Of a stretch of 64,000 nucleotides of DNA, positions 1-64,000 are shown in pieces. Under the pieces are notes generated by a model that saw only the letters and a list, made by a program, of their open reading frames with translations, was not told the origin of the DNA and did no database searches. Made by a program: the position numbers and the translations under genes. Positions within the stretch are counted from its first letter, which is position 1. Each line of letters starts with the position of its first letter. Source of the stretch: an uncultured bacterium (GTDB taxonomy: Bacteria > Acidobacteriota > HRBIN11 > JAKEFK01); assembly GCA_963777505.1 (NCBI GenBank), contig CAVZQN010000001.1, positions 1 through 64,000 on the forward strand, read 5' to 3'.

Positions 1-2
1 GG

Positions 3-248
3 GTTGTTCATCTAAAACATCTGATTCATGAAAAAGGGCTTTCAATTCGAGAAGTAAAACGCAGTCTTGCTGCAGATGAAGATCCTCAAAGAATACGCGA
101 AGAAATGGATTTACTCCTAAAAGTGACAGAAGAATTAACTCAAGAAAATTTGATGATCAGGAAGAGCTTTGAAGATCTTGCTCAACGGTTAACAGCCCTT
201 GAAGATGAATTGAGAAAAACGAAGAGTGGATTCCGTTGGTTTAAATGA
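3..248 (+). CDS. 5'-truncated ORF, probably the C-terminal part of a MerR-like regulator with a coiled-coil tail
   Basis: Open frame from the window edge, translated manually: VVHLKHLIHEKGLSIREVKRSL...LAQRLTALEDELRKTKSGFRWFK*. L..EKGLSI.EVK resembles the end of the MerR HTH region, followed by a heptad pattern. Confidence 0.5.
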   Translation, partial: VVHLKHLIHEKGLSIREVKRSLAADEDPQRIREEMDLLLKVTEELTQENLMIRKSFEDLAQRLTALEDELRKTKSGFRWFK

Positions 249-252
249 ACAT

Positions 253-1221
253 ATGAAAATAGCGAAAAACATTTTAGAACTTGTAGGCAACACTCCGCTT
301 GTATATTTGAACAAGGTTAAGTCTTTAAAGGGCGCAAGAATTGCGGCCAAGCTTGAATCTGCAAATCCAGGCGGCTCAGTTAAAGATCGGATCGGTCTTT
401 GGATGGTTCAGGATGCTCTCCAACGTGGAGCACTGAAACCTGGAGGGACGATCATTGAGCCAACTTCTGGAAACACTGGCGTTGGTCTCGCTCTTGCGGC
501 GATTGTTCATGGCTGCAAAATGATTGCTGTAATGCCTGATAAAGTTCCTGTGGAAAAAATTCAACTGCTCGAAGCATATGGCGCTCAGTGCGTGATGTGT
601 CCAACTGATGTAGATCCAGAAGATCCTCGCTCGTACTATGAAACTTCCAAACGCTTAAATCGTGAAACGGAAAATTCATTTTTGCCGCAGCAGTACTACA
701 ACGAAAAAAATATGGATGCCCATTACAACTCAACAGGCCCTGAGATCTGGCGCGATACAGACGGAAAAATTTCCACTTTTGTTACTGGAGTCGGAACCGG
801 TGGAACTATCAGCGGAACCAGCAAATATTTAAAAGAACAAAATCCGAAAATACGCACCGTAGGTATTGATACTGTCGGTTCAGTCATCAAAGGTTTTTTC
901 GAAACCGGAAAAATCGAAGGGTATCATCCTTATCTTATTGATGGCATCGGTGAAGATTTTATTCCAGGGAATATTAAATTCGAATTCATTGATGAAGTGA
1001 TTCAAATACCCGATAAACTCGCATATCAAACCACGATGAAATTGGCGCGAGAAGAAGGGCTCTTTACCGGATCATCGGGCGGCGCGGCCGTTGCCGGCGC
1101 AATTCAGGCTGCTGATAAACTTCAGCCAGATGAATTAGTTGTTGTGCTACTCCCAGATACAGGCGCTCGCTATCTTTCTAAGCTAAATGACAAATGGCTG
1201 AGCGATAAAGGAATGCTTTAA
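253..1221 (+). CDS. PLP-dependent cysteine synthase / cystathionine beta-synthase family protein
   Basis: Motifs GNTPLV, NPGGSVKDR (PLP lysine), EPTSGNTG, GVGTGGT, PDTGARYLSK. PEDPRSYY is CBS-like. ATG 253 preferred over GTG 226. Confidence 0.93.
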   Translation: MKIAKNILELVGNTPLVYLNKVKSLKGARIAAKLESANPGGSVKDRIGLWMVQDALQRGALKPGGTIIEPTSGNTGVGLALAAIVHGCKMIAVMPDKVPVEKIQLLEAYGAQCVMCPTDVDPEDPRSYYETSKRLNRETENSFLPQQYYNEKNMDAHYNSTGPEIWRDTDGKISTFVTGVGTGGTISGTSKYLKEQNPKIRTVGIDTVGSVIKGFFETGKIEGYHPYLIDGIGEDFIPGNIKFEFIDEVIQIPDKLAYQTTMKLAREEGLFTGSSGGAAVAGAIQAADKLQPDELVVVLLPDTGARYLSKLNDKWLSDKGML

Positions 1222-1304
1222 CCGCAAGGCTCAGAGTTTTTGCTTTTTTGTTTTTGATCTGTTAGCATCTACGCCTTAGTTCTTTGAAAATAACTTAGAA
1301 CCCG

Positions 1305-1490
1305 CCTGCAATTGAGGGAAGCGTGGTAAAAAAATCCACCGCAGCCCCCGCTGCTGTATACGGGAACGAAATTCGGAACGTCGAATTTTCATTTAACGAT
1401 CGGCGCGAAACCACTGTCTGTTTTGTAAAAAACGGATGGGAAGGTCCGAAAAGTAGGATGATCCGTGAGCCAGAAAACCTGATTGCAAGT
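1305..1490 (+). ncRNA. Cobalamin (B12) riboswitch
   Basis: Conserved blocks AGGGAAGCGTGGTAAAAAATCCACCGCAGCCCCCGCTGCTGTA, CCACTG, GGGAAGGT and B12-box GAGCCAGAAAACCTG. P1-like pairing TGCAAT(1307)/ATTGCA(1482). Lies directly upstream of btuB. Confidence 0.92.
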
Positions 1491-1556
1491 GCAAGTTGCG
1501 ACCGATCTTCGGAGGGAAGATACCAGCGTCATGAAACGCATTGATGCGCTCCATGG

Positions 1557-1588
1557 CACCCGGCAGGATCGGCCGGGTTCCACTTTTT
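1557..1588 (+). terminator. Probable riboswitch expression-platform hairpin
   Basis: ACCCGGC-AGGATCG-GCCGGGT followed by TCCACTTTTT, just before the btuB RBS. Confidence 0.5.
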
Positions 1589-1604
1589 AAATGGAGAAAA
1601 AACA

Positions 1605-3437
1605 ATGCGTACCCTTCTCACAATTCTAGTTACACTTCTTTTTGCTTCAGTTTTGTCTGCAGATGAAACAGAAACAACTGAACCGGAATCCCCGGAATAT
1701 CAAATTACAGTAACCGGCGACCGTCTTGAAGAACCGATCACGGACAAGACTGACGCAATCACGGTCATCACGCGCGAAGAAATTGAACAACAACAATGGC
1801 ATCACCTTAATGATGCTTTAGAGCAAGTTCCAGGTTTGATCCTTTTGCAAAGTGGTTCGCCTGGAAAAGTTACGTCCGTTTTTCTTCGCGGGGCAGGCTC
1901 ATCTCAGGTTCTCGTTTTAGTAGATGGCATTCAAGTAAACAATCCTTACTTCGGAGGAATCAATTTTGAAGAATTGACAACCGACAATATTGAACGAATT
2001 GAAGTGATTAAAGGACCTCAAAGCCCTCTTTATGGAAGTGAGTCTATTGGAGGTGTGATCCAGATTATTACGCGCCGTGGGTCAGGATCACCCACAGTAA
2101 ATGCTTCATTTGAAGGCGGCAGCTTTGATACATTTCGCGAAAAAGTTGGAGTCTCCGGATCCCAAAACAATCTTGATTATGCTCTGGCTTTTTCACGCCA
2201 GGATTCAGATGGGATTTTGGAGAACGATGAATTTAATGAAAATAGCTTTTCCGCACGCGCTGGATATCACTGGAACAATGAAACTGCGTTGGATTTCACA
2301 ACGCGCATTCATGATTCTGAAGCCGGACTCCCCTTCGATTTCATTTTCCTCCCCGCCCTTTTACAAAATCAGGATACATCGCTGAGACTCTTCGGAACGA
2401 ATTTTACTCATCGCAACGGAAATTTGCTTAACTTATTAGCATCATTCTCTGTTGCCGACCGTGATTATCATTTCGAAGACCCGGAAAACACATTTGCTCC
2501 GATACAAGACAATTCCTCACGTTCCTATGAGCTTACTCTTCAAAATAACTTTCAACTCAATGAAGAAAATACAATTACGGCTGGCTATGAATATGAAACG
2601 GATGATGTCGAAGCTTCGGATTCAAATGGACCATCCCTGGATGAAACCATCGAGAATCATGGTTTGTTTATTCAGGAAAAGCTTGAAACATCGCATGTGA
2701 TTCTTACAGCCGGCGTTCGATATGATCACTATAATTCCTTTGGCGACACAGTGAACCCAAGACTTGGTGTTGCCTATCGTTTTACAGAGGAAACCAAAGC
2801 ACGGGCGAGTTATGGTACGGGTTTTAGAGCGCCATCCGCAGGCGACCTGGCGTTTCCATTTTATGGCAATCCGGATCTAGAACCGGAAAAGAGTCAGTCA
2901 TGGGAAGTCGGCGTCGATCATTATCTGACTTCGCGCACATTCATCAGCGCTTCATGGTTTCACAATGATTATGAAGACTTAATCACTTTTGACCCGCAAA
3001 CGTTAATCGCAGGCAACGTTGCGGAAGCAATGACTCAAGGCCTTGAATTGTCTGGATCCTTCCGGCATGGACCGTGGAATTTCACAGGCGGGTATACGTA
3101 CCTGGATACGGAAGACGAAACGACAGGACTGGAATTATTCCGCAGACCAAAACACTCCGGTAATTTTCGCCTCGCTTATCAGACTGAAAATTGGGGAGCC
3201 TCTTTCGCTACGTATGGCTATGGCGAACGTTTAGAAGCAGATTTTCGAGTGTTCCCATCACAAAATGTTTTCAATCCAGGTTTTAGTCAGAGCGATCTGG
3301 CAGTTCACTATCAAATCGTTCGTGCAATTCGGATCAAAGCTCGTGTAGAAAATTTATTTGATAAGGATTATGAGGCGGTACTTGGATTTCCTGCGCCAGG
3401 AAGAGGCGCGTATGCTGGAATTGAGGCATCATTTTGA
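1605..3437 (+). CDS. btuB: TonB-dependent cobalamin receptor
   Basis: Signal peptide, TonB-box-like ITVTG, plug motifs (VLVLVDG, IERIEVIKGPQSPLYG), C-terminal F, upstream B12 riboswitch. Confidence 0.88.
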   Translation: MRTLLTILVTLLFASVLSADETETTEPESPEYQITVTGDRLEEPITDKTDAITVITREEIEQQQWHHLNDALEQVPGLILLQSGSPGKVTSVFLRGAGSSQVLVLVDGIQVNNPYFGGINFEELTTDNIERIEVIKGPQSPLYGSESIGGVIQIITRRGSGSPTVNASFEGGSFDTFREKVGVSGSQNNLDYALAFSRQDSDGILENDEFNENSFSARAGYHWNNETALDFTTRIHDSEAGLPFDFIFLPALLQNQDTSLRLFGTNFTHRNGNLLNLLASFSVADRDYHFEDPENTFAPIQDNSSRSYELTLQNNFQLNEENTITAGYEYETDDVEASDSNGPSLDETIENHGLFIQEKLETSHVILTAGVRYDHYNSFGDTVNPRLGVAYRFTEETKARASYGTGFRAPSAGDLAFPFYGNPDLEPEKSQSWEVGVDHYLTSRTFISASWFHNDYEDLITFDPQTLIAGNVAEAMTQGLELSGSFRHGPWNFTGGYTYLDTEDETTGLELFRRPKHSGNFRLAYQTENWGASFATYGYGERLEADFRVFPSQNVFNPGFSQSDLAVHYQIVRAIRIKARVENLFDKDYEAVLGFPAPGRGAYAGIEASF

Positions 3438-3461
3438 AACTGCAGAGACGCAAAGATTAAA

Positions 3462-4283
3462 ATGAGAAAAACCGGCCTTATTGTTTTCATAGTACTTTTC
3501 GCCCAGATATGTTCTGCGCAACCTAAAAGGATTATTTCGATTGCACCAAGCTTTACGGAAAGTCTGTATGCATTAGGTTTAGGATCCAATATCATAGGGA
3601 CTACAACCTTCTGTGATTACCCGCCTGAAGCGCTTAAAACAGAAAAAGTAGGAGACATCTTAAATCCTAATATTGAAAAAATAATCCGCCTGGAACCGGA
3701 TCTGGTGGTCTGCGGCGCATGGAAATGGCAAGTACCTGAGAAGCTTCGCAAGGCTGGTATTCAGGTGCTTGAAATGAAGGATGCTGAAAATCTGCATGAT
3801 TCGTTGCAACGGATTCTGCTGCTAGGAAAAGAAGTCGGTAAGCAAAAAGAAGCAGAAACTCTTGTTAGCGAAATGAAAAAACAGATCGAAACAATCCGTG
3901 CAAGATCCAGCAAACGTAAACCCGTGAAGGTTTATATTGAATTGGATGCAGGACAATGGACCGTGGGAGGAACCTCATATTTGACCGAGGTGGCAAAAAT
4001 CGTAGGGTTGCAAAACATATTTCAAGATCGAAAAGAACCCTATTTGATGGTTACAATGGAATCAATTCTTGCAAAGGATCCTGACGTTCTTCTTTCATTA
4101 AACCGTACAAAAAATGAGTATCAAGAAATGCAAAGCTGGCGGGCTGCACGTTGTGTGAGAGAAGGCAAGATTATCGACAGACTATCAATTGATTGGAATG
4201 CAATCACCCATCAAAGCCCACGGATGCTGGAAGGAATTCAAACATTAGAAAAGCGTGTTAATGAAATGTTCGGTTTGTACTAA
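3462..4283 (+). CDS. btuF: Cobalamin ABC transporter periplasmic binding protein (BtuF-like)
   Basis: RIISIAPSFTE, TTFCDYP, PNIEKII helical-backbone motifs; signal peptide; operon context. Confidence 0.8.
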   Translation: MRKTGLIVFIVLFAQICSAQPKRIISIAPSFTESLYALGLGSNIIGTTTFCDYPPEALKTEKVGDILNPNIEKIIRLEPDLVVCGAWKWQVPEKLRKAGIQVLEMKDAENLHDSLQRILLLGKEVGKQKEAETLVSEMKKQIETIRARSSKRKPVKVYIELDAGQWTVGGTSYLTEVAKIVGLQNIFQDRKEPYLMVTMESILAKDPDVLLSLNRTKNEYQEMQSWRAARCVREGKIIDRLSIDWNAITHQSPRMLEGIQTLEKRVNEMFGLY

Positions 4284-4291
4284 GGCACGCG

Positions 4292-4317
4292 GTAGGGGCG
4301 GGTCTAAGACCCGCCCT
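4292..4317. repeat. GTAG-family REP-like palindrome
   Basis: GTAGGGGCGGGTCTAAGACCCGCCCT; near-identical copies at 7333, 8854, 13019 and 26580. Confidence 0.85.
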
Positions 4318-4335
4318 GCGAATTACTTTTAAGCC

Positions 4336-5097
4336 ATGAGAATCATTTCACTCGTACCATCCATTACAGAGACCCTGTTTGAACTTGGTTTGGAAGACCA
4401 TATCGTTGGGATCACAACATTCTGCCATCATCCCAAAAACAAAGTTCATTTAAAAACAAAAGTGGGCGGCACAAAAAATCCAGATAGGCAAAAAATTCTG
4501 GAATTAGAACCGCATGTGATCCTTTTGAACGAAGAAGAAAACCGCAAAGACGATGCTGATTTTTTCAGATCACATGGAATTCCTCTACACATATCCTTTC
4601 CAAGCAACGTTGTAGAAGCATCAGAACTTGTCAAAGAACTCGGAGATAACTTTGGAGTTCCTCAGAAGGGAGAAGAACTTCGAAACAATATCCTTCTCAC
4701 CTGTAAGAACCTCCAAATTTCACGCCGATGGAAGACGTTGATCTTAATTTGGAAAAAACCTTACTGGAGTGTAAATTCTTCAACGTATGTTCATTCCGTT
4801 TGTGAAACTGTTGGGCTTGAAAACCTGTTTGGCAATTCCCCGGATCGTTATCCAAAGCTCACAGACATCGATATTATGACGTCGGATCCGGAAGTCGTTT
4901 TGTTTCCTGATGAACCCTATGTATTCAGAGAAAAAGAGGTCAACGAGTTTAAAGATCAATTTCCAAATTTGAATGCTGTGACCCATCGCCGGTTGTTGAA
5001 ATTAGATGGCTCATACTTAACATGGCATGGCGCAAGAACCTTAAAGGCGCTCCAGGAATTACCTGTCATTGTCCAGAATCTGCAAGAAAATTCATGA
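4336..5097 (+). CDS. Second helical-backbone metal receptor (BtuF/TroA-like), no obvious signal peptide
   Basis: MRIISLVPSITE, VGITTFCHHP, KVGGTKNP, PDEPYVF, DGSYLTWHG motifs. Confidence 0.82.
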   Translation: MRIISLVPSITETLFELGLEDHIVGITTFCHHPKNKVHLKTKVGGTKNPDRQKILELEPHVILLNEEENRKDDADFFRSHGIPLHISFPSNVVEASELVKELGDNFGVPQKGEELRNNILLTCKNLQISRRWKTLILIWKKPYWSVNSSTYVHSVCETVGLENLFGNSPDRYPKLTDIDIMTSDPEVVLFPDEPYVFREKEVNEFKDQFPNLNAVTHRRLLKLDGSYLTWHGARTLKALQELPVIVQNLQENS

Positions 5098-6047
5098 GCC
5101 GTAAAAAACCAAATACAATGATCGCAATCCTGCTTTTGCTGCTTGCAGGTGCCATACTCATTTCACTGACAACCGGTGAAATTAAAGGATGGAATGAGAC
5201 TGTAATTCTTTATATCCGTCTTCCACGTGTTTTGCTCGGACTGGTTGTAGGAATTGCTCTGGCAACAGCTGGAACTGTCTACCAAGGACTGCTGCGAAAT
5301 CCTCTGGCGGATCCATACATACTTGGAACATCAAGTGCCGGCACGTTTGGGGCGCTTCTTGCTGCAATTCTGAACTATCACTTCAATTTTACTGTGTACC
5401 TCTTCTCAATCGGGTCTGCCTTTCTAAGCATGATGCTTGTGTATCGAATTGCATCTGTACAAGGTCGAACCCCGGTACAAACTCTGATTCTTGCAGGCGT
5501 TATCTCAAGCACTTTTTTTGGAGCACTCGTCCTTCTGTTGTTTACACTCTTTCGGCGGGAGTCATTTTCAATTTTGTTTTTCTTACTTGGTTCTCTCTCC
5601 GGAACTGGCTCTCCGATTTTGATTGCTATCTCCGGGGTTCTGGTTTTGATTGGTGCCGGAACTTCCCTTTTTCTTGCGCGAGATCTCGATGCGATGAGTT
5701 CAGGCGAAGAAGATGCTTTGCATCTTGGCATTCCTGTAGAAAGAATCAAGCAACTTCTGTTTTTTTCATCATCGTTACTTGTTGGAGCCAGCGTCTCGCT
5801 TGCAGGATCAATCGGATTTGTCGGACTAATCGTTCCTCATATTTTACGTCTTCTTATCGGCCCATCACACAGAAAACTGATTCTTGCAAGCGCAATTGGC
5901 GGCGCATTTTTCCTAATCTTAATGGATGTTCTTGCACGTACAGTCTTTTCACCGCTTGAAGTTCCTGTTGGAGTGTTTACTTCATTGTGCGGCGCACCAT
6001 TCTTTGTCTATCTGTTGAAACGGAAACAAGAGGAAACTGCATTTTGA
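5094..6047 (+). CDS. btuC: FecCD/BtuC-family ABC permease
   Basis: IRLPRVLL, LLRNPLADPYILG, GSIGFVGLIVPH, GAPFF. ATG 5094 overlaps the previous stop. Confidence 0.88.
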   Translation: MSRKKPNTMIAILLLLLAGAILISLTTGEIKGWNETVILYIRLPRVLLGLVVGIALATAGTVYQGLLRNPLADPYILGTSSAGTFGALLAAILNYHFNFTVYLFSIGSAFLSMMLVYRIASVQGRTPVQTLILAGVISSTFFGALVLLLFTLFRRESFSILFFLLGSLSGTGSPILIAISGVLVLIGAGTSLFLARDLDAMSSGEEDALHLGIPVERIKQLLFFSSSLLVGASVSLAGSIGFVGLIVPHILRLLIGPSHRKLILASAIGGAFFLILMDVLARTVFSPLEVPVGVFTSLCGAPFFVYLLKRKQEETAF

Positions 6048-6829
6048 ATTACTCGATTACAACGAACAATTTAACGGCAGGTTATCCCGGCTCTTTCCAG
6101 ATTCAAGATCTGAATTTTCAAATTAAAGAAGCAGGATTCTGGGGAATAATCGGGCCCAACGGCTCCGGCAAATCAACATTGCTGAAAGTATTAAGCAAAA
6201 TCATCCCCATTCAAACAGGCACGGTTTCCATTCAGAACGTTCCGCTTGAAGGTCTCTCATTATCAGAACTCGCTCGCCACATGGCTGTTGTGGGAAGTGA
6301 AGCTCATTTTACTTTTCCATTTCGCGTGTTCGATGTTGTCATGATGGGAAGAATCCCTTTTGTAGGCAGACTCGGATCGTATGTTGAGCGGGATCGAACG
6401 ATAACAGAAGCGGTCCTCAAAAGAACTGAAGTATGGGAATTCCGCGACCGAATGATTCATCAACTTTCAAGCGGTGAAAGACAAAGAGTTCTTCTAGCGC
6501 GTGCTCTTGCACAGGAACCAAAAATATTACTGCTTGATGAACCAACTGCGCATCTTGATTTGCATTACGAGATAGAAATTTTCCGTATTCTAAAAGGTCT
6601 AAATATTGCAGATGGAATTACGGTTGTTACCGTGTCACACAATTTGAATCTGATTGCTGAATTCTGCAGAACGATTATCGTATTGCGAAAAGGCAAATCT
6701 GTTGCGATTGGATCTCCAAAAGAAATTGTTACACCTGAGTTGCTCAAGGAAGTATTTCGAATTGAGTGTCAGATCACTCAAAATCCATTCTCAATGGCTC
6801 CCACAATTTTTCTAAATACAAAATTCTGA
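6044..6829 (+). CDS. btuD: Iron-chelate/cobalamin ABC ATPase
   Basis: Walker A GPNGSGKS, signature LSSGERQR, LLLDEPT. TTG 6044 is coupled to the permease stop. Confidence 0.88.
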   Translation: MNYSITTNNLTAGYPGSFQIQDLNFQIKEAGFWGIIGPNGSGKSTLLKVLSKIIPIQTGTVSIQNVPLEGLSLSELARHMAVVGSEAHFTFPFRVFDVVMMGRIPFVGRLGSYVERDRTITEAVLKRTEVWEFRDRMIHQLSSGERQRVLLARALAQEPKILLLDEPTAHLDLHYEIEIFRILKGLNIADGITVVTVSHNLNLIAEFCRTIIVLRKGKSVAIGSPKEIVTPELLKEVFRIECQITQNPFSMAPTIFLNTKF

Positions 6830-6853
6830 AGGCATTCGCTTAAGAAGCCGGCT

Positions 6854-7147
6854 TCATTTTTGCGTGGGATTGAATATCGCTTGATAAATAAATCCTTCCT
6901 GGTTCTCCCCAACTGGCACGATAAACAAATCGAAGCCACCAATTATTTCATGATGAAACTTGTAAGTATGTTGATGCAGAAAATTTGTAGAAGGACCAAG
7001 AAATAGCAGCGAAAATGCCTCCGAATATGGATGGATCATTTTCACTTCTGTCAATTTAAGTTCAATGGGATCTGCTGCTTCAGATTTTGCAGTAAAAAAA
7101 GTGTTCAGCTGCTTTGAAAAGTTTTCTTGAGTGAACTGTTTTGACAT
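6854..7147 (-). CDS. DUF6916-like small protein
   Basis: Pattern FSLLFLGP...LHQHTY.F.H..IG...LFIVPVG...YQAIFN, recognised from memory of the family. Confidence 0.7.
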   Translation of the reverse strand: MSKQFTQENFSKQLNTFFTAKSEAADPIELKLTEVKMIHPYSEAFSLLFLGPSTNFLHQHTYKFHHEIIGGFDLFIVPVGENQEGFIYQAIFNPTQK

Positions 7148-7332
7148 GCAAAAAATTAAAGAGTTAAGATGGATACTCGATAGCTATGTGCGGGTCTTAT
7201 GGCGGTGATTGAACAACTTCCCTGCAGATATCGACCATACTCCCCCTCTCCTGTTGATTGAGTTTACTCCGGCAGAATGTACTATGCAAATTGGTAATGG
7301 CGTTTTCCCGTTGTGAGGAAGAAATTATCGAC

Positions 7333-7357
7333 GGGCGGGGTTAAGACCCGCCCCTAT
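7333..7357. repeat. GTAG-family REP-like palindrome (reverse orientation)
   Basis: GGGCGGGGTTAAGACCCGCCCCTAT immediately after the hydrolase stop. Confidence 0.8.
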
Positions 7358-7358
7358 T

Positions 7359-8153
7359 TCATTTCCCAAAAACTTTTTTAAAGAAATTTTGCATTTCTTG
7401 CCAGGACTTTTTATCAGCTTCCGCATTGTAAGCAATAGGAATACCAGCAGTTTTTGCTAGTTCATCCGCTCCTGGATTTGTAAAACCATGTTTTGCTCCT
7501 GGATAACTGATGAAGGTTACATCTGCACCAGCATCCTTCATCTCTTTCTGGAAAGTCGCAATTTCCTCTGCAGGAATAAAGCTGTCATCAGCGCCATGAC
7601 AAACAAGTATTTTCGCTTTGATTTTTCCTGACTCCGCTGGTGTCTGTAATTTTAATCCACCATGAAAACTGGCTACCGCATCCAAATCAAGACCTTGTCT
7701 GGCCATTTCCAGAACAACAGAACCGCCGAAACAATATCCAATTGCCGCAATCCGATCAGGATCAACAGTTTTTTGAGCCTTCAATACATCCATAGCAGCG
7801 AGAAATCGTTTTTTCGCTTTATCCATATTCTCATTTACTTCGCCCGAAAACTTTTGAGCATCTTTCGGATGGGTCGTGTTCTTTCCATCTCCATACATAT
7901 CTAAAGCAAATGCCGTATAGCCAAGCTCAGCGAGCATTCGCGCGCGATTTCGGACATATTCATTGTGTCCCCACCATTCATGCACAATAAGAATCCCAGG
8001 CCGTTTCTCTTTGATCGCATCATCATAAGCAAGGAAGCCTTTCATCGTGACGTCATCGGATTTATAACTAACTTCTTCAGTTTTTATCCCAGCCGATGCG
8101 ATGACCGTAACAAAAAGAGAGAGTAATATTCCAAAAGAAAAGACTCGATACAT
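7359..8153 (-). CDS. Dienelactone hydrolase family protein (exported)
   Basis: HEWWG, GYCFGG nucleophile elbow, YPGAKHGF. Start ATG 8153 follows a GGAGG RBS and a signal peptide follows. Confidence 0.9.
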   Translation of the reverse strand: MYRVFSFGILLSLFVTVIASAGIKTEEVSYKSDDVTMKGFLAYDDAIKEKRPGILIVHEWWGHNEYVRNRARMLAELGYTAFALDMYGDGKNTTHPKDAQKFSGEVNENMDKAKKRFLAAMDVLKAQKTVDPDRIAAIGYCFGGSVVLEMARQGLDLDAVASFHGGLKLQTPAESGKIKAKILVCHGADDSFIPAEEIATFQKEMKDAGADVTFISYPGAKHGFTNPGADELAKTAGIPIAYNAEADKKSWQEMQNFFKKVFGK

Positions 8154-8371
8154 GGGGACACCTCCTGCCGTAAAGATTACGAGAATAGATGTTGAAATCA
8201 AGAGGGCCTGTTACAAGTTGCAGCTTGGGCTTCTAAGAATAAATTGGAAGATGGATTCGTTGTTAAGAGTTTAGATATCGAACGCCGGAGGCCCAAACTG
8301 CTTCCCACTTGTCGCAGAAAGCCCCGGCGTTTGTTTTTGGTCTCAAATTCTAGAATAGGAGATGAGAAATT

Positions 8372-8833
8372 ATGCCAAACAGATTCAACGATCGTGAAAA
8401 TGGAGAAAGCGAATATTTCCCCAAAAACTATCTGGAACATCACAGATTTGATTCAACCGGCGAAAGCACCGAAGATGAGAGGCTTGCGCAACGGAATCGT
8501 TTCAATCGAAGCGGAGAATTCGATCAAGAAAACAGCTCGGGCCAACGACACTCACAATACGAACAAGGTCCATATTTCGGGCGAGGTCCAAAAGGATATC
8601 GTAGATCAGATGAAAGGATCGAAGAAGATATTAACGAGAGACTCACTCAGCATCCTTTTCTAGATGCTACGGAGCTCGAAGTAAGCGTTCAAAACGGCGA
8701 CGTTGTCCTGAGTGGGATGGTCGATGACAGAAATGCAAAACGCATTGCCGAAGATATTGCAGAATCGGTCTCTGGTGTTAAAGATGTGCAGAACCAGATC
8801 CGTGTTATCAAGAATTCTTATCAGAATAAATAA
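8372..8833 (+). CDS. BON-domain protein
   Basis: GRGPKGYRRSDERIEEDI...V.V.NGDVVLSG.V...VSGVKDVQNQIRV. Confidence 0.9.
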   Translation: MPNRFNDRENGESEYFPKNYLEHHRFDSTGESTEDERLAQRNRFNRSGEFDQENSSGQRHSQYEQGPYFGRGPKGYRRSDERIEEDINERLTQHPFLDATELEVSVQNGDVVLSGMVDDRNAKRIAEDIAESVSGVKDVQNQIRVIKNSYQNK

Positions 8834-8853
8834 GCTCAGAATCTAAGGTATTA

Positions 8854-8882
8854 GTAGGGGCGGGCTTAAGACCCGTCCCTAC
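8854..8882. repeat. GTAG-family REP-like palindrome between convergent genes
   Basis: GTAGGGGCGGGCTTAAGACCCGTCCCTAC. Confidence 0.85.
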
Positions 8883-8883
8883 T

Positions 8884-10158
8884 TCAGACAAAAACTAACG
8901 CAGCCAAACCACCCGCAAGAATAATCGCTGTAGCAATCGCAATCAGTATTTTCATTTTTCCTTCACTCAGTACCAGAACGAGACCGCATTTCACAAGCGT
9001 GTTTGAAACCGCAGCAATTGTGATCGACGTAACCGCTATTTTTGTATCTCCGCCACCGGCGGCGTATTCAGCCATCGAGAGCGTGATCGCATCAACATCC
9101 GTTAATCCTGCAAGGGCAGCGACAATGTAAAATCCCTGTCCCGGATAGTTCTGCTGAACGTACTTTACAAGTAGGGTTATGATTGCGAATAGTGCTGCAA
9201 ATTTTAACGCTGAGATTAAACTGAATGGATTCCGAAGTGGAACAGATTGAGGTTCATGTTTGCTAGCTTTATCCCCTTCGCTACGATAGTAAAAAAAAGC
9301 GACAGCCGCTGCCAGTAACGACATTGCAATCATTGGAACCAATAACGGACGAAGCAAGGAACGATTTACAACCGTGACCTCAATTAGGATTCGGATAAAC
9401 ATTACACTCCACGCAATCAGAAGCCCTGCAGCAAGAACATTCATCCATCGAACACTCCCTTTTGCTTCCTTGCTCTGCCTCGCAAAAGACAACGTCACAG
9501 CAGTCGATGAAACCATTCCTCCGAAAAGTCCGGTCAATGACGTCCCTTTTCTCTGACCTAACCATTTTGTTGCAACATATCCAACTAAAGAAAGTGATGA
9601 AATCAAAATGACAAGCAGCCACATTTTGTATGGATTGATTGCCTGCCATGGATCGATCGTTTTGTTCGGAATGACTGGCAAAACGATGAATGTTGCAAAG
9701 AGTAATGTTAGAACTGCATAAATATCATTTTCTTCGAGTTTGCCAACGAAGCCATGCAATGGCCGTTTATATGCAAGAACTGCCGAAGTTGCGATTGCAA
9801 GTGCGACTGCAATTTCTTTGTAGCCAAACAAAGTTGTCCCACCCAGTAGAAACACAATAATCCCGGCTGTTTCTGAAGTAAGACCAATTGAGTCCTGATC
9901 ATTCGACCGATTTTGAACGATGTAACCGACAAGAATAAAGGTGGAAACGAAAAATCCTGAAGCGATAAAAATCCATACGGTTTTCAGATGAAGTGAAAGG
10001 TATGCAGAGATAGCTCCTGCAAGCGCGATCAGAATAAACGTTCGAATTCCGCCAAAAGCTGATGCTGAAGCATCCTCTGATTTCTTCTTTTCACGTTCAA
10101 GTCCAACCAGCCCGCCAATCAGAAGGGCGACTGCAAAATTGATTGTTTGATCCAGCAT
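8884..10158 (-). CDS. MgtC/SapB family membrane protein with DUF4010
   Basis: GLVGLERE, GGIRTF, GLTSE, GGMVSSTAVT, GLTDVDAITLS. Confidence 0.9.
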   Translation of the reverse strand: MLDQTINFAVALLIGGLVGLEREKKKSEDASASAFGGIRTFILIALAGAISAYLSLHLKTVWIFIASGFFVSTFILVGYIVQNRSNDQDSIGLTSETAGIIVFLLGGTTLFGYKEIAVALAIATSAVLAYKRPLHGFVGKLEENDIYAVLTLLFATFIVLPVIPNKTIDPWQAINPYKMWLLVILISSLSLVGYVATKWLGQRKGTSLTGLFGGMVSSTAVTLSFARQSKEAKGSVRWMNVLAAGLLIAWSVMFIRILIEVTVVNRSLLRPLLVPMIAMSLLAAAVAFFYYRSEGDKASKHEPQSVPLRNPFSLISALKFAALFAIITLLVKYVQQNYPGQGFYIVAALAGLTDVDAITLSMAEYAAGGGDTKIAVTSITIAAVSNTLVKCGLVLVLSEGKMKILIAIATAIILAGGLAALVFV

Positions 10159-10164
10159 GGTTTC

Positions 10165-10219
10165 AAGATTAAAAATTAAAGATCAAAAATAAAAAACTAA
10201 TTTTTGATTTTTTATTTTT
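10165..10219. repeat. 7-nt-period tandem repeat arranged as inverted arms
   Basis: AAGATTA AAAATTA AAGATCA AAAATAA ... TTTTTGA TTTTTTA TTTT. Confidence 0.55.
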
Positions 10220-13004
10220 CATTTTTTCTATTAACTATATGCTGCCAATTTAGAATGCCATTCCAAAGGAATCGATAATCCGAATAATTTAAATCGCGAT
10301 GCATCGGATTGAAATTGTAAACAAGGAAATGACCTTTGCCTGATGGGATGTCCAGAATCGCTGGACGTCCTTCCATTTGCTCAACCTTTTTTCCACCACC
10401 GCTGAGTATCATCGGTCCGGAGCTTGCGTCATCCGATTCAAATCGCCGTGTACCCCATTGCATAACCATGTGACGAAGATCCCATGGGCCATCTAAACAA
10501 GAGGTGCAATACGATGCTGTGAGCCATCGTTTAGGTGGATCATAAATTCCGTAGTTGGAACGGAAAGCCGATGTTTCAACCGGATAGCCATAACTAATAG
10601 GATGTTCTGGTTGAAGAAATTTTGCGCGGAGTTCAATGCCCGGCGTTGAAACACCATCTAAATACCGGCGGCGTACATTGCGTACAAGACCAGATTCTAA
10701 TACGAGTTGGGTACCAGTTCCGAGCGAGATAAACACTCCACCATCTTCCACGAATTGCTGAATGTTCGCGAGCCCTTTAAAGCCAATTCCTCCAGTGATG
10801 TCCTCCGATTCAGCAGGCGTGCCATGACTAGGTGTCTGCGGAGTCTTCTTATATGGCATGGGTCCCATGACATTTTGTAATCCATGAATTTGTTCCTGCA
10901 GTGCCATTAACGCTGTGCCGAAAATAATTACATCAACAGAATTCTTTAAATTTCCCGCTTTGATTTCCTCATCACGGATGTATGTATATGGGATCTTTCT
11001 TTGATCTAATGTGTAACGGATCCAACCCGCCGAATCAGTATCGGCCCATGGTACCCAAACGCCCAACCGCGCAGGAGGTGCATCATGTTGACCCACATCA
11101 GGAATTGAATTCACTGCATCAAAATCAATTCCAAGACCGCTTGAAGCATTTTTCAATGCATCACCCAAACCTGACTGATCTTTCACGATCCAGGATCCTG
11201 CCGGATATTTTGTATTTCCCGCGGAAAATTCTTTTTCTGCAATCGAAATCTTAAATCCTGAGAGTGCGTATCTCGCCGCGAGCAATCCCTCTTGACCACG
11301 ATCTGCAAGCACAAACGTTGTTCCCGAACCTGCAATCTTTCCAGACGTGTGAACATCTTCCGCAATCATCTGAAGTGGAACATCAAGAATCGCACGATCA
11401 TCAATCCGTATCGTTTGCAGTCCGTAATTTACTGGCAATGCCCATGACACGTCATCATAGGGTTGATACTCAGCATTTTCAGGAAACTCTTGTGGAAGCA
11501 ACAAATCAACCGCGTAATTTCTGTAAGGTTGATCTAGCCTGATCACATAATCGCCTGCGGAAAATTTGCCTTCTTTTGTTTGGAAATTTCGATCCGCTCG
11601 TTGTACTTCGATGTGCTGAATGCGCAGCCGATTAATCATGTGATCAACACTTGCTTTGTCTGCTTGATTGGCTGGAATTACAAATGCAAACGGATTTCCT
11701 GCTTTTCCTTTTTGCAAGGAGTTATTTCCTTTGCGATAAAAATTTCGCAACAACAGCTCTGCTTGCCTCGCCGAATAATCTAAAATTGATAACACCCCGG
11801 TCTGTGAATAATTCACACCATTGCGATGCGACCACACGAATTCACGAGGCGGGGGTGCAGGACGATACCATTCAACCGTTGTATCACCCGGGTCCGTGCT
11901 TCTTAAATATGTCCCCGGTGTTGTATTTCCCATGGTTTCATATCCCCGGCCTATTGAATTGTGATTCAATGCAATCGATTCGGTGAAAGGCTGACCATAT
12001 CCTTCACCAAAATTCCAGGTCCAAACGCCAGGCATATTAAATCCATTCATCTGACTCATTTCATGAAAGCTCATCTCCAAAAATTCACTGACTACGATTG
12101 CATCCATTCCAGGATTATATGGACCCGTACCATTCCATGTTTGAAGCAGCGCAAAAGCTTCATGAAGGTCATGAATTACGGTTGGGTGATAATCAAAAAA
12201 CATTTTGTGAACGGCACGTGTTGTTGAAAGAGCAAGCTGATGAGCGTCGCGATTTGCATCTACATAAACGTATTTTCCCCAGTAAGGTGGTGATTGCCGT
12301 GCCAATAATCCATAGTCAGTAATTCCCTTTCCTTTATGAAAGCGTTTAAACCAATCCACTAACTTTTCACGGCCATCGGGATTCGCAACAGGATTAATCA
12401 ACACAATGAGGTTTTTACGAATTTGCTGAATCATTGGAGTTTCGGAGACAGCAAGCCGATATGCCAGCTCAACGGCCATATCGGGACTTACACTTTCATC
12501 CGCATGGATCGCACAATTTATGAAATAAATCGGCCGCGCAGTTTGAATGATTTTTTCTGCCTGTTCTGGTGAAGTGCGTCTTGGGTCAGCCAGATCGGCA
12601 GTTGCTTTTTTTAGTGCAGACAAATTGCGGATGCCTTCTTCATCTGCAATAGCAACCAGGAGAATTTCACGATCTTCTTCAGTTTTCCCTATCACTTCAA
12701 CGTGAACTCGATCGGAAGTTCGATCCAGTTCTCTCATATAGGCAAAACTTTGCGTTGAGCTAACAAGTTCATCATTTGCACCAGCGATATGGCCAAGGAA
12801 GTCGGTTGGGGAGGGAACAGTTTTTGATTCAGGCACATATGAAACCCAGGAGCTCATGAATCTTGGTTCGGTCGTATCGCGGGCAATCGCTTCAACCGAT
12901 CCTGCTTCCGGAACATCGGGTGAGTAACGATCTTCCATCCATGCAGATGCGGTTAACAAAACAACGAACGATGTTGTTAGAAAACAGATTCGAAAAATAC
13001 TCAC
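10212..13004 (-). CDS. M14-family zinc carboxypeptidase-like exported protein
   Basis: IHADE (HxxE), NPDGRE, DANRD, HDLHE. Probable start GTG 13004 after GGGAGG; the upstream ORF extension is REP sequence. Confidence 0.85.
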   Translation of the reverse strand: MSIFRICFLTTSFVVLLTASAWMEDRYSPDVPEAGSVEAIARDTTEPRFMSSWVSYVPESKTVPSPTDFLGHIAGANDELVSSTQSFAYMRELDRTSDRVHVEVIGKTEEDREILLVAIADEEGIRNLSALKKATADLADPRRTSPEQAEKIIQTARPIYFINCAIHADESVSPDMAVELAYRLAVSETPMIQQIRKNLIVLINPVANPDGREKLVDWFKRFHKGKGITDYGLLARQSPPYWGKYVYVDANRDAHQLALSTTRAVHKMFFDYHPTVIHDLHEAFALLQTWNGTGPYNPGMDAIVVSEFLEMSFHEMSQMNGFNMPGVWTWNFGEGYGQPFTESIALNHNSIGRGYETMGNTTPGTYLRSTDPGDTTVEWYRPAPPPREFVWSHRNGVNYSQTGVLSILDYSARQAELLLRNFYRKGNNSLQKGKAGNPFAFVIPANQADKASVDHMINRLRIQHIEVQRADRNFQTKEGKFSAGDYVIRLDQPYRNYAVDLLLPQEFPENAEYQPYDDVSWALPVNYGLQTIRIDDRAILDVPLQMIAEDVHTSGKIAGSGTTFVLADRGQEGLLAARYALSGFKISIAEKEFSAGNTKYPAGSWIVKDQSGLGDALKNASSGLGIDFDAVNSIPDVGQHDAPPARLGVWVPWADTDSAGWIRYTLDQRKIPYTYIRDEEIKAGNLKNSVDVIIFGTALMALQEQIHGLQNVMGPMPYKKTPQTPSHGTPAESEDITGGIGFKGLANIQQFVEDGGVFISLGTGTQLVLESGLVRNVRRRYLDGVSTPGIELRAKFLQPEHPISYGYPVETSAFRSNYGIYDPPKRWLTASYCTSCLDGPWDLRHMVMQWGTRRFESDDASSGPMILSGGGKKVEQMEGRPAILDIPSGKGHFLVYNFNPMHRDLNYSDYRFLWNGILNWQHIVNRKNEK

Positions 13005-13018
13005 TGTAGCCCTCCCTG

Positions 13019-13092
13019 GTAGAGGGGCGGGTCTTAGACCGCCCATTGCTTCCCGAACCGGATTTGCCGGGCGGCCCAAGGGCCGCCCCTAC
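13019..13092. repeat. REP doublet (REPIN-like)
   Basis: GTAGAGGGGCGGGTCTTAGACCGCCC ... GGGCGGCCCAAGGGCCGCCCCTAC, two palindromes in inverted arrangement. Confidence 0.8.
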
Positions 13093-15548
13093 TATTTCGG
13101 AATGTTCATCATCTTCTTCATCTTCTTCTACCGGATGAATAAATCCAGATCTCACCGGCGGTGGCATTACTGAATTTGCGCCACGAATCGATTTCCAAAG
13201 AATTTCATTCATTTCGCGCATTGGAGCGCGATCTACATCAACCAAATTCATCGACATTGATTCTGCTGCTCCATACGCATCATCACCATTTTTCTCTGTT
13301 ATTGAAATTTTTGCGGGCCGATGAACGTACGGTTTTGTATCAGGTTGTTCTTGAAAAGAAGCATATGCTGGTTGCGCGGCCGCATCGTACTGACTCAACG
13401 GTTCCAATCCCAGAATCAATTCCATCGTGCGAAGGATTCCAGACGTTGTATACATTGTGCTGTCTACAACTCCTTTTCGCACATATGGACTGATGATTAA
13501 AGCAACCGATCGATGAGAATCAACATGATCGGGACCATCTTGCGCATCATCTTCAATCACAAAAATTGCAGATTCTTTCCAAAATTTACTTTTCGAAATT
13601 TCTTCAACCAGACGACCCAGAGCTAGATCATTTTCCGCAACCATTGCGCGTGGAGTTGGATAACCTGGATATGTACTTGCTGTGTGATCGTTTGGTAACT
13701 GAATTAGGGATAGCTGCGGCAGTCCTCCTTCTTTCTCGAATTTACGGAATTCTTTTAGCCAGATGTCCACTCGAACATTGTCAGGAATTTTCAAATCATA
13801 AGCCGGGTAATCCGGATGAACGAACCCTTTTAATCCAGGAACGAAAGCATCGACAGGCCCTTTACCGGAATCTTCTTCATCGACAGCGCCTCTGTGTGCG
13901 AAAATTCCATAACTCCGTACTGATACTCCTGCACGTTTAGCTGCGTCCCACAAATAACCGCTTGGTGGAGCTGCGATGTTGCCGTAAGGAGTTCGTTGAG
14001 GTCCTCTCTCCTTCTGTAAGAAAATCCGCGCCGCGCTCTGCATAATTCATTGGCCACGTTTTTTCGATAAAATCGTTTGCATAGGCTCCCATCGAAAATG
14101 CATGTCCATCTGCACTGACCTCAGCATCCACATAAAAGTTATCCAGCAACACAAATTCGCGGGCGAGTGCATGAGCATTGGGTGTGACTTCTTCACCGAA
14201 CAAACATAGATAAGGGTCACCATTCCCCTCTTTCATATCGCCAAAAACCTGATCATAGGTTCGATTTTCGCGAAGTATGTAAAACACATATTTGATCGGA
14301 GAAGGTTCACCAACCTTTGCTGGAATCGGTGAATTTTGCGGGAGCTCTAGCTGGAGTTAACCGGATGTTGTCCGAGTACGGCGTTAATTCATAAACAGTC
14401 TTCGTGTATGCAGCGAGTTGATTGTCATTCGGTACTTCAAGCATCGAAAGAGTCCCAAGAAGAAGCTGTCCAATATAATTTGGTTCCTCGGGACCTCGGG
14501 GATTTGCGGTTGAAGTTAATCCTTTGCCGCTTAGAATTACGATTTTTTTGCCGTGACCTGTAAAACGTGCCGCAGTCGGATACCATCCAGTTGGAATAAA
14601 CCCCCGAACTTTGCTTTCTCCAGGTTTAGAAATATCGACAACTGCGACAGCATTGTTATCTGAATTTGTTACTAGCAGCGTGGAACCATCCGGTGAAATT
14701 CCAAGCCCTGAAGGTGTCGAACCCATTGGAGCCTGCGGATACAATGCAACTGAGACTTGCTCTTTTGGGTTTCCTGTCTTCAAGTCAATCACCCAAACAC
14801 TATTTGTATTTGCACATGCAACATACAGAAGCGAATTATCCGAAGACATCAACATCGCATTCGGATGTTCGCCGGTTGTAAAACTTCGTAGCACTTTCAA
14901 AGTTACTGTGCTGACTTCCAAAACTTTTGAGCCACCCCAAAGAGAGACAAATATCGTTTTGTCATCAGGACCTGCAAGAACAGAATAGGGTTCTGCTTCA
15001 AGTGAAAGTGTTCGAAGTGTTTTACCGGAAGTAAGCTCAACTTCGTTTAGAACATTACCCAGGATCTGAACTGCAAACAAACGTTTATTATCAGAATGAA
15101 TCGCAATACCGCCAACGAACGATGTTCCGGTTGGCTTATCAAGTTTTATATTTCCTTTCGGTTTCAGTTCGCCGTTCGTAAATTCAAATGACTGAATTCC
15201 GCCATCTCCTGCGCTTGAAGAATAGAGGCTTTTGCCATCAGGACTGAAAGCCAGGCCAAGCCATGCATTTTTCACTGACACTCGATCCAGCACTTGAAAT
15301 TGATGCAAATCGACGACTGTCAGGATTGGTGGTGAGTAGCCGTTGTTCGTCACGATTAAGTAACGTCCATCTTTCGATTCGACCATTTCAAGTGGCAGAT
15401 CACTGAGAGGGATATGACGTCCGGCAGGTTGAATCTTCCAACCATTTGGTAGAAGAATTACCCCCTTTCCCTGAAGTCCAGGTTGCTCTTCTGAAGTCGC
15501 TACTGAGGTCGTAATTACGAATGCAAAAAGTATGATCAAGAATCGCAT
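13090..15548 (-). CDS. YVTN/YncE beta-propeller fused to a phosphoesterase/alkaline-phosphatase-like domain; split by frameshifts into three ORFs
   Basis: Pieces join as ...RAPA[fs ~14336, A-run]NSPIPAKVGEPSPIKYVFYILRENRTYDQVFGD...[fs ~14005]GPQRTPYGNIAAP...LPNDHT...EDDAQDGPDHVDSHRS. The true stop is probably the TAG near 13092 in another frame. Confidence 0.8.
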
Positions 15549-15701
15549 GATGTATTTAGGAATGAATCTCGAGAATTCTACAAAGGATCTCACCATAAGG
15601 GAAGCTGTCTTAACGACTCGATAGGTCTATGGTATGCTCATCTCATTCACAATTTCGTCAACCCTATGTCTTAAAAACCTTCCGACAGGAGGATAGTCTT
15701 C

Positions 15702-16955
15702 ATGACTCAAGAAAACCTCAATCCTTTCGAAATTAGCCAACAACAAATTCAAACTGCTGCACAGATCTTAAAACTTCCCCAGGATCTAACGGAGGTCCTT
15801 AAAAGGCCAAAACGCCAATTAATTGTCTCAATTCCAATTGAAATGGAAGATGGCAGAATTCGAGTTTTTGAAGGATATCGTGTTCAGCACAACATTGCAC
15901 GAGGTCCAGCAAAAGGAGGCATTCGCTACCATCCCAATGTGACTTTGGATGAAGTAAAAGCGCTTGCTTCATGGATGACGTGGAAATGCGCAACAGTCAA
16001 TATTCCTTATGGCGGCGGCAAAGGTGGGATTATTTGCGATCCGAAGAGTATGAGCAAGCGCGAATTGGAACGTCTCACACGCAGGTATACAAGTGAGATT
16101 ATTTTGATTATCGGACCAGATCAAGATATTCCTGCACCAGATGTATACACTGATTCACAAACTATGGCGTGGATTATGGACACCTATAGCATGACAAAAG
16201 GCTACTCATGTCTTGGTGTTGTGACTGGAAAACCAGTTTCACTTGGCGGTTCGCTTGGACGGAATGAAGCGACAGCAAAGGGGTGCTTTTTTGTAACGCA
16301 GGAAGCTGCACGCGCAAAAGGGATTCCATTAGCCGATGCAACTGCCGCGGTGCAAGGATTCGGAAATGCGGGCGCGATTTTGGCACGCTTCTATCATGAA
16401 GCCGGAATGAAAGTAATCGCTGTAAGTGACACAACCGGTGGAATCTATAACCGTAATGGCCTGAATATTCCCGCAGTACTTGAGCAAAAAGAGAGAACAG
16501 GAAAACTGAAGGGCTATCCAGAAGCTGAACCGATTCATAATGACCAGTTGCTGGAATTGGATTGCACAGTCTTGGCTCCTTCAGCTTTGGAAAATGTAAT
16601 CACACTAGAAAATGCTGACCGCATTAAGGCCAAGATTATCGCTGAAGCAGCAAACGGACCGACAACTCCTGGCGCGGATCGTGTTTTATACGATAAAGGG
16701 ATTTTTGTGTTACCCGATATTCTTGCAAACGCCGGAGGCGTAACGGTCTCCTATTTTGAATGGGTACAGGATATGCAAGGATTTTTCTGGGAAGAAGACA
16801 ACGTCAATCAACAACTGCAGCGCATAATGACCCATGCATTTCATGACGTTTATACAACGAGCCAGAAGTTTAAGGTTGATATGCGTACGGCTGCATATAT
16901 CCTTGCAATCGACCGTGTAGCTTCTGCAACACGCGTGCGAGGTTTGTTCCCGTAA
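15702..16955 (+). CDS. gdhA: Glu/Leu/Phe/Val dehydrogenase (glutamate dehydrogenase)
   Basis: GPAKGGIRYHP, GGGKGG, PAPDV, VTGKP, QGFGNAG, ANAGGVTVSYFEW; RBS AGGAGG. Confidence 0.95.
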   Translation: MTQENLNPFEISQQQIQTAAQILKLPQDLTEVLKRPKRQLIVSIPIEMEDGRIRVFEGYRVQHNIARGPAKGGIRYHPNVTLDEVKALASWMTWKCATVNIPYGGGKGGIICDPKSMSKRELERLTRRYTSEIILIIGPDQDIPAPDVYTDSQTMAWIMDTYSMTKGYSCLGVVTGKPVSLGGSLGRNEATAKGCFFVTQEAARAKGIPLADATAAVQGFGNAGAILARFYHEAGMKVIAVSDTTGGIYNRNGLNIPAVLEQKERTGKLKGYPEAEPIHNDQLLELDCTVLAPSALENVITLENADRIKAKIIAEAANGPTTPGADRVLYDKGIFVLPDILANAGGVTVSYFEWVQDMQGFFWEEDNVNQQLQRIMTHAFHDVYTTSQKFKVDMRTAAYILAIDRVASATRVRGLFP

Positions 16956-16962
16956 ATTTTTT

Positions 16963-17007
16963 AACCGCAAAGACGCTGACATTTCCTCGCCGTCTTTGCG
17001 GTTTTTT
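16963..17007 (+). terminator. Terminator-like hairpin built from the 9-nt repeat family
   Basis: AACCGCAAAGACG...CGTCTTTGCGGTT followed by a T-run. Confidence 0.7.
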
Positions 17008-17008
17008 C

Positions 17009-17037
17009 TTGACACAAGAATAGGAATGGTTACTATT
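17009..17037 (+). promoter_or_regulatory. Sigma70-like promoter overlapped by a PerR/Fur-like operator
   Basis: TTGACA-N16-TACTAT, containing the imperfect palindrome AATAGGAAT-G-GTTACTATT, upstream of rubrerythrin. Confidence 0.55.
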
Positions 17038-17060
17038 TTACGATTGCAAGGAGAAGATTT

Positions 17061-17483
17061 ATGGCCCTGAAGGGTTCGAAAACTCATGACAATCTAAAAA
17101 ATGCATTTGCCGCCGAATCCCAGGCCAATCGCCGCTACCTTTATTTCGCACGACGCGCAGATATTGAAGGGTATCCTGATATCGGTGGATTGTTCCGCGA
17201 CACATCGGAAGCTGAAACAGGTCACGCTTTTGGTCATCTGGATTATTTAAAAGAAGTCGGTGATCCCGTAACAAACATTGCAATTGGAGATACAAGAAAA
17301 AATTTACAATCAGCAATTGAAAGCGAAACTTACGAATATACAGAAATGTATCCCGGCATGGCACGTACAGCCCGCGAAGAAGGTTTCGAAGAAATTTCTG
17401 ATTGGTTTGAAACACTGGCGCGTGCTGAAAAATCACATGCCGGACGTTTTACGCAGGGATTAAAGAACCTGGAAAACCTCTGA
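17061..17483 (+). CDS. rbr: Rubrerythrin (short type lacking the rubredoxin domain)
   Basis: [36 protein letters not shown] di-iron motifs. Confidence 0.93.
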
Positions 17484-17561
17484 TCCCTTCTACAGAAAAA
17501 TAAATGCCCTTATACCCCACCGCATCAATGGGGAGGCCCTTCTTTGTGCCTTTGTGGTTGA

Positions 17562-18149
17562 GTGCTTATGAAAAAACTTACGCGCCACGATATCTTCTTA
17601 AACGAAGAATATTTAAAAGAACGCGAAGAGCGCCGGAAAATCATCATTGCACTAAAAAGGAATCGTAGAGTGCAAGTGGGTCCTCGTCTTTCAGTGACAT
17701 TCGAAAATCGCGAAACGATCCGTTACCAAATCCAGGAAATGATGCGTGTAGAGCGGATTCAAGATGAAGAAAAAATTCAATTTGAAATTGATACGTACAA
17801 CAGTTTGATTCCAGAACCAGGGAACTTAAGTGCAACAATGTTCATCGAGATTCAAGATATGAATCTAATTAAGGCAATTCTGGATAAACTTCAGGGGCTT
17901 GATCAAACTGGGGTCGTGCTCTTAAAATTGGGAAGCGATGAGATCCCGGCTGAGTTTGAGCCCGGCCACAGCAAAGAAGATCGCATTAGCGCTGTTCACT
18001 ATGTAACTTTCCGGTTTACTCCGGAACAAAGGAAACGTTTTATTTCATCTCCTGTGGAAATTCAAGTAAGACATCCTGAATATGCTGCAAGTGCAGCATT
18101 AACAGAAGATCAACGAAATGAAATTGGAAACGATTTAAAAGAAGATTAA
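17562..18149 (+). CDS. DUF3501 family protein
   Basis: KRNRRVQVGP, FENRETIRYQIQEMMRVE, LSATMFIEI, SAVHYVTF; classic rubrerythrin neighbour. Confidence 0.88.
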   Translation: MLMKKLTRHDIFLNEEYLKEREERRKIIIALKRNRRVQVGPRLSVTFENRETIRYQIQEMMRVERIQDEEKIQFEIDTYNSLIPEPGNLSATMFIEIQDMNLIKAILDKLQGLDQTGVVLLKLGSDEIPAEFEPGHSKEDRISAVHYVTFRFTPEQRKRFISSPVEIQVRHPEYAASAALTEDQRNEIGNDLKED

Positions 18150-18173
18150 GAAGTTCTAATAACTGGAGGAACT

Positions 18174-18632
18174 ATGCCGATTGAAGTTGGACAACCTGCT
18201 CCTGATTTCAAATTAAAAGATCAGAATCAAAAAGAAATTTCACTCAATGATTTACGTGGAAAAAATGTGGTACTCGCGTTTTATCCACTTGATTTCAGCC
18301 CCGTCTGCAGCAAAGAACATGCATGTTTTAAGGATGATTTCAGCCGCTTTCAAGGTTTGAATGCTGAAGTTCTCGGCCTCAGTGTCGATAGCGCATGGGC
18401 ACATAAAGCGTTTGCAGAAAAACTTGGGATTAACTACTCGCTTCTTGCTGACTTCCATCCCAAAGGAGATGTTGCCAGGAAATTTGGGTTGTATCTTGAA
18501 GAGAAAGGAATTACAAATCGTGCAACGGTGATCATCGACAAAGAAGGAATCGTTCGCTATGTAAAAGTTTATGATATTCCTCAACAGCGCGAGAATGCAG
18601 AACTTGTCGATGCATTAAGCAAACTTTCATGA
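18174..18632 (+). CDS. Peroxiredoxin (AhpC/TSA, AhpE-like)
   Basis: FYPLDFSPVCSKE peroxidatic Cys motif, RATVIIDKEG. Confidence 0.9.
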   Translation: MPIEVGQPAPDFKLKDQNQKEISLNDLRGKNVVLAFYPLDFSPVCSKEHACFKDDFSRFQGLNAEVLGLSVDSAWAHKAFAEKLGINYSLLADFHPKGDVARKFGLYLEEKGITNRATVIIDKEGIVRYVKVYDIPQQRENAELVDALSKLS

Positions 18633-19903
18633 TTACCGCCATATTGAAGAAGGCATTCGCTTGTTTGTTCTTGCTCATCTTCTTTCTCTCTCCCATATTT
18701 GCTGCAAATGAAGCGGAACAAGTCAGAAAAATCCTGAAAGAAACGCCATTGATTGATGGTCATAATGATCTGCCATGGCAATATCGTGAAAGCTGGAAGA
18801 ATCACATCGCTGAAGTTGATTTACGTTCCGATACAAGCACCTTAAAGACTCCATTGCACACGGACATTGCGCGTTTGAAGGCTGGTGGTGTTGGCGGACA
18901 ATTCTGGTCTGTGTATGTTCCGGTTGATTATAAGGAAGCGAAAGCTGTGCAAGCTGTCATTGAACAAATCGACATTGTTCACCGTTTCACGCGCGCGTAT
19001 CCTGAAGCATTTGAAATGGCGTATACCGCTGCCGATGTGCAACGCATTCAGAAAAAAGGGAAAGTTGCGTCAATGATCGGCGTTGAAGGCGGTCATTGTA
19101 TTGGGAATTCACTCGCTGTACTTCGCGAGTTGTATTTACTTGGTGCACGCTACATGACACTGACGCATTGGGACAACACAGATTGGGCGGATGCAGCCAC
19201 CGCAAAACCTGCCCACAATGGTTTAAATGCGTTTGGCGAAAAAGTAATCGGCGAGATGAATCGTCTTGGAATGCTTGTGGATCTTTCACACGTTTCTGCG
19301 CAAACCATGAACAAGGTGTTGGATATCACAAAAGCTCCTGTAATTTTTTCGCATTCTTCGGCACGTGAAATTTCGAAACATCCGCGGAACGTTCCTGATG
19401 ATGTTTTGAAACGACTTCCACAAAATGGTGGAGTCGTCATGATCAACTTCGCACCTTCTTTTATCTCAGAAGAAGTACGGCAATATAACGGCCAGGAAGA
19501 TGCTGAAACGGCACGATACAAGACTTTGATGCCTGGCGATCCGGACGGCGCAACGAAAATAGTAGAAGAATGGCAGAAGAAAAATCCGTCTCCAAAAGCT
19601 ACACTTCAACAAGTTGCGGATCATATTGATCACATCCGCAAAGTTGCCGGGGTTGATCATATAGGGATCGGCTCTGATTTTGACGGAATAACAAACACGC
19701 CGACCGGCCTTGAAGATGTATCAAAATATCCGGATCTGCTTGCTGAATTAATGCGGCGCGGTTATACGAAAGATGAAATTCGAAAAATTGCCGGATTGAA
19801 CGTATTGCGAGCTTTAAAGAAAACAGAAGAAATTGCTGCGGGTCTTCAGCAAACTACGGTGCCTTCAGACGTTCTGCTGGAAGAGTTGGTACCCAAGAAG
19901 TAA
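18629..19903 (+). CDS. Membrane dipeptidase (peptidase M19)
   Basis: DGHNDLP, GVEGGH, VDLSHVS, FSHS, GSDFDG; signal peptide. Confidence 0.93.
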   Translation: MITAILKKAFACLFLLIFFLSPIFAANEAEQVRKILKETPLIDGHNDLPWQYRESWKNHIAEVDLRSDTSTLKTPLHTDIARLKAGGVGGQFWSVYVPVDYKEAKAVQAVIEQIDIVHRFTRAYPEAFEMAYTAADVQRIQKKGKVASMIGVEGGHCIGNSLAVLRELYLLGARYMTLTHWDNTDWADAATAKPAHNGLNAFGEKVIGEMNRLGMLVDLSHVSAQTMNKVLDITKAPVIFSHSSAREISKHPRNVPDDVLKRLPQNGGVVMINFAPSFISEEVRQYNGQEDAETARYKTLMPGDPDGATKIVEEWQKKNPSPKATLQQVADHIDHIRKVAGVDHIGIGSDFDGITNTPTGLEDVSKYPDLLAELMRRGYTKDEIRKIAGLNVLRALKKTEEIAAGLQQTTVPSDVLLEELVPKK

Positions 19904-19926
19904 GACTCTGCGTTTTTGCGGTTAAT

Positions 19927-21132
19927 TTAAGCCCCACGTTTACGGATAAGGGAACTTCTGTTACCGTTCACAAGTACTTCAGCAGGTCGCGGGCGAATAT
20001 TGTAATTGGAGCTCATTGAATATCCGTAAGCTCCAGCATCCATCACTGCTAAAAATTCACCAGGCAGCGTCTGCTGAATCGTACGATCCGTCGCAAGAAA
20101 GTCTCCTGTTTCGCAAACAGGCCCTACAATATCTGCAACAATCTTAGATCGACGATTACGTTTGACTGGAATAATTTCATGATAGGCGCCATATAAACTG
20201 GGCCGTAAAAGATCGTTCATTCCCGCATCAACAATTACAAAATCGTGATCGTCTGTTTTTTTTGTGTACAACACCTGCGTCAATAGTATTCCAGCATTGC
20301 CAACAATTGAACGGCCCGGCTCCAGCACAATCTTGAAATTTCTTTTCCGTAATAATGGCTTGAGTTCTGAAGCAAGCTGCTTTGCCGGAATCTCAGAATC
20401 ACCAGGAGAATATGCAATGCTGAGACCTCCACCGATGTCGATGATTTGAATGGAAATTCCGTTTTCATTCAGACGCTCAACCAGAGACACAATCTTATTA
20501 AATCCCTCAATGATCGGTCGTACTGAACTGATTTGAGATCCTAGATGCATATGGATTCCTACAACATCAAGGTTTTTCAAACGTTTTGCAGTTTGATAAC
20601 ACTCAAGAGCTTGAGTCATCGGTATTCCAAATTTATGACGTTTGAGTCCCGTGGAAATATAAGGATGAGTACCCGGATCAATATCAGGATTCACACGCAG
20701 GCCAATTGGCGCTTTAACTTTCAGTCTCTTAGCGATTGAATCCGTCAAAACTAATTCTTGTTCAGACTCAACATTCAGCATAAAAACGCCGGCACGAAGT
20801 GCGGCTTCAATTTCAATTTTTGTCTTGCCAACTCCTGTAAAAACAATTCGGCTTGCAGGAATTCCAGCCTTTCGAGCAAGACGAAGTTCACCTACAGAAA
20901 CGATGTCGGCACCACTCCCCTGCTTCGCTAATAGCCGCAATAAGTGTGGATTCGAGTTCGCTTTCAAGGCATAACAAATCGTTGCAGGAAGACCGCGAAA
21001 GGCATGTTGAAATTTCCGGAAGTTGGAAAGAAAAGATTCCTGGCTATAAACATAAAGCGGTGTTCCATATTTTTTCGCCAATGCTTCTGCTGAGATTTTC
21101 TCAACAAAGAATTTTGAACCCCTGTATGTCAT
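19927..21132 (-). CDS. lysA: Diaminopimelate decarboxylase
   Basis: YALKANS, RVNPD...THPYISTG...KFG, HMHLGSQ, EPGRS, GPVCETGD, SSNYN. Confidence 0.95.
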   Translation of the reverse strand: MTYRGSKFFVEKISAEALAKKYGTPLYVYSQESFLSNFRKFQHAFRGLPATICYALKANSNPHLLRLLAKQGSGADIVSVGELRLARKAGIPASRIVFTGVGKTKIEIEAALRAGVFMLNVESEQELVLTDSIAKRLKVKAPIGLRVNPDIDPGTHPYISTGLKRHKFGIPMTQALECYQTAKRLKNLDVVGIHMHLGSQISSVRPIIEGFNKIVSLVERLNENGISIQIIDIGGGLSIAYSPGDSEIPAKQLASELKPLLRKRNFKIVLEPGRSIVGNAGILLTQVLYTKKTDDHDFVIVDAGMNDLLRPSLYGAYHEIIPVKRNRRSKIVADIVGPVCETGDFLATDRTIQQTLPGEFLAVMDAGAYGYSMSSNYNIRPRPAEVLVNGNRSSLIRKRGA

Positions 21133-21135
21133 ATT

Positions 21136-21594
21136 TTAAGAAACAACGCGGACATCTCTCAAAGCAGCACGAATCGCAATAGAAAGAGTTGAAGGATCAT
21201 CTGTTCCGATGCGAAAAACACTACCCGATTTCAATTTCACTTCAATTCCATCTGGAAGCGAAACATTATAAAGCCAACCATGCGCAGTAAAGTGAATTCC
21301 AATTCCGTACCACCAGGGATTTTTGATTGATTCGACACTCTCAATCTCATCCAAGCGCCATTTTCTCTTAACAAAACCCGGACCAAATGCAATCCGCAAG
21401 AAATGATCCGTTATCTCAACGGTCAGCGAACCAAACAGCCACCACGCTATGGAAAGAATGATCGCAATAAGAAGACATATTGGATTCCACCTCGTCAATG
21501 GAAACAATACGATCGCCAAAACGATCATTGGAATCCACAGATACTGCAGACTCTTGCTCTTTTGCTTTATACGATATCGGGTCACTTCATCCAT
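21136..21594 (-). CDS. Hypothetical membrane protein (two TM helices plus a PH-like domain)
   Basis: Probable start MDEVTRY at 21594; NPWWYGIGIH...GWLYNVS...IGTDDP. Confidence 0.7.
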   Translation of the reverse strand: MDEVTRYRIKQKSKSLQYLWIPMIVLAIVLFPLTRWNPICLLIAIILSIAWWLFGSLTVEITDHFLRIAFGPGFVKRKWRLDEIESVESIKNPWWYGIGIHFTAHGWLYNVSLPDGIEVKLKSGSVFRIGTDDPSTLSIAIRAALRDVRVVS

Positions 21595-21711
21595 GCTATT
21601 TATTCTATCTATAAAGATAGAAAAGGAAGGTATGGATAGTTTTGATTCCAGGTTTGTCCTCGAAGTGTTGATGGCATAGGGCTTGCGATACGGGTGCTCA
21701 GAGGTATAGCC

Positions 21712-22386
21712 ATGCATCAACGTGCCTTTCAAGACGCAACACGGTTTCACAAAAGTTTCCTTGCAGATGCGGAAAAAAAGTGCCTGATACGGATTGCTTC
21801 TTCACTTCCGGATAAGGTTCATTCTGACCATCTAACAGTCTTAGGCTTTTTAGGAATGGTTGGCGCTGGAATGAGTTACTGGCTTTCATCGTTTAACAAG
21901 TACATGTTGATCCTTGCTGTATTTTTTTTAGCAATCAATTGGTTTGGAGATAGTCTTGATGGAACACTCGCACGCGTTCGAAATCATTTGCGGCCCCGAT
22001 ATGGATTTTATGTGGATCACATCATCGATGCGATGGGCGCCATTTTTCTCGTTGGGGGCTTTGCCCTTTCGCCTTATATGAGTCCCGCAGTAGCAGCCGG
22101 ACTGATCATTTCGTATTTTTTATTATCGATTGAAATTTATTTAGCTACGTACTCTCTGGGTGTTTTCAAGCTTTCATTTTGGAAATTGGGGCCTACTGAG
22201 CTACGCATTTTAATTGCTATCGGCACCCTCTTTCTTTTATACAAACCAAAAGTAACGATTGCCGGACAACAGTTCTTGTTATTGGATGTGGCTGGCGCTT
22301 GTGCAATGGCAGGGATGATTGTTATCACAATCATTTCTGTATTCAAAAACACTTTGACCTTATATAAAGAAGAGTCCTCTTCTTGA
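21712..22386 (+). CDS. CDP-alcohol phosphatidyltransferase family protein
   Basis: GDSLDGTLARVR...GFYVDHIID signature; ATG 21712 after GAGG. Confidence 0.9.
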   Translation: MHQRAFQDATRFHKSFLADAEKKCLIRIASSLPDKVHSDHLTVLGFLGMVGAGMSYWLSSFNKYMLILAVFFLAINWFGDSLDGTLARVRNHLRPRYGFYVDHIIDAMGAIFLVGGFALSPYMSPAVAAGLIISYFLLSIEIYLATYSLGVFKLSFWKLGPTELRILIAIGTLFLLYKPKVTIAGQQFLLLDVAGACAMAGMIVITIISVFKNTLTLYKEESSS

Positions 22387-22433
22387 TTTAACTCGGCGTA
22401 CTCGGCGTTAAAAAAAACACATATACTGTTTTT

Positions 22434-23738
22434 GTGAGAAAGCTCCTGGAATGGCTCAGCCACGCGATTGTTCGGATTTTCTTTCGGGAAATCAATATCG
22501 AAGACGCTGAAAATCTGCCGGAATCCGGTCCGATCATATTTACACCGAATCATCCAAATGCATTGCTCGATCCACTACTCATGCAATGTTTATTGAAACA
22601 GTTCCGGGTTCGATTTGTTGCCAAAGCAGAGCTTTTCAAGATTCCTGTTTTTGGAAGCATTCTTCGTTCCTTAGGCGCCATTCCTGTTACGCGGAGAATG
22701 GATGTTAAGAATGCGGACGTTGATTACTCAGAGTTCTTTAATGCGTGCGTTGCCTCTTTGAAAACAGGCGACTCTATCGCAATCTTTCCTGAAGGCCGTT
22801 CACTTCCTCAGCCGTTTCTTGCACCACTACGAACTGGGCCTGCGCGTTTATTTTTTCTTGCTCGCGAAAATTCGATTCCTGTTCGGATCGTACCTGTCGG
22901 CCTGAATTACGAACGTGGCTCACTCTTTCGGTCTGCCGTGTTACTATCCATTGCTTCACCAATAGATACAACGCAGCATGAAACCGAATATTCAAAAGAT
23001 TCATCTACTGCAGTTAGACATCTGACAAATGACATTGCCAACTCATTGGATGAACGTGTCTTTCAAGCGGAAACATATCGCGATCGTGAATTAATTTTGC
23101 TTTTGGAACGATTGTATTCAACAGATGAGGATCGCGCTTCATCATGGGCTGATCGTTTGGAACGATTACGCATTTTCGAAGACGCTATCGATGACTTACG
23201 CCACACGCACTCAAAGCAACTAGACCGAATTCGTCATCTTCTTGCGCGCTATCAGCGCATTTCCACAACATTTCAGGTTGATGCTGTTGGATCTTCTAAA
23301 TCGAGACGCTCTACCGGCATGTTTGTGGTGACGTTAGGGTTTCTTGTGGCTTCAGTTGGATGGATTCTAAACGTTCTGCCTTACCTGCTCACCGATTCTA
23401 TTGTGCGCATGACACGCAAAGACGAATCTGAAGCAGCAACATTCAAAATAGTGTGGGGCTTAATTCTATTCCCTCTCGCTTATGTTCTTGAAGGATTTAT
23501 CCTGTATCATTTTTTAGGCGGTCTTGCAGTAGTGTTATTCGCTATTGCCATTGTTCCATTGACTTTATTTACATTGCGCTTTTTTGAATGGAGAGAAGAG
23601 ATTGGCGGGTCTTTAACAGAAGCATCAGCAGGCATGGGAACGCCCGCACGAGCGACTACGAATTTGCACCGTTTAAAAGAGCGGATCGTCAACGAAGTGG
23701 ATTTACTCGCAGCGGAACGCGAGAAACTTCGTGGCTAA
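22434..23738 (+). CDS. Lysophospholipid/glycerol-3-phosphate acyltransferase family protein
   Basis: NHPNALLD (NHX4D), FVAK, IFPEG, IVPVGLNY; C-terminal TM helices. Confidence 0.9.
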   Translation: MRKLLEWLSHAIVRIFFREINIEDAENLPESGPIIFTPNHPNALLDPLLMQCLLKQFRVRFVAKAELFKIPVFGSILRSLGAIPVTRRMDVKNADVDYSEFFNACVASLKTGDSIAIFPEGRSLPQPFLAPLRTGPARLFFLARENSIPVRIVPVGLNYERGSLFRSAVLLSIASPIDTTQHETEYSKDSSTAVRHLTNDIANSLDERVFQAETYRDRELILLLERLYSTDEDRASSWADRLERLRIFEDAIDDLRHTHSKQLDRIRHLLARYQRISTTFQVDAVGSSKSRRSTGMFVVTLGFLVASVGWILNVLPYLLTDSIVRMTRKDESEAATFKIVWGLILFPLAYVLEGFILYHFLGGLAVVLFAIAIVPLTLFTLRFFEWREEIGGSLTEASAGMGTPARATTNLHRLKERIVNEVDLLAAEREKLRG

Positions 23739-23744
23739 GTTTTC

Positions 23745-26495
23745 TTAGAAATGGAATTTAGCGCCTAACATCACGCGACGAGGCGGCACAAAAACCGAAC
23801 CGACACCGAAAATATCCTCTGTTCCAGGACCTGACAATGTTGTAGCGACATCATAAAATGCATCGCTATTGAACAAATTAAAAATGTCGGCCGAAATACC
23901 AAACCGCATATCTTCGGAGAATGAAAATTCTTTCTCAATTCGAATGTCTAGAAGACTAACATCTGAAGTACGGCGCGATCCATCGCGCTCTTCCGCAAAA
24001 ATAATCCTGGCACCCTGATTTAAATCGGTAACCGTGATCTGTCTCGCATAGGGACGTCCCGTCATCCATGAGTAGTTCCCACTAAGCTTAATTTCATACG
24101 GAAAGATGTAAGTCCCCTGAAGTTTGAAAATATAGGTTCTGTCCCCGTTCAGCAGACCCTCTGCATTAATGAAATCATTCGGATCTTGCCCAAATCGAGC
24201 ATTGTCTAGTGGAAAGAACGATGAATCCTGATCCGCCGCAGGACCGAGACTGCTTCCGGCATGAAATCCTTTTGCTTCCGAAATTGTAAGTGAACCATTC
24301 ATCATCCAATTGGTCGTCAATCGCTTGTTTAAAGAGATGAGGAACCCATGATAATCTTCGAAAAAGAAATCCGGATTTGTAATGAAGAAAATGTTCTCCG
24401 AAGATTCATTCAGCTGATTGAAAACCATGATCGCTTGTCCAGTGACTGGATCACTAAATGGAATTTGCTCATAGACTCCGCCGGTGTTTACAGTACCAAT
24501 AAAATCACGCGACTTCTTGTAAATGTAACTGGCACTCAATGCCAGTGTCGGAGAGAGTTCACGATCGATTCCAATAGCAAATTGATCTGTATACGGATCG
24601 TTCAAGTCCGGATCAATACGAACTTGCTCTTCTGGATTTAATTCAAAGTTCAAATCTGTATAGCCACCAGTCTCTTCATTAAACAGAAATCCTTCAATTC
24701 TTGCCCTCGATGGCGAAGCAAAATGAAGATACGGTGTCAGCATTGCCTGATAATATCTTCCGTAATGACCTCTGATTTGTGTGGCTCTCTCCCACGGAAA
24801 TTGATAGGTAAAGCCTAATCTTGGTGAGACAACATTCCATTCAGCAAGATCATCGAATCCACCGATCGTTGTGCCGGTTTCTTCCCCAGCCGCATTCAAT
24901 TCTGCGAAATCCGGAATGGAACCTGTGCTTCGATCGAATCGAAGTCCGAGATTAATCGTAAAATTATCGGCAACTGTCCAGGTATCATCGGCAAAAAAGC
25001 CAATGCTATTTACATTTGCGCCATAGTGATACGGAAGTTGAAAATATGCAGCATAAGGGGCGTTGTTGTAATCGTAATACTTAACGCCATTTGTATACGC
25101 GGAAATATAATCATTTCCTGCATTCGTATATTGAACGCCGAAACGGAAATCATGATCCCCTTTGATGAAATCATTTGCGAAATACGAAAGCTTGCCACTT
25201 ACCTGCGTTTTCCAGATATCTCCGTCATACCAGTATGGAATGCCTTGAGAATAGTAGCCTGTGTACAGATCATAATGACCGGAGTTGTATTGACCGTTTT
25301 GAGGTTCGCCTACATCCTTACCATAAAATCCGGCGTAACGGACTTCCAGATAAGTAGCGTCATTCACTACGGAACTCCACATAAGGTTTGGTGTGGGGTT
25401 GTTTCCAGTCTCAGTTAAGGCAGTATCAAATGGTCTGGTAATACTAATTTCGCCAGGAATCTCGTAATAGTCATTGTGAAGACTAAAGGTCAGTTTGTTC
25501 TTTTGATTTATATCGGTGGTAATTTTGAAAAAATACCGGTCGTCATTTTGTTTCTTGGGAAATTCGGGCGGAGTGCCTGGTTCTGAAAAATGCTCACGGC
25601 GTGATTGCCATCCACCAAAGATCCAAATTCTTTCTTTTACGATGGGACCACCGATCTGAATTGTCCCGTCAATGTATTGATCGCGATGATATGGAATGCC
25701 ATCAATTAAAGCATTCTCACCGGTTAACCCATCCGATTGAAAAAAGATATTTGCGTCACCATGAAACTCGTTGCCTCCGGACTTAGTAACAACATTCACT
25801 ACGGCGCCTTGATAGTTCCCATATTCAGCCGGAGCACCGATATCAAGGATTTCAATTTCTTCAATAATATCTGTGTTTGGAAAAGGCCAGGCCGCACCGG
25901 TTAAAGATGAAGTGAGATCGGTGCCATCCATTTGATAGGCATTTTCATTTGTGTTTGAACCCAAAATCGAATGCGAGAATGCAGTGTTATCAAATCGCAT
26001 CGGCGCGGATCCAGGAGCCATTTGAACAAAATCAAAAAATGTAAATCTTGCAATTGGAGTATTTTCTAAATATTCCTGCGTATAGTTTGTTGAGTGTCCA
26101 GCTTTTGTTGGATCAATCATCGGAGTTTCGCCAGTAATAATCATCTCTTCAGAAACTTTGGAGAGATTCATCACGACGTTTTGTTCAATGCTCGTGCCAA
26201 GAACAACGCGAATGTCGTCATATGCGACTGGCTGAAAACCTTCCAGCATAAAACTTAGTTTATATGCGCCAGGTGGTAACGCTGGAAATCGATAACTGCC
26301 GTCTGCATCCGTTACCGCAAGTTGTGAACCACCCATCAGTGTTTCGCCGGCAACGGTAACATTTACGCCAGGAAGTGGAGCTCCTGAATCGTCTTTAACA
26401 TCACCACGAATTGCACCTGTAAGGCGCTGCGCATAGGCAAAGTTGTTTATTAGAAGAAGGAATGCACAAAAGAGCAGAATACGGCGTCCGATCAC
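23745..26495 (-). CDS. Oar-type TonB-dependent receptor with an N-terminal carboxypeptidase-regulatory-like domain
   Basis: G.V.D.SGAPLPGV.VTV, GAPAEYG, VVNVVTKSGGNEFHG, NLGLRFD, PRLGF; terminal F. Confidence 0.9.
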   Translation of the reverse strand: MIGRRILLFCAFLLLINNFAYAQRLTGAIRGDVKDDSGAPLPGVNVTVAGETLMGGSQLAVTDADGSYRFPALPPGAYKLSFMLEGFQPVAYDDIRVVLGTSIEQNVVMNLSKVSEEMIITGETPMIDPTKAGHSTNYTQEYLENTPIARFTFFDFVQMAPGSAPMRFDNTAFSHSILGSNTNENAYQMDGTDLTSSLTGAAWPFPNTDIIEEIEILDIGAPAEYGNYQGAVVNVVTKSGGNEFHGDANIFFQSDGLTGENALIDGIPYHRDQYIDGTIQIGGPIVKERIWIFGGWQSRREHFSEPGTPPEFPKKQNDDRYFFKITTDINQKNKLTFSLHNDYYEIPGEISITRPFDTALTETGNNPTPNLMWSSVVNDATYLEVRYAGFYGKDVGEPQNGQYNSGHYDLYTGYYSQGIPYWYDGDIWKTQVSGKLSYFANDFIKGDHDFRFGVQYTNAGNDYISAYTNGVKYYDYNNAPYAAYFQLPYHYGANVNSIGFFADDTWTVADNFTINLGLRFDRSTGSIPDFAELNAAGEETGTTIGGFDDLAEWNVVSPRLGFTYQFPWERATQIRGHYGRYYQAMLTPYLHFASPSRARIEGFLFNEETGGYTDLNFELNPEEQVRIDPDLNDPYTDQFAIGIDRELSPTLALSASYIYKKSRDFIGTVNTGGVYEQIPFSDPVTGQAIMVFNQLNESSENIFFITNPDFFFEDYHGFLISLNKRLTTNWMMNGSLTISEAKGFHAGSSLGPAADQDSSFFPLDNARFGQDPNDFINAEGLLNGDRTYIFKLQGTYIFPYEIKLSGNYSWMTGRPYARQITVTDLNQGARIIFAEERDGSRRTSDVSLLDIRIEKEFSFSEDMRFGISADIFNLFNSDAFYDVATTLSGPGTEDIFGVGSVFVPPRRVMLGAKFHF

Positions 26496-26579
26496 TCGAC
26501 CCTCCGTTCAACTTAAGTCATTAATTACCATTCCTAAGTTATTTTGATTGTTACACAAGTGGAATCAGAAGAAAAGGGT

Positions 26580-26614
26580 GTAGTAGGGGCGGGTCTAAGA
26601 CCCGCCCCTACTAC
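26580..26614. repeat. GTAG-family REP, perfect 17-1-17 palindrome
   Basis: GTAGTAGGGGCGGGTCT-A-AGACCCGCCCCTACTAC. Confidence 0.9.
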
Positions 26615-26619
26615 TGCTA

Positions 26620-28089
26620 TTAATACCAACCGATCGGTTGTTCGTTTAAATTGATGAACACTTGTTTCGTTTCTAAATACTCTTCAATTCCCCACTTTCC
26701 AAGTTCTCTGCCGAAACCTGATTGTTTGTAACCACCCCACGGAGCTTCAACATAGGTGGGCTGCATATGATTGACCCAGACGATTCCAGCACGTAATTGT
26801 TTTACAGTACGAAGAGCTTTATAAATGTCACGCGACCAAACTGCAGCTGCAAGACCATACGGACTATCATTTGCAATTCGCAAAGCATCTTCTTCATCTT
26901 TAAATGGAATTACAGCAGCAACAGGACCAAACACTTCCTCGCGTGCAAGCGTTGAATTGTTGTCTACATCATAAAAAACTGTCGGTTGTACAAAAAATCC
27001 CTTGGCAAGTTCTCCATCTGTAGCGCGGTTCCCACCGAATGCTATTTTCAGCCCTTCTTTTCTACCTACATCAAAATAATGTTCGATACGATCGAGGTGT
27101 TCCTTATTAATAACGGGCCCCATTTTTGTTTCACGATTGATACCAGGCCCGACCAGAATTCCTTTTGCCTTTTCCGTCATTCTTTGAAGAAATTGATCGT
27201 AAATCGATTTCTGTACAAGGATGCGGCTGCCTGCACTACAGACTTCGCCTTGATTGATAAACACACCAAACAGCGCGCCGTCTACTGCCGCTTCGAAATC
27301 TGCATCTGCAAAAAAGATGTTCGGGGATTTGCCACCGAGCTCTAAAGAAACACGCTTCAATGAGTCGGCAGCATTCCTCATGATCGACTTACCAACGGGG
27401 ACACTTCCAGTGAATGCAATCTTATCTACATCAGGATGAATCACGATGGCGTGTCCTGTTTCACCAAAGCCTGTAAGGATGTTCACAGCGCCCGGCGGCA
27501 GCCCGACTTCTTCAAAACTTGAAGCAAGCTCCAATAAAGTTATAGGAGTTTGTTCCGCCGGTTTGATTACGCAAGTGCATCCCGCAGCGAGTGCCGGTGC
27601 GAGCTTCCATGCAGCCATCAACAACGGATAGTTCCATGGAATGATTTGACCTGCGACTCCAACCGGTTCGCGAAGTGCAAGACTGATTGCATTATCAGGA
27701 ACGGGCAAAACTTCACCATGAATTTTAGTCGCGAGTCCGCCGTAGTATTCAAAACAGGTTGCTGTATCTGCAATATCAAATTCCGCTTCCACAATCGGTT
27801 TGCCTGTGTTGAAACATTCCAGCTTGGCTAATTCATCTGAGCGTTTACGTATTATTTCTGCCAGCCTCAACAAAACCCGTCCGCGTTCCTGGTGCGTTTT
27901 TCCAGGCCAGGCACCGGAATCAAAACATTCTCTTGCTGCCTTTACAGCCCGATTGACATCTTCTGTATCCGCTTCAGGAAATACACCCAATACTTCTTGA
28001 TTCGCAGGATTAATTGCTTCAAATGTCTTTGAAGAATGAGGCTGGGCAAACTGACCATTGATATAAAGTTGATATCTTTTAGCTGCCAT
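26620..28089 (-). CDS. NAD-dependent aldehyde dehydrogenase (betaine/amino-aldehyde-like)
   Basis: PWNYP, FTGS, LELGGKSP, GEVCSAG, EEVFGP; ATG 28089 after AAGGAG. Confidence 0.93.
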   Translation of the reverse strand: MAAKRYQLYINGQFAQPHSSKTFEAINPANQEVLGVFPEADTEDVNRAVKAARECFDSGAWPGKTHQERGRVLLRLAEIIRKRSDELAKLECFNTGKPIVEAEFDIADTATCFEYYGGLATKIHGEVLPVPDNAISLALREPVGVAGQIIPWNYPLLMAAWKLAPALAAGCTCVIKPAEQTPITLLELASSFEEVGLPPGAVNILTGFGETGHAIVIHPDVDKIAFTGSVPVGKSIMRNAADSLKRVSLELGGKSPNIFFADADFEAAVDGALFGVFINQGEVCSAGSRILVQKSIYDQFLQRMTEKAKGILVGPGINRETKMGPVINKEHLDRIEHYFDVGRKEGLKIAFGGNRATDGELAKGFFVQPTVFYDVDNNSTLAREEVFGPVAAVIPFKDEEDALRIANDSPYGLAAAVWSRDIYKALRTVKQLRAGIVWVNHMQPTYVEAPWGGYKQSGFGRELGKWGIEEYLETKQVFINLNEQPIGWY

Positions 28090-28194
28090 ATAACGACTCC
28101 TTTTCCTTAGCATACACCAGTATTTGAAAAGTATCCGTCCAGTAGTATTGTGAACTCAGCGACTTTGTTGTGAATTCTTAACAGGAGGATTCAA

Positions 28195-30042
28195 ATGCAC
28201 TTTGAACTCAAAATTACCACTTGTTTCATCATCGCACTTTTATTTCTTTATCCCGTTTTCGCACTGGCACAGCAAACAGCAAAGCCTGTTTTGCATGGCC
28301 AAAATTGGATGGCAATCACAGGCAAACCGCTCGCAGCAACTGCCGGAGCCATCACATTTCAAAAAGGAGGTAATGCTGTTGATGCAGCTTGTGCAATGAT
28401 TGCTGCAACCTGCACGATGTGGGATGTTTTGAGTTGGGGTGGTGAAACGCAGGCCCTGATTTATAACCCTCACACTGGTAAAGTGATCGGCATCAATGCA
28501 CTTGGTGTAGCTCCTACCGGGGCAACTACGGATTTTTACAAAAAACAAAATGTGAAGTATCCACCAGAACATGGTCCTTTATCCGCTGTAACCCCAGGCA
28601 CACCGGGCGGAATTCTTGTAATGCTTGCGGAGTACGGGAAATTGTCACTAGCCGAAGTTCTTGATCCTGCTATCAAACTCGCAGATGGTTATCCAATTGA
28701 AAAACAAACTGCAGACATCATCGAACGCGAAAAAGAAAACCTTAAAAAATGGAATTATTCGAAACAAGTTATGCTGACGCATTCCGGATCGACGCGAGAA
28801 GCTCCGGAGCCTGGCGAAATTTTTAAACAACCCGATCTTGCTGCCACGTTAAGAAAACTTGTCGATGCAGAAAAACAGGCACTTGCCGCTGGTAAAAATC
28901 GAAAAGATGCAATCTTAGCGGCTTACGATCGTTTCTACAAAGGTGATATCGCACAAGAAATTGCAAGAAGCACACAAGAACAAGGCGGATTAATTACACA
29001 AACCGATCTTGCCAACTGGAAAGTCCGGATCGAAGAACCTATTAAAACAAACTACAAAGGAATTGATGTTTACAAACTGACAACATGGACTCAAAGTGGT
29101 GCGATGTTGCAGGCGTTAAACATTCTTGAAAATTTTGACCTGAAATCAATGGGATACAACAGTTCGAACTACATTCATACAGTTTATCAAGCCATGAATC
29201 TCGCTTTCTCAGACCGTGATTTTTATTACGGTGATCCTTATTTTCCGCCCGAGGAACCCGTGCGCGGTCTTCTTTCAAAAGAGTACGCAAAAACACGCGC
29301 AAAGTTAATTCAGCAAGAGAGTAACAATAAAGAAATGGGTCCGGGCGATCCATATCCATTTCAAAACGGGAAGAATCCATACACAGAATTGTTGAAGAAT
29401 TGGAAATCACAACCAGACGATACAAAAACAGCCGATGCGAAATTTTACAAAGACTTTTATGCTGGAACTACCTCCGTTCAAGCAGCCGATCGCGAAGGAT
29501 GGGTCGTTTCAGTAACTCCCAGCGGCGGCTGGATTCCCGCAGTAATCGCAGGCCGAACCGGAATTGGATTAAGCCAGCGCGCCCAAAGTTTTGTTTTGGA
29601 TGCGTCAGAAAATCCATTTAACGTAATTGAACCTGGAAAGCGGCCGCGAGTAACCTTGACTCCTTCCCTTGCATTAAAAGATGGAAAGCCTTTTCTATCG
29701 TTCGCAGTTCAAGGCGGCGACAGTCAGGATCAAAACCTTCTACAGTTTTTCCTGAATGTTGTTGAATTCGGAATGAACGTTCAAGAATCAGTGGAAGCTG
29801 CCAACTTTAATAGTTATCAAATGCGTAGCTCATTTGGCGAACATGAATCGCGTCCGGGAGTCATCCTGTTGAATGATTCCATCTCACCCTGGGTTCGAAA
29901 AGAATTGAAAAACAAAGGTTACGAAATGGAATTTGCAGCACGAACTTCCGGTCCGATTAATGCAATCTTTTTTGATCGCGATCATGGAACATTTTGGGGT
30001 GGATCAAGCCATCATGGTGAGGACTACGGGATCGGTTGGTAA
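28195..30042 (+). CDS. ggt: Gamma-glutamyltransferase family protein (exported)
   Basis: GGNAVDAA, FYKGDIA, autocleavage GTTSV, PGKRP; signal peptide. Confidence 0.9.
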   Translation: MHFELKITTCFIIALLFLYPVFALAQQTAKPVLHGQNWMAITGKPLAATAGAITFQKGGNAVDAACAMIAATCTMWDVLSWGGETQALIYNPHTGKVIGINALGVAPTGATTDFYKKQNVKYPPEHGPLSAVTPGTPGGILVMLAEYGKLSLAEVLDPAIKLADGYPIEKQTADIIEREKENLKKWNYSKQVMLTHSGSTREAPEPGEIFKQPDLAATLRKLVDAEKQALAAGKNRKDAILAAYDRFYKGDIAQEIARSTQEQGGLITQTDLANWKVRIEEPIKTNYKGIDVYKLTTWTQSGAMLQALNILENFDLKSMGYNSSNYIHTVYQAMNLAFSDRDFYYGDPYFPPEEPVRGLLSKEYAKTRAKLIQQESNNKEMGPGDPYPFQNGKNPYTELLKNWKSQPDDTKTADAKFYKDFYAGTTSVQAADREGWVVSVTPSGGWIPAVIAGRTGIGLSQRAQSFVLDASENPFNVIEPGKRPRVTLTPSLALKDGKPFLSFAVQGGDSQDQNLLQFFLNVVEFGMNVQESVEAANFNSYQMRSSFGEHESRPGVILLNDSISPWVRKELKNKGYEMEFAARTSGPINAIFFDRDHGTFWGGSSHHGEDYGIGW

Positions 30043-30047
30043 AAAAG

Positions 30048-30140
30048 TACGAATAACGAATAGCGATTTACTAATTACGAATTTAGCTCAACCACAAAGA
30101 CGCAAAGATAAAAGAGGGCCGACACAAACGCCGGCCCAAC
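30048..30140. repeat. Composite junction repeat (7-mer array, 9-mer pair and REP-like hairpin)
   Basis: ACGAATA ACGAATA GCGATTT ACTAATT ACGAATT; AACCACAAAGACGCAAAGA; GGGCCGACACAAACGCCGGCCC. Confidence 0.6.
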
Positions 30141-30157
30141 GATCACGAGTTAAATAC

Positions 30158-31324
30158 CTAGTTTGATGTTGCTGTATTGTTATTTTCATTTCCTTCAGCA
30201 ACTTGATTTCCGACATCTACTACAGTTGTATATATCGGATCGGACCAATTAAACGGAGCCTCCTGCAGGTCGTAACATTTTGCACAATTCAGATCACGCA
30301 TCAGCTTCCTTCTATTTTCGGGTCTAGAGAAGCTGAGAATTTTGTGATCTCCCGCGGCGAGTCCAGTTATCGTGTCTTCTTTCAAAACGTTGATGCCATT
30401 TTTGAGTTGGACACGAAATGTACCTGTTATCGGGAATGCCGTTGGGTTGGTAATAATGTAGACAATGCCGCCGAGGTTGCGTACTTGTTCAATATGAGGA
30501 TTTTCAGGCGTTGGATTTGGAAGAGCTCCAACTAATTGTGTGCAGAATTGATCGGCGGTAACAGCAAAAGTACCGTTTGCACATCCCTCTGGCTGCTCCA
30601 ATCGATAAACGCGTGTAGCTTTTCCTGCAACGAGATCTGGATCACCTACGGTGTAAGCCAGAGTGCCGTTGCCAACGCCACTTGCACACGTCTCCTGGAT
30701 ACCTTCGTTTGTCATTGAAGAATCGAAAAACCCTACGCTATTTAGATTCAGATTCTGTTGAGCATTTCCTCTAAATGAAAAAGTCGTGTTGTTATTCGTT
30801 GTAACATTTGCAAAATTTGTGAATTTGTTTTGAAAAGTTGAAGAAAGCCGTAAAGCATTCAACCCTGCTCCGGTTGCAGTTACTGTAACCAGAGTCCCCC
30901 TCTGGATTTGAGCACCTGCTGGATTCGAAGCGATTGTGTTGACTGACAGTGGACGGACATTGATGTTAAAAACATCCGGCCCACTTACTTCAACCAAATA
31001 ACGAAGCTTTACCTCGCGATTGCCTGTGGTTGCTGTGGGGCTCACATTCAAAGTCAAAGCGACCGAGGTTTGGAGTCCACCGCCACCCGTTTTTTGTCCG
31101 ACCGTAACTGTAACGCCAGCCGGAGGATCTACTCGTGTGATTGTGTTTACCAGATCCCCACGAACGACGATGGTTGCGTTGCGACCACGAAGTGTGGGGA
31201 CGGCTTCATTGGGACTAAACTGACCAGCACAATAGTCCAGTCTCTGGATTGTTGCTTCGGCTGAAACTGCTACAAACAGTCCAACCAAAACAAAAAGTGA
31301 AATTAAGATTCTCATTTGCGTCAT
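30158..31324 (-). CDS. Secreted beta-rich protein with a C-terminal CARDB-like domain
   Basis: Signal peptide, Thr/Asn/Gly-rich Ig-like segments, ending VVDVGNQVAEGNENNNTA; RBS AAGGAGG. Confidence 0.7.
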   Translation of the reverse strand: MTQMRILISLFVLVGLFVAVSAEATIQRLDYCAGQFSPNEAVPTLRGRNATIVVRGDLVNTITRVDPPAGVTVTVGQKTGGGGLQTSVALTLNVSPTATTGNREVKLRYLVEVSGPDVFNINVRPLSVNTIASNPAGAQIQRGTLVTVTATGAGLNALRLSSTFQNKFTNFANVTTNNNTTFSFRGNAQQNLNLNSVGFFDSSMTNEGIQETCASGVGNGTLAYTVGDPDLVAGKATRVYRLEQPEGCANGTFAVTADQFCTQLVGALPNPTPENPHIEQVRNLGGIVYIITNPTAFPITGTFRVQLKNGINVLKEDTITGLAAGDHKILSFSRPENRRKLMRDLNCAKCYDLQEAPFNWSDPIYTTVVDVGNQVAEGNENNNTATSN

Positions 31325-31361
31325 TTCTGCGCCTCCTTGAGTTCATTGCGCTTTGGGTCAT

Positions 31362-31378
31362 TGCAACGGTCATACCAA
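31362..31378 (-). promoter_or_regulatory. Putative sigma54 promoter
   Basis: Minus strand TTGGTATGACCGTTGCA, GG-N10-GC spacing, about 40 nt upstream of the secreted-protein gene. Confidence 0.55.
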
Positions 31379-31457
31379 GTTGGCGATTCAAACTTCTTCG
31401 ACGGAGACTGATCACAAATGAGAATCTTGGAGGCAACTCAAATTGTTTTTCGCAACT

Positions 31458-32651
31458 TCAGTTGCTTTTACCACAGAGACTTTGAGACTCTGCGGTAAAA
31501 AATTCCGGTTTTCGAAAACACAAAGACCGATCAAGGTCTTCGAGCAAATCTTCGATATCTTCAATTCCAACAGACAAGCGAATTACGCGTTCGTTTATAC
31601 CTGCTGCTTCACGTAATTCTGGCTTCATCGATGCATGACTCATCGTGCAAGGATGCTCAATCAATGATTCAACGCCACCCAGTGATTCTGCAAGAGTGAA
31701 AACGCTGACCGATCGCAGCACATGCGCGACTTCATCAATCCCGCCATTTACTTCAAACGAAACCATCCCTCCAAAACCATACTGTTGTCGCGTTGCCAAA
31801 TCGTGATGTGGATGACTTGTAAGGCCGGGATAATAAACTTTCCCTACAGAGTTATGGAATTCCAGGAATCTTGCGATGGCACGCGCATTGTGTTCATGTT
31901 CCTTCATGCGTGGAACGAGAGTTTTGATTCCGCGAAGCACAAGCCAGCAATCAAATGGCGAAGCGCCTTGACCTAAAGCATTGGTCAGCCATTGAATCCG
32001 TTCGGCAAGATCGACACGACTGCTCACGATTGCGCCGCCAACAACATCACTATGACCATTCAAATATTTTGTTGTGGAATGCACAACAATATCTGCGCCA
32101 AGTTCAATCGGACGTTGATTGTGAGGAGAAAGAAAGGTGTTATCCACGATTGAAAGCGCACCATGTTGATGCGCAATTTCAGACACCGCCTGAATGTCAA
32201 TGATATTGAGCAGCGGATTACTTGGAGTTTCAATCCAGATGGCTTTTGTTTGCGGCTTGATTGCTTTTGTGATTTCTTCCAAACGGCTCATATCGACATA
32301 TGTCGTTTCGATTCCAAATTGTTCTTTGTACGTTCGAAGCAGGCGGTCTGTTCCGCCGTAACAATCATGTGTGCAAATCACATGATCACCGCTTTTCAGC
32401 AGATGAAGCACAGTTGTGATCGCAGCCATTCCTGTTGCAACCGCCGAAGCTCCATAGCCGCCTTCCAGTGAGGCAAGATTTTCTTCCAATGCTTTTCGAG
32501 TGGGATTGTTTGTGCGTGAGTAATCGAAACCTTTCGTCACTCCAACATCTTCAAAACGAAATGTAGACGTTTGGTAAATCGGAGTGATTACGCTGTTATA
32601 GGCTGTGTCTTTGTCGACACCTGTGTGAATGGATTTAGTTTGAAAACGCAT
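31458..32651 (-). CDS. metB: Cystathionine gamma-synthase/lyase (Cys/Met PLP enzyme)
   Basis: PIYQTSTF, YSRTNNPT, ETPSNP, VDNTF, HSTTKYLNGHSD, AESLGGVESL. Start MRFQT at 32651, downstream of a SAM riboswitch. Confidence 0.88.
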   Translation of the reverse strand: MRFQTKSIHTGVDKDTAYNSVITPIYQTSTFRFEDVGVTKGFDYSRTNNPTRKALEENLASLEGGYGASAVATGMAAITTVLHLLKSGDHVICTHDCYGGTDRLLRTYKEQFGIETTYVDMSRLEEITKAIKPQTKAIWIETPSNPLLNIIDIQAVSEIAHQHGALSIVDNTFLSPHNQRPIELGADIVVHSTTKYLNGHSDVVGGAIVSSRVDLAERIQWLTNALGQGASPFDCWLVLRGIKTLVPRMKEHEHNARAIARFLEFHNSVGKVYYPGLTSHPHHDLATRQQYGFGGMVSFEVNGGIDEVAHVLRSVSVFTLAESLGGVESLIEHPCTMSHASMKPELREAAGINERVIRLSVGIEDIEDLLEDLDRSLCFRKPEFFTAESQSLCGKSN

Positions 32652-32724
32652 GTGACACCTCGTATTCGTTTGTGCAACCTCTTCGGATGATCGGAAGAGG
32701 CTGCTACGAAATGCACTTGCGTCT

Positions 32725-32858
32725 CCCTCCCATCTTTCCCATAAAACTCGTGCAGTTTTATAGGCAGGAATTAGCACCTGGCGTTTCAGGAGGTTGATTC
32801 CAAAACCGGTTGCTAAGGCGTCATCGGGCCTGTTCCCTCGACCTTTCCAGATAAGAGA
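32725..32858 (-). ncRNA. SAM-I (S-box) riboswitch
   Basis: Minus strand CTTATCTGGAAAGGTCGAGGGAACAGGCCCGATGACGCCTTAGCAACC...GGTGCTAATTCCTGC...GAAAGATGGGAG. Downstream hairpin GCAGCCTCTTC/GAAGAGGTTGC precedes the RBS. Confidence 0.93.
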
Positions 32859-32886
32859 AAACTAAATTGTGAAAGAACGGACCTTG

Positions 32887-32916
32887 TTTATATAAAAATT
32901 CTGCGGACTCTGTCAA
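32887..32916 (-). promoter_or_regulatory. Sigma70-like promoter for the SAM riboswitch/metB transcript
   Basis: Minus strand TTGACA-GAGTCCGCAGAATTTT-TATATAAA. Confidence 0.6.
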
Positions 32917-32941
32917 GTCCTTTGCGCCTTTGTTGAATTTC

Positions 32942-33098
32942 GTAGCCCCCGGCGTAAGCCGGGGGTAACAGGATTGGAGAAATGATCTAGCCCGCCTCAA
33001 GCGGGCGAAAGACCATTGCTTCAGAAGACTCTTACGCCCGCCTGTGGCGGGCTGAATCATTACATGCATACTGAACCCCCGGCTTACGCCGGGGGCTA
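32942..33098. repeat. ~157-bp REPIN/MITE-like element of a second REP family
   Basis: Terminal inverted palindromes GTAGCCCCCGGCGTAAGCCGGGGG and CCCCCGGCTTACGCCGGGGGCTA, with an inner pair AGCCCGCCTCAAGCGGGCG / CGCCCGCCTGTGGCGGGCT. Confidence 0.85.
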
Positions 33099-34443
33099 AT
33101 TCTTTGTGGTCTGTTTTTTTTGAGCGACCCAGAATAAAACACAAGCTAAGACCCAACATAAAAACTGTGCCAACAATCACAGTTAATTCGAACTCCAGTA
33201 CATTTTCGGTACCTGAAGATGGTATGAATACAAATGCAATTCCAAATAATGTTGCGGCGACACCAATCAGTGCCAGCACTCGCTGAATTCCAAGCTTATA
33301 TTGACCGGCAAAAAGATAAACAAATGGAATCAACTGAATCACAATTGAACATTTGAGTAATTTTTCGTAAACATCACGAACAGTAGATCCGTACAAGGAA
33401 ATCAAAAGCAAGATTGTACAAACCACACCTTGAACCAACAGTGCATTGATTGGAGTGCCCCATTTCGGATGAGTTTTTCCAAGTGCTTTTGGAAGATAAA
33501 CATCAACTCCCATAACAAACGGTATTCGCGCGGAGCCCGCAAGCCATGCGGAACAAACTCCAAGAACTGCAAGCGATAAGATCACTGCAGCAAATGGAAT
33601 CAAAGCTGTTAAATTCAAACGCGTTGCAACACTCGTTACGGCCTGCATGACACCGGTCACCGCTCCAATCTCATTCGCAGGAACAGCCACAATCAATGCA
33701 ACAACACCTATGATGTAGAGTGAGATGCTGATTATCCCAGCAACAAGAACAGCGCGACGGATAATTTTTTCGGTATCTTTAATTTCATCACCCATCACCG
33801 ATCCTAGTTCAAGCCCAACAAGCGAATACATCGCAACGCTCAACACAGAAAGCGAACCATATTCATGAAGTGAAGGAAGTGCCTCACTCCACTGAAATGG
33901 AGTCTCTGACGATCCTGTTTTTAAGTAAGCCAGAATTCCGATCACCGTAAGAAATGCAAGGCTAACCCAAACACCGAAACCTCCAATATTGTTCAACCAT
34001 TTGCCAACACTCAATCCGCGAATATGCATCAGTGTGACAAGCCACAACACCGTTATCGAAGAAACAATCATGAAGTTAACGTTGTCTGCCAATTTTGCAG
34101 ATTCAGGGCCGCCAACGTAAGTCAAAACACCAACGATGATGAATACAACCGAAGGAATGTAGAAAAGATTATTTGTCCAATAACACCAGCCGGATATGAA
34201 TGCGTGAAAGTCGCCAAAACATTCGCGGGTCCACAAATAAATCCCGCCTTCTCCTGGATATCGTTTTCCAAATTCGGCAACCGCAACACCCTGAGGTACC
34301 AGAAAAAGGAAAAAAGCGAGAATGTAATAAGAGACAGCGCGCCAACCTTCTCCTGCAATCAACGGCAACGCGTTAACGTTGACAACAGCGACGACCATCA
34401 ACAGAACAAGATCGCGGAGGTTTAGCTCGCGGCGAAGGTTCAA
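33096..34443 (-). CDS. APC-family amino acid/polyamine permease
   Basis: LRRELNLRDL, YPGEGGIYLW, GLELGS.MGDE, HPKWGTP, about 12 TM helices. The track's extension to 32821 reads through the REP and riboswitch; the real stop is probably the TAG at the REP edge after an indel in the A8 run (~33114-33121). Confidence 0.85.
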
Positions 34444-34446
34444 AGC

Positions 34447-35806
34447 CTAACCTTGCGCACTTAACTTTTGAGCCTCTTGAAGTGCAGGGACAAGCTCACG
34501 AAATGTTTTGAGATGATGATCGATGTCAGCTTCTGTATGAGCGACGCAAATCGTCCATTGTTCATCCCATGCGTACGCTTGCGTTAATATTCCGCGACTC
34601 AGCATCCCATACCACCAAACTTTCCACATTTCAGCATCTACATTGAGCCAATCACGGTAATTTTTTACTTCACGTTCGCAGAACTGAACGGTACCATTGC
34701 ATCCGGCGCCGACAGCATATCCTTTCAAACCATTCTTTTTCAGAATGTCATTGTATCCATCAATCAACATTTGATTGAGTTTACTGATGCGCGGATAGAT
34801 ATCTGAAGTTAAAACTTTCGTAAGAGTGGCAAGTCCGGCGGTAACGCCAACAGATTCGCATTGTATGTTCCTGCATGAAACACAATTCCCTTTTCGAGAA
34901 CTTCCATCACATCTCTGCGCGCGCCAAATGCTGCAAGAGGAAATCCGCCACCGATCGCTTTCGCAAGACAAACCATGTCAGGCTTTATTTTGAAATATTC
35001 GCAGGCTCCACCGCGCGCAAGCTTAACTCCAGTTTTCACTTCATCAAAAATTAACAACGCTCCATTCTTCTTACAAAGATCATGAACACCTTGCAAATAC
35101 CCTGGCTCCGGCATCGCGATTCCAATGTTCATTTGAATTGGTTCAACAATCACCGCAGCAATTTGTCCTGAATTCGCTTGAAACGCAATTTCTGAACGCT
35201 TCCAAGATCGTTAAACTGACACGGCACCGTATTTTCTGCAGTACCATCAGGCACTCCTGCTGAAGCTTTTACCACGTTTGGATGTTTAGGATCACCGGCT
35301 TCTTCGACAGGTGGTTTGTAGCTGACCAGAACGGAATCATGAACGCCATGATAAGCGCCTTCCATTTTTATGATTTTGTCGCGGCCTGTAAAACCGCGTG
35401 CTATGCGGATCGCATGCATCGTTGCTTCCGTTCCGGAATTTGCAAAACGGATTAGATCAACCGGAAACCGCGACAACAATTCTTCAGCAAGACTTTGTTC
35501 CAGCTCATACGGCATTCCATACATAGTGCCCAGTTCAAGCCTTTTTGATACTGCTCCAGTAATTGCAGGATGGGCATGACCGGCCAATAAAACACCAAAT
35601 GATAAATTGTGATCTAAATATTCATTTCCATCCAAATCCCGAAAACGGCCGCCATTGGCAGATTTTACAAAAACAGGATGAGGAGGATAAGAACGAAAAT
35701 TGCTGGATACTCCAAGCGGTAAATATTTTTTCCCTCTCTCCAAAGCCGCCCTGGATGCGGGTGTTCGCGAGGCAAAACGTTCAATTTCAACATCTGATGG
35801 TCTCAC
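34447..35806 (-). CDS. Class III PLP aminotransferase (glutamate-1-semialdehyde aminomutase-like); two frameshifts
   Basis: RFANSGTEATM, EGAYHG [fs ~35185] AAVIVEPIQMN, IFDEVKTG, AKAIGGG, HAGTYNAN [fs ~34853] VGVTAGLATL. Confidence 0.85.
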
Positions 35807-35878
35807 TTGAAACTCCTTGACTTTCTTACAAAGATTTAATCATAAAGATCACTGAGCACAAAATTGTGAATAAGGCGC

Positions 35879-35906
35879 TTGACAGAGGAAGTGCTCTTGT
35901 TATTAT
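35879..35906 (+). promoter_or_regulatory. Strong sigma70-like promoter with extended -10
   Basis: TTGACA-N16-TATTAT with TGn preceding the -10. Confidence 0.65.
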
Positions 35907-35992
35907 TTGTAAATGTCTCGACGGGTGAGACTAGGTTCTGAAACTCAAAACTCTGCCCGAATCCGGCAAGTACGCAGTCAAGGAGGGCTGTA

Positions 35993-36238
35993 ATGGCACA
36001 AGAAAAAGTTACAAAAGCTGGTGTGAAAAGAGAATCTGGTTATTTGTATTTCCTCGATGGTGATGGTGATATCAGCCGTGCCCCGATGGTCCGTGGCCGT
36101 GGGAAAGGCTCTAAAGGCAAACCGGAAAAAGTTACTAAAACTCAAGTTAAGAAAGACGCCGGTTATATGTACTTTATTGACAAAGATGGCGACGTAGCCA
36201 GAACGAAAATGGCACGCGGTGGAAAAGGCAAAAAATAA
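35993..36238 (+). CDS. Small basic protein with an internal ~40-aa duplication; putative nucleic-acid-binding protein
   Basis: EKVTKAGVKRESGYLYFLDGDGDISRAPM and EKVTKTQVKKDAGYMYFIDKDGDVARTKM, each followed by a G/K/R tail; RBS AAGGAGG; own promoter and downstream hairpin. Confidence 0.85.
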   Translation: MAQEKVTKAGVKRESGYLYFLDGDGDISRAPMVRGRGKGSKGKPEKVTKTQVKKDAGYMYFIDKDGDVARTKMARGGKGKK

Positions 36239-36249
36239 TTCATCAACAT

Positions 36250-36293
36250 AACCGCAGAGACACAACGTTAAATAACCTGGAGTCTCTGCGGTT
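36250..36293. terminator. Hairpin between convergent genes, made from the 9-nt repeat family
   Basis: AACCGCAGAGAC...GTCTCTGCGGTT. Confidence 0.65.
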
Positions 36294-38570
36294 CTAGCTT
36301 CTTCGGAGTTGTTCTGCACGCTGGAGGTGTTGTTGCGCTTCGCGCGCGCGTCCTAAGCGATTGAGTAAATCCGCTAACAAATAATTCCCTAGAATTTTGT
36401 TTTCGGTTTCTTTACTTTTCTCAATTCCATCCGCAGCAAGCTGTTCTGCTCTATTTAGATCGCCACCGGTGTCCATCAAATTCTTAGCAAGATAGATGTA
36501 CGCCACACCATAATCCGGTTTTGTTTTAATACACTCTTCCAGTTCGCGTCTTTCCGAATCTATATCCCCTGCTTTGCGAAGGATTCTACTGAGATTAAAT
36601 CTCGCAGGATACGATTCTGGAAATAATTCCACTTCTTTTTTGTAATCTTCCATTGCAAGTGCCCATTGATTCCGTGATTCATAAACCAGGGCTCGATTAA
36701 AATGGGCGTTGGGGAATCGATCATTCATTTCGAGCGCTTTATTAATTTCCACTATCGCTTCTTCAAAACGTTCCAATTCTAAAAGACAAGCGCCTAATCG
36801 ATTTCGAAACGCGGCCGATTCAGGATCAATTTCTAAGGCTTTACGGAAATGGGACAATGCGGTTTGTTGTTGTCCTTCTGCTGCTGCGATTTCGCCTAAA
36901 TGAAAATAAGCTTTCGTATCACGTGGATCCATTTGCAAGACACGTTCAAAGCCGGTTCGGGCTGCATCCCATTGTTCATCGCGTTCAAATGCAACTGCCA
37001 GGCTGAAAATGGCTGCCGTGAATGTTGAATTCAATGCAATGGCAGCCTGGAAACTTTCACGCGCTTTTGCAAATTGATCTTTCTTCATCCAAATGTTGCC
37101 TTGCACAAGATGGGCTTCTAAGATGCCTGAATCGATTCGAAGAACTTCGGTAATATCGGCAAGAGCTTCGTCCGTTTTTTCTTCAGCGGATTTCCATTGC
37201 GCAAGTTTTAGCAGATTGTACAAACTGATTTTGTCCTTTGGATCTGCCAGCGTTCCAGCTTCACCAACAATGGGCGCTGTATAGGTGCCGATGTAGCCTA
37301 ATGCTTGCAGCTTTTCTAAAGCCTCATCATCCATCGGTTTTGGCCCCTTTAATTCGGCGCCTCCGGCTTTCACAAGCTGCGTGATTTGATTTTTGAATGG
37401 TTCAGCACGGCGCGTCTCGGAACTGTAAAGATTGTCCGACTCATCAGTGTCCTGCGACACGCGATACAGTTCAGGTTGTGGAGCTTCTATGAACTTGTAT
37501 TCAGCTGTGCGAAGCGATTTCAGTTCATTCCAACCATAATGGAATCTTGGATAATAGGATTCGCTGTAAGCTGATAGCGGCGCTGGCAGTTTTTCGCCCT
37601 GAATGAGCGGGATCAAACTGACACCGTCAAGTTTCGATGGGGGTGGCACTTGAAGCAGCGCGCAAATCGTTGGAAAAAGATCGACAGTTCGAACTTGATC
37701 GCGAACGTGAATCGCTTCCCCTCCGGGCACAAGAACAATCAAGGGTACATGCGTTGTTGCATCATAAATGAAAAAGCCATGGCCGGTTTCCTGATGCTCT
37801 CCAAGACTTTCCCCATGATCCGCAGTAAGTACTATGGATGTAGTACTACTTAGATTGTTCTGGTCCAAAAAGGCCTGAAGCTTTCCAATCAAATAATCCG
37901 TGTAAGCTATTTCGCCATCGTAAAGCCCAAACTTCTGGTTAGCCCATGGCGCGCGAAATGGATCGGGTGGATCATAAGGCGTGTGGGGATCATATAAGTG
38001 AATCCACGAAAAAAATTGACGATCCTTAACTCCGTCCATCCATTTGATGGCCGCATCCATCGTTTCATCCCCTCTTCTTTGAACGGAATCGAGACTTACT
38101 GCCTTATATTTCGAAAGTTCAAAATGATCGAAATACTCATCAAACCCTTGAGCAATTCCCCATTTGCGATCCAGAACAAATGCACTGACAAACCCACCAG
38201 TAGAAAAACCGGAGCCTTTCAATGTTTCTGCCAGGGTCACCCAATTATCTTCAAGATAAAAGCCGGCATTGTCTCTCACTCCATGCGACACAGGATACAT
38301 TCCTGTCATGATTGAAGAATGCGAAGGAAGTGTAAGTGGAGTTGTAGCAGTCGCATTTTGAAACAAAGCTCCTTTTTGTGCCCAGGCATCAATATTCGGA
38401 GTCTGTGCCCGCGTATATCCATAACAACCCAGGCGGTCTGCGCGAAGTGTATCAATCGTGATCAAAATCACATTCTTTGGACGGCTTAATTCCTTCTTAG
38501 CCGGCCGGAGATACCATGCACCGACTCCAGCTGCCACAACGAGAACACCTACAATGAGCCATTTCTTCAT
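36294..38570 (-). CDS. Sulfatase-like hydrolase fused to TPR repeats
   Basis: NVILITIDTLRAD, PLTLPSH, HLYDPH, YDGEI, ADHGE; C-terminal TPR array; N-terminal membrane anchor. Confidence 0.9.
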   Translation of the reverse strand: MKKWLIVGVLVVAAGVGAWYLRPAKKELSRPKNVILITIDTLRADRLGCYGYTRAQTPNIDAWAQKGALFQNATATTPLTLPSHSSIMTGMYPVSHGVRDNAGFYLEDNWVTLAETLKGSGFSTGGFVSAFVLDRKWGIAQGFDEYFDHFELSKYKAVSLDSVQRRGDETMDAAIKWMDGVKDRQFFSWIHLYDPHTPYDPPDPFRAPWANQKFGLYDGEIAYTDYLIGKLQAFLDQNNLSSTTSIVLTADHGESLGEHQETGHGFFIYDATTHVPLIVLVPGGEAIHVRDQVRTVDLFPTICALLQVPPPSKLDGVSLIPLIQGEKLPAPLSAYSESYYPRFHYGWNELKSLRTAEYKFIEAPQPELYRVSQDTDESDNLYSSETRRAEPFKNQITQLVKAGGAELKGPKPMDDEALEKLQALGYIGTYTAPIVGEAGTLADPKDKISLYNLLKLAQWKSAEEKTDEALADITEVLRIDSGILEAHLVQGNIWMKKDQFAKARESFQAAIALNSTFTAAIFSLAVAFERDEQWDAARTGFERVLQMDPRDTKAYFHLGEIAAAEGQQQTALSHFRKALEIDPESAAFRNRLGACLLELERFEEAIVEINKALEMNDRFPNAHFNRALVYESRNQWALAMEDYKKEVELFPESYPARFNLSRILRKAGDIDSERRELEECIKTKPDYGVAYIYLAKNLMDTGGDLNRAEQLAADGIEKSKETENKILGNYLLADLLNRLGRAREAQQHLQRAEQLRRS

Positions 38571-38689
38571 AAGGCTTTAATCATAGTGAATCTAAAGAAA
38601 AAAATTAAGGGATAGTGAAATATTCTCGTAGTGAGGGGCCAAATATTGAAAATTGCTCACTTTTCCATACATTGGAGATGGAGGATTTT

Positions 38690-39133
38690 ATGCAAATGAG
38701 AAGAAGTATAGGCTTCACAATTCTTGCAATTATTTCAATTTTCAATTTTGCGCAGGCCGACAACCAGACACAAACTCAGACGCAGACGCAACTTCAAACG
38801 ATGCCTGCACAGAAACTTGAAGTGAACAAACGCGGAACGCCTGTCGCAACATTGAAAGGAACTGGCGATCAAACAACAAAAGAATTTCAGCTCAAACAAG
38901 GCTCTGCAACATTCGATCTTTTGCTCGATTGGGAAAAACGGGATCCCGATCTTCAGCCCGGTGAAGGAAAATTTGAAGTGGTTCTAATAGACGAACAAGG
39001 ACGAAATGTTGAACACGTCATTGGAACTATCGGTCATTTTGATGGCGCCAGAACTGTTCAGATTCCTAAAACTGCAAAATACAAGCTCAAAGTTACAGCA
39101 CCAGGACCCTGGACTATTGATATTGCGCAGTGA
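38690..39133 (+). CDS. Small secreted beta-sandwich protein
   Basis: Start MQMRR after GGAGG; signal peptide; QT-repeat linker; ends Y.LKVTAPGPWTIDI. Confidence 0.7.
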   Translation: MQMRRSIGFTILAIISIFNFAQADNQTQTQTQTQLQTMPAQKLEVNKRGTPVATLKGTGDQTTKEFQLKQGSATFDLLLDWEKRDPDLQPGEGKFEVVLIDEQGRNVEHVIGTIGHFDGARTVQIPKTAKYKLKVTAPGPWTIDIAQ

Positions 39134-39191
39134 TCTGGCACTGAATTCGGTATCCACTCATTTGCAATAGTGAGAACACAATAATACCTTT

Positions 39192-40463
39192 ATGAGCATG
39201 AATTCCCCTCTTTATAAGAGATTCTTGAACACAAGAGCGGCTACTGAACGGCTTTGCCAGCCGCTGCAAACAGAAGACTATGTGATTCAATCCATGGATG
39301 ATGTAAGTCCGCCCAAATGGCACTTAGGACACACTTCCTGGTTTTTTGAGACGTTTCTTCTGAAAAAGTTTAAGAAGGATTACGCGCCATTTCATCAAAT
39401 GTACGATTTCATTTTCAATTCGTACTATGAATCTTTGGGAACACGCGTTCAACGTCCGCTTCGTGGTTTGCTTTCCAGACCAACTGTCCGCGAAGTTTAT
39501 GAGTATCGTGCAGCAGTCAACGAAGGCATGACCCAATTGATGAACACTCTGGACGATCGTGATCAAAAGAATTTTGATATCTTTACAGAACTAGGAATTC
39601 ATCATGAACAGCAGCATCAGGAACTGCTATACATGGATATCAAAAACATTTTGTCCATCAACCCCACTCGACCGATATACAAACCCCGCGAAAAAACGAA
39701 GAATAACGGTACAGTCCCCGCATTAAAGTATGCCGGATTTGACGGCGGCATTTATACGATTGGACATAACGGAGATACTTTTTGCTTTGATAATGAGTTG
39801 CCTGCACATCAGGTTTTGCTTCAAAATTTCAAAATCGCAAATCGCCTGATCACGAATGGCGAATACTTAGAATTCATCAACGATGGAGGTTATTCAAATC
39901 CTCTTTTGTGGCTCTCGGATGGATGGAGCACAGTACTTCAAAATGAATGGAAAGCTCCAATGTACTGGAGTCAAACGTCGGATGGCTGGGAGATTATGAC
40001 TCTATCCGGTTGGCATGCAGTGGATCCAAGTGAACCTGTCGTACATGTCAGTTTTTATGAAGCGGATGCATTTGCTCGATGGTCAGGAAGAAGGCTGCCA
40101 AGTGAAGCTGAATGGGAGGTAGCGGCCGGCAAATCGGGTGCTTCGATTGAGCTCGGCAATTTTGTAGAAGATGGTCTCTTTCATCCAGCGCCTTTATCTG
40201 AAGAAGATCGCGAGAACAGTCTGCAACAAATGTTTGGAGACGTTTGGGAATGGACTTCGAGTGCATATCATGCATATCCAGGATTTAAGCCGGCTGAAGG
40301 TGCAATCGGCGAGTACAATGGCAAATTTATGAGCAATCAAATGGTACTACGCGGCGGCGCATGCATCACTCCTAGAACTCATATCCGTACTACCTATAGA
40401 AACTTTTTCCAACCAGATAAACGCTGGGCATTTAACGGAATCCGGACAGCCAGCGATTCGTAA
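39192..40463 (+). CDS. egtB: Ergothioneine biosynthesis sulfoxide synthase
   Basis: SPPKWHLGHTSWFFE, FNSYY, HHEQQHQEL iron motif, FGE-like domain RLPSEAEWE, GEYNGKFM, YRNFF. Confidence 0.95.
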   Translation: MSMNSPLYKRFLNTRAATERLCQPLQTEDYVIQSMDDVSPPKWHLGHTSWFFETFLLKKFKKDYAPFHQMYDFIFNSYYESLGTRVQRPLRGLLSRPTVREVYEYRAAVNEGMTQLMNTLDDRDQKNFDIFTELGIHHEQQHQELLYMDIKNILSINPTRPIYKPREKTKNNGTVPALKYAGFDGGIYTIGHNGDTFCFDNELPAHQVLLQNFKIANRLITNGEYLEFINDGGYSNPLLWLSDGWSTVLQNEWKAPMYWSQTSDGWEIMTLSGWHAVDPSEPVVHVSFYEADAFARWSGRRLPSEAEWEVAAGKSGASIELGNFVEDGLFHPAPLSEEDRENSLQQMFGDVWEWTSSAYHAYPGFKPAEGAIGEYNGKFMSNQMVLRGGACITPRTHIRTTYRNFFQPDKRWAFNGIRTASDS

Positions 40464-40467
40464 AATT

Positions 40468-41484
40468 ATGCCAGCCACATATAAAGTCCTCGATCATCGC
40501 GATCTTGCCGGACTACTTGGAATTAAACAAACATTCGCACTGGATGTTCTGGTTGGACTTTCAGAACCCAGGAAAATGATTCCATCAAAATATTTTTATG
40601 ATGCGGAAGGCAGCCGGCTATTTCAAGAAATTACAAGATTGCCTGAATATTATTTGACGCGGGCAGAATTTGAAATTCTTGAAACCAGTGCACGCACAAT
40701 TGCAGGACTTGCTTTAAACAACAAATGGAATTTAGTTGAGCTGGGCCCTGGCGATGGCCATAAAACCGATCTTCTCCTGACGCAATTCATTGATAAAGGG
40801 ATTGATTTTCATTATGTCCCGATCGATATCTCCGAATCTGCAATGAAAAACCTTGTGAATAATATTCAAAACAATAAGAGCTCGATTGAAGTTCGGGGTC
40901 TCGTATCGGACTACTTTAATGGACTAAAGTGGCTCAACAAGCTGAAAGATGACAACCGCAAGAATTTTGTTCTCTTTCTGGGTTCTAATATCGGCAACTT
41001 TAATGGCGCACGAGCACGAGTGTTCCTTCGTAGTCTGTGGAGCACCTTGAATCATGATGATCTTGTTTTGATCGGATTTGATATGAAAAAGGATATTGAT
41101 TTGATGCTAGCAGCCTACAATGACAACCAGGGGGTTACAGCAGCATTTAATTTAAACTTGCTTCAGAGAATTAACCGCGAGCTTGGTGGGAATTTTGAAG
41201 TTGACCGATTTCAGCATTTTGCAAATTATGATGTTTTTTCGGGAGCTATGGAAAGTTATCTTGTAAGCCAGGCGGAACAAAAAGTATTTATTGGGGAAAT
41301 TGGCCAGGCTTTCCGATTTCAACCGTGGGAACCAATTCACACCGAATATTCCTATAAATTTCTGAAGACAGACATTGAATCACTCGCCATTGAGACTGGA
41401 TTTGAGATAGAAATGCAACTGCATGATTCACGACGTTTTTTCACCGATTCGATCTGGAGAGTTTCAAAAGCCAACAAACCCTAA
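40468..41484 (+). CDS. egtD: L-histidine N-alpha-methyltransferase
   Basis: KYFYD..GS.LF..IT.LPEYYLTR, ELGPGDG.KT, FLGSNIGN, AYND..GVTAAFN, IHTEYSYKF. Confidence 0.95.
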   Translation: MPATYKVLDHRDLAGLLGIKQTFALDVLVGLSEPRKMIPSKYFYDAEGSRLFQEITRLPEYYLTRAEFEILETSARTIAGLALNNKWNLVELGPGDGHKTDLLLTQFIDKGIDFHYVPIDISESAMKNLVNNIQNNKSSIEVRGLVSDYFNGLKWLNKLKDDNRKNFVLFLGSNIGNFNGARARVFLRSLWSTLNHDDLVLIGFDMKKDIDLMLAAYNDNQGVTAAFNLNLLQRINRELGGNFEVDRFQHFANYDVFSGAMESYLVSQAEQKVFIGEIGQAFRFQPWEPIHTEYSYKFLKTDIESLAIETGFEIEMQLHDSRRFFTDSIWRVSKANKP

Positions 41485-41499
41485 GTGACAAAAACCTGC

Positions 41500-41527
41500 C
41501 TGACATTCAATAGTCCGTTTGTATAAT
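41500..41527 (+). promoter_or_regulatory. Putative sigma70 promoter
   Basis: CTGACA-N16-TATAAT. Confidence 0.45.
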
Positions 41528-41632
41528 CCTCAGACACTAAGCACTTATCTACACCTCAGATTATTTCAGTACATCTTTCGTAAATGTCTGCTATTCAACG
41601 AGATAATGCCAATTTATATCCCTTATCCCAAG

Positions 41633-41649
41633 TTGGAATAGAACTTGCT
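41633..41649 (+). promoter_or_regulatory. Putative sigma54 promoter
   Basis: TTGGAATAGAACTTGCT, GG-N10-GC spacing, about 45 nt before the Hpt gene. Confidence 0.55.
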
Positions 41650-41691
41650 TTAGATTTAGGTGGACCAGAGAAATGAGGGAGGAATAAGAAA

Positions 41692-42081
41692 ATGACACAA
41701 TCAATACGAGCAGAAGAACCATTCGATCTGAATAAAGCAATGAGGCATGTGGACTACGATTCAAAGCTGTTTAAAGAAATGGCTTATCTATTTCAACAAC
41801 GATATCGTTTGCTTTTGGACACTGCACGAAAAGCGATTGATGCGAGAGATGTGAAAGCAATTGACTTTACGGCGCACGTGATTCAGGGAACAGTTGCAAA
41901 CTTTGCGGCTTATCGCGCACAGGAACTTGCCAGAAAATTGGAAGAAACTGTTAATGAAAATCAGATGGACAATCTGGATGGTTCCTATGCAGAGCTTGAA
42001 CAGGAAATCGAAAAGCTTGCTGATGCCATATCGAGATGTTTGAAAGAAGGATGGTATGAAAGTTCTGATTGCAGAAGATGA
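41692..42081 (+). CDS. Stand-alone Hpt (histidine phosphotransfer) protein
   Basis: AHVIQGTVANFAA (variant of AHxLKG) in an all-helical protein. Confidence 0.85.
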   Translation: MTQSIRAEEPFDLNKAMRHVDYDSKLFKEMAYLFQQRYRLLLDTARKAIDARDVKAIDFTAHVIQGTVANFAAYRAQELARKLEETVNENQMDNLDGSYAELEQEIEKLADAISRCLKEGWYESSDCRR

Positions 42082-42694
42082 CCCAATTTCAAGCCGTTTG
42101 CTTGATGCGAGATTATCAAAGTGGGGTTATGAGGTTGTCAAGACTTCGAATGGCCGTGAGGCGTACGAGCAACTGAGTGCGAAGAATGCACCTCGGATCG
42201 CGATTCTGGATTGGATGATGCCGGAGATGGATGGCGTTGAAGTATGCAAACTCATTCGGTCTCAGACAGGTAAAGAAACGATTTATATTCTTTTGCTTAC
42301 TGCTAAATCGACGAAGGAAGATATTGTTGAGGGCCTGATTGCAGGAGCAGATGATTATCTTTTGAAACCATTTCATGATGAAGAATTGCGAGCACGGCTT
42401 CAGACAGGAGTCCGAATTACCCGGTTGCAATCAGATCTTGCTGCAAGAGTCATTCAACTTGAGGAAGCATTATCAAAGGTGAAACAATTGCAAGGATTGC
42501 TTCCGATCTGTTCGTATTGCAAAAAAATCCGTGATGATCACAATTACTGGCAGGGTGTGGAATCTTACATTGCTGAACACACACAGGCTGAATTTACACA
42601 TAGTGTCTGCCCTGAATGTTACAAGGATCATCTAGCTCCTGAGTTGGAGCGGATTAAACTGGAAAAAACTCACCCCTCCGGCAAACGCCCTTAA
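42056..42694 (+). CDS. Response regulator with a C-terminal Cys/His putative Zn-binding domain
   Basis: AEDD, LDWMMP, LTAK, KPF receiver motifs; tail LPICSYCKKIR...THSVCPEC. Confidence 0.9.
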   Translation: MKVLIAEDDPISSRLLDARLSKWGYEVVKTSNGREAYEQLSAKNAPRIAILDWMMPEMDGVEVCKLIRSQTGKETIYILLLTAKSTKEDIVEGLIAGADDYLLKPFHDEELRARLQTGVRITRLQSDLAARVIQLEEALSKVKQLQGLLPICSYCKKIRDDHNYWQGVESYIAEHTQAEFTHSVCPECYKDHLAPELERIKLEKTHPSGKRP

Positions 42695-42695
42695 C

Positions 42696-42838
42696 TTCCC
42701 CTCTTCTCCCTGCTCCTCCGCACCTCCGCACTGCCGCGTAGCTACAAGTTCCCTTCCCTTCTCCCTTTCTCCCCTGCTCCCCTGCTTTTGATCTTCGCCG
42801 CAATTTTGTAATTCCCACGAAACCTCGCACTCCCACAA
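42696..42838. repeat. Pyrimidine-rich ~8-nt-period tandem repeats
   Basis: CTCCTCCG CACCTCCG CAC; CTTCTCCC TTTCTCCC CTGCTCCC CTGC; TCCCACG...TCCCACA. Confidence 0.65.
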
Positions 42839-42848
42839 TCCGTGATAT

Positions 42849-45668
42849 ATGATATTCCCTATGACTTTCTGGTCACAATTTCACGGTCCGAATGCTGCCT
42901 ATGTGCGGGAATTGTATGAGAGATATCTGGCTGACCCGCAATCGGTCGACAATGCGACGAAAGAATTGTTCGAAAAAATTCCGGCACCGCCTGAAGAATC
43001 GATAGCATTTGCTGAGGCAGGGACATCAGATCTAAACAAAATTGTTGGTACAGTCAACCTTGCGCAGGCAATTCGCGAACATGGACATCTTGCGGCACAA
43101 TTGGATCCTCTCGGCAATGCGCCCAAAGGAGATCCTGCTCTTGAGCTTGAGACTTATGGTTTAACCGAACAGGATCTCGAAGCTCTTCCAGCAAGTTTAG
43201 TAGGTGGCCCGATTGCAGAAGGCGCAGCCAATGCATTGGAAGCCATTCGATCTTTACGAAAAGTTTATTCTTCCAGGACAGGTTACGATTACGATCATGT
43301 ACGGAATCCAGAAGAACGTTACTGGCTCCGTGACGCGGCGGAATCAGGCCGTTTCACTTTTGCAGCTGATCCTACGGATCCAGTTCAGTTATTGAAGCGG
43401 CTGACGGAAGTAGAAACATTCGAACGTTTCTTGCATCGTATCTTTCCGGGCAAAACGCGTTTTTCACTTGAAGGTCTGGATATGATGATTCCGATCATGG
43501 ATGAAGTTGTTGCTTCAGCCGCCGAATTTAACATCCGCAATATTTTGATAGGCATGGCACATCGCGGCAGATTAAATGTTCTTGCGCATATTCTGAATAA
43601 ACCCTACAAGCAAATTCTTGCAGAATTCAAAGACCCGGTTCAAGCGCGAAATTTCCGGGATGATTTAGGTTGGACCGGTGATGTGAAATACCATGCAGGC
43701 GCGCGCAGAGCAAAACAAGAAGGAGAAGCAATCGATCTTGTGATTGCGATTGCACCGAATCCAAGCCATTTGGAAGCAGTGAATCCTGTAGTGGAAGGAA
43801 TGGCGCGCGCGACCGGAACGTTATGCGATCAACAAGGGCCGCCCAAGTTCAATCATTCCGTTACCTTACCAATTTTGATTCATGGTGATGCAGCATTTCC
43901 CGGACAAGGAGTCGTTGCAGAAACATTAAACCTGTCGCGCATTCCTGGTTATCGCACTGGAGGGACTGTTCACATCATTGCAAATAATCAGCTGGGTTAC
44001 ACAACGCCTCCTGAAGCTGCACGAAGTACTTTATATGCCAGTGATATGGCGAAAGGTTTTGAAATTCCGATCGTTCATGTGAATGCAGATGATCCTGAAG
44101 CTGCAATTGAAGCAGCTCGTCTTGCATTTGCCTACCGCGCAAAATTTCAAAAGGATTTCTTGATCGATCTGATCGGTTATCGCAGATATGGCCACAATGA
44201 AGGCGACGAACCTGCATTCACGCAGCCATTGATGTACAAAAAGATCGAAGCCCATCCAACGGTTCGCGAACTCTGGGCAAATTCATTAACACAGAATCAG
44301 AGTATTCAACCTCTGGAAGCGGAGGAATTGGTCCGGGCTCAAATGGAAAAACTTCAGCGAGTGTTAGAAGAACTAAAAGCTGAAGAGGATATTCAGATAC
44401 CTCAGTCAGAACCGCCGCCGCCAGGTGCAGCAAAGCGCGTCAAGACTTCAGTTCCGATTGAACGTTTGCGAAAATTAAATGAAGCATTATTGCAACTGCC
44501 GGATGGATTCACGCCTCATCGCAAGCTGCAAAAAGCCATGCAAAAGCGCAGTCATATTCTGGATAATCCGGATGAAGCTACCGTGGAATGGGCCGCAGCA
44601 GAAGAACTTGCATTTGCTTCGGTGCTTGAAGATGGAATATCAATCCGTTTAACAGGACAGGATGTTGAGCGCGGAACATTCAGTCAGCGTCATGCTACTT
44701 TTTACGATGTAAATACAGGCAAGCCCCATACTCCGCTGCAATCGATTCCTCAAGCGAAAGTCGCATTCGAAGTCCGCAACAGCCCTTTATCCGAAGCGGC
44801 TGCAATTGGTTTCGAATATGGATACAACGTCCAGGAACCAGGAAGGCTTGTAGTTTGGGAAGCTCAATATGGTGATTTCATTAATGGCGCGCAAACTCAC
44901 ATTGATGAATTTGTTACTTCGGCACGCGCAAAATGGGGACAAACTCCTTCGCTGGTGCTTTTATTGCCTCATGCATATGAAGGTGCAGGTCCAGATCATT
45001 CCACCGGACGTCTCGAAAGGTTTTTGGAACTTGCAGCGGACACAAATATGCGCATCGCTAATGCAACAACCGCTGCACAATATTTCCATTTACTGCGCCG
45101 TCAGGCTTTATTGCTACAAACAGATCCACTACCGCTTGTAATCATGACTCCAAAGAGTTTACTGCGTCATCCTTTTACAGCATCGATGCCTCGCGAGATT
45201 GCAAAAGGAAGCTGGCAGCCTGTATTAGATGATGACTCTGCTCGTTCCCACGCACAAAAGGTCCGCCGCATTCTTCTAACCAGCGGCAAAATTGCTGTCG
45301 ATTTATTTACGAGCGACGCTTATTCACAGACCGAAGAAATTGCAATCATTCGTGTTGAGCAACTCTATCCATTTCCTTCTGATGTATTAAGGCAAGTCAT
45401 TGATGGCTATCCTGCAACCGAAGAAGTAATTTGGGTTCAAGAGGAACCGGAAAATATGGGAGCATGGAATTTTGCGCGATGGAACCTTCTGGAGATATTG
45501 AATGGACGTTTGCCTCTTTATTATATCGGCCGCAAATTTCTCGCAAGCCCTGCGGAAGGATCTGCTTCGAGGCATGCGCTAAAACAGCAGGAAATTATTC
45601 ACAAAGCACTTACAATACCTAAGATGAAGTTGAGATCAGAAGAGTTAGTTGGAAAAGAACAGAGTTAG
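42849..45668 (+). CDS. sucA: 2-oxoglutarate dehydrogenase E1
   Basis: RFSLEG, GMAHRGRLN, GDVKYH, NPSHLE, HGDAAFPGQG, GHNEGDEP, RGTFSQRH, WEAQYGDF. Confidence 0.97.
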   Translation: MIFPMTFWSQFHGPNAAYVRELYERYLADPQSVDNATKELFEKIPAPPEESIAFAEAGTSDLNKIVGTVNLAQAIREHGHLAAQLDPLGNAPKGDPALELETYGLTEQDLEALPASLVGGPIAEGAANALEAIRSLRKVYSSRTGYDYDHVRNPEERYWLRDAAESGRFTFAADPTDPVQLLKRLTEVETFERFLHRIFPGKTRFSLEGLDMMIPIMDEVVASAAEFNIRNILIGMAHRGRLNVLAHILNKPYKQILAEFKDPVQARNFRDDLGWTGDVKYHAGARRAKQEGEAIDLVIAIAPNPSHLEAVNPVVEGMARATGTLCDQQGPPKFNHSVTLPILIHGDAAFPGQGVVAETLNLSRIPGYRTGGTVHIIANNQLGYTTPPEAARSTLYASDMAKGFEIPIVHVNADDPEAAIEAARLAFAYRAKFQKDFLIDLIGYRRYGHNEGDEPAFTQPLMYKKIEAHPTVRELWANSLTQNQSIQPLEAEELVRAQMEKLQRVLEELKAEEDIQIPQSEPPPPGAAKRVKTSVPIERLRKLNEALLQLPDGFTPHRKLQKAMQKRSHILDNPDEATVEWAAAEELAFASVLEDGISIRLTGQDVERGTFSQRHATFYDVNTGKPHTPLQSIPQAKVAFEVRNSPLSEAAAIGFEYGYNVQEPGRLVVWEAQYGDFINGAQTHIDEFVTSARAKWGQTPSLVLLLPHAYEGAGPDHSTGRLERFLELAADTNMRIANATTAAQYFHLLRRQALLLQTDPLPLVIMTPKSLLRHPFTASMPREIAKGSWQPVLDDDSARSHAQKVRRILLTSGKIAVDLFTSDAYSQTEEIAIIRVEQLYPFPSDVLRQVIDGYPATEEVIWVQEEPENMGAWNFARWNLLEILNGRLPLYYIGRKFLASPAEGSASRHALKQQEIIHKALTIPKMKLRSEELVGKEQS

Positions 45669-45687
45669 AAGAAGATGAATCGATTGA

Positions 45688-45768
45688 ATAACCACGGAGT
45701 CACTGAGAACACGGAGATAACTAAGAAAAAATATTAAAACTCCGTGCCCTCCGTGACTCCGTGGTTAT
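45688..45768. repeat. 9-nt-period repeat element with inverted arms
   Basis: ATAACCACGGAG TCACTGAG AACACGGAG - AT-rich spacer - CTCCGTGCC CTCCGTGA CTCCGTGGTTAT. Confidence 0.85.
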
Positions 45769-45787
45769 GAGGATTGATGAGGCGATA

Positions 45788-47011
45788 ATGGAAACCAAGA
45801 TAGTAGTGCCTGCATTAGGTGAATCAGTTGTTGAAGCGACCATTGCACGATGGTTGAAAAAAGAAGGAGATCGAGTTCAACCTGGTGAATCACTTGTTGA
45901 ACTTGAAACGGATAAGGTAAATCTCGAAGTTGGTGCAGAGAAAGCAGGAGTGCTCGCGCGCATCGATAGAAAAGATGGAGATGATGTAAAGGTTGGCGAA
46001 ACTCTCGGTGTTTTAACCGAACTTCCTGCCTCTGCGGACTCTGCGGTAAAGCCCGCTCCCACGGAGTCATCAAGCAGTGTAAAACCTAACCTTCAGCCAC
46101 AACAACCAACAGCGTCCGCAGCAAAACCAAAGGCGACTCCCTCAGCCCGCCGATTTGCGCAAGAAGTTGGCGTCAGTCTTGAAGACATTTCAGGCACTGG
46201 ATCGGGAAATCAGATCACGCGCGAAGATATCCAATCCCACATTCAAAAAGAAAAAGCTCCGGCGACCCCGCAAACTCCACAGATTCAGCAGCCGAAAATC
46301 ATCCGCACAGGCACTCGCGAAGAAGAACGGATTAAGATGTCGCGACGGCGCAGAACGATTGCAAAACGACTCGTTGAAGCGCAACACAATGCCGCAATGC
46401 TTACAACGTATAACGAAATCGATATGTCTGCTGTAATGGAACTTCGCAAACGTCATAAAGAATCATTTCAAAAAAAGCATGGCGTTGGTCTTGGCATTGT
46501 TTCATTTTTCGTTAAGGCATCCATTGGAGCGTTGAAAGAATTTCCGCCAATCAACGCAGAACTGCAGGGCGATGAGGTGATTTTAAAGAAATACTATGAC
46601 ATCGGAATCGCAGTTGGCGCAGAAGAAGGACTTGTTGTTCCGGTGCTCAGGAACGCCGATCAACTTTCGTTTGCAGAGATTGAACAAACGATTAAGGATT
46701 TTATCCAAAAATCCAACGATGGAACTCTTTCATTGGACGATCTTCAGGGCGGCACTTTTACAATTACAAATGGCGGAGTGTTTGGCTCTTTGATGAGTAC
46801 GCCGATCTTAAATCCGCCCCAGGTTGCAATCCTGGGTCTGCACAAAATTGAGGAACGCCCGATTGCTGTAAACGGACAAGTTTTGATCCGTCCGATGATG
46901 TATGTTGCGTTAAGTTACGATCATCGAGTTGTTGACGGCCGTGAATCCGTACAATTTCTCGCGCGAATTAAACAACTTGTTGAAGATCCCGGCGCATTAT
47001 TACTCGAATGA
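45788..47011 (+). CDS. sucB: Dihydrolipoyllysine succinyltransferase E2
   Basis: Lipoyl motif ETDKV, E3-binding GTG..N.IT..D, catalytic DHRVVDG; start METKIVV after GAGG. Confidence 0.96.
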
Positions 47012-47036
47012 AACCTCTGCGTCTTTGCGGTTGTAA

Positions 47037-48134
47037 ATGAAAGCTTGGGTATACAGAAAAGATTCTGTTGATGATCGTGGGTTGCATTTATTTCTTGAAG
47101 ACATTCCAAAGCCTAAGCCTTCAGCCGGTCAGGTTTTAGTTCAGATCAAGAAAGTGTCGGTCTGCGGCACCGACGAATCTCTTTTTAAAGGCGATCTCAA
47201 ACGAGTTCCGGATGGGATCGTTCCTGGTCATGAGTTTTATGGCGAGATTGTAGAACTGGGCAGCGGAGTTGATGGATTAAAAGTCGGGCAAAAAATTGCA
47301 GGCGAATCGCATTATCATGTTCCTGGAACGGATGATCAAGGGATTATTGGACTCTGGGGCCCTGAAATTCACAAAGGCGAAAGCCTACCTGCATTAAACG
47401 GCGCTTATGCGGAATACTTAACAATCCCCGCTGAATGCGCGTACCCGGTACCTGATGAATATGTCGGAGATCATTTCTGGCCTTCACTTTTCGAGGCGAT
47501 CGGAAATGATTATTTCCTGATTAAGCATTCAACAAAAGAAAATAATATTGAAAAACTTGGAGTGTTCGGGTGTGGTCCGCACGGATTATTCGCACAAATC
47601 TTTGCAAAACATTTTGGAATAAAGAGAATTGCGGCATTCGAAATCGATGACTTTCGCAGAGACTTTGCGAAACAAATGGAAGCGGCGGATGGAGTTTTTA
47701 ATCCGCTAACGAACCTTCAAGAAACTGTACGTGATTTTACGAATGGAAATCTTTTTGATGCAACACTGGACATGGTTGGAAAACAAGGACAGGGATTTCA
47801 ATCGTGTTGCGATACAACGCGCGATGGCGGCACTGTTTATCTTTTTGGACTTTTTACGGATAAATTTGCGATTGCGGGAATTCAAGGAAACGAAATTATA
47901 TTCAAAATGAAAACGCTCGATTATGAGTATCAAAACAAACGGCTTCGTATCGAAGGAATTACCGGCCGTGAAGGGATCTGGCATGAATTAATCGAAACAG
48001 TTTGCCGCAACAGAGATTTGCAAGATCACTTGATGCGTCCAGTAAAAGTCATGGGCGCCCTCGATCAATTAGGTGACGATAATCGAAATCCAAAACCAGG
48101 CATCATGAAGCGTGCCTATTATCCATTTGCTTAG
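47037..48134 (+). CDS. MDR-family Zn dehydrogenase, divergent threonine 3-dehydrogenase-like
   Basis: VCGTD and GHE catalytic-Zn motifs, GCGPHG Rossmann motif, GITGR; directly upstream of kbl. Confidence 0.75.
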   Translation: MKAWVYRKDSVDDRGLHLFLEDIPKPKPSAGQVLVQIKKVSVCGTDESLFKGDLKRVPDGIVPGHEFYGEIVELGSGVDGLKVGQKIAGESHYHVPGTDDQGIIGLWGPEIHKGESLPALNGAYAEYLTIPAECAYPVPDEYVGDHFWPSLFEAIGNDYFLIKHSTKENNIEKLGVFGCGPHGLFAQIFAKHFGIKRIAAFEIDDFRRDFAKQMEAADGVFNPLTNLQETVRDFTNGNLFDATLDMVGKQGQGFQSCCDTTRDGGTVYLFGLFTDKFAIAGIQGNEIIFKMKTLDYEYQNKRLRIEGITGREGIWHELIETVCRNRDLQDHLMRPVKVMGALDQLGDDNRNPKPGIMKRAYYPFA

Positions 48135-48152
48135 CGCCTTTGCGGTGAAATT

Positions 48153-49340
48153 ATGTACGGAAAATTCAAAGAGCATCTAGAAAAAGAACTTGCGGGCATT
48201 CAAGAATCGGGAATGTTCAAAGAAGAACGTGTGATCAAATCTCCGCAGGGTTCAGGAATTCAGACCACAGCAGGTCCGAGTGTAAATTTTTGTGCAAACA
48301 ACTATCTTGGGCTTGCCAATCATCCTGAAATTGTTGAAGCCGCATCAAAAGGACTGCATGAACGCGGATTTGGAATGGCTTCGGTCCGGTTTATTTGCGG
48401 AACTCAGGACATCCACAAAGAACTTGAGAAAAAAATATCCGACTTTCTCGGAACTGACGATACCATTTTGTATAGTTCATGTTTTGACGCGAATGGCGGC
48501 CTATTCGAAACGTTACTTGGTCCTGAAGATGTAGTGATCAGCGATGCACTCAATCACGCAAGCATTATTGATGGAGTCCGTCTTTGTAAGGCAGAGAGGA
48601 AAGTATATCCACACGGCGATATGAATGTGTTGGAAGAAAAATTGAAAGAGAGTGCAAAATCGCGTTTCAAGTTAATCATTACGGATGGAGCATTCAGCAT
48701 GCATGGTGATCTTGCTCCGCTGCCTGAGATTTGCAATCTTGCGGATCAATATCAGTCACTTGTCGCAGTGGACGATTCGCATGCGACAGGATTTTTTGGA
48801 CCTACCGGCCGCGGTACACCAGAACATTTTGGAGTTCAGGATCGCGTTGACATCATTACAAGCACGATGGGTAAGACACTAGGTGGAGCCACCGGAGGAT
48901 TCACATCGGGACGCGCGGAAATTATTACAATGCTGCGACAACGGTCGAGGCCTTACCTCTTTTCAAATAGCGTTGCCCCTCCAATTGTATACGGAACAAT
49001 GAAAGCATTTGATCTCATTGAAAGACATCCCGAATACTTGAAGACGTTGCAAGAAAACACACGACACTTCAGAAAAGAAATGACGAATCGCGGTTTTCAA
49101 ATTCGTGAAGGTGTCCATCCGATCGTTCCGATCATGTTGGGAGATGAAAAACGGACTGTGCAAATGGCAAAAGAAATGAATACCCGCGGAATCTTTGTTG
49201 TCGGATTCAGTTTTCCCGTAGTGCCGCGCGGTGAGGCTCGAATCCGGGTTCAGATTTCAGCCTCTCACACAAAAGAACAACTCGATAGAGCTATCGGGAC
49301 ATTTGAAGAGGTCGGAAAACTAGTCGGAGTCATTCAATAA
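48153..49340 (+). CDS. kbl: Glycine C-acetyltransferase (2-amino-3-ketobutyrate CoA ligase)
   Basis: NFCANNYLGL, GMASVRFICGTQD, SCFDANGG, LNHASIIDG, RQRSRPYLFSN. Confidence 0.96.
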   Translation: MYGKFKEHLEKELAGIQESGMFKEERVIKSPQGSGIQTTAGPSVNFCANNYLGLANHPEIVEAASKGLHERGFGMASVRFICGTQDIHKELEKKISDFLGTDDTILYSSCFDANGGLFETLLGPEDVVISDALNHASIIDGVRLCKAERKVYPHGDMNVLEEKLKESAKSRFKLIITDGAFSMHGDLAPLPEICNLADQYQSLVAVDDSHATGFFGPTGRGTPEHFGVQDRVDIITSTMGKTLGGATGGFTSGRAEIITMLRQRSRPYLFSNSVAPPIVYGTMKAFDLIERHPEYLKTLQENTRHFRKEMTNRGFQIREGVHPIVPIMLGDEKRTVQMAKEMNTRGIFVVGFSFPVVPRGEARIRVQISASHTKEQLDRAIGTFEEVGKLVGVIQ

Positions 49341-49422
49341 GCCGAAATAACAAGACACTTCCGGCGTAAAAATATTCGAAAAGTTTAACAAACGGAACTT
49401 AAGTCTTGACGGCTTAACTAGT

Positions 49423-49683
49423 TTATTTCTTGAACCAATTCGCGTTCTTTTCTATATATTCTGTCCATTTTTCCGGAACATCTTCATTCGGGAATATTGC
49501 TTGAACGGGACAGGCCGGAACACATGCACCGCAGTCAATACATTCATCAGGATGAATATACAGCTGCGTCTCCGCGGCAAATGGTTCCTCGTCCTTGCGG
49601 GGGTGGATACAATCAACCGGACACACATCTACACATGCGGTATCTTTTGTTCCGATGCAAGGTTCAGCGATCGTGTATGCCAT
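49423..49683 (-). CDS. Ferredoxin (FdxA-like 7Fe/8Fe)
   Basis: EPCIGTKDTACVDVCPVDCI and ECIDCGACVPACPV. Confidence 0.95.
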   Translation of the reverse strand: MAYTIAEPCIGTKDTACVDVCPVDCIHPRKDEEPFAAETQLYIHPDECIDCGACVPACPVQAIFPNEDVPEKWTEYIEKNANWFKK

Positions 49684-49909
49684 GCACTTTCCTCCAATTC
49701 ATTTAAGAACCTAAATATATCGAATCTGCTGCCCGTCGTCAACGGATGTCGATAGCCTCTTCAGCCACCCGCTTTGCAATCTGCTAACATCACTTTTGAA
49801 AAGCAAAACGTAAATCAGGTATGATCGTTTGTGCTGGGAAGAAGCTTAGCAAAGCGTGCGGTCCATCGGCGCATTTCGGCGCGGCTGAATTCGAGCGTTC
49901 AGCAGCAAT

Positions 49910-50235
49910 ATGTTTGAAATAGTTGTTGAGGATATCTTTTCTATAACCGGGGAACTGTCTTTGCGGGTAAGATTCGATCGGGATCGATTTCGATTGGCGA
50001 TCCCGTTCTCTGCAAGACACCATCTACACAAATACAGACTCGAGTTATTGGCCTGGAGAAACTTGGAACACGCAAGCAGATTAGAACTGCCGAAGCCGGC
50101 GCAACTGTTGGCGTTCTTTGCAAATACATCGCGCATGAGTCTTTTAAGGATGCGTTTGAAGGGGAAGGCGAAAACGCTAGATTAGTCGGCGTAACGCTCA
50201 TACTTGGATCAAAGAAAAGTTGGTGGCAATTTTAA
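49910..50235 (+). CDS. Stand-alone EF-Tu domain II-like beta-barrel protein with one frameshift
   Basis: Manual reconstruction: MFEIVVEDIFSITG[fs, G-run 49949-49952]GTVFAGKIRSGSISIGDPV...VIGLEK...AEAGATVGVL...KKSWWQF*. Confidence 0.7.
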
Positions 50236-50363
50236 ATCAGTTGGTCTGTGATCATCTAGGGAAGTTAGGGCAAGAGAATATCCTTGGTTATGAAACATGC
50301 GAAGTGCGAATTCCCGGAACGTTTACATGCGGGAAAGAAGATTGATGCGACTCGGAGGAGATT

Positions 50364-50834
50364 ATGGATACGCAAACGTTGATAGCTACTTTAGAGGCCG
50401 CACCTGGCATTATCATTGGCCTCGTCCGCGAGGTGCCGCCCCAGAACCTCAAGCGCCGCCCTGCGCCGAACAAGTGGTCCGCTCACGAGCATGCCTGCCA
50501 CATATCTATCGGGCAGGACGTATTCCTCTCACGCCTGGAGTTGATGCTCTCTGACCCGCTCCCCCAAATAAAGTCTATGGAACCATCACCGGACGAGGAG
50601 GCCGGCTCACTACTGAGCGTTGATCTGGACGAAGCGCTGGGCCGGTACGTGCGGGAGCGGGCGCTGGTCGTTAAGCGGTTGAAGGAGCTATCCGCAGAGG
50701 ATTGGCAGCGGACGGCCGAGCATGAGGCGTTCAGCCACTACTCGGTGCATATAATGTTCAGGCACCTGCTGATGCATGAGATGCTTCACGCATACAGGAT
50801 AGATGAGCTGATGCTGAAAAAGGATTGGGAGTAA
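50364..50834 (+). CDS. DinB/YfiT-family protein
   Basis: KWSAHEHACH, HLLMHEMLHAY; RBS GGAGG; GC-richer than its surroundings. Confidence 0.88.
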   Translation: MDTQTLIATLEAAPGIIIGLVREVPPQNLKRRPAPNKWSAHEHACHISIGQDVFLSRLELMLSDPLPQIKSMEPSPDEEAGSLLSVDLDEALGRYVRERALVVKRLKELSAEDWQRTAEHEAFSHYSVHIMFRHLLMHEMLHAYRIDELMLKKDWE

Positions 50835-50876
50835 ACAACTGGCGCATCAATTCACCACGCGGGTATTGGTTAGCAG

Positions 50877-51272
50877 ATGACCGCCGTTGACGCAACGACC
50901 TTCCCAGGCAGAGCCTTACCCTGGCTTCTTCTCCTTTATTGCGGAGCGAGCCTTCTGCACTTCGCACACAACGCCGAATTTATAGCAGACTATCCGAACC
51001 TACCCGCATGGATATCCCGCGCGTCGGTATATTTCTCTTGGTGCGCGATCTCTGCGATTGGTCTTTGTGGCTATTTCCTTTACCGTCGTAGCCGCTCGCC
51101 CTTCGGTCTCTTGCTACTCGCAGTCTACACGACCCTCGGTTTCGACGGGCTCCTTCACTACACCAGAGCCCCGATATCGGCACACACCCTCAGCATGAAT
51201 CTGACGATATGCACGGAAGTTGTGAGCGCCGCACTGGCGTTGGGCGCCGTGTTATGGCTTGTCGCGATATAG
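50877..51272 (+). CDS. Hypothetical four-TM membrane protein
   Basis: SLLHFAHNAEF..YPNLP, GFDGLLHY...H...MN; hydrophobic segments. Confidence 0.75.
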   Translation: MTAVDATTFPGRALPWLLLLYCGASLLHFAHNAEFIADYPNLPAWISRASVYFSWCAISAIGLCGYFLYRRSRSPFGLLLLAVYTTLGFDGLLHYTRAPISAHTLSMNLTICTEVVSAALALGAVLWLVAI

Positions 51273-51468
51273 ACTGCTACCAGGTTCCAGAGCGAGAAAC
51301 GCATAACGCCAAACTACATCTAACAGCGGAGTAGACGCCCGATGATCAGTAAAACTTTTAATGCTATGATCGTTGGTGCTGCGGAAGGCTAGCATAGCGG
51401 TCACTTTCACTAACACGATTCAGAGTGGCTGAGTTCCATTGTAAAAATCGCGGCAGGATGAACTCAAG

Positions 51469-51873
51469 ATGATGGTTCGTGCAATTATCGTCGGCATAGC
51501 CGGTGCTGCATTGACTGCGCTGATTGGGTGGTCGTCCTTGATTCCTGATCCACTGGCATTTCACACTGTGGCTCTGACTATGATTGGAGCAATCTATATG
51601 GGCTTCGCTTTTGCGGATGGAAGACTCTCAATTGTGATTCTGGAATTGTCAGTTGCTACCGCGTTCATCACGCTTGCCCTGCTTGGTCTCTGGGTGGCTC
51701 CAATGTTTATCGCTGCGGGCCTGGTTCTACATGGCTTCTGGGATCTTGCACATCGACCGAATGGAGTTACAACGAAAATTCCAAAGTGGTATCCTCCATT
51801 TTGCGCAGGTTTTGACTTTGTCTTTGCGGGAGTTTTTCTATACCTCGCAAAGGAACTCGCGGCGCGCACCTAA
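51469..51873 (+). CDS. DUF6010-like membrane protein
   Basis: IGAIYMGFA, LHGFWDLAH, PKWYPPFCAGFD. Confidence 0.7.
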   Translation: MMVRAIIVGIAGAALTALIGWSSLIPDPLAFHTVALTMIGAIYMGFAFADGRLSIVILELSVATAFITLALLGLWVAPMFIAAGLVLHGFWDLAHRPNGVTTKIPKWYPPFCAGFDFVFAGVFLYLAKELAART

Positions 51874-51940
51874 TAATCGCGCCATTCAAAAATTGCCATT
51901 TCTAATTTATTTCAATATCGATATCCCAAGGAGAAAAATT

Positions 51941-52321
51941 ATGGACATTCAAGTGATTTCAACTTCAAATGCTCCTAAACAGATTGGTCCTTATTCCCAG
52001 GCAACAAAAGCTGGCGGCTTCATCTTTTGTGCTGGTCAAGGCGCAACCGATCCCTCAACTGGCCAACTTGTCGAAGGCGATATCCGGGCACAGACAAGCC
52101 AGGTAATACGCAATCTTGAAGCGGTCTTACAAGCAGCAGGAAGTAGTCTGAATCGTGTTGTTAAAGTAACAGTTTTCTTACATGACTGGAAATATTACAA
52201 AGAGATGAATGAAACATTCGCAGAATTCTTTGAGAACAATCCACCCGCAAGATCAACCATTCAAGGTGCACGCTGGCCTGAGGGATCTTTGGTTGCAATG
52301 GAAGCGATCGCACTTGCTTGA
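51941..52321 (+). CDS. ridA: RidA/YjgF reactive-intermediate deaminase
   Basis: APKQIGPYSQA, VVKVTVFL, PPARS; start 51941 after AAGGAG. Confidence 0.9.
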   Translation: MDIQVISTSNAPKQIGPYSQATKAGGFIFCAGQGATDPSTGQLVEGDIRAQTSQVIRNLEAVLQAAGSSLNRVVKVTVFLHDWKYYKEMNETFAEFFENNPPARSTIQGARWPEGSLVAMEAIALA

Positions 52322-52342
52322 ATAATGTTGGAGGTTAAATAA

Positions 52343-52663
52343 ATGGGACGATTTGTGATCGTTGCATACAAACCGAAGATTGGAAAACATGAGCAGCTTT
52401 TGTCAGCGGTGAAGAACCATTTGCATGTACTACGAACGGAACAATTAGTTACAGACAATCCCGCCTATGTCATGCGTGCTGCAGATGGAACAATCATTGA
52501 AGTTTTTGAGTGGCGATCTACTGAGGCAATCAGTCAAGCTCACAGCAATCCCGCAGTACAGGCACTGTGGGCTGACTTCGGTGCATCGTGTGATTATGTA
52601 CCACTCAACACACTGAGTGAAACTCAACAGATGTTTGCCGAATTTGATGCAGTGCAACTGTGA
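52343..52663 (+). CDS. Small ABM/dimeric alpha+beta-barrel-like protein
   Basis: VAYKPKIGK, IIEVFEWRS..AI..AH.NP.V..LW; RBS GGAGG. Confidence 0.7.
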   Translation: MGRFVIVAYKPKIGKHEQLLSAVKNHLHVLRTEQLVTDNPAYVMRAADGTIIEVFEWRSTEAISQAHSNPAVQALWADFGASCDYVPLNTLSETQQMFAEFDAVQL

Positions 52664-54141
52664 ATTATCGGATGATGCGAATCTTCCTGGCTCTATTCCT
52701 GGCTTTTGTATCCGGCGCCTTTGGATTTACTGCGGGAGTTGGACTGACCGGTTCGCTCATTGCCGCAATCCCAATTGCAATCCTATTTATTGCGCTGACT
52801 TGCCTGGCCATCTGGAAATTTTCAATCATCGATCTTGAACGATCCGCATACACACGTGGACTTCAATTTTTATCGATCTTTGGAATTGTAGTGGCGATTG
52901 TTCAGCTCTTGCGTCTCACAGTATTCATGATCGACCCTTCTCAAGAGCAGTATTCCACTATGCCGTGGAGCAAATGGGAAATTCAACATTCCTGCCTATC
53001 GGCTTACCATATTGCCGATACATCGACAGGACGTGTGCCGGATATTTATAGCAATCAGCTTTACTCAATGCCTGATGATGATCCTAAAGCGATACGAAAA
53101 CCGCGTATGCTCGGCTCCTTCCGTATTGATGTTTATGAATATCCACCACCTTTTTTATTGTTACCGCGAGCCGTTTCATTTCTTACGCCTGACTTCCTTC
53201 GTTTGCGCATGTTGTGGTTTGCACTCAATGGCATAGTAGTGCTCATTGGGATGTTACTTGTGGCTCAAGCATTGGAACCGGTCGTTAGAACACGCGCGCT
53301 TTTGTTGATTCCACTAGTTTGGGCAGCACTCCCAACACTTGGAACACTACAAAAAGGCAATGTGCAGATGATTATCATTGCACTTTCAATGATTGCGATG
53401 CTCCTTTTTGCAAAGCGCAAGTTTGCTTCAGGCGGTACGGTGTTGGCGTATGTCACAGCAAGCAAGCTTTATCCGGCAATGCTGCTTGTGTATTTGTTAA
53501 TGCGACGCCAATGGCGCGCATTTATTTTTACCGCAGCCGCAGGAATTATTCTTGCGATCATCGCTCTGTATGTAACAGGCTTGCAATCTTACGCTGCATT
53601 CATGAAGCACTTACCAGGTTTGCTTAGTGGAGAATCCTTTCCGGCATTCCGCAACCCATTTGCCATGGCTATCAACTTCTCAATACCTGGAATTGTTTTC
53701 AAACTGAAACTGTTTGGTTTGGCAGGTATGGACTTCAATGCAGTGAAAATTGTCGGATGGATTTATAACCTGATTCTTATTGTGATCATTTTTATTGTCG
53801 CACGCCGAAATAATAAAACCGGAGAAGAGAGCCCAATTCAATGGCTGGCAATCCTCATCCTTGCTACCTTGCGAAGCCCATTCCTTCCGCAAGGTTATGC
53901 TGCGTTTCCGCCACTCTGGCTGCTAACACTATTAGTAGCTACTCAGATACCGACTCCAAAAACGCTCGTTCTCTTTTTTCTTGCATGGCTTTGTTTGAAC
54001 ATCAACATCCCGACCGACTCAGGGATGGATCCACGACTAGCTGCTGTTATCATCTCCATACCCCAGTCGATTACGATTGCAATCGCACTACTGGCATTGC
54101 GACCCACTCGGCACCTATTGTGGAAAAATTCGATAGAATGA
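52660..54141 (+). CDS. GT87 (DUF2029) membrane glycosyltransferase
   Basis: YEYPPPFLLL, GNVQ, KLYP motifs in a polytopic membrane protein. Confidence 0.85.
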   Translation: MNYRMMRIFLALFLAFVSGAFGFTAGVGLTGSLIAAIPIAILFIALTCLAIWKFSIIDLERSAYTRGLQFLSIFGIVVAIVQLLRLTVFMIDPSQEQYSTMPWSKWEIQHSCLSAYHIADTSTGRVPDIYSNQLYSMPDDDPKAIRKPRMLGSFRIDVYEYPPPFLLLPRAVSFLTPDFLRLRMLWFALNGIVVLIGMLLVAQALEPVVRTRALLLIPLVWAALPTLGTLQKGNVQMIIIALSMIAMLLFAKRKFASGGTVLAYVTASKLYPAMLLVYLLMRRQWRAFIFTAAAGIILAIIALYVTGLQSYAAFMKHLPGLLSGESFPAFRNPFAMAINFSIPGIVFKLKLFGLAGMDFNAVKIVGWIYNLILIVIIFIVARRNNKTGEESPIQWLAILILATLRSPFLPQGYAAFPPLWLLTLLVATQIPTPKTLVLFFLAWLCLNINIPTDSGMDPRLAAVIISIPQSITIAIALLALRPTRHLLWKNSIE

Positions 54142-54163
54142 CTATTGTCAAATTTGTGATCCA

Positions 54164-54646
54164 ATGCTGAAAAATATTGAGTTTCAAATCAATGGCACGA
54201 CACATCGACTCAAAGTAAATTCGGAACGGAGCCTCTTAAGTGTATTGCGCGACGATCTTGACTTAACTGGCACAAAGTACGGCTGCGGAGAAGCACAATG
54301 TGGCGCTTGCACTGTTTTGATTAATGGAGTGGCTACGAGATCCTGTGTAACTCCCGTTGAACATGTGAATGGCAAACCGATCACAACAATCGAAGGTTTA
54401 GAAAAAAATGGCAAGCTCCATCCGCTGCAAGAAGCATTTCTAGAAGCAGATGCAATGCAGTGCGCCTTTTGCACATCTGGAATGATCATGTCAGGCGTAT
54501 CGCTTCTAGCCAGGAAGGCGCGTCCAACACGCAATGAGATCGTTGAGCACATGAACCGGAATGTCTGCCGTTGCGGAACATACGAACGCATTATCGCAGC
54601 TGTCGAAATCGCTTCCGGTCAATCCCGAAATAAAAGTGATGAATAG
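54164..54646 (+). CDS. (2Fe-2S)-binding subunit (IorA/CoxS-like)
   Basis: GTKYGCGEAQCGAC, QCAFCTSG, NVCRCG. Confidence 0.93.
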   Translation: MLKNIEFQINGTTHRLKVNSERSLLSVLRDDLDLTGTKYGCGEAQCGACTVLINGVATRSCVTPVEHVNGKPITTIEGLEKNGKLHPLQEAFLEADAMQCAFCTSGMIMSGVSLLARKARPTRNEIVEHMNRNVCRCGTYERIIAAVEIASGQSRNKSDE

Positions 54647-56834
54647 TAAAACTGATCGCCCAAATCAATTCATTGAAGAAGAGCGTTACGAGCTTTTTGA
54701 AAAACAGCGTTACCACTTCGAACTGAACCGCCGGAATTTCTTAAAATTCTTCGGCGGTGGAATCGTTCTGTTTGTTCCACTGAACCGATTGAACGCTCAG
54801 CAAGGCGAATCTGGTAGATCAGGTGATGATGACGTTCCGCAAGAAATTAGCGCATGGATCCATCTTGATGAGGACGGCTCCATCAAAGTCTTTACTGGAA
54901 AAACTGAAGTAGGCCAGAACATTCGCACGTCGCTTGCGCAGGCTGCTGCAGAGGAATTACACGTTCCTGTTTCTATGATCCGTATGGTCATGGCTGATAC
55001 GGCTCAGACACCATTTGATATGGGAACTTTTGGGAGTCTGTCAACGCCTTTAATGGCGCCACAACTCAGGAAGGCCGCTGCAGCTGCAAGAGAAATGTTG
55101 ATCGATCTTGCGGCACAACGATGGAACGTAAATCGGAATACAGTGCACATTGTGAATGCGCGTCTCACAGCCGACCATACAAAGGAATCGCTTAGTTTCG
55201 CTGATGTTATCAAAGGACAGAAACTAGCAAAGACGATTCCGAATGATCAGCCGACTCTTGCGCGAACGGAATGGACAATTGCAGGAACGTCGGTTCCAAA
55301 AGTTAATGGGAAGGATTTCGTAACCGGTAAACACAAATACACTTCGGACATGAAACTTCCTGGTATGTTATTTGCGAAGGTCGTTCGGCCTACAGCATTT
55401 GATGCGAAAGTCAGTTCTGCGGACATATCAGCAGCGGAAGCAATTCCATCAGTAAAAGTTGTGCGTGATGGTGACTTCATTGCGGTTGCTGCTCCTGATC
55501 ATGAAACTGCAATGCGCGCAGCCGAACAGATAAAAGTTGAATGGAATGCGCCGGCTCAACCATCGAATTCAGAATTGTTTGAGTTGCTGAAAAAGCCTTT
55601 ACCTCCCAACGAAAGCCAGGGCAGGCGACGCAGAGAGCCGGTGATTCAGGGTTCGATTGCGGATGGTCTTGCATCAGCTGAAAAGAAGCTTGAAGAAACA
55701 TACACGGTTGAATACATTGCGCACGCGCCGCTTGAACCGCGTGCAGCAGTGGCTGAATGGAAAGATGGCACATTGACTGTATGGACCGGCACACAGCGTC
55801 CTTTTGGAGTCAGAGGTGAGCTTGCAGAAGCGCTGAGTTTGCCGGAAGAAAAAATCCGAGTCATTGTACCGGATACTGGATCCGGTTATGGCGGAAAGCA
55901 TTCCGGTGAATGTGCAGTCGAGGCCGCAAGAATTGCGCGTGCTGCAGGTAAGCCGGTAAAACTTGTCTGGTCGCGCGAAGAAGAATTCACATGGGCATAC
56001 TTCCGCCCCGCTGGAGTGATTCAAATAAAAAGCGGCGTTAAGAATGACGGCATGATCACCGCATGGGAATTTCATAACTACAACTCGGGTTCATCGGCAA
56101 TTGAAAGTAAATATGACTTTCCCAATCAACACCTTCAATTTCATCCTAGCGACTCCCCGCTGCGTCAAGGATCGTATCGTGCGTTAGCAGCAACAGCCAA
56201 CCATTTTGCACGCGAATCACACATCGATGAACTTGCACATAGCATCAAGATGGATCCGCTTGAGTTTCGACTTAAAAACACAAAAGATGAAAGGCTCCGT
56301 GATGTACTTGAAGCAGCGGCAAAATCATTCGGTTGGAAAAATATGAATGCTGCAAAGGGTCATGGTATCGGTATCTCATGCGGTTTCGAAAAAGATGGTT
56401 ACGTCGCTACATGTGTAGAAATTGTGGCCGATTCAACGAAAGGCACAGTAAAAATTCTTCGAGTGGTAGAAGCATTTGATTGTGGACCGGTGGTCAATCC
56501 GAATCATTTAAAGAATCAGATTGAAGGCGCAATCGTGATGGGACTTGGCGGTGCACTATTTGAAGAAATTTTGTTTGAAAATGGCAAAATCCTGAATCCA
56601 CGCTTTTCGAATTATGCAGTACCGCGCTTCAGCGACTTGCCTCCTATTGAAGTTGTGTTGGTGGATCGTAAAGATATTCCTTCATCCGGTGCTGGTGAAA
56701 CTCCGATAGTCGGAATTGCTCCTGCAATCGGAAATGCCATCTTTGATGCTACAGGCATTCGCCTTAGATCGCTGCCGCTTATTCCGAATGGATTAGCATC
56801 AACATCTAGCTCAACCGCAAAGACGCCAAGATAG
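54639..56834 (+). CDS. Molybdopterin-binding oxidoreductase large subunit (IorB-like)
   Basis: Tat-like NRRNFLK, KTEVGQ, HAPLEP, GSGYGGK, NQIEG, GAGE; start MNSKT at 54639. Confidence 0.9.
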   Translation: MNSKTDRPNQFIEEERYELFEKQRYHFELNRRNFLKFFGGGIVLFVPLNRLNAQQGESGRSGDDDVPQEISAWIHLDEDGSIKVFTGKTEVGQNIRTSLAQAAAEELHVPVSMIRMVMADTAQTPFDMGTFGSLSTPLMAPQLRKAAAAAREMLIDLAAQRWNVNRNTVHIVNARLTADHTKESLSFADVIKGQKLAKTIPNDQPTLARTEWTIAGTSVPKVNGKDFVTGKHKYTSDMKLPGMLFAKVVRPTAFDAKVSSADISAAEAIPSVKVVRDGDFIAVAAPDHETAMRAAEQIKVEWNAPAQPSNSELFELLKKPLPPNESQGRRRREPVIQGSIADGLASAEKKLEETYTVEYIAHAPLEPRAAVAEWKDGTLTVWTGTQRPFGVRGELAEALSLPEEKIRVIVPDTGSGYGGKHSGECAVEAARIARAAGKPVKLVWSREEEFTWAYFRPAGVIQIKSGVKNDGMITAWEFHNYNSGSSAIESKYDFPNQHLQFHPSDSPLRQGSYRALAATANHFARESHIDELAHSIKMDPLEFRLKNTKDERLRDVLEAAAKSFGWKNMNAAKGHGIGISCGFEKDGYVATCVEIVADSTKGTVKILRVVEAFDCGPVVNPNHLKNQIEGAIVMGLGGALFEEILFENGKILNPRFSNYAVPRFSDLPPIEVVLVDRKDIPSSGAGETPIVGIAPAIGNAIFDATGIRLRSLPLIPNGLASTSSSTAKTPR

Positions 56835-56844
56835 AATCTTCTAG

Positions 56845-56877
56845 TCTTACAATTTGCAATCGTACAATCTGCAATTA
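56845..56877. repeat. 7-nt-period tandem repeat
   Basis: TACAATT TGCAATC GTACAATC TGCAATT, just after the 9-mer AACCGCAAAGACGCCAAGA at 56813. Confidence 0.55.
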
Positions 56878-56895
56878 CTTTCAAAGAGGTGCTAA

Positions 56896-57708
56896 ATGTT
56901 GACTCAAGCAGAAAAAGGAAAACTCTTCCGTTCTCTTCATAAAAGAAGCGACGCATTTATTATTCCAAATCCATGGGACATTGGAACTGCGCGCTTGTTA
57001 GCACATTTGGGATTTGAAGCGCTGCAACGACCAGTGCGGGGTATGCATTTTCTGCTAGGCCAGCAAGACAACTCGATAGACCGCGATCAAATGATGATGC
57101 ATGTCACAAACATTGTTTTAGCTACAGATTTACCTGTCAGCGCAGATCTCGAAAATGGATTCGGAGATAGTCCTGAAATTGTTGCACAAACGATCCGACT
57201 TGGTGCAGCCACTGGACTCGTTGGCGGCTCAATCGAAGATATGGCTAGCAATCACTCGATTTATGATCTCGAACTGGCGTCCGACCGTATCCGTGCAGCC
57301 GCTGACGTTGTGCGTACATTGCAATTTAATTTTACTTTAACTGCGCGTGCAGAAAATTATCTTGTTGGACGTCCTGATCTGAATGACACAATCAAACGCC
57401 TTCAAGCTTATCAGGAAGCCGGAGCAGATGTTTTGTATGCCCCAGGTTTGAAAAGCAAAGAAGAGATCGTTTCAGTTGTTAAATCAGTTGACCGTCCGAT
57501 CAATGTCGTCATGGGATTACAAGGCGTTCAGTTGAGCCTGAAAGAATTATCCGACATCGGGGTGAAGCGCATTAGCGTTGGGAGTTCACTCTCTCGCACA
57601 GCACTCGGCGCTTTTCTTCGCGCGGCAAATGAAATGAAGACTCATGGCACATTTGCTTACGCCGATGAAGCGATCAGCTTCCGCGAAATTAGTGCAATGT
57701 TTAATTAA
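56896..57708 (+). CDS. Isocitrate lyase/PEP mutase family protein
   Basis: PNPWD.GTARLL, PVSADLENGFG, GGSIED, ARAEN, AGADVLYAPG. The conserved ATTSAGYAFS is in a shifted frame (compensating indels ~57023-57055). Confidence 0.9.
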   Translation: MLTQAEKGKLFRSLHKRSDAFIIPNPWDIGTARLLAHLGFEALQRPVRGMHFLLGQQDNSIDRDQMMMHVTNIVLATDLPVSADLENGFGDSPEIVAQTIRLGAATGLVGGSIEDMASNHSIYDLELASDRIRAAADVVRTLQFNFTLTARAENYLVGRPDLNDTIKRLQAYQEAGADVLYAPGLKSKEEIVSVVKSVDRPINVVMGLQGVQLSLKELSDIGVKRISVGSSLSRTALGAFLRAANEMKTHGTFAYADEAISFREISAMFN

Positions 57709-57733
57709 GGAGTTATTTTTAATAAGTGTCGAC

Positions 57734-58594
57734 ATGCTTAACGCAATCGAGAGTATTCAAATAAATCAGAGCGCAAAGAAGTTTCAGATCGGGGATTTAT
57801 TGTTTGCGCAATTTGATTGTCACGCGCAAAATGAGCCACTTGGGCTTTGGGCTGAGACAGACCACCTGCTTCACGTACTCAATTCAAAACTGAGTTGGAA
57901 GACTCCTTCGGGGATCTGCTCAGTTGAAGCCGGGCAAAGTGTATTTTTTAGAAAAGGCGCGTATGTATCACTCGAACATCCTGACGGAGAAGCTTGTATC
58001 GAAGTATTTTTTATTCCGGACACTTTTGTGCGGGAAACAGTGATAGAACTTGCTGAGGATTTGCCGAGTTTAGCACATGCCATAGATTCGCAAGAAGCTG
58101 CAATTTATGTCAACCATGACGTTGGTTTGTCAGCATTCTTGCAAGCCATGACAATTTATTTTACAGCGGATGAAAAACCGCCGGTTGCGTTACTACGCTT
58201 GAAACTCAAAGAGCTTCTCACAGGGATTCTTGTAGGACAGAGCAATCCAATGCTTTCTTCGTATCTTCGCTCGCTGGCCGCAACCGATGCTCCTTCAATT
58301 CAGGCAATCATGGAAACGAATTTTGCTAACAACCTTTCTATTGATGACTTCGCTCGAATGAGTCACCGTAGTCTTTCCTCATTTAAACGGGAGTTTCGTA
58401 AGCATTTTCAAACATCTCCTGGAAGATGGTTACTTGAACGTCGATTGCAACATTCACACTCCCTGATGCAGACCACCGGGATGAGCGTTACTGAAATCAT
58501 GTTCGAATGTGGGTTCCAGGATCTTTCGCATTTCAGTAGAGCTTTCAAAAAGAAATTCGGTTGTCCGCCGAATGCAATATCGCGAACTCCATAG
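57734..58594 (+). CDS. AraC-family transcriptional regulator
   Basis: SLSSFKREF...SPGRWL..RRL, GFQDLSHFSRAFKKKFG. Confidence 0.92.
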   Translation: MLNAIESIQINQSAKKFQIGDLLFAQFDCHAQNEPLGLWAETDHLLHVLNSKLSWKTPSGICSVEAGQSVFFRKGAYVSLEHPDGEACIEVFFIPDTFVRETVIELAEDLPSLAHAIDSQEAAIYVNHDVGLSAFLQAMTIYFTADEKPPVALLRLKLKELLTGILVGQSNPMLSSYLRSLAATDAPSIQAIMETNFANNLSIDDFARMSHRSLSSFKREFRKHFQTSPGRWLLERRLQHSHSLMQTTGMSVTEIMFECGFQDLSHFSRAFKKKFGCPPNAISRTP

Positions 58595-58616
58595 TTTCAG
58601 CTCACCATAAATAATT

Positions 58617-58692
58617 AACCACGGAGTCACGGAGAACACGAGGCTCTAAAAAATACACAATCTTACCTCCGTGCTCTCCGTGACTCCGTGGT
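58617..58692. repeat. 9-nt-period repeat element with inverted arms (second copy)
   Basis: AACCACGGAG TCACGGAG AACACGAG - spacer - CTCCGTGCT CTCCGTGA CTCCGTGGT. Arms nearly identical to the 45688 copy; spacer unrelated. Confidence 0.85.
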
Positions 58693-58797
58693 GAAACCCC
58701 CTGAACCTTTAACTCAAGTTTTTGAGCTTCTCAGCCAAGCGCTCGAAGTACACCTTTTGTATTTATTAAGAAATTACAGATGAAAAGGAGTAAAAAA

Positions 58798-59631
58798 ATG
58801 ATCGCACATGATCTTCAAGAAACGAGTGAAAAATGGAATCACATTGCCAATGGTTATGACAAGACAGTCACACCATCGCATATGTGGCTGGGAAACGAAG
58901 GACTTCGCCGCGTCAAAGTTCAATCAGGTATGCGTTTCCTTGACGTTGCATCAGGCAGCGGTGCACTCAGCATTCCTGCAGCGCGTCTTGGCGCAAGAGT
59001 AACTTCAGTGGATCTATCTCCCGTCATGCTTAGCTTGCTGGAGAAACGGGCTCAGAAAGAAGGACTTCTTGTGGAAACACATGTTATGGATGGCCATGAC
59101 CTTCAATTTCAAGACAACACTTTTGATGTTACCGGATCACAGTTTGGTGTCATGCTTTTCCCAGACATGCCGCGCGCATTACACGAAATGGCCCGTGTTA
59201 CAAAACCAGGCGGAACAGTATTAATGAATGTTTATGGCCCGCCAGAAAAAATTGAATTCTTTGGCTTTTTCGTACGGGCTATTCAAGCAGCCTTGCCTGA
59301 ATTCACCGGCCCTTCAATGGATCCACCTCCCCTTCCATTTCAACTACAGAATCCTCAGAAGTTATCTAAGGAACTTGAGAAAGCGGGATTGAAAAATGTT
59401 CATGTTGAGACAATTACTGAAAAATTGGAATTTCAATCAGGACAAGATCTCTGGTTCTGGCTGATCAACAGTAATCCGATTGCAGGCGCAATACTTACCG
59501 ATCTGAATCTAACGAACGAACAAAAAGATGTGATTCAGTTGGAATTAGAACACATGGTCCAACAACGTTCGAAAGGAAGTGACAGGGCCGTTTTAACGAA
59601 TCCGATCAACATCGGCATCGGAACAAAATAG
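58798..59631 (+). CDS. Class I SAM-dependent methyltransferase
   Basis: FLDVASGSG, VDLS..M, FGVMLFPD, RVTKPGG; ATG 58798 after AAGGAG. Confidence 0.92.
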   Translation: MIAHDLQETSEKWNHIANGYDKTVTPSHMWLGNEGLRRVKVQSGMRFLDVASGSGALSIPAARLGARVTSVDLSPVMLSLLEKRAQKEGLLVETHVMDGHDLQFQDNTFDVTGSQFGVMLFPDMPRALHEMARVTKPGGTVLMNVYGPPEKIEFFGFFVRAIQAALPEFTGPSMDPPPLPFQLQNPQKLSKELEKAGLKNVHVETITEKLEFQSGQDLWFWLINSNPIAGAILTDLNLTNEQKDVIQLELEHMVQQRSKGSDRAVLTNPINIGIGTK

Positions 59632-59775
59632 CATCATCTCATCCCTTTTATTTTAGGAGAATACTTCGAACTTGCCCGAATTCGCATTTGGTTAGCATCT
59701 TTTTAGGAGACTTTTGTCTTTTCGTTGTGGCTGATTTTGGTGTTACAGTTATGTGTATTTACAGTCCAGGGAAGT

Positions 59776-62170
59776 GTGATCGGGGAAACCGTTTCGCATT
59801 ACCGCATTCTAAATAAGCTCGGTGGCGGCGGAATGGGCGTGGTGTATGAGGCGGAAGATCTGAGCCTCAAACGTCATGTTGCGCTGAAATTTTTGCCGGA
59901 GGAATCTGGCAACAGACTCCCGAAGCGCTGGAACGATTTCAGCCGTGAAGCACAATCCGCATCGGCACTGAACCATCCAAACATCTGCACGATCCACGAA
60001 ATCGGCGAACACGAAGGGCGTCCGTTTATCGCGATGGAGATGATGAAAGGAAAGACGCTCAAGCACGCGATCAACGGAAAGCCGATGGAGATCGATCAGG
60101 TTCTGGATCTGGGATCACAGATTGCCGATGCACTCGATGCGGCTCATGCAAAAAAGATCATTCATCGCGATATCAAGCCGGCCAATATTTTTGTGACCGA
60201 ACGCGGACAGGCAAAGCTACTCGACTTTGGTCTGGCCAAACAAACGATGGAGATCGCATCAGATACGGAGATGCCTACAGCCAGCACACCAGAACATCTG
60301 ACAAAAAGCGGATCAACGATGGGAACGGTTGCCTACATGTCTCCCGAACAAGCGCGCGGAAAAGATCTCGATGCGCGCACCGATCTTTTTTCCTTTGGTG
60401 TAGTGCTCTATGAAATGGTAACCGGCACACTTCCCTTTGGCGGTCAAACCACCGGTGAAATGCTGGAAGCAATTTTTACGAAAGAACCGGTTGCACCGGT
60501 GCGATTGAATTCGAATGTGCCTGCAGAGCTGGAACGCATCATTATAAGGCAATGGAGAAGGATCGCAATCTGCGTTATCAAAGCGCAGCGGAAATGCGCA
60601 CCGATTTGCAGCGATTGAAACGCGATACATCTTCGCATGCAGTGCGGGCGTCCTGCCCGCAGCGAAGCGGCAGTCTGAGACCCGCCCGCTACAACAGAGC
60701 GTAAGCTATGGATCGCTATTGCTGCTATAATTGTAGTACTACTTGCAGCATGCATTTCTTCTCTCTTCAAACGCGAACAGCCGAAAGCGACTGCGCCTGT
60801 TGCAGCAACCAGCAAGACCGCGATTGCAGTTTTGCCGTTTACAAACCTGAGCACAGACAAAGAACAGGAATACTTCTCCGATGGATTGACCGAAGAACTG
60901 CTGAATGTGCTGGCAAAGAATCCGAAACTGCAGGTCACTTCCCGCACTTCCGCTTTTTCATTTAAAGGAAAGGAAGTCGACATCAAAACGATTGCGCAAA
61001 AGCTGAACGTGACGCATGTGCTGGAAGGAAGTGTACGGAAGGCAGGAAACCAGTTGCGGATCACGGCGCAGTTGATCGAAGTGGCAACCGACTCGCACCT
61101 CTGGTCGCAGACTTACGACCGGCAGATGGAAAACATTTTTGCGGTGCAGGATGAAATTGCCGCATCGGTGGCAGGAGCGCTGAAGGTGACACTCGAAGGA
61201 GGCCAGACTCCCAAAGCACAGCAGACAAATCCCGAAGCCTACAACGCCTACCTGCAGGGGCGCTACTTCTTCGATCGGCGGAGCAAGGAAGATCTGGAAA
61301 AGGCGATCGGCTACTATGAGCAGGCGCTGCAGATCGATCCCAATTATGCGCGCGCCTGGGTGGGACTGTCCGCGGTCCACACCCGTCAGGCAGGTTTAGG
61401 CTACGTGCCGATGGACGAAGGCTATGCAAAGGCGCGAAAGGAAGCAGAAAAGGCGCTGGAACTGGATCCAAATCTGGCTGAGGCTCATGCACAACATGGG
61501 ATGGATCAAGACGATCTACGACTGGGACTGGACCGGTGCGGATGCAGCCTACAAGCGGGCGCTGGAGCTGGAGCCGGCAAATGCGGATGTGGTCCGGGGC
61601 GCAGCTGTGCTGGCAGCAACGCTTGGCCGTTTCGATGAGGCGATCACACTCGACCGCCGGGCAATCGAGCTTGATCCGCTCCGAGTCGCAACACACAACA
61701 ATCTGGGTCTTCACTGCTATTACGCCGGACGAATGGCATGAGGCCGAAGCAGCCGTTCCGGAAGGCTCTGGAACTGAACCCGCAGTACCCGGCTGCGCAC
61801 TTGCTTCTGGGCCGCATCTACCTTGCGCAGTCGAAAACTGCAAGAGGCGCTTGCCGAGATGCAGAAGGAACCGGAGCCGGTCTGGCGCGGATACGGACTG
61901 GCGCTTGCCTATCATGCAGCAGGAAAAAAGAAAGAAGCAGATGCTGCACTGGCGGAGTACATCGAAAAGTATCAGAACGATAGGGCCTTTCAGATTGCTG
62001 AGATCTACGCCTACCGCGGCGAAACGGACAAAGCCTTCGAGTGGCTCGAGCGCGCCTACAAACAGCGCGACGGCGGCCTGTCCGAAATGAAAGGCGATCC
62101 GCTGCTGCGTAGTTTGCAGCGCGATCCGCGCTGGACCGCCTTCCTGAAAAAAATGAAACTGCCAATTTAA
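59776..62170 (+). CDS. Hanks-type Ser/Thr kinase, TM helix, TolB-like domain and TPR; broken by several frameshifts
   Basis: [35 protein letters not shown]; [10 protein letters not shown]...[10 protein letters not shown]; TPRs. Indels near 59905-59940, 60548, 60660-60780, 61490, 61735-61755 and 61835. Confidence 0.85.
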
Positions 62171-62179
62171 TTTAGGTTT

Positions 62180-62291
62180 TCAGATTGCAGATTTCAGATT
62201 GAAATGTGATGATTGGAAGGATTGAGAGACAGTTTATCAATCTCAATCCTCAAATTTCAATCTGAGATCCGAAATTTGAAATCTTAAATTT
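62180..62291. repeat. 7-nt-period repeat element with inverted arms
   Basis: CAGATTG CAGATTT CAGATTG ... AATCTGA GATCCGA AATTTGA AATCTTA AAT. Confidence 0.75.
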
Positions 62292-62297
62292 CTTTTT

Positions 62298-64000
62298 ATG
62301 ATTGGCGAAAACGTATCGCATTACCACATTCTGGATAAGATCGGAGGGGGTGGGATGGGTGTGGTTTATGAAGCCGAAGATACACGGCTCGGGCGTCACG
62401 TTGCGCTTAAATTCCTTCCGCAGCAACTGGGAAATGATACTGAAGCTTTGGAACGCTTTCAGCGGGAAGCCCGCGCAGCTTCAGCATTGAATCATTCTAA
62501 TATCTGCGTAGTCTACGACATCGGAACATACGGCGATCAACCCTACATCGTGATGGAACTCCTAAAGGGCCAGCCATTGCGTCGCGTCATCGGTGAGAAG
62601 CCGATGGAAATAGAGAGGGCGCTGGATTTAGCTGTGCAAATTGCCGATGCATTGGATGCTGCACATGCGGAAGGGATTATTCATCGCGACATCAAACCGG
62701 CCAACATTTTTATCACCGATAGGGGTCAGGCAAAATTACTTGATTTCGGTCTGGCGAAACAGACTCTTGATAAAAGAAAGAATTCAGATCCGGATGTTGA
62801 CGATCATCTTACGATGGTAGGCAAAACAGTTGGGACGATTGTTTATATGTCCCCCGAACAGGCACGCGGTCTTCCATTGGATGCACGCAGCGATCTGTTT
62901 TCTTTCGGAGTTCTGCTTTACGAAATGATGACTGGCGTTCTACCTTTTGAGGAAGGTACGAACGCACAAACTTATGAAGCAATTCTGCACAAAGATCCGA
63001 TTCCAGCGATGGAAAAGAATCCGAAAGTGCCGGCGCGGCTGGAGCGGATTATTTCGAAGGCTTTAAAGAAGGAAAAAAAGGAACGCTATCAAACCTCAGC
63101 CGAAATACGGGATAACCTGAAAGAGTTGTTGCGCGAAACTACCGCGGGCAGAGCTTCACCGGTTCAAGAAATAATCGCACAAGCCTCACTCTCCGTTTCG
63201 CGTCACAAGCTTGTTGCTTCCCTGCTCTTCTTGTTCACACTTGTTGCGATTGCGGGTGGGATCTGGTACCGCACATCAAAAGCTCGCGGACAGGAGACAA
63301 CTTTGCAGTCCGGCATTCCGGCGATCGCAGTCCTTCCCTTTCGCAATCTTAGCGATGACACAGAAAATGAATATTTTTCCGATGGATTGAGCGAAGAATT
63401 GTTGAATGTACTGGCTCAGAATCGCGGTTTGCGCGTTGCAGCCCGCAGTTCTTCCTTCCAATTCAAAGGAAAGAATGCGCAGTTGAAAGAGATAGCCAGG
63501 CAGCTGCGAGTTTCGACAATATTAGAAGGAAGCGTTCGAAAATCAGGGAACCGTGTGCGCATCTCAACACAATTGGTGAATGCTGCAGATGGCTTTCAAC
63601 TCTGGTCCGAGACTTATGATCGTGAACTGAACGACATCTTTGCTGTTCAAGATGATATTGCGCGTTCCGTAGGCGAAGCGCTCAACGTCAAGCTTCTTGG
63701 AGCGAAGATGCCCGGCGCGAAATCAGCAAATGCCGAAGCATACAATGCTTATCTTCAAGGACGTTACTTTTCGGAACGACGGGGTCAGGAGGATCTAAAT
63801 CATGCGGTCGAACATTACGAAAAAGCACTTAAAATCGATCCGGGTTATGTGCCCGCCCGCGTTGGACTTGCCGTAGTTTATTACCGCCAGGCGGGATGGG
63901 GCTATGTGAAGGTGGATGATGGCTACCGAAAAGCGCGTCAGGAAGTTGAAAAAGCGCTGAAGCTGGATCCGAATCTTGCAGAGGCTCACGCTGCTCTGGG
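62298..64000 (+). CDS. Second Ser/Thr kinase-TolB-like-TPR paralogue, running off the window (absent from the ORF track)
   Basis: Manual translation from ATG 62298: [28 protein letters not shown]...HRDIKPAN...DFG...YMSPEQARG...[10 protein letters not shown]...[10 protein letters not shown]...[10 protein letters not shown]; no stop noticed. Confidence 0.92.

Follow-up and report, generated by a model that had tools for sequence, protein, structure and literature searches.

The window (the whole stretch of 64,000 nt analysed here) carries 18 distinct sites of a degenerate tandem repeat, hereafter arms: five empty pairs, which have no strand assigned, and 13 solo arms. Fifteen of these were listed in the original prediction; all 15 carry the motif at the positions listed, and 14 of them score at least 12 bits on an arm matrix, while the one at 32917 is visible by eye but scores below 9 bits. 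The list was real but incomplete, lacking 28155-28171, 35839-35856 and 46022-46047. The period, predicted to be about 9 nt, exists, but unit spacing is mixed 8/9 nt, with a period of 8 at 45739 and 58667. The sites had been placed at stop or start codons, which is largely right: 16 of the 18 lie in junction zones, which make up 15.1% of the window as defined from the gene calls made in this analysis (P=8e-12). The sites at 31470-31496 and 56814 fall within the last codons of ORFs and are thus not intergenic.

The two fullest copies have nearly identical arms around unrelated spacers, as predicted: both are exactly 75 bp long, their arms are identical at 23/26 and 25/26 positions and their spacers at 9/23, and both fold strongly as DNA (z -9 to -12). 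One is located in the sucA|sucB junction (45691..45765; the sucB ATG is at 45788) and consists of a three-unit left arm, a 23-nt AT-rich spacer, and a three-unit inverted right arm; the other (58618..58692) lies between the genes for an AraC-type regulator and a methyltransferase. The remaining pairs are shrunken: a 39-bp hairpin 3′ of gdhA, followed by a T run (16964..17002); a 27-bp pair in frame in the last codons of a cystathionine gamma-lyase/synthase ORF (31470..31496); and a 42-bp pair at the junction between a small basic ORF (forward strand) and a sulfatase-TPR gene (reverse strand) at 36251..36292. Arms within one element are more alike than arms of different elements (11.4 vs 9.05 of 12 nt; permutation P 0.033, n=5).

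Among the solo arms on the forward strand are left arms at 1221..1236 (16.0 bits), whose head overlaps the TAA of a cysteine synthase/CBS gene; 3439..3455 (12.2 bits), filling the 24-nt btuB|btuF gap; 30091..30107 (19.3 bits), after ggt and preceded by a 7-nt tandem array; and 56814..56830 (18.6 bits), which forms the last codons of an xdhA-like ORF. A weak forward-strand arm lies upstream of a hemL-like gene (35839..35856; 12.7 bits, a level at which about 2 chance matches are expected). Right arms on the reverse strand are found at 17542..17558 (20.8 bits; the DUF3501 ATG is 9 nt downstream), 22392..22409 (14.7 bits; a divergent variant before an acyltransferase gene), 28155..28171 (14.0 bits; before ggt), 46022..46047 (23.8 bits; in frame in the Ala/Pro-rich linker of SucB), 47015..47031 (20.4 bits; filling the gap between sucB and a tdh-like gene, with the ATG 5 nt on), and 48130..48146 (20.8 bits; overlapping the tdh-like stop, with the kbl ATG 6 nt on). 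Two more reverse-strand arms lie between the convergent peptidase M19 and lysA genes (19906..19922; 14.9 bits) and, in degenerate form, in the C-terminal extension of an APC transporter ORF (32901..32934), where the arm adjoins a different inverted-repeat family. Two genes bracketed by arms, those of rubrerythrin (16964-17558) and of the small basic ORF (35839-36292), were not accepted as captured cargo, since 18 sites spread over 54 junctions would probably bracket some genes by chance alone. A CRISPR- or TIGR-like array was also rejected: the window lacks the regular repeat-spacer layout of such arrays. True GTAG REPs are present in the window and form a family separate from the arms.

The motif is far more frequent than in shuffled DNA. 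The matrix, with counts taken solely from arms outside the window (training copies that were located with a pattern and with searches seeded by the window finding), gives 16 matches of at least 15 bits in the window versus 0.29 (maximum 2) in 100 dinucleotide shuffles of the entire window, not of intergenic DNA alone, an enrichment of about 55-fold; at 12 bits or more there are 22 matches versus 1.87. A match at 14510 is probably due to chance. Similarly, the window has 20 copies of ACCRCRRAG as a fixed 9-mer, where Markov simulations (30 per order) predict 3.3-3.8 and reach at most 7-9. At gathering score no Rfam 15 family matched an arm, the window yielding only two riboswitches, no match was found in E. 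coli, and the element had no real match in phage.

The original prediction took these copies for cargo-less or eroded remnants of gene cassettes, with a GxxExxY nuclease-like gene as candidate cargo, and found no such gene in the window; both points were borne out. Neither tblastn nor a six-frame profile search (E<=10, --max) found a GxxExxY gene or remnant in the window. Elsewhere, the same arms enclose one, in the layout left arm, GxxExxY gene, inverted right arm: at the radA|FAD-protein junction of Bacteroides finegoldii, the ade|mannose-1-phosphate guanylyltransferase junction of Bernardetia, the fabD|fabG junction of Sphingomonas, and in a Gemmatimonadota MAG (locus L015, whose gene was found by tblastn after a GxxExxY regex over the same loci had missed it). 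In Pseudoalteromonas chromids, matches were limited to neighbouring genes. Arm sequence varies by host, yet the ends pair: in four of eight intact loci they do so better than 300/300 shuffles, and in a fifth 2/300 shuffles did as well. The other three lack pairing ends, and 4/9 GxxExxY loci score zero on this arm matrix. Among 150 diverse GxxExxY homologues, the translated left arm is recognisable in 25/85 N-terminal extensions (2.9 on average and at most 9 in shuffles) and the right arm in 5/85 (shuffle mean 3.05), whereas 17/54 C-terminal extensions match the right arm (shuffle mean 3.4, max 8) and 2/54 the left (shuffle mean 1.8); arm-derived peptides thus occur only in the orientation expected. 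The repeats form the two ends of a cassette of ~450-480 bp built around a GxxExxY gene, and every copy in the window lacks that gene, being an empty pair of 75 bp, a shrunken hairpin, or a solo arm.

The cargo proteins exceed the curated cut-offs of TIGR04256 (7/7 tested) and PF13366 (6/6 tested), and the enclosed gene exceeds a cut-off for these two families solely, being no known transposase. This family (PDDEXK_3) is known solely as a protein; the accessible text of PMC3424549 gives its function as unknown and speaks of “multiple transfers, mixed clades.” It is large: one member has matches in 5,387 clusters (50% identity) at E<=1e-10 and in 18,364 when the threshold is E<=0.001. No solved structure related by sequence was found. 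The structural model (pLDDT 94.8; 38 for a single-sequence prediction) has as its best fold match Cas4 SSO0001 (4ic1; Z 8.0, rmsd 3.0, 97 aligned); other PD-(D/E)XK or restriction-like nucleases come next, and the R2 retrotransposon endonuclease domain matches weakly (Z 5.1). Residues E28, D68, E78, and K80 are kept in 88, 89, 87, and 88 of 89 sequences, so that GxxExxY is a predicted PD-(D/E)XK nuclease of ~125 aa with its E...D...ExK residues intact. It is found in 0/50,697 phage records and in 8/72,556 plasmid records, all typed non-mobilizable.

Orthologous junctions show the unit gained, lost, and flipped at conserved positions. The radA junction is filled in B. finegoldii, is a 13-nt gap in P. 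distasonis, and in P. massiliensis holds a different gene without arms; fabD|fabG is filled in S. parapaucimobilis and is a short armless gap in S. paeninsulae. For the filled Bernardetia junction no orthologue was found. The gmd|fcl junction carries an empty element in two Bacteroides and lacks it in P. massiliensis, where stop and start overlap. Between B. ovatus and B. finegoldii that element is inverted in place: 64/68 positions are identical when it is reversed and 52/68 as it stands (spacer, 10/12 vs 4/12), and the flanks are colinear (43/44 and 42/44). It has kept this position since the divergence of the two species (88% identity) and so cannot be called highly mobile there. In Gemmatirosa we observed 21-31 blastn places per ~1-Mb record, and a nested copy (locus L089, 1689-1849). 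No arm of at least 15 bits was present in any of the 61 other sucA|sucB junctions among the matches listed. The best full-length match in the SucB search of genome contigs was 64% among the matches listed, and tdh/kbl synteny was seen at none of the 80 distant SucB loci among them. Filled and empty alleles of one same junction were not found in the junctions compared. Since every comparison of presence and absence crosses species or genera, we infer the direction and timing of gain and loss. By eye, 25 paired elements show no consistent flush direct repeat as a target-site duplication, the T runs at 16964 being a possible exception.

We weighed several explanations of these data. Ordinary intrinsic terminators or chance matches have next to no probability and are refuted as a general account. 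The hairpin and T run after gdhA (16964-17002) fit it, and this may be the sole copy co-opted as a terminator, but in scans of 15000-49999 a hairpin with a U tract fits only this one among the arm copies, and the scan of 35000-49999 lists none of its arm sites. Moreover, sucA-sucB, within which transcription ought to continue, holds the best pair, and solo arms do not fold (3/3 tested, z -0.9 to +0.6), in agreement with the original prediction that single arms could not fold and that termination would not explain all copies; chance, for its part, faces the enrichment at 15 bits. A very low probability also attaches to the alternative offered with that prediction, that a single genome-wide regulator, binding DNA or RNA, recognises the arms. 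They do adjoin start and stop codons, and three ATGs have a right arm ending 5-9 nt ahead of them, in the position of a ribosome-binding site; a regulator-binding role has been proposed for the TAACTGA heptamers of Beggiatoaceae in the accessible part of PMC4679880. Such sites would not, however, be expected in both orientations within co-directional junctions, beside functionally unrelated genes, and within the SucB linker, nor would one gene family be expected to have these same arms on either side in different phyla, and the 0/61 result among the matches listed shows no conservation at orthologous junctions; the alternative is not supported.

Two further readings place the arms at the RNA level. 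Intervening sequences of rRNA are cut out by RNase III-type processing, and the arms could likewise form a stem around the GxxExxY gene, or around nothing, in mRNA, so that a cassette excised in this way is tolerated in operons; spread would be by horizontal transfer and host recombination, empty copies would be slippage deletions, inversion would be template switching, and the nuclease would have another job, e.g., as a toxin or in defence. The filled-cassette ends do pair as RNA, of the four filled cassettes whose neighbours are known, three lie within operons in the direction of the other genes (L015 is the exception), and GxxExxY is rare on plasmids and phages. We nevertheless regard this as unlikely, since it leaves unexplained why Gemmatirosa has dozens of near-identical empty units in each Mb and why copies are nested, and it accounts poorly for the same element in both orientations at one junction and for window copies that are mostly solo and unable to pair. 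It is improbable that a stem-closed RNA is instead the intermediate of retro-mobility, with GxxExxY nicking the target and a host reverse transcriptase copying in trans: insertions favour transcribed junctions and the R2 domain is among the fold matches, but that match is generic, no reverse transcriptase is annotated beside any annotated filled locus, and in-place inversion is unexplained.

The arms look like traces left by a type of mobile DNA not described before, and the best explanation, to which we give a probability of roughly 0.6, is a REPIN/MITE-like mobile system with the predicted GxxExxY nuclease as partner enzyme. We infer that this nuclease moves the element; filled copies would encode it in cis, and empty ones would depend on it in trans. 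In single-stranded or extruded DNA (on the lagging strand or during transcription), the two arms would pair into a stem of ~25 bp or more, and GxxExxY would recognise the arm units and cut the stem at its base, close to the TTC/TGA-ACC head. Since PD-(D/E)XK enzymes hydrolyse DNA without rejoining it, host repair and ligation would be needed to reinsert the excised piece, either elsewhere or in the same place reversed. Internal deletion would then yield empty pairs, and loss of one side solo arms, which would be decay products of pairs, if not in every case; a few hairpins would be co-opted as terminators. As units of 9 nt preserve reading frames, copies may persist in narrow junctions and flexible linkers. 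Several observations speak against the mobile reading: in-place inversion can also arise without any enzyme of the element, when replication switches template from one inverted repeat to the other; GxxExxY hardly occurs on phages and plasmids, unlike typical insertion sequences; solo arms outnumber pairs in the window (13 vs 5); some intact GxxExxY loci lack pairing ends (3/8) or go unscored by the matrix (4/9); and the spacers of the B. finegoldii pairs are unrelated 65-180-nt units without a GxxExxY remnant.

The REPIN/RAYT systems, as described in the accessible parts of PMC3116915, PMC5581495, and PMC3733652, resemble the arms in having a chromosomal gene flanked by repeats that are also scattered through intergenic space, with inverted doublets as the likely unit, singlets as decay products, and higher-order clusters. 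The arms differ from REPs in being a non-palindromic tandem of 8/9-nt units without a GTAG/CGTC tag, which pairs solely with its partner arm, and the enzyme is a predicted PD-(D/E)XK nuclease rather than an HUH/Y1 tyrosine transposase; doublets, dominant among REPINs, prevail in the B. finegoldii loci (11 pairs and 5 solo arms of at least 15 bits) but not in the window. MITEs and their parent insertion sequences, in the accessible parts of PMC2229807, PMC3184786, PMC11602168, and PMC3733652, are likewise short multi-copy non-coding units with terminal inverted repeats, have a longer form enclosing a gene, and insert beside and inside genes, whereas our element shows no consistent target-site duplication, encloses no known transposase gene, and has cargo from which plasmids and phages are nearly free. 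The TAACTGA heptamers (PMC4679880) and the cyanobacterial small dispersed repeats (compared by description only, from Elhai 2008 as cited in PMC2884548) are, in the parts of these sources accessible, also short tandem units by start and stop codons, patchy across phyla, but with another unit and period, mostly in direct arrays, and with no enclosed gene reported there. No description of the link between arms and GxxExxY was found in the accessible literature, although MITE or small-dispersed-repeat catalogues or supplements may hold one.

A repeat family at gene junctions in at least five phyla is thereby accounted for, and the large GxxExxY family gains a testable role and a defined candidate DNA substrate. 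If the nuclease is the mobiliser, transposition and inversion would proceed without any known transposase class, by one of the smallest such enzymes. A broader proposal, which we hold tentatively and at somewhat less than even odds, is a pan-bacterial class of mobile elements devoid of any known transposase. In it a minimal PD-(D/E)XK nuclease would recognise arms built of tandem 8/9-nt units and, helped by host repair, would invert, excise, and spread gene-less miniatures as well as its own cassette; the 7-nt and 8-nt arrays of the window would then have been left by related systems carrying different small genes. Arms mislead gene calling, as seen in the translated arms on many database GxxExxY proteins, and they reshape protein termini and linkers; at another locus (L019), the SucB linker likewise carries two arms.

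The window is a segment of a bacterial chromosome with 45% G+C, carrying housekeeping and transport genes, and the motif that the original prediction had placed at 15 sites is present at all 15; there are 20 copies of the string ACCRCRRAG where 3.3-3.8 would be expected. Each arm is purine-rich and consists of a head (TT[C/A] or TGA) leading into ACC R C R R AG and one or two more units; the 9-nt units expected from the proposed period of about 9 nt are there, but 8-nt units are mixed in. We trained a matrix on arms outside the window (21 distinct heads and 10 distinct second units), and it gave 16 matches of at least 15 bits (mean of 0.29, maximum 2, in 100 shuffles) and 22 of at least 12 bits (mean 1.87, maximum 7), well above shuffled DNA, in a test that is not wholly independent, as the training copies came from searches seeded by the window finding. 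Fourteen of the 15 sites reached at least 12 bits, the degenerate site at 32917 being the exception, and the scan added sites at 28171, 35839, and 46047. Junction zones, 15.1% of the window, contain 16 of the 18 distinct arm sites (P = 8e-12). There are 13 solo arms and five pairs (75, 75, 42, 39, and 27 bp), with the arms directed inward in every pair. The two 75-bp copies form a gap-free alignment and, as proposed, have near-identical arms (23/26 and 25/26) around unrelated spacers (9/23); they fold with z-scores of -9 to -12, while solos had been said to be unable to fold alone, and none of three tested did. No Rfam family covers the arms in the window. Arms also occur in frame inside the SucB linker, once in the window and twice in L019, a locus from another genome. 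The arm repeats are a real and pervasive feature.

The element at 45686-45770, used as a query against plasmid records, weakly matched 16 records, mostly by chance; the three inspected were all genuine, Gemmatirosa and Bacteroides finegoldii having full empty elements (arm pairs without a gene) and Anabaena a left arm. These copies, used as queries in turn, matched 21-31 places per ~1-Mb Gemmatirosa record, as well as 17 Bacteroides records and two Pseudoalteromonas records. In Chloroflexota, arms lie 3′ of sucB in two loci (2 of 79 sucB 3′ junctions among the matches listed). We also observed arms mixed with other repeats in a mosaic array resembling a BIME cluster in Pseudoalteromonas (L086, 3676-4300), and two empty elements bordering prophage-like regions in B. 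finegoldii (L002, 2980-3064; L103, 5260-5346), one with a duplicated arm head; the latter two are possibly attachment sites.

In B. finegoldii, a gene of the GxxExxY family (~125 aa) sits between radA and the gene for an FAD protein, with a 3-unit arm on each side: the left one directly follows the radA stop, and the right one, inverted, lies 8 nt upstream of the next ATG. With an additional gene in L015 (a Gemmatimonadota MAG), GxxExxY genes were found at nine loci among those listed. At L084, L015, L088, and L090, both arms are present and oriented as expected (those of L090 being a divergent variant with a low matrix score); the Gemmatirosa locus L089 has a frameshifted gene with a complete empty element on either side; an inverted pair of a related kind is present at L091; and L092-L094 are without arms of the window type. 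The pairing of the ends beat 300 of 300 shuffles at L084, L088, L090, and L015, and 298 of 300 at L091; at L092-L094 it was at chance level against 300 shuffles. In a larger sample, we scored over-called termini in the best 150 of 18,364 homologous clusters: of 85 N-terminal extensions of at least 10 aa, 25 resembled the left arm in translation (shuffle mean 2.9, maximum 9) and five the right arm (mean 3.05); of 54 C-terminal extensions, 17 resembled the right arm (mean 3.4, maximum 8) and two the left arm (mean 1.8). The window copies had been read as cargo-less or eroded remnants of such cassettes, with no GxxExxY gene in the window; we found neither gene nor remnant there, and the arm-bracketed genes elsewhere support and extend that reading. 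A second arm type (AATCCGTG/AATCTGTG units) accompanies GxGFLExVY-type genes in L091 and L094, which suggests that arms are specific to GxxExxY subfamilies; it also occurs solo in B. finegoldii (L084, 22305; L101, 5969, 35254, and 36288).

All seven GxxExxY proteins tested passed TIGR04256, and six of six passed PF13366 (PDDEXK_3). A structure model from an 89-sequence alignment (pLDDT 94.8) best matched Cas4 SSO0001 (Z 8.0, rmsd 3.0, 97 aligned; Foldseek E 4e-4), followed by other PD-(D/E)XK enzymes (Z 5-7); these matches of a predicted structure show fold, not substrate. E28, D68, E78, and K80 are conserved in 88, 89, 87, and 88 of the 89 sequences. The accessible text of PMC3424549 lists the family as of unknown function, with multiple transfers. 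Database homologs include several tandem two-domain GxxExxY proteins of 250-295 aa (P0002-P0014 and others).

Comparison of junctions points to gain, loss, and inversion. The radA junction, filled in B. finegoldii, is a 13-nt gap in Parabacteroides distasonis and, in Phocaeicola massiliensis, is occupied by an unrelated gene that lacks arms; fabD-fabG is filled in Sphingomonas parapaucimobilis and a short arm-less gap in S. paeninsulae. A 68-bp empty element at gmd-fcl is shared by B. ovatus and B. finegoldii and absent from P. massiliensis, in which the stop and start codons overlap. The two Bacteroides copies are inverted in place relative to each other (64/68 identities when reversed vs 52/68; spacer 10/12 vs 4/12), between colinear flanks (43/44 and 42/44). 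In Gemmatirosa, a full element is nested inside another arm pair. The left arm of an element co-varies with its right arm in the window (permutation P = 0.033) and, over 18 nt, in Gemmatirosa (P = 0.008) and B. finegoldii (P = 0.042); over 12 nt there was no co-variation in B. finegoldii. Against movement, no junction was found with both filled and empty alleles, all comparisons being cross-species; the gmd-fcl copy is old, and inversion between inverted repeats can arise by template switching. The GxxExxY gene is also rare on mobile replicons (the B. finegoldii seed matched 8 of 72,556 plasmid and none of 50,697 phage records), solos outnumber pairs in the window, and the pair spacers of B. 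finegoldii are unrelated native-looking DNA, one with an ordinary terminator. No target-site duplication recurred consistently across 25 paired elements. At sucA-sucB in 61 other, distant genomes, among the matches listed, no junction had arms of at least 15 bits; two arms scored 12-13 bits, and the median gap was 32 nt.

We read the arms as cassette ends and the window copies as gene-less forms of a unit that is gained, lost, and flipped (probability about 0.9). The whole model, which adds mobilization by the GxxExxY nuclease, a role that we infer, is somewhat favored: the nuclease would recognize arms paired in single-stranded or extruded DNA and cut at the foot of the stem, after which the host's repair machinery would put the excised piece back, reinserted or reversed; empty pairs would be moved in trans, and solos would be decay products. 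Excision of the cassette at the RNA level, with passive spread, is a distinctly less likely account; retro-mobility is improbable, and arms serving as regulator sites marginally more so. That the arms are terminators or chance is scarcely credible: the site at 16964-17002 fits a terminator, but no other arm site does in scans covering 15000-49999.

The arm system works in like manner to MITE/IS pairs and to REPIN/RAYT (accessible parts of PMC3116915, PMC5581495, and PMC3733652), where, in the first of these, doublets are the unit and singlets remnants. Unlike REPIN/RAYT, the arms have no palindromic GTAG/CGTC unit, and unlike both systems they come with no HUH or other known transposase; the arm system fails membership of either. 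TAACTGA heptamers, as described in the accessible part of PMC4679880, have a similar position and a different unit. A search of open-access articles found nothing linking GxxExxY/PF13366 with flanking repeats, and an existing catalogue may list the arm motif without connecting it to the gene. We rate the layout, an autonomous gene with miniature derivatives, as known, and its enzyme as belonging to a class not known in this role; that the system is a new class of mobile element is a tentative proposal, somewhat short of even odds.

Other repeats share the window. GTAG-tagged REP-like palindromes form a separate family (4292-4316, 7329-7358, 8852-8883, and 26580-26614), and a motif search found no RAYT-like ORF in the window. 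Four 7-nt-period tandem arrays lie at 10165-10227, 30048-30083, 56846-56880, and 62169-62290, two being inverted pairs around a spacer, laid out as in the 9-nt element. Such arrays flank four-helix-bundle genes, and they are possibly a sister system; a motif search found ORFs of that type in L020, L040, and L089, with short tandem-like flanks in two of the three. Pyrimidine-rich 8-nt-period repeats (CCCTGCTC type) lie upstream of sucA (42695-42800), and a similar array follows the four-helix-bundle-like ORF in L089. Among the junctions listed from distant genomes (L004-L083), 7-nt arrays, GTAG REPs, and other palindromes occur at sucA-sucB and 3′ of sucB in many. At 32943-33098, degenerate arms surround an inserted inverted pair, 24 bp long and perfect, that contains internal palindromes; through it runs an APC transporter ORF, whose C-terminus is ~90 codons longer and extends into the region of a SAM riboswitch (32727-32857, reverse strand), which precedes a cystathionine lyase gene.

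A cobalamin riboswitch (1293-1500, forward strand) precedes btuB. Two genes are broken up, one for a hemL-like aminotransferase into three pieces (34447-35806) and one for a Ser/Thr kinase-TPR protein into several (59725-62140); these frameshifts may be sequencing errors. A strong sigma-70-like promoter (35879-35906) precedes a small basic ORF (~35980-36240, forward strand; ~82 aa) that is unannotated and carries an internal duplication, and a small ferredoxin-like ORF of less than 90 aa lies at ~49443-49710 (reverse strand).
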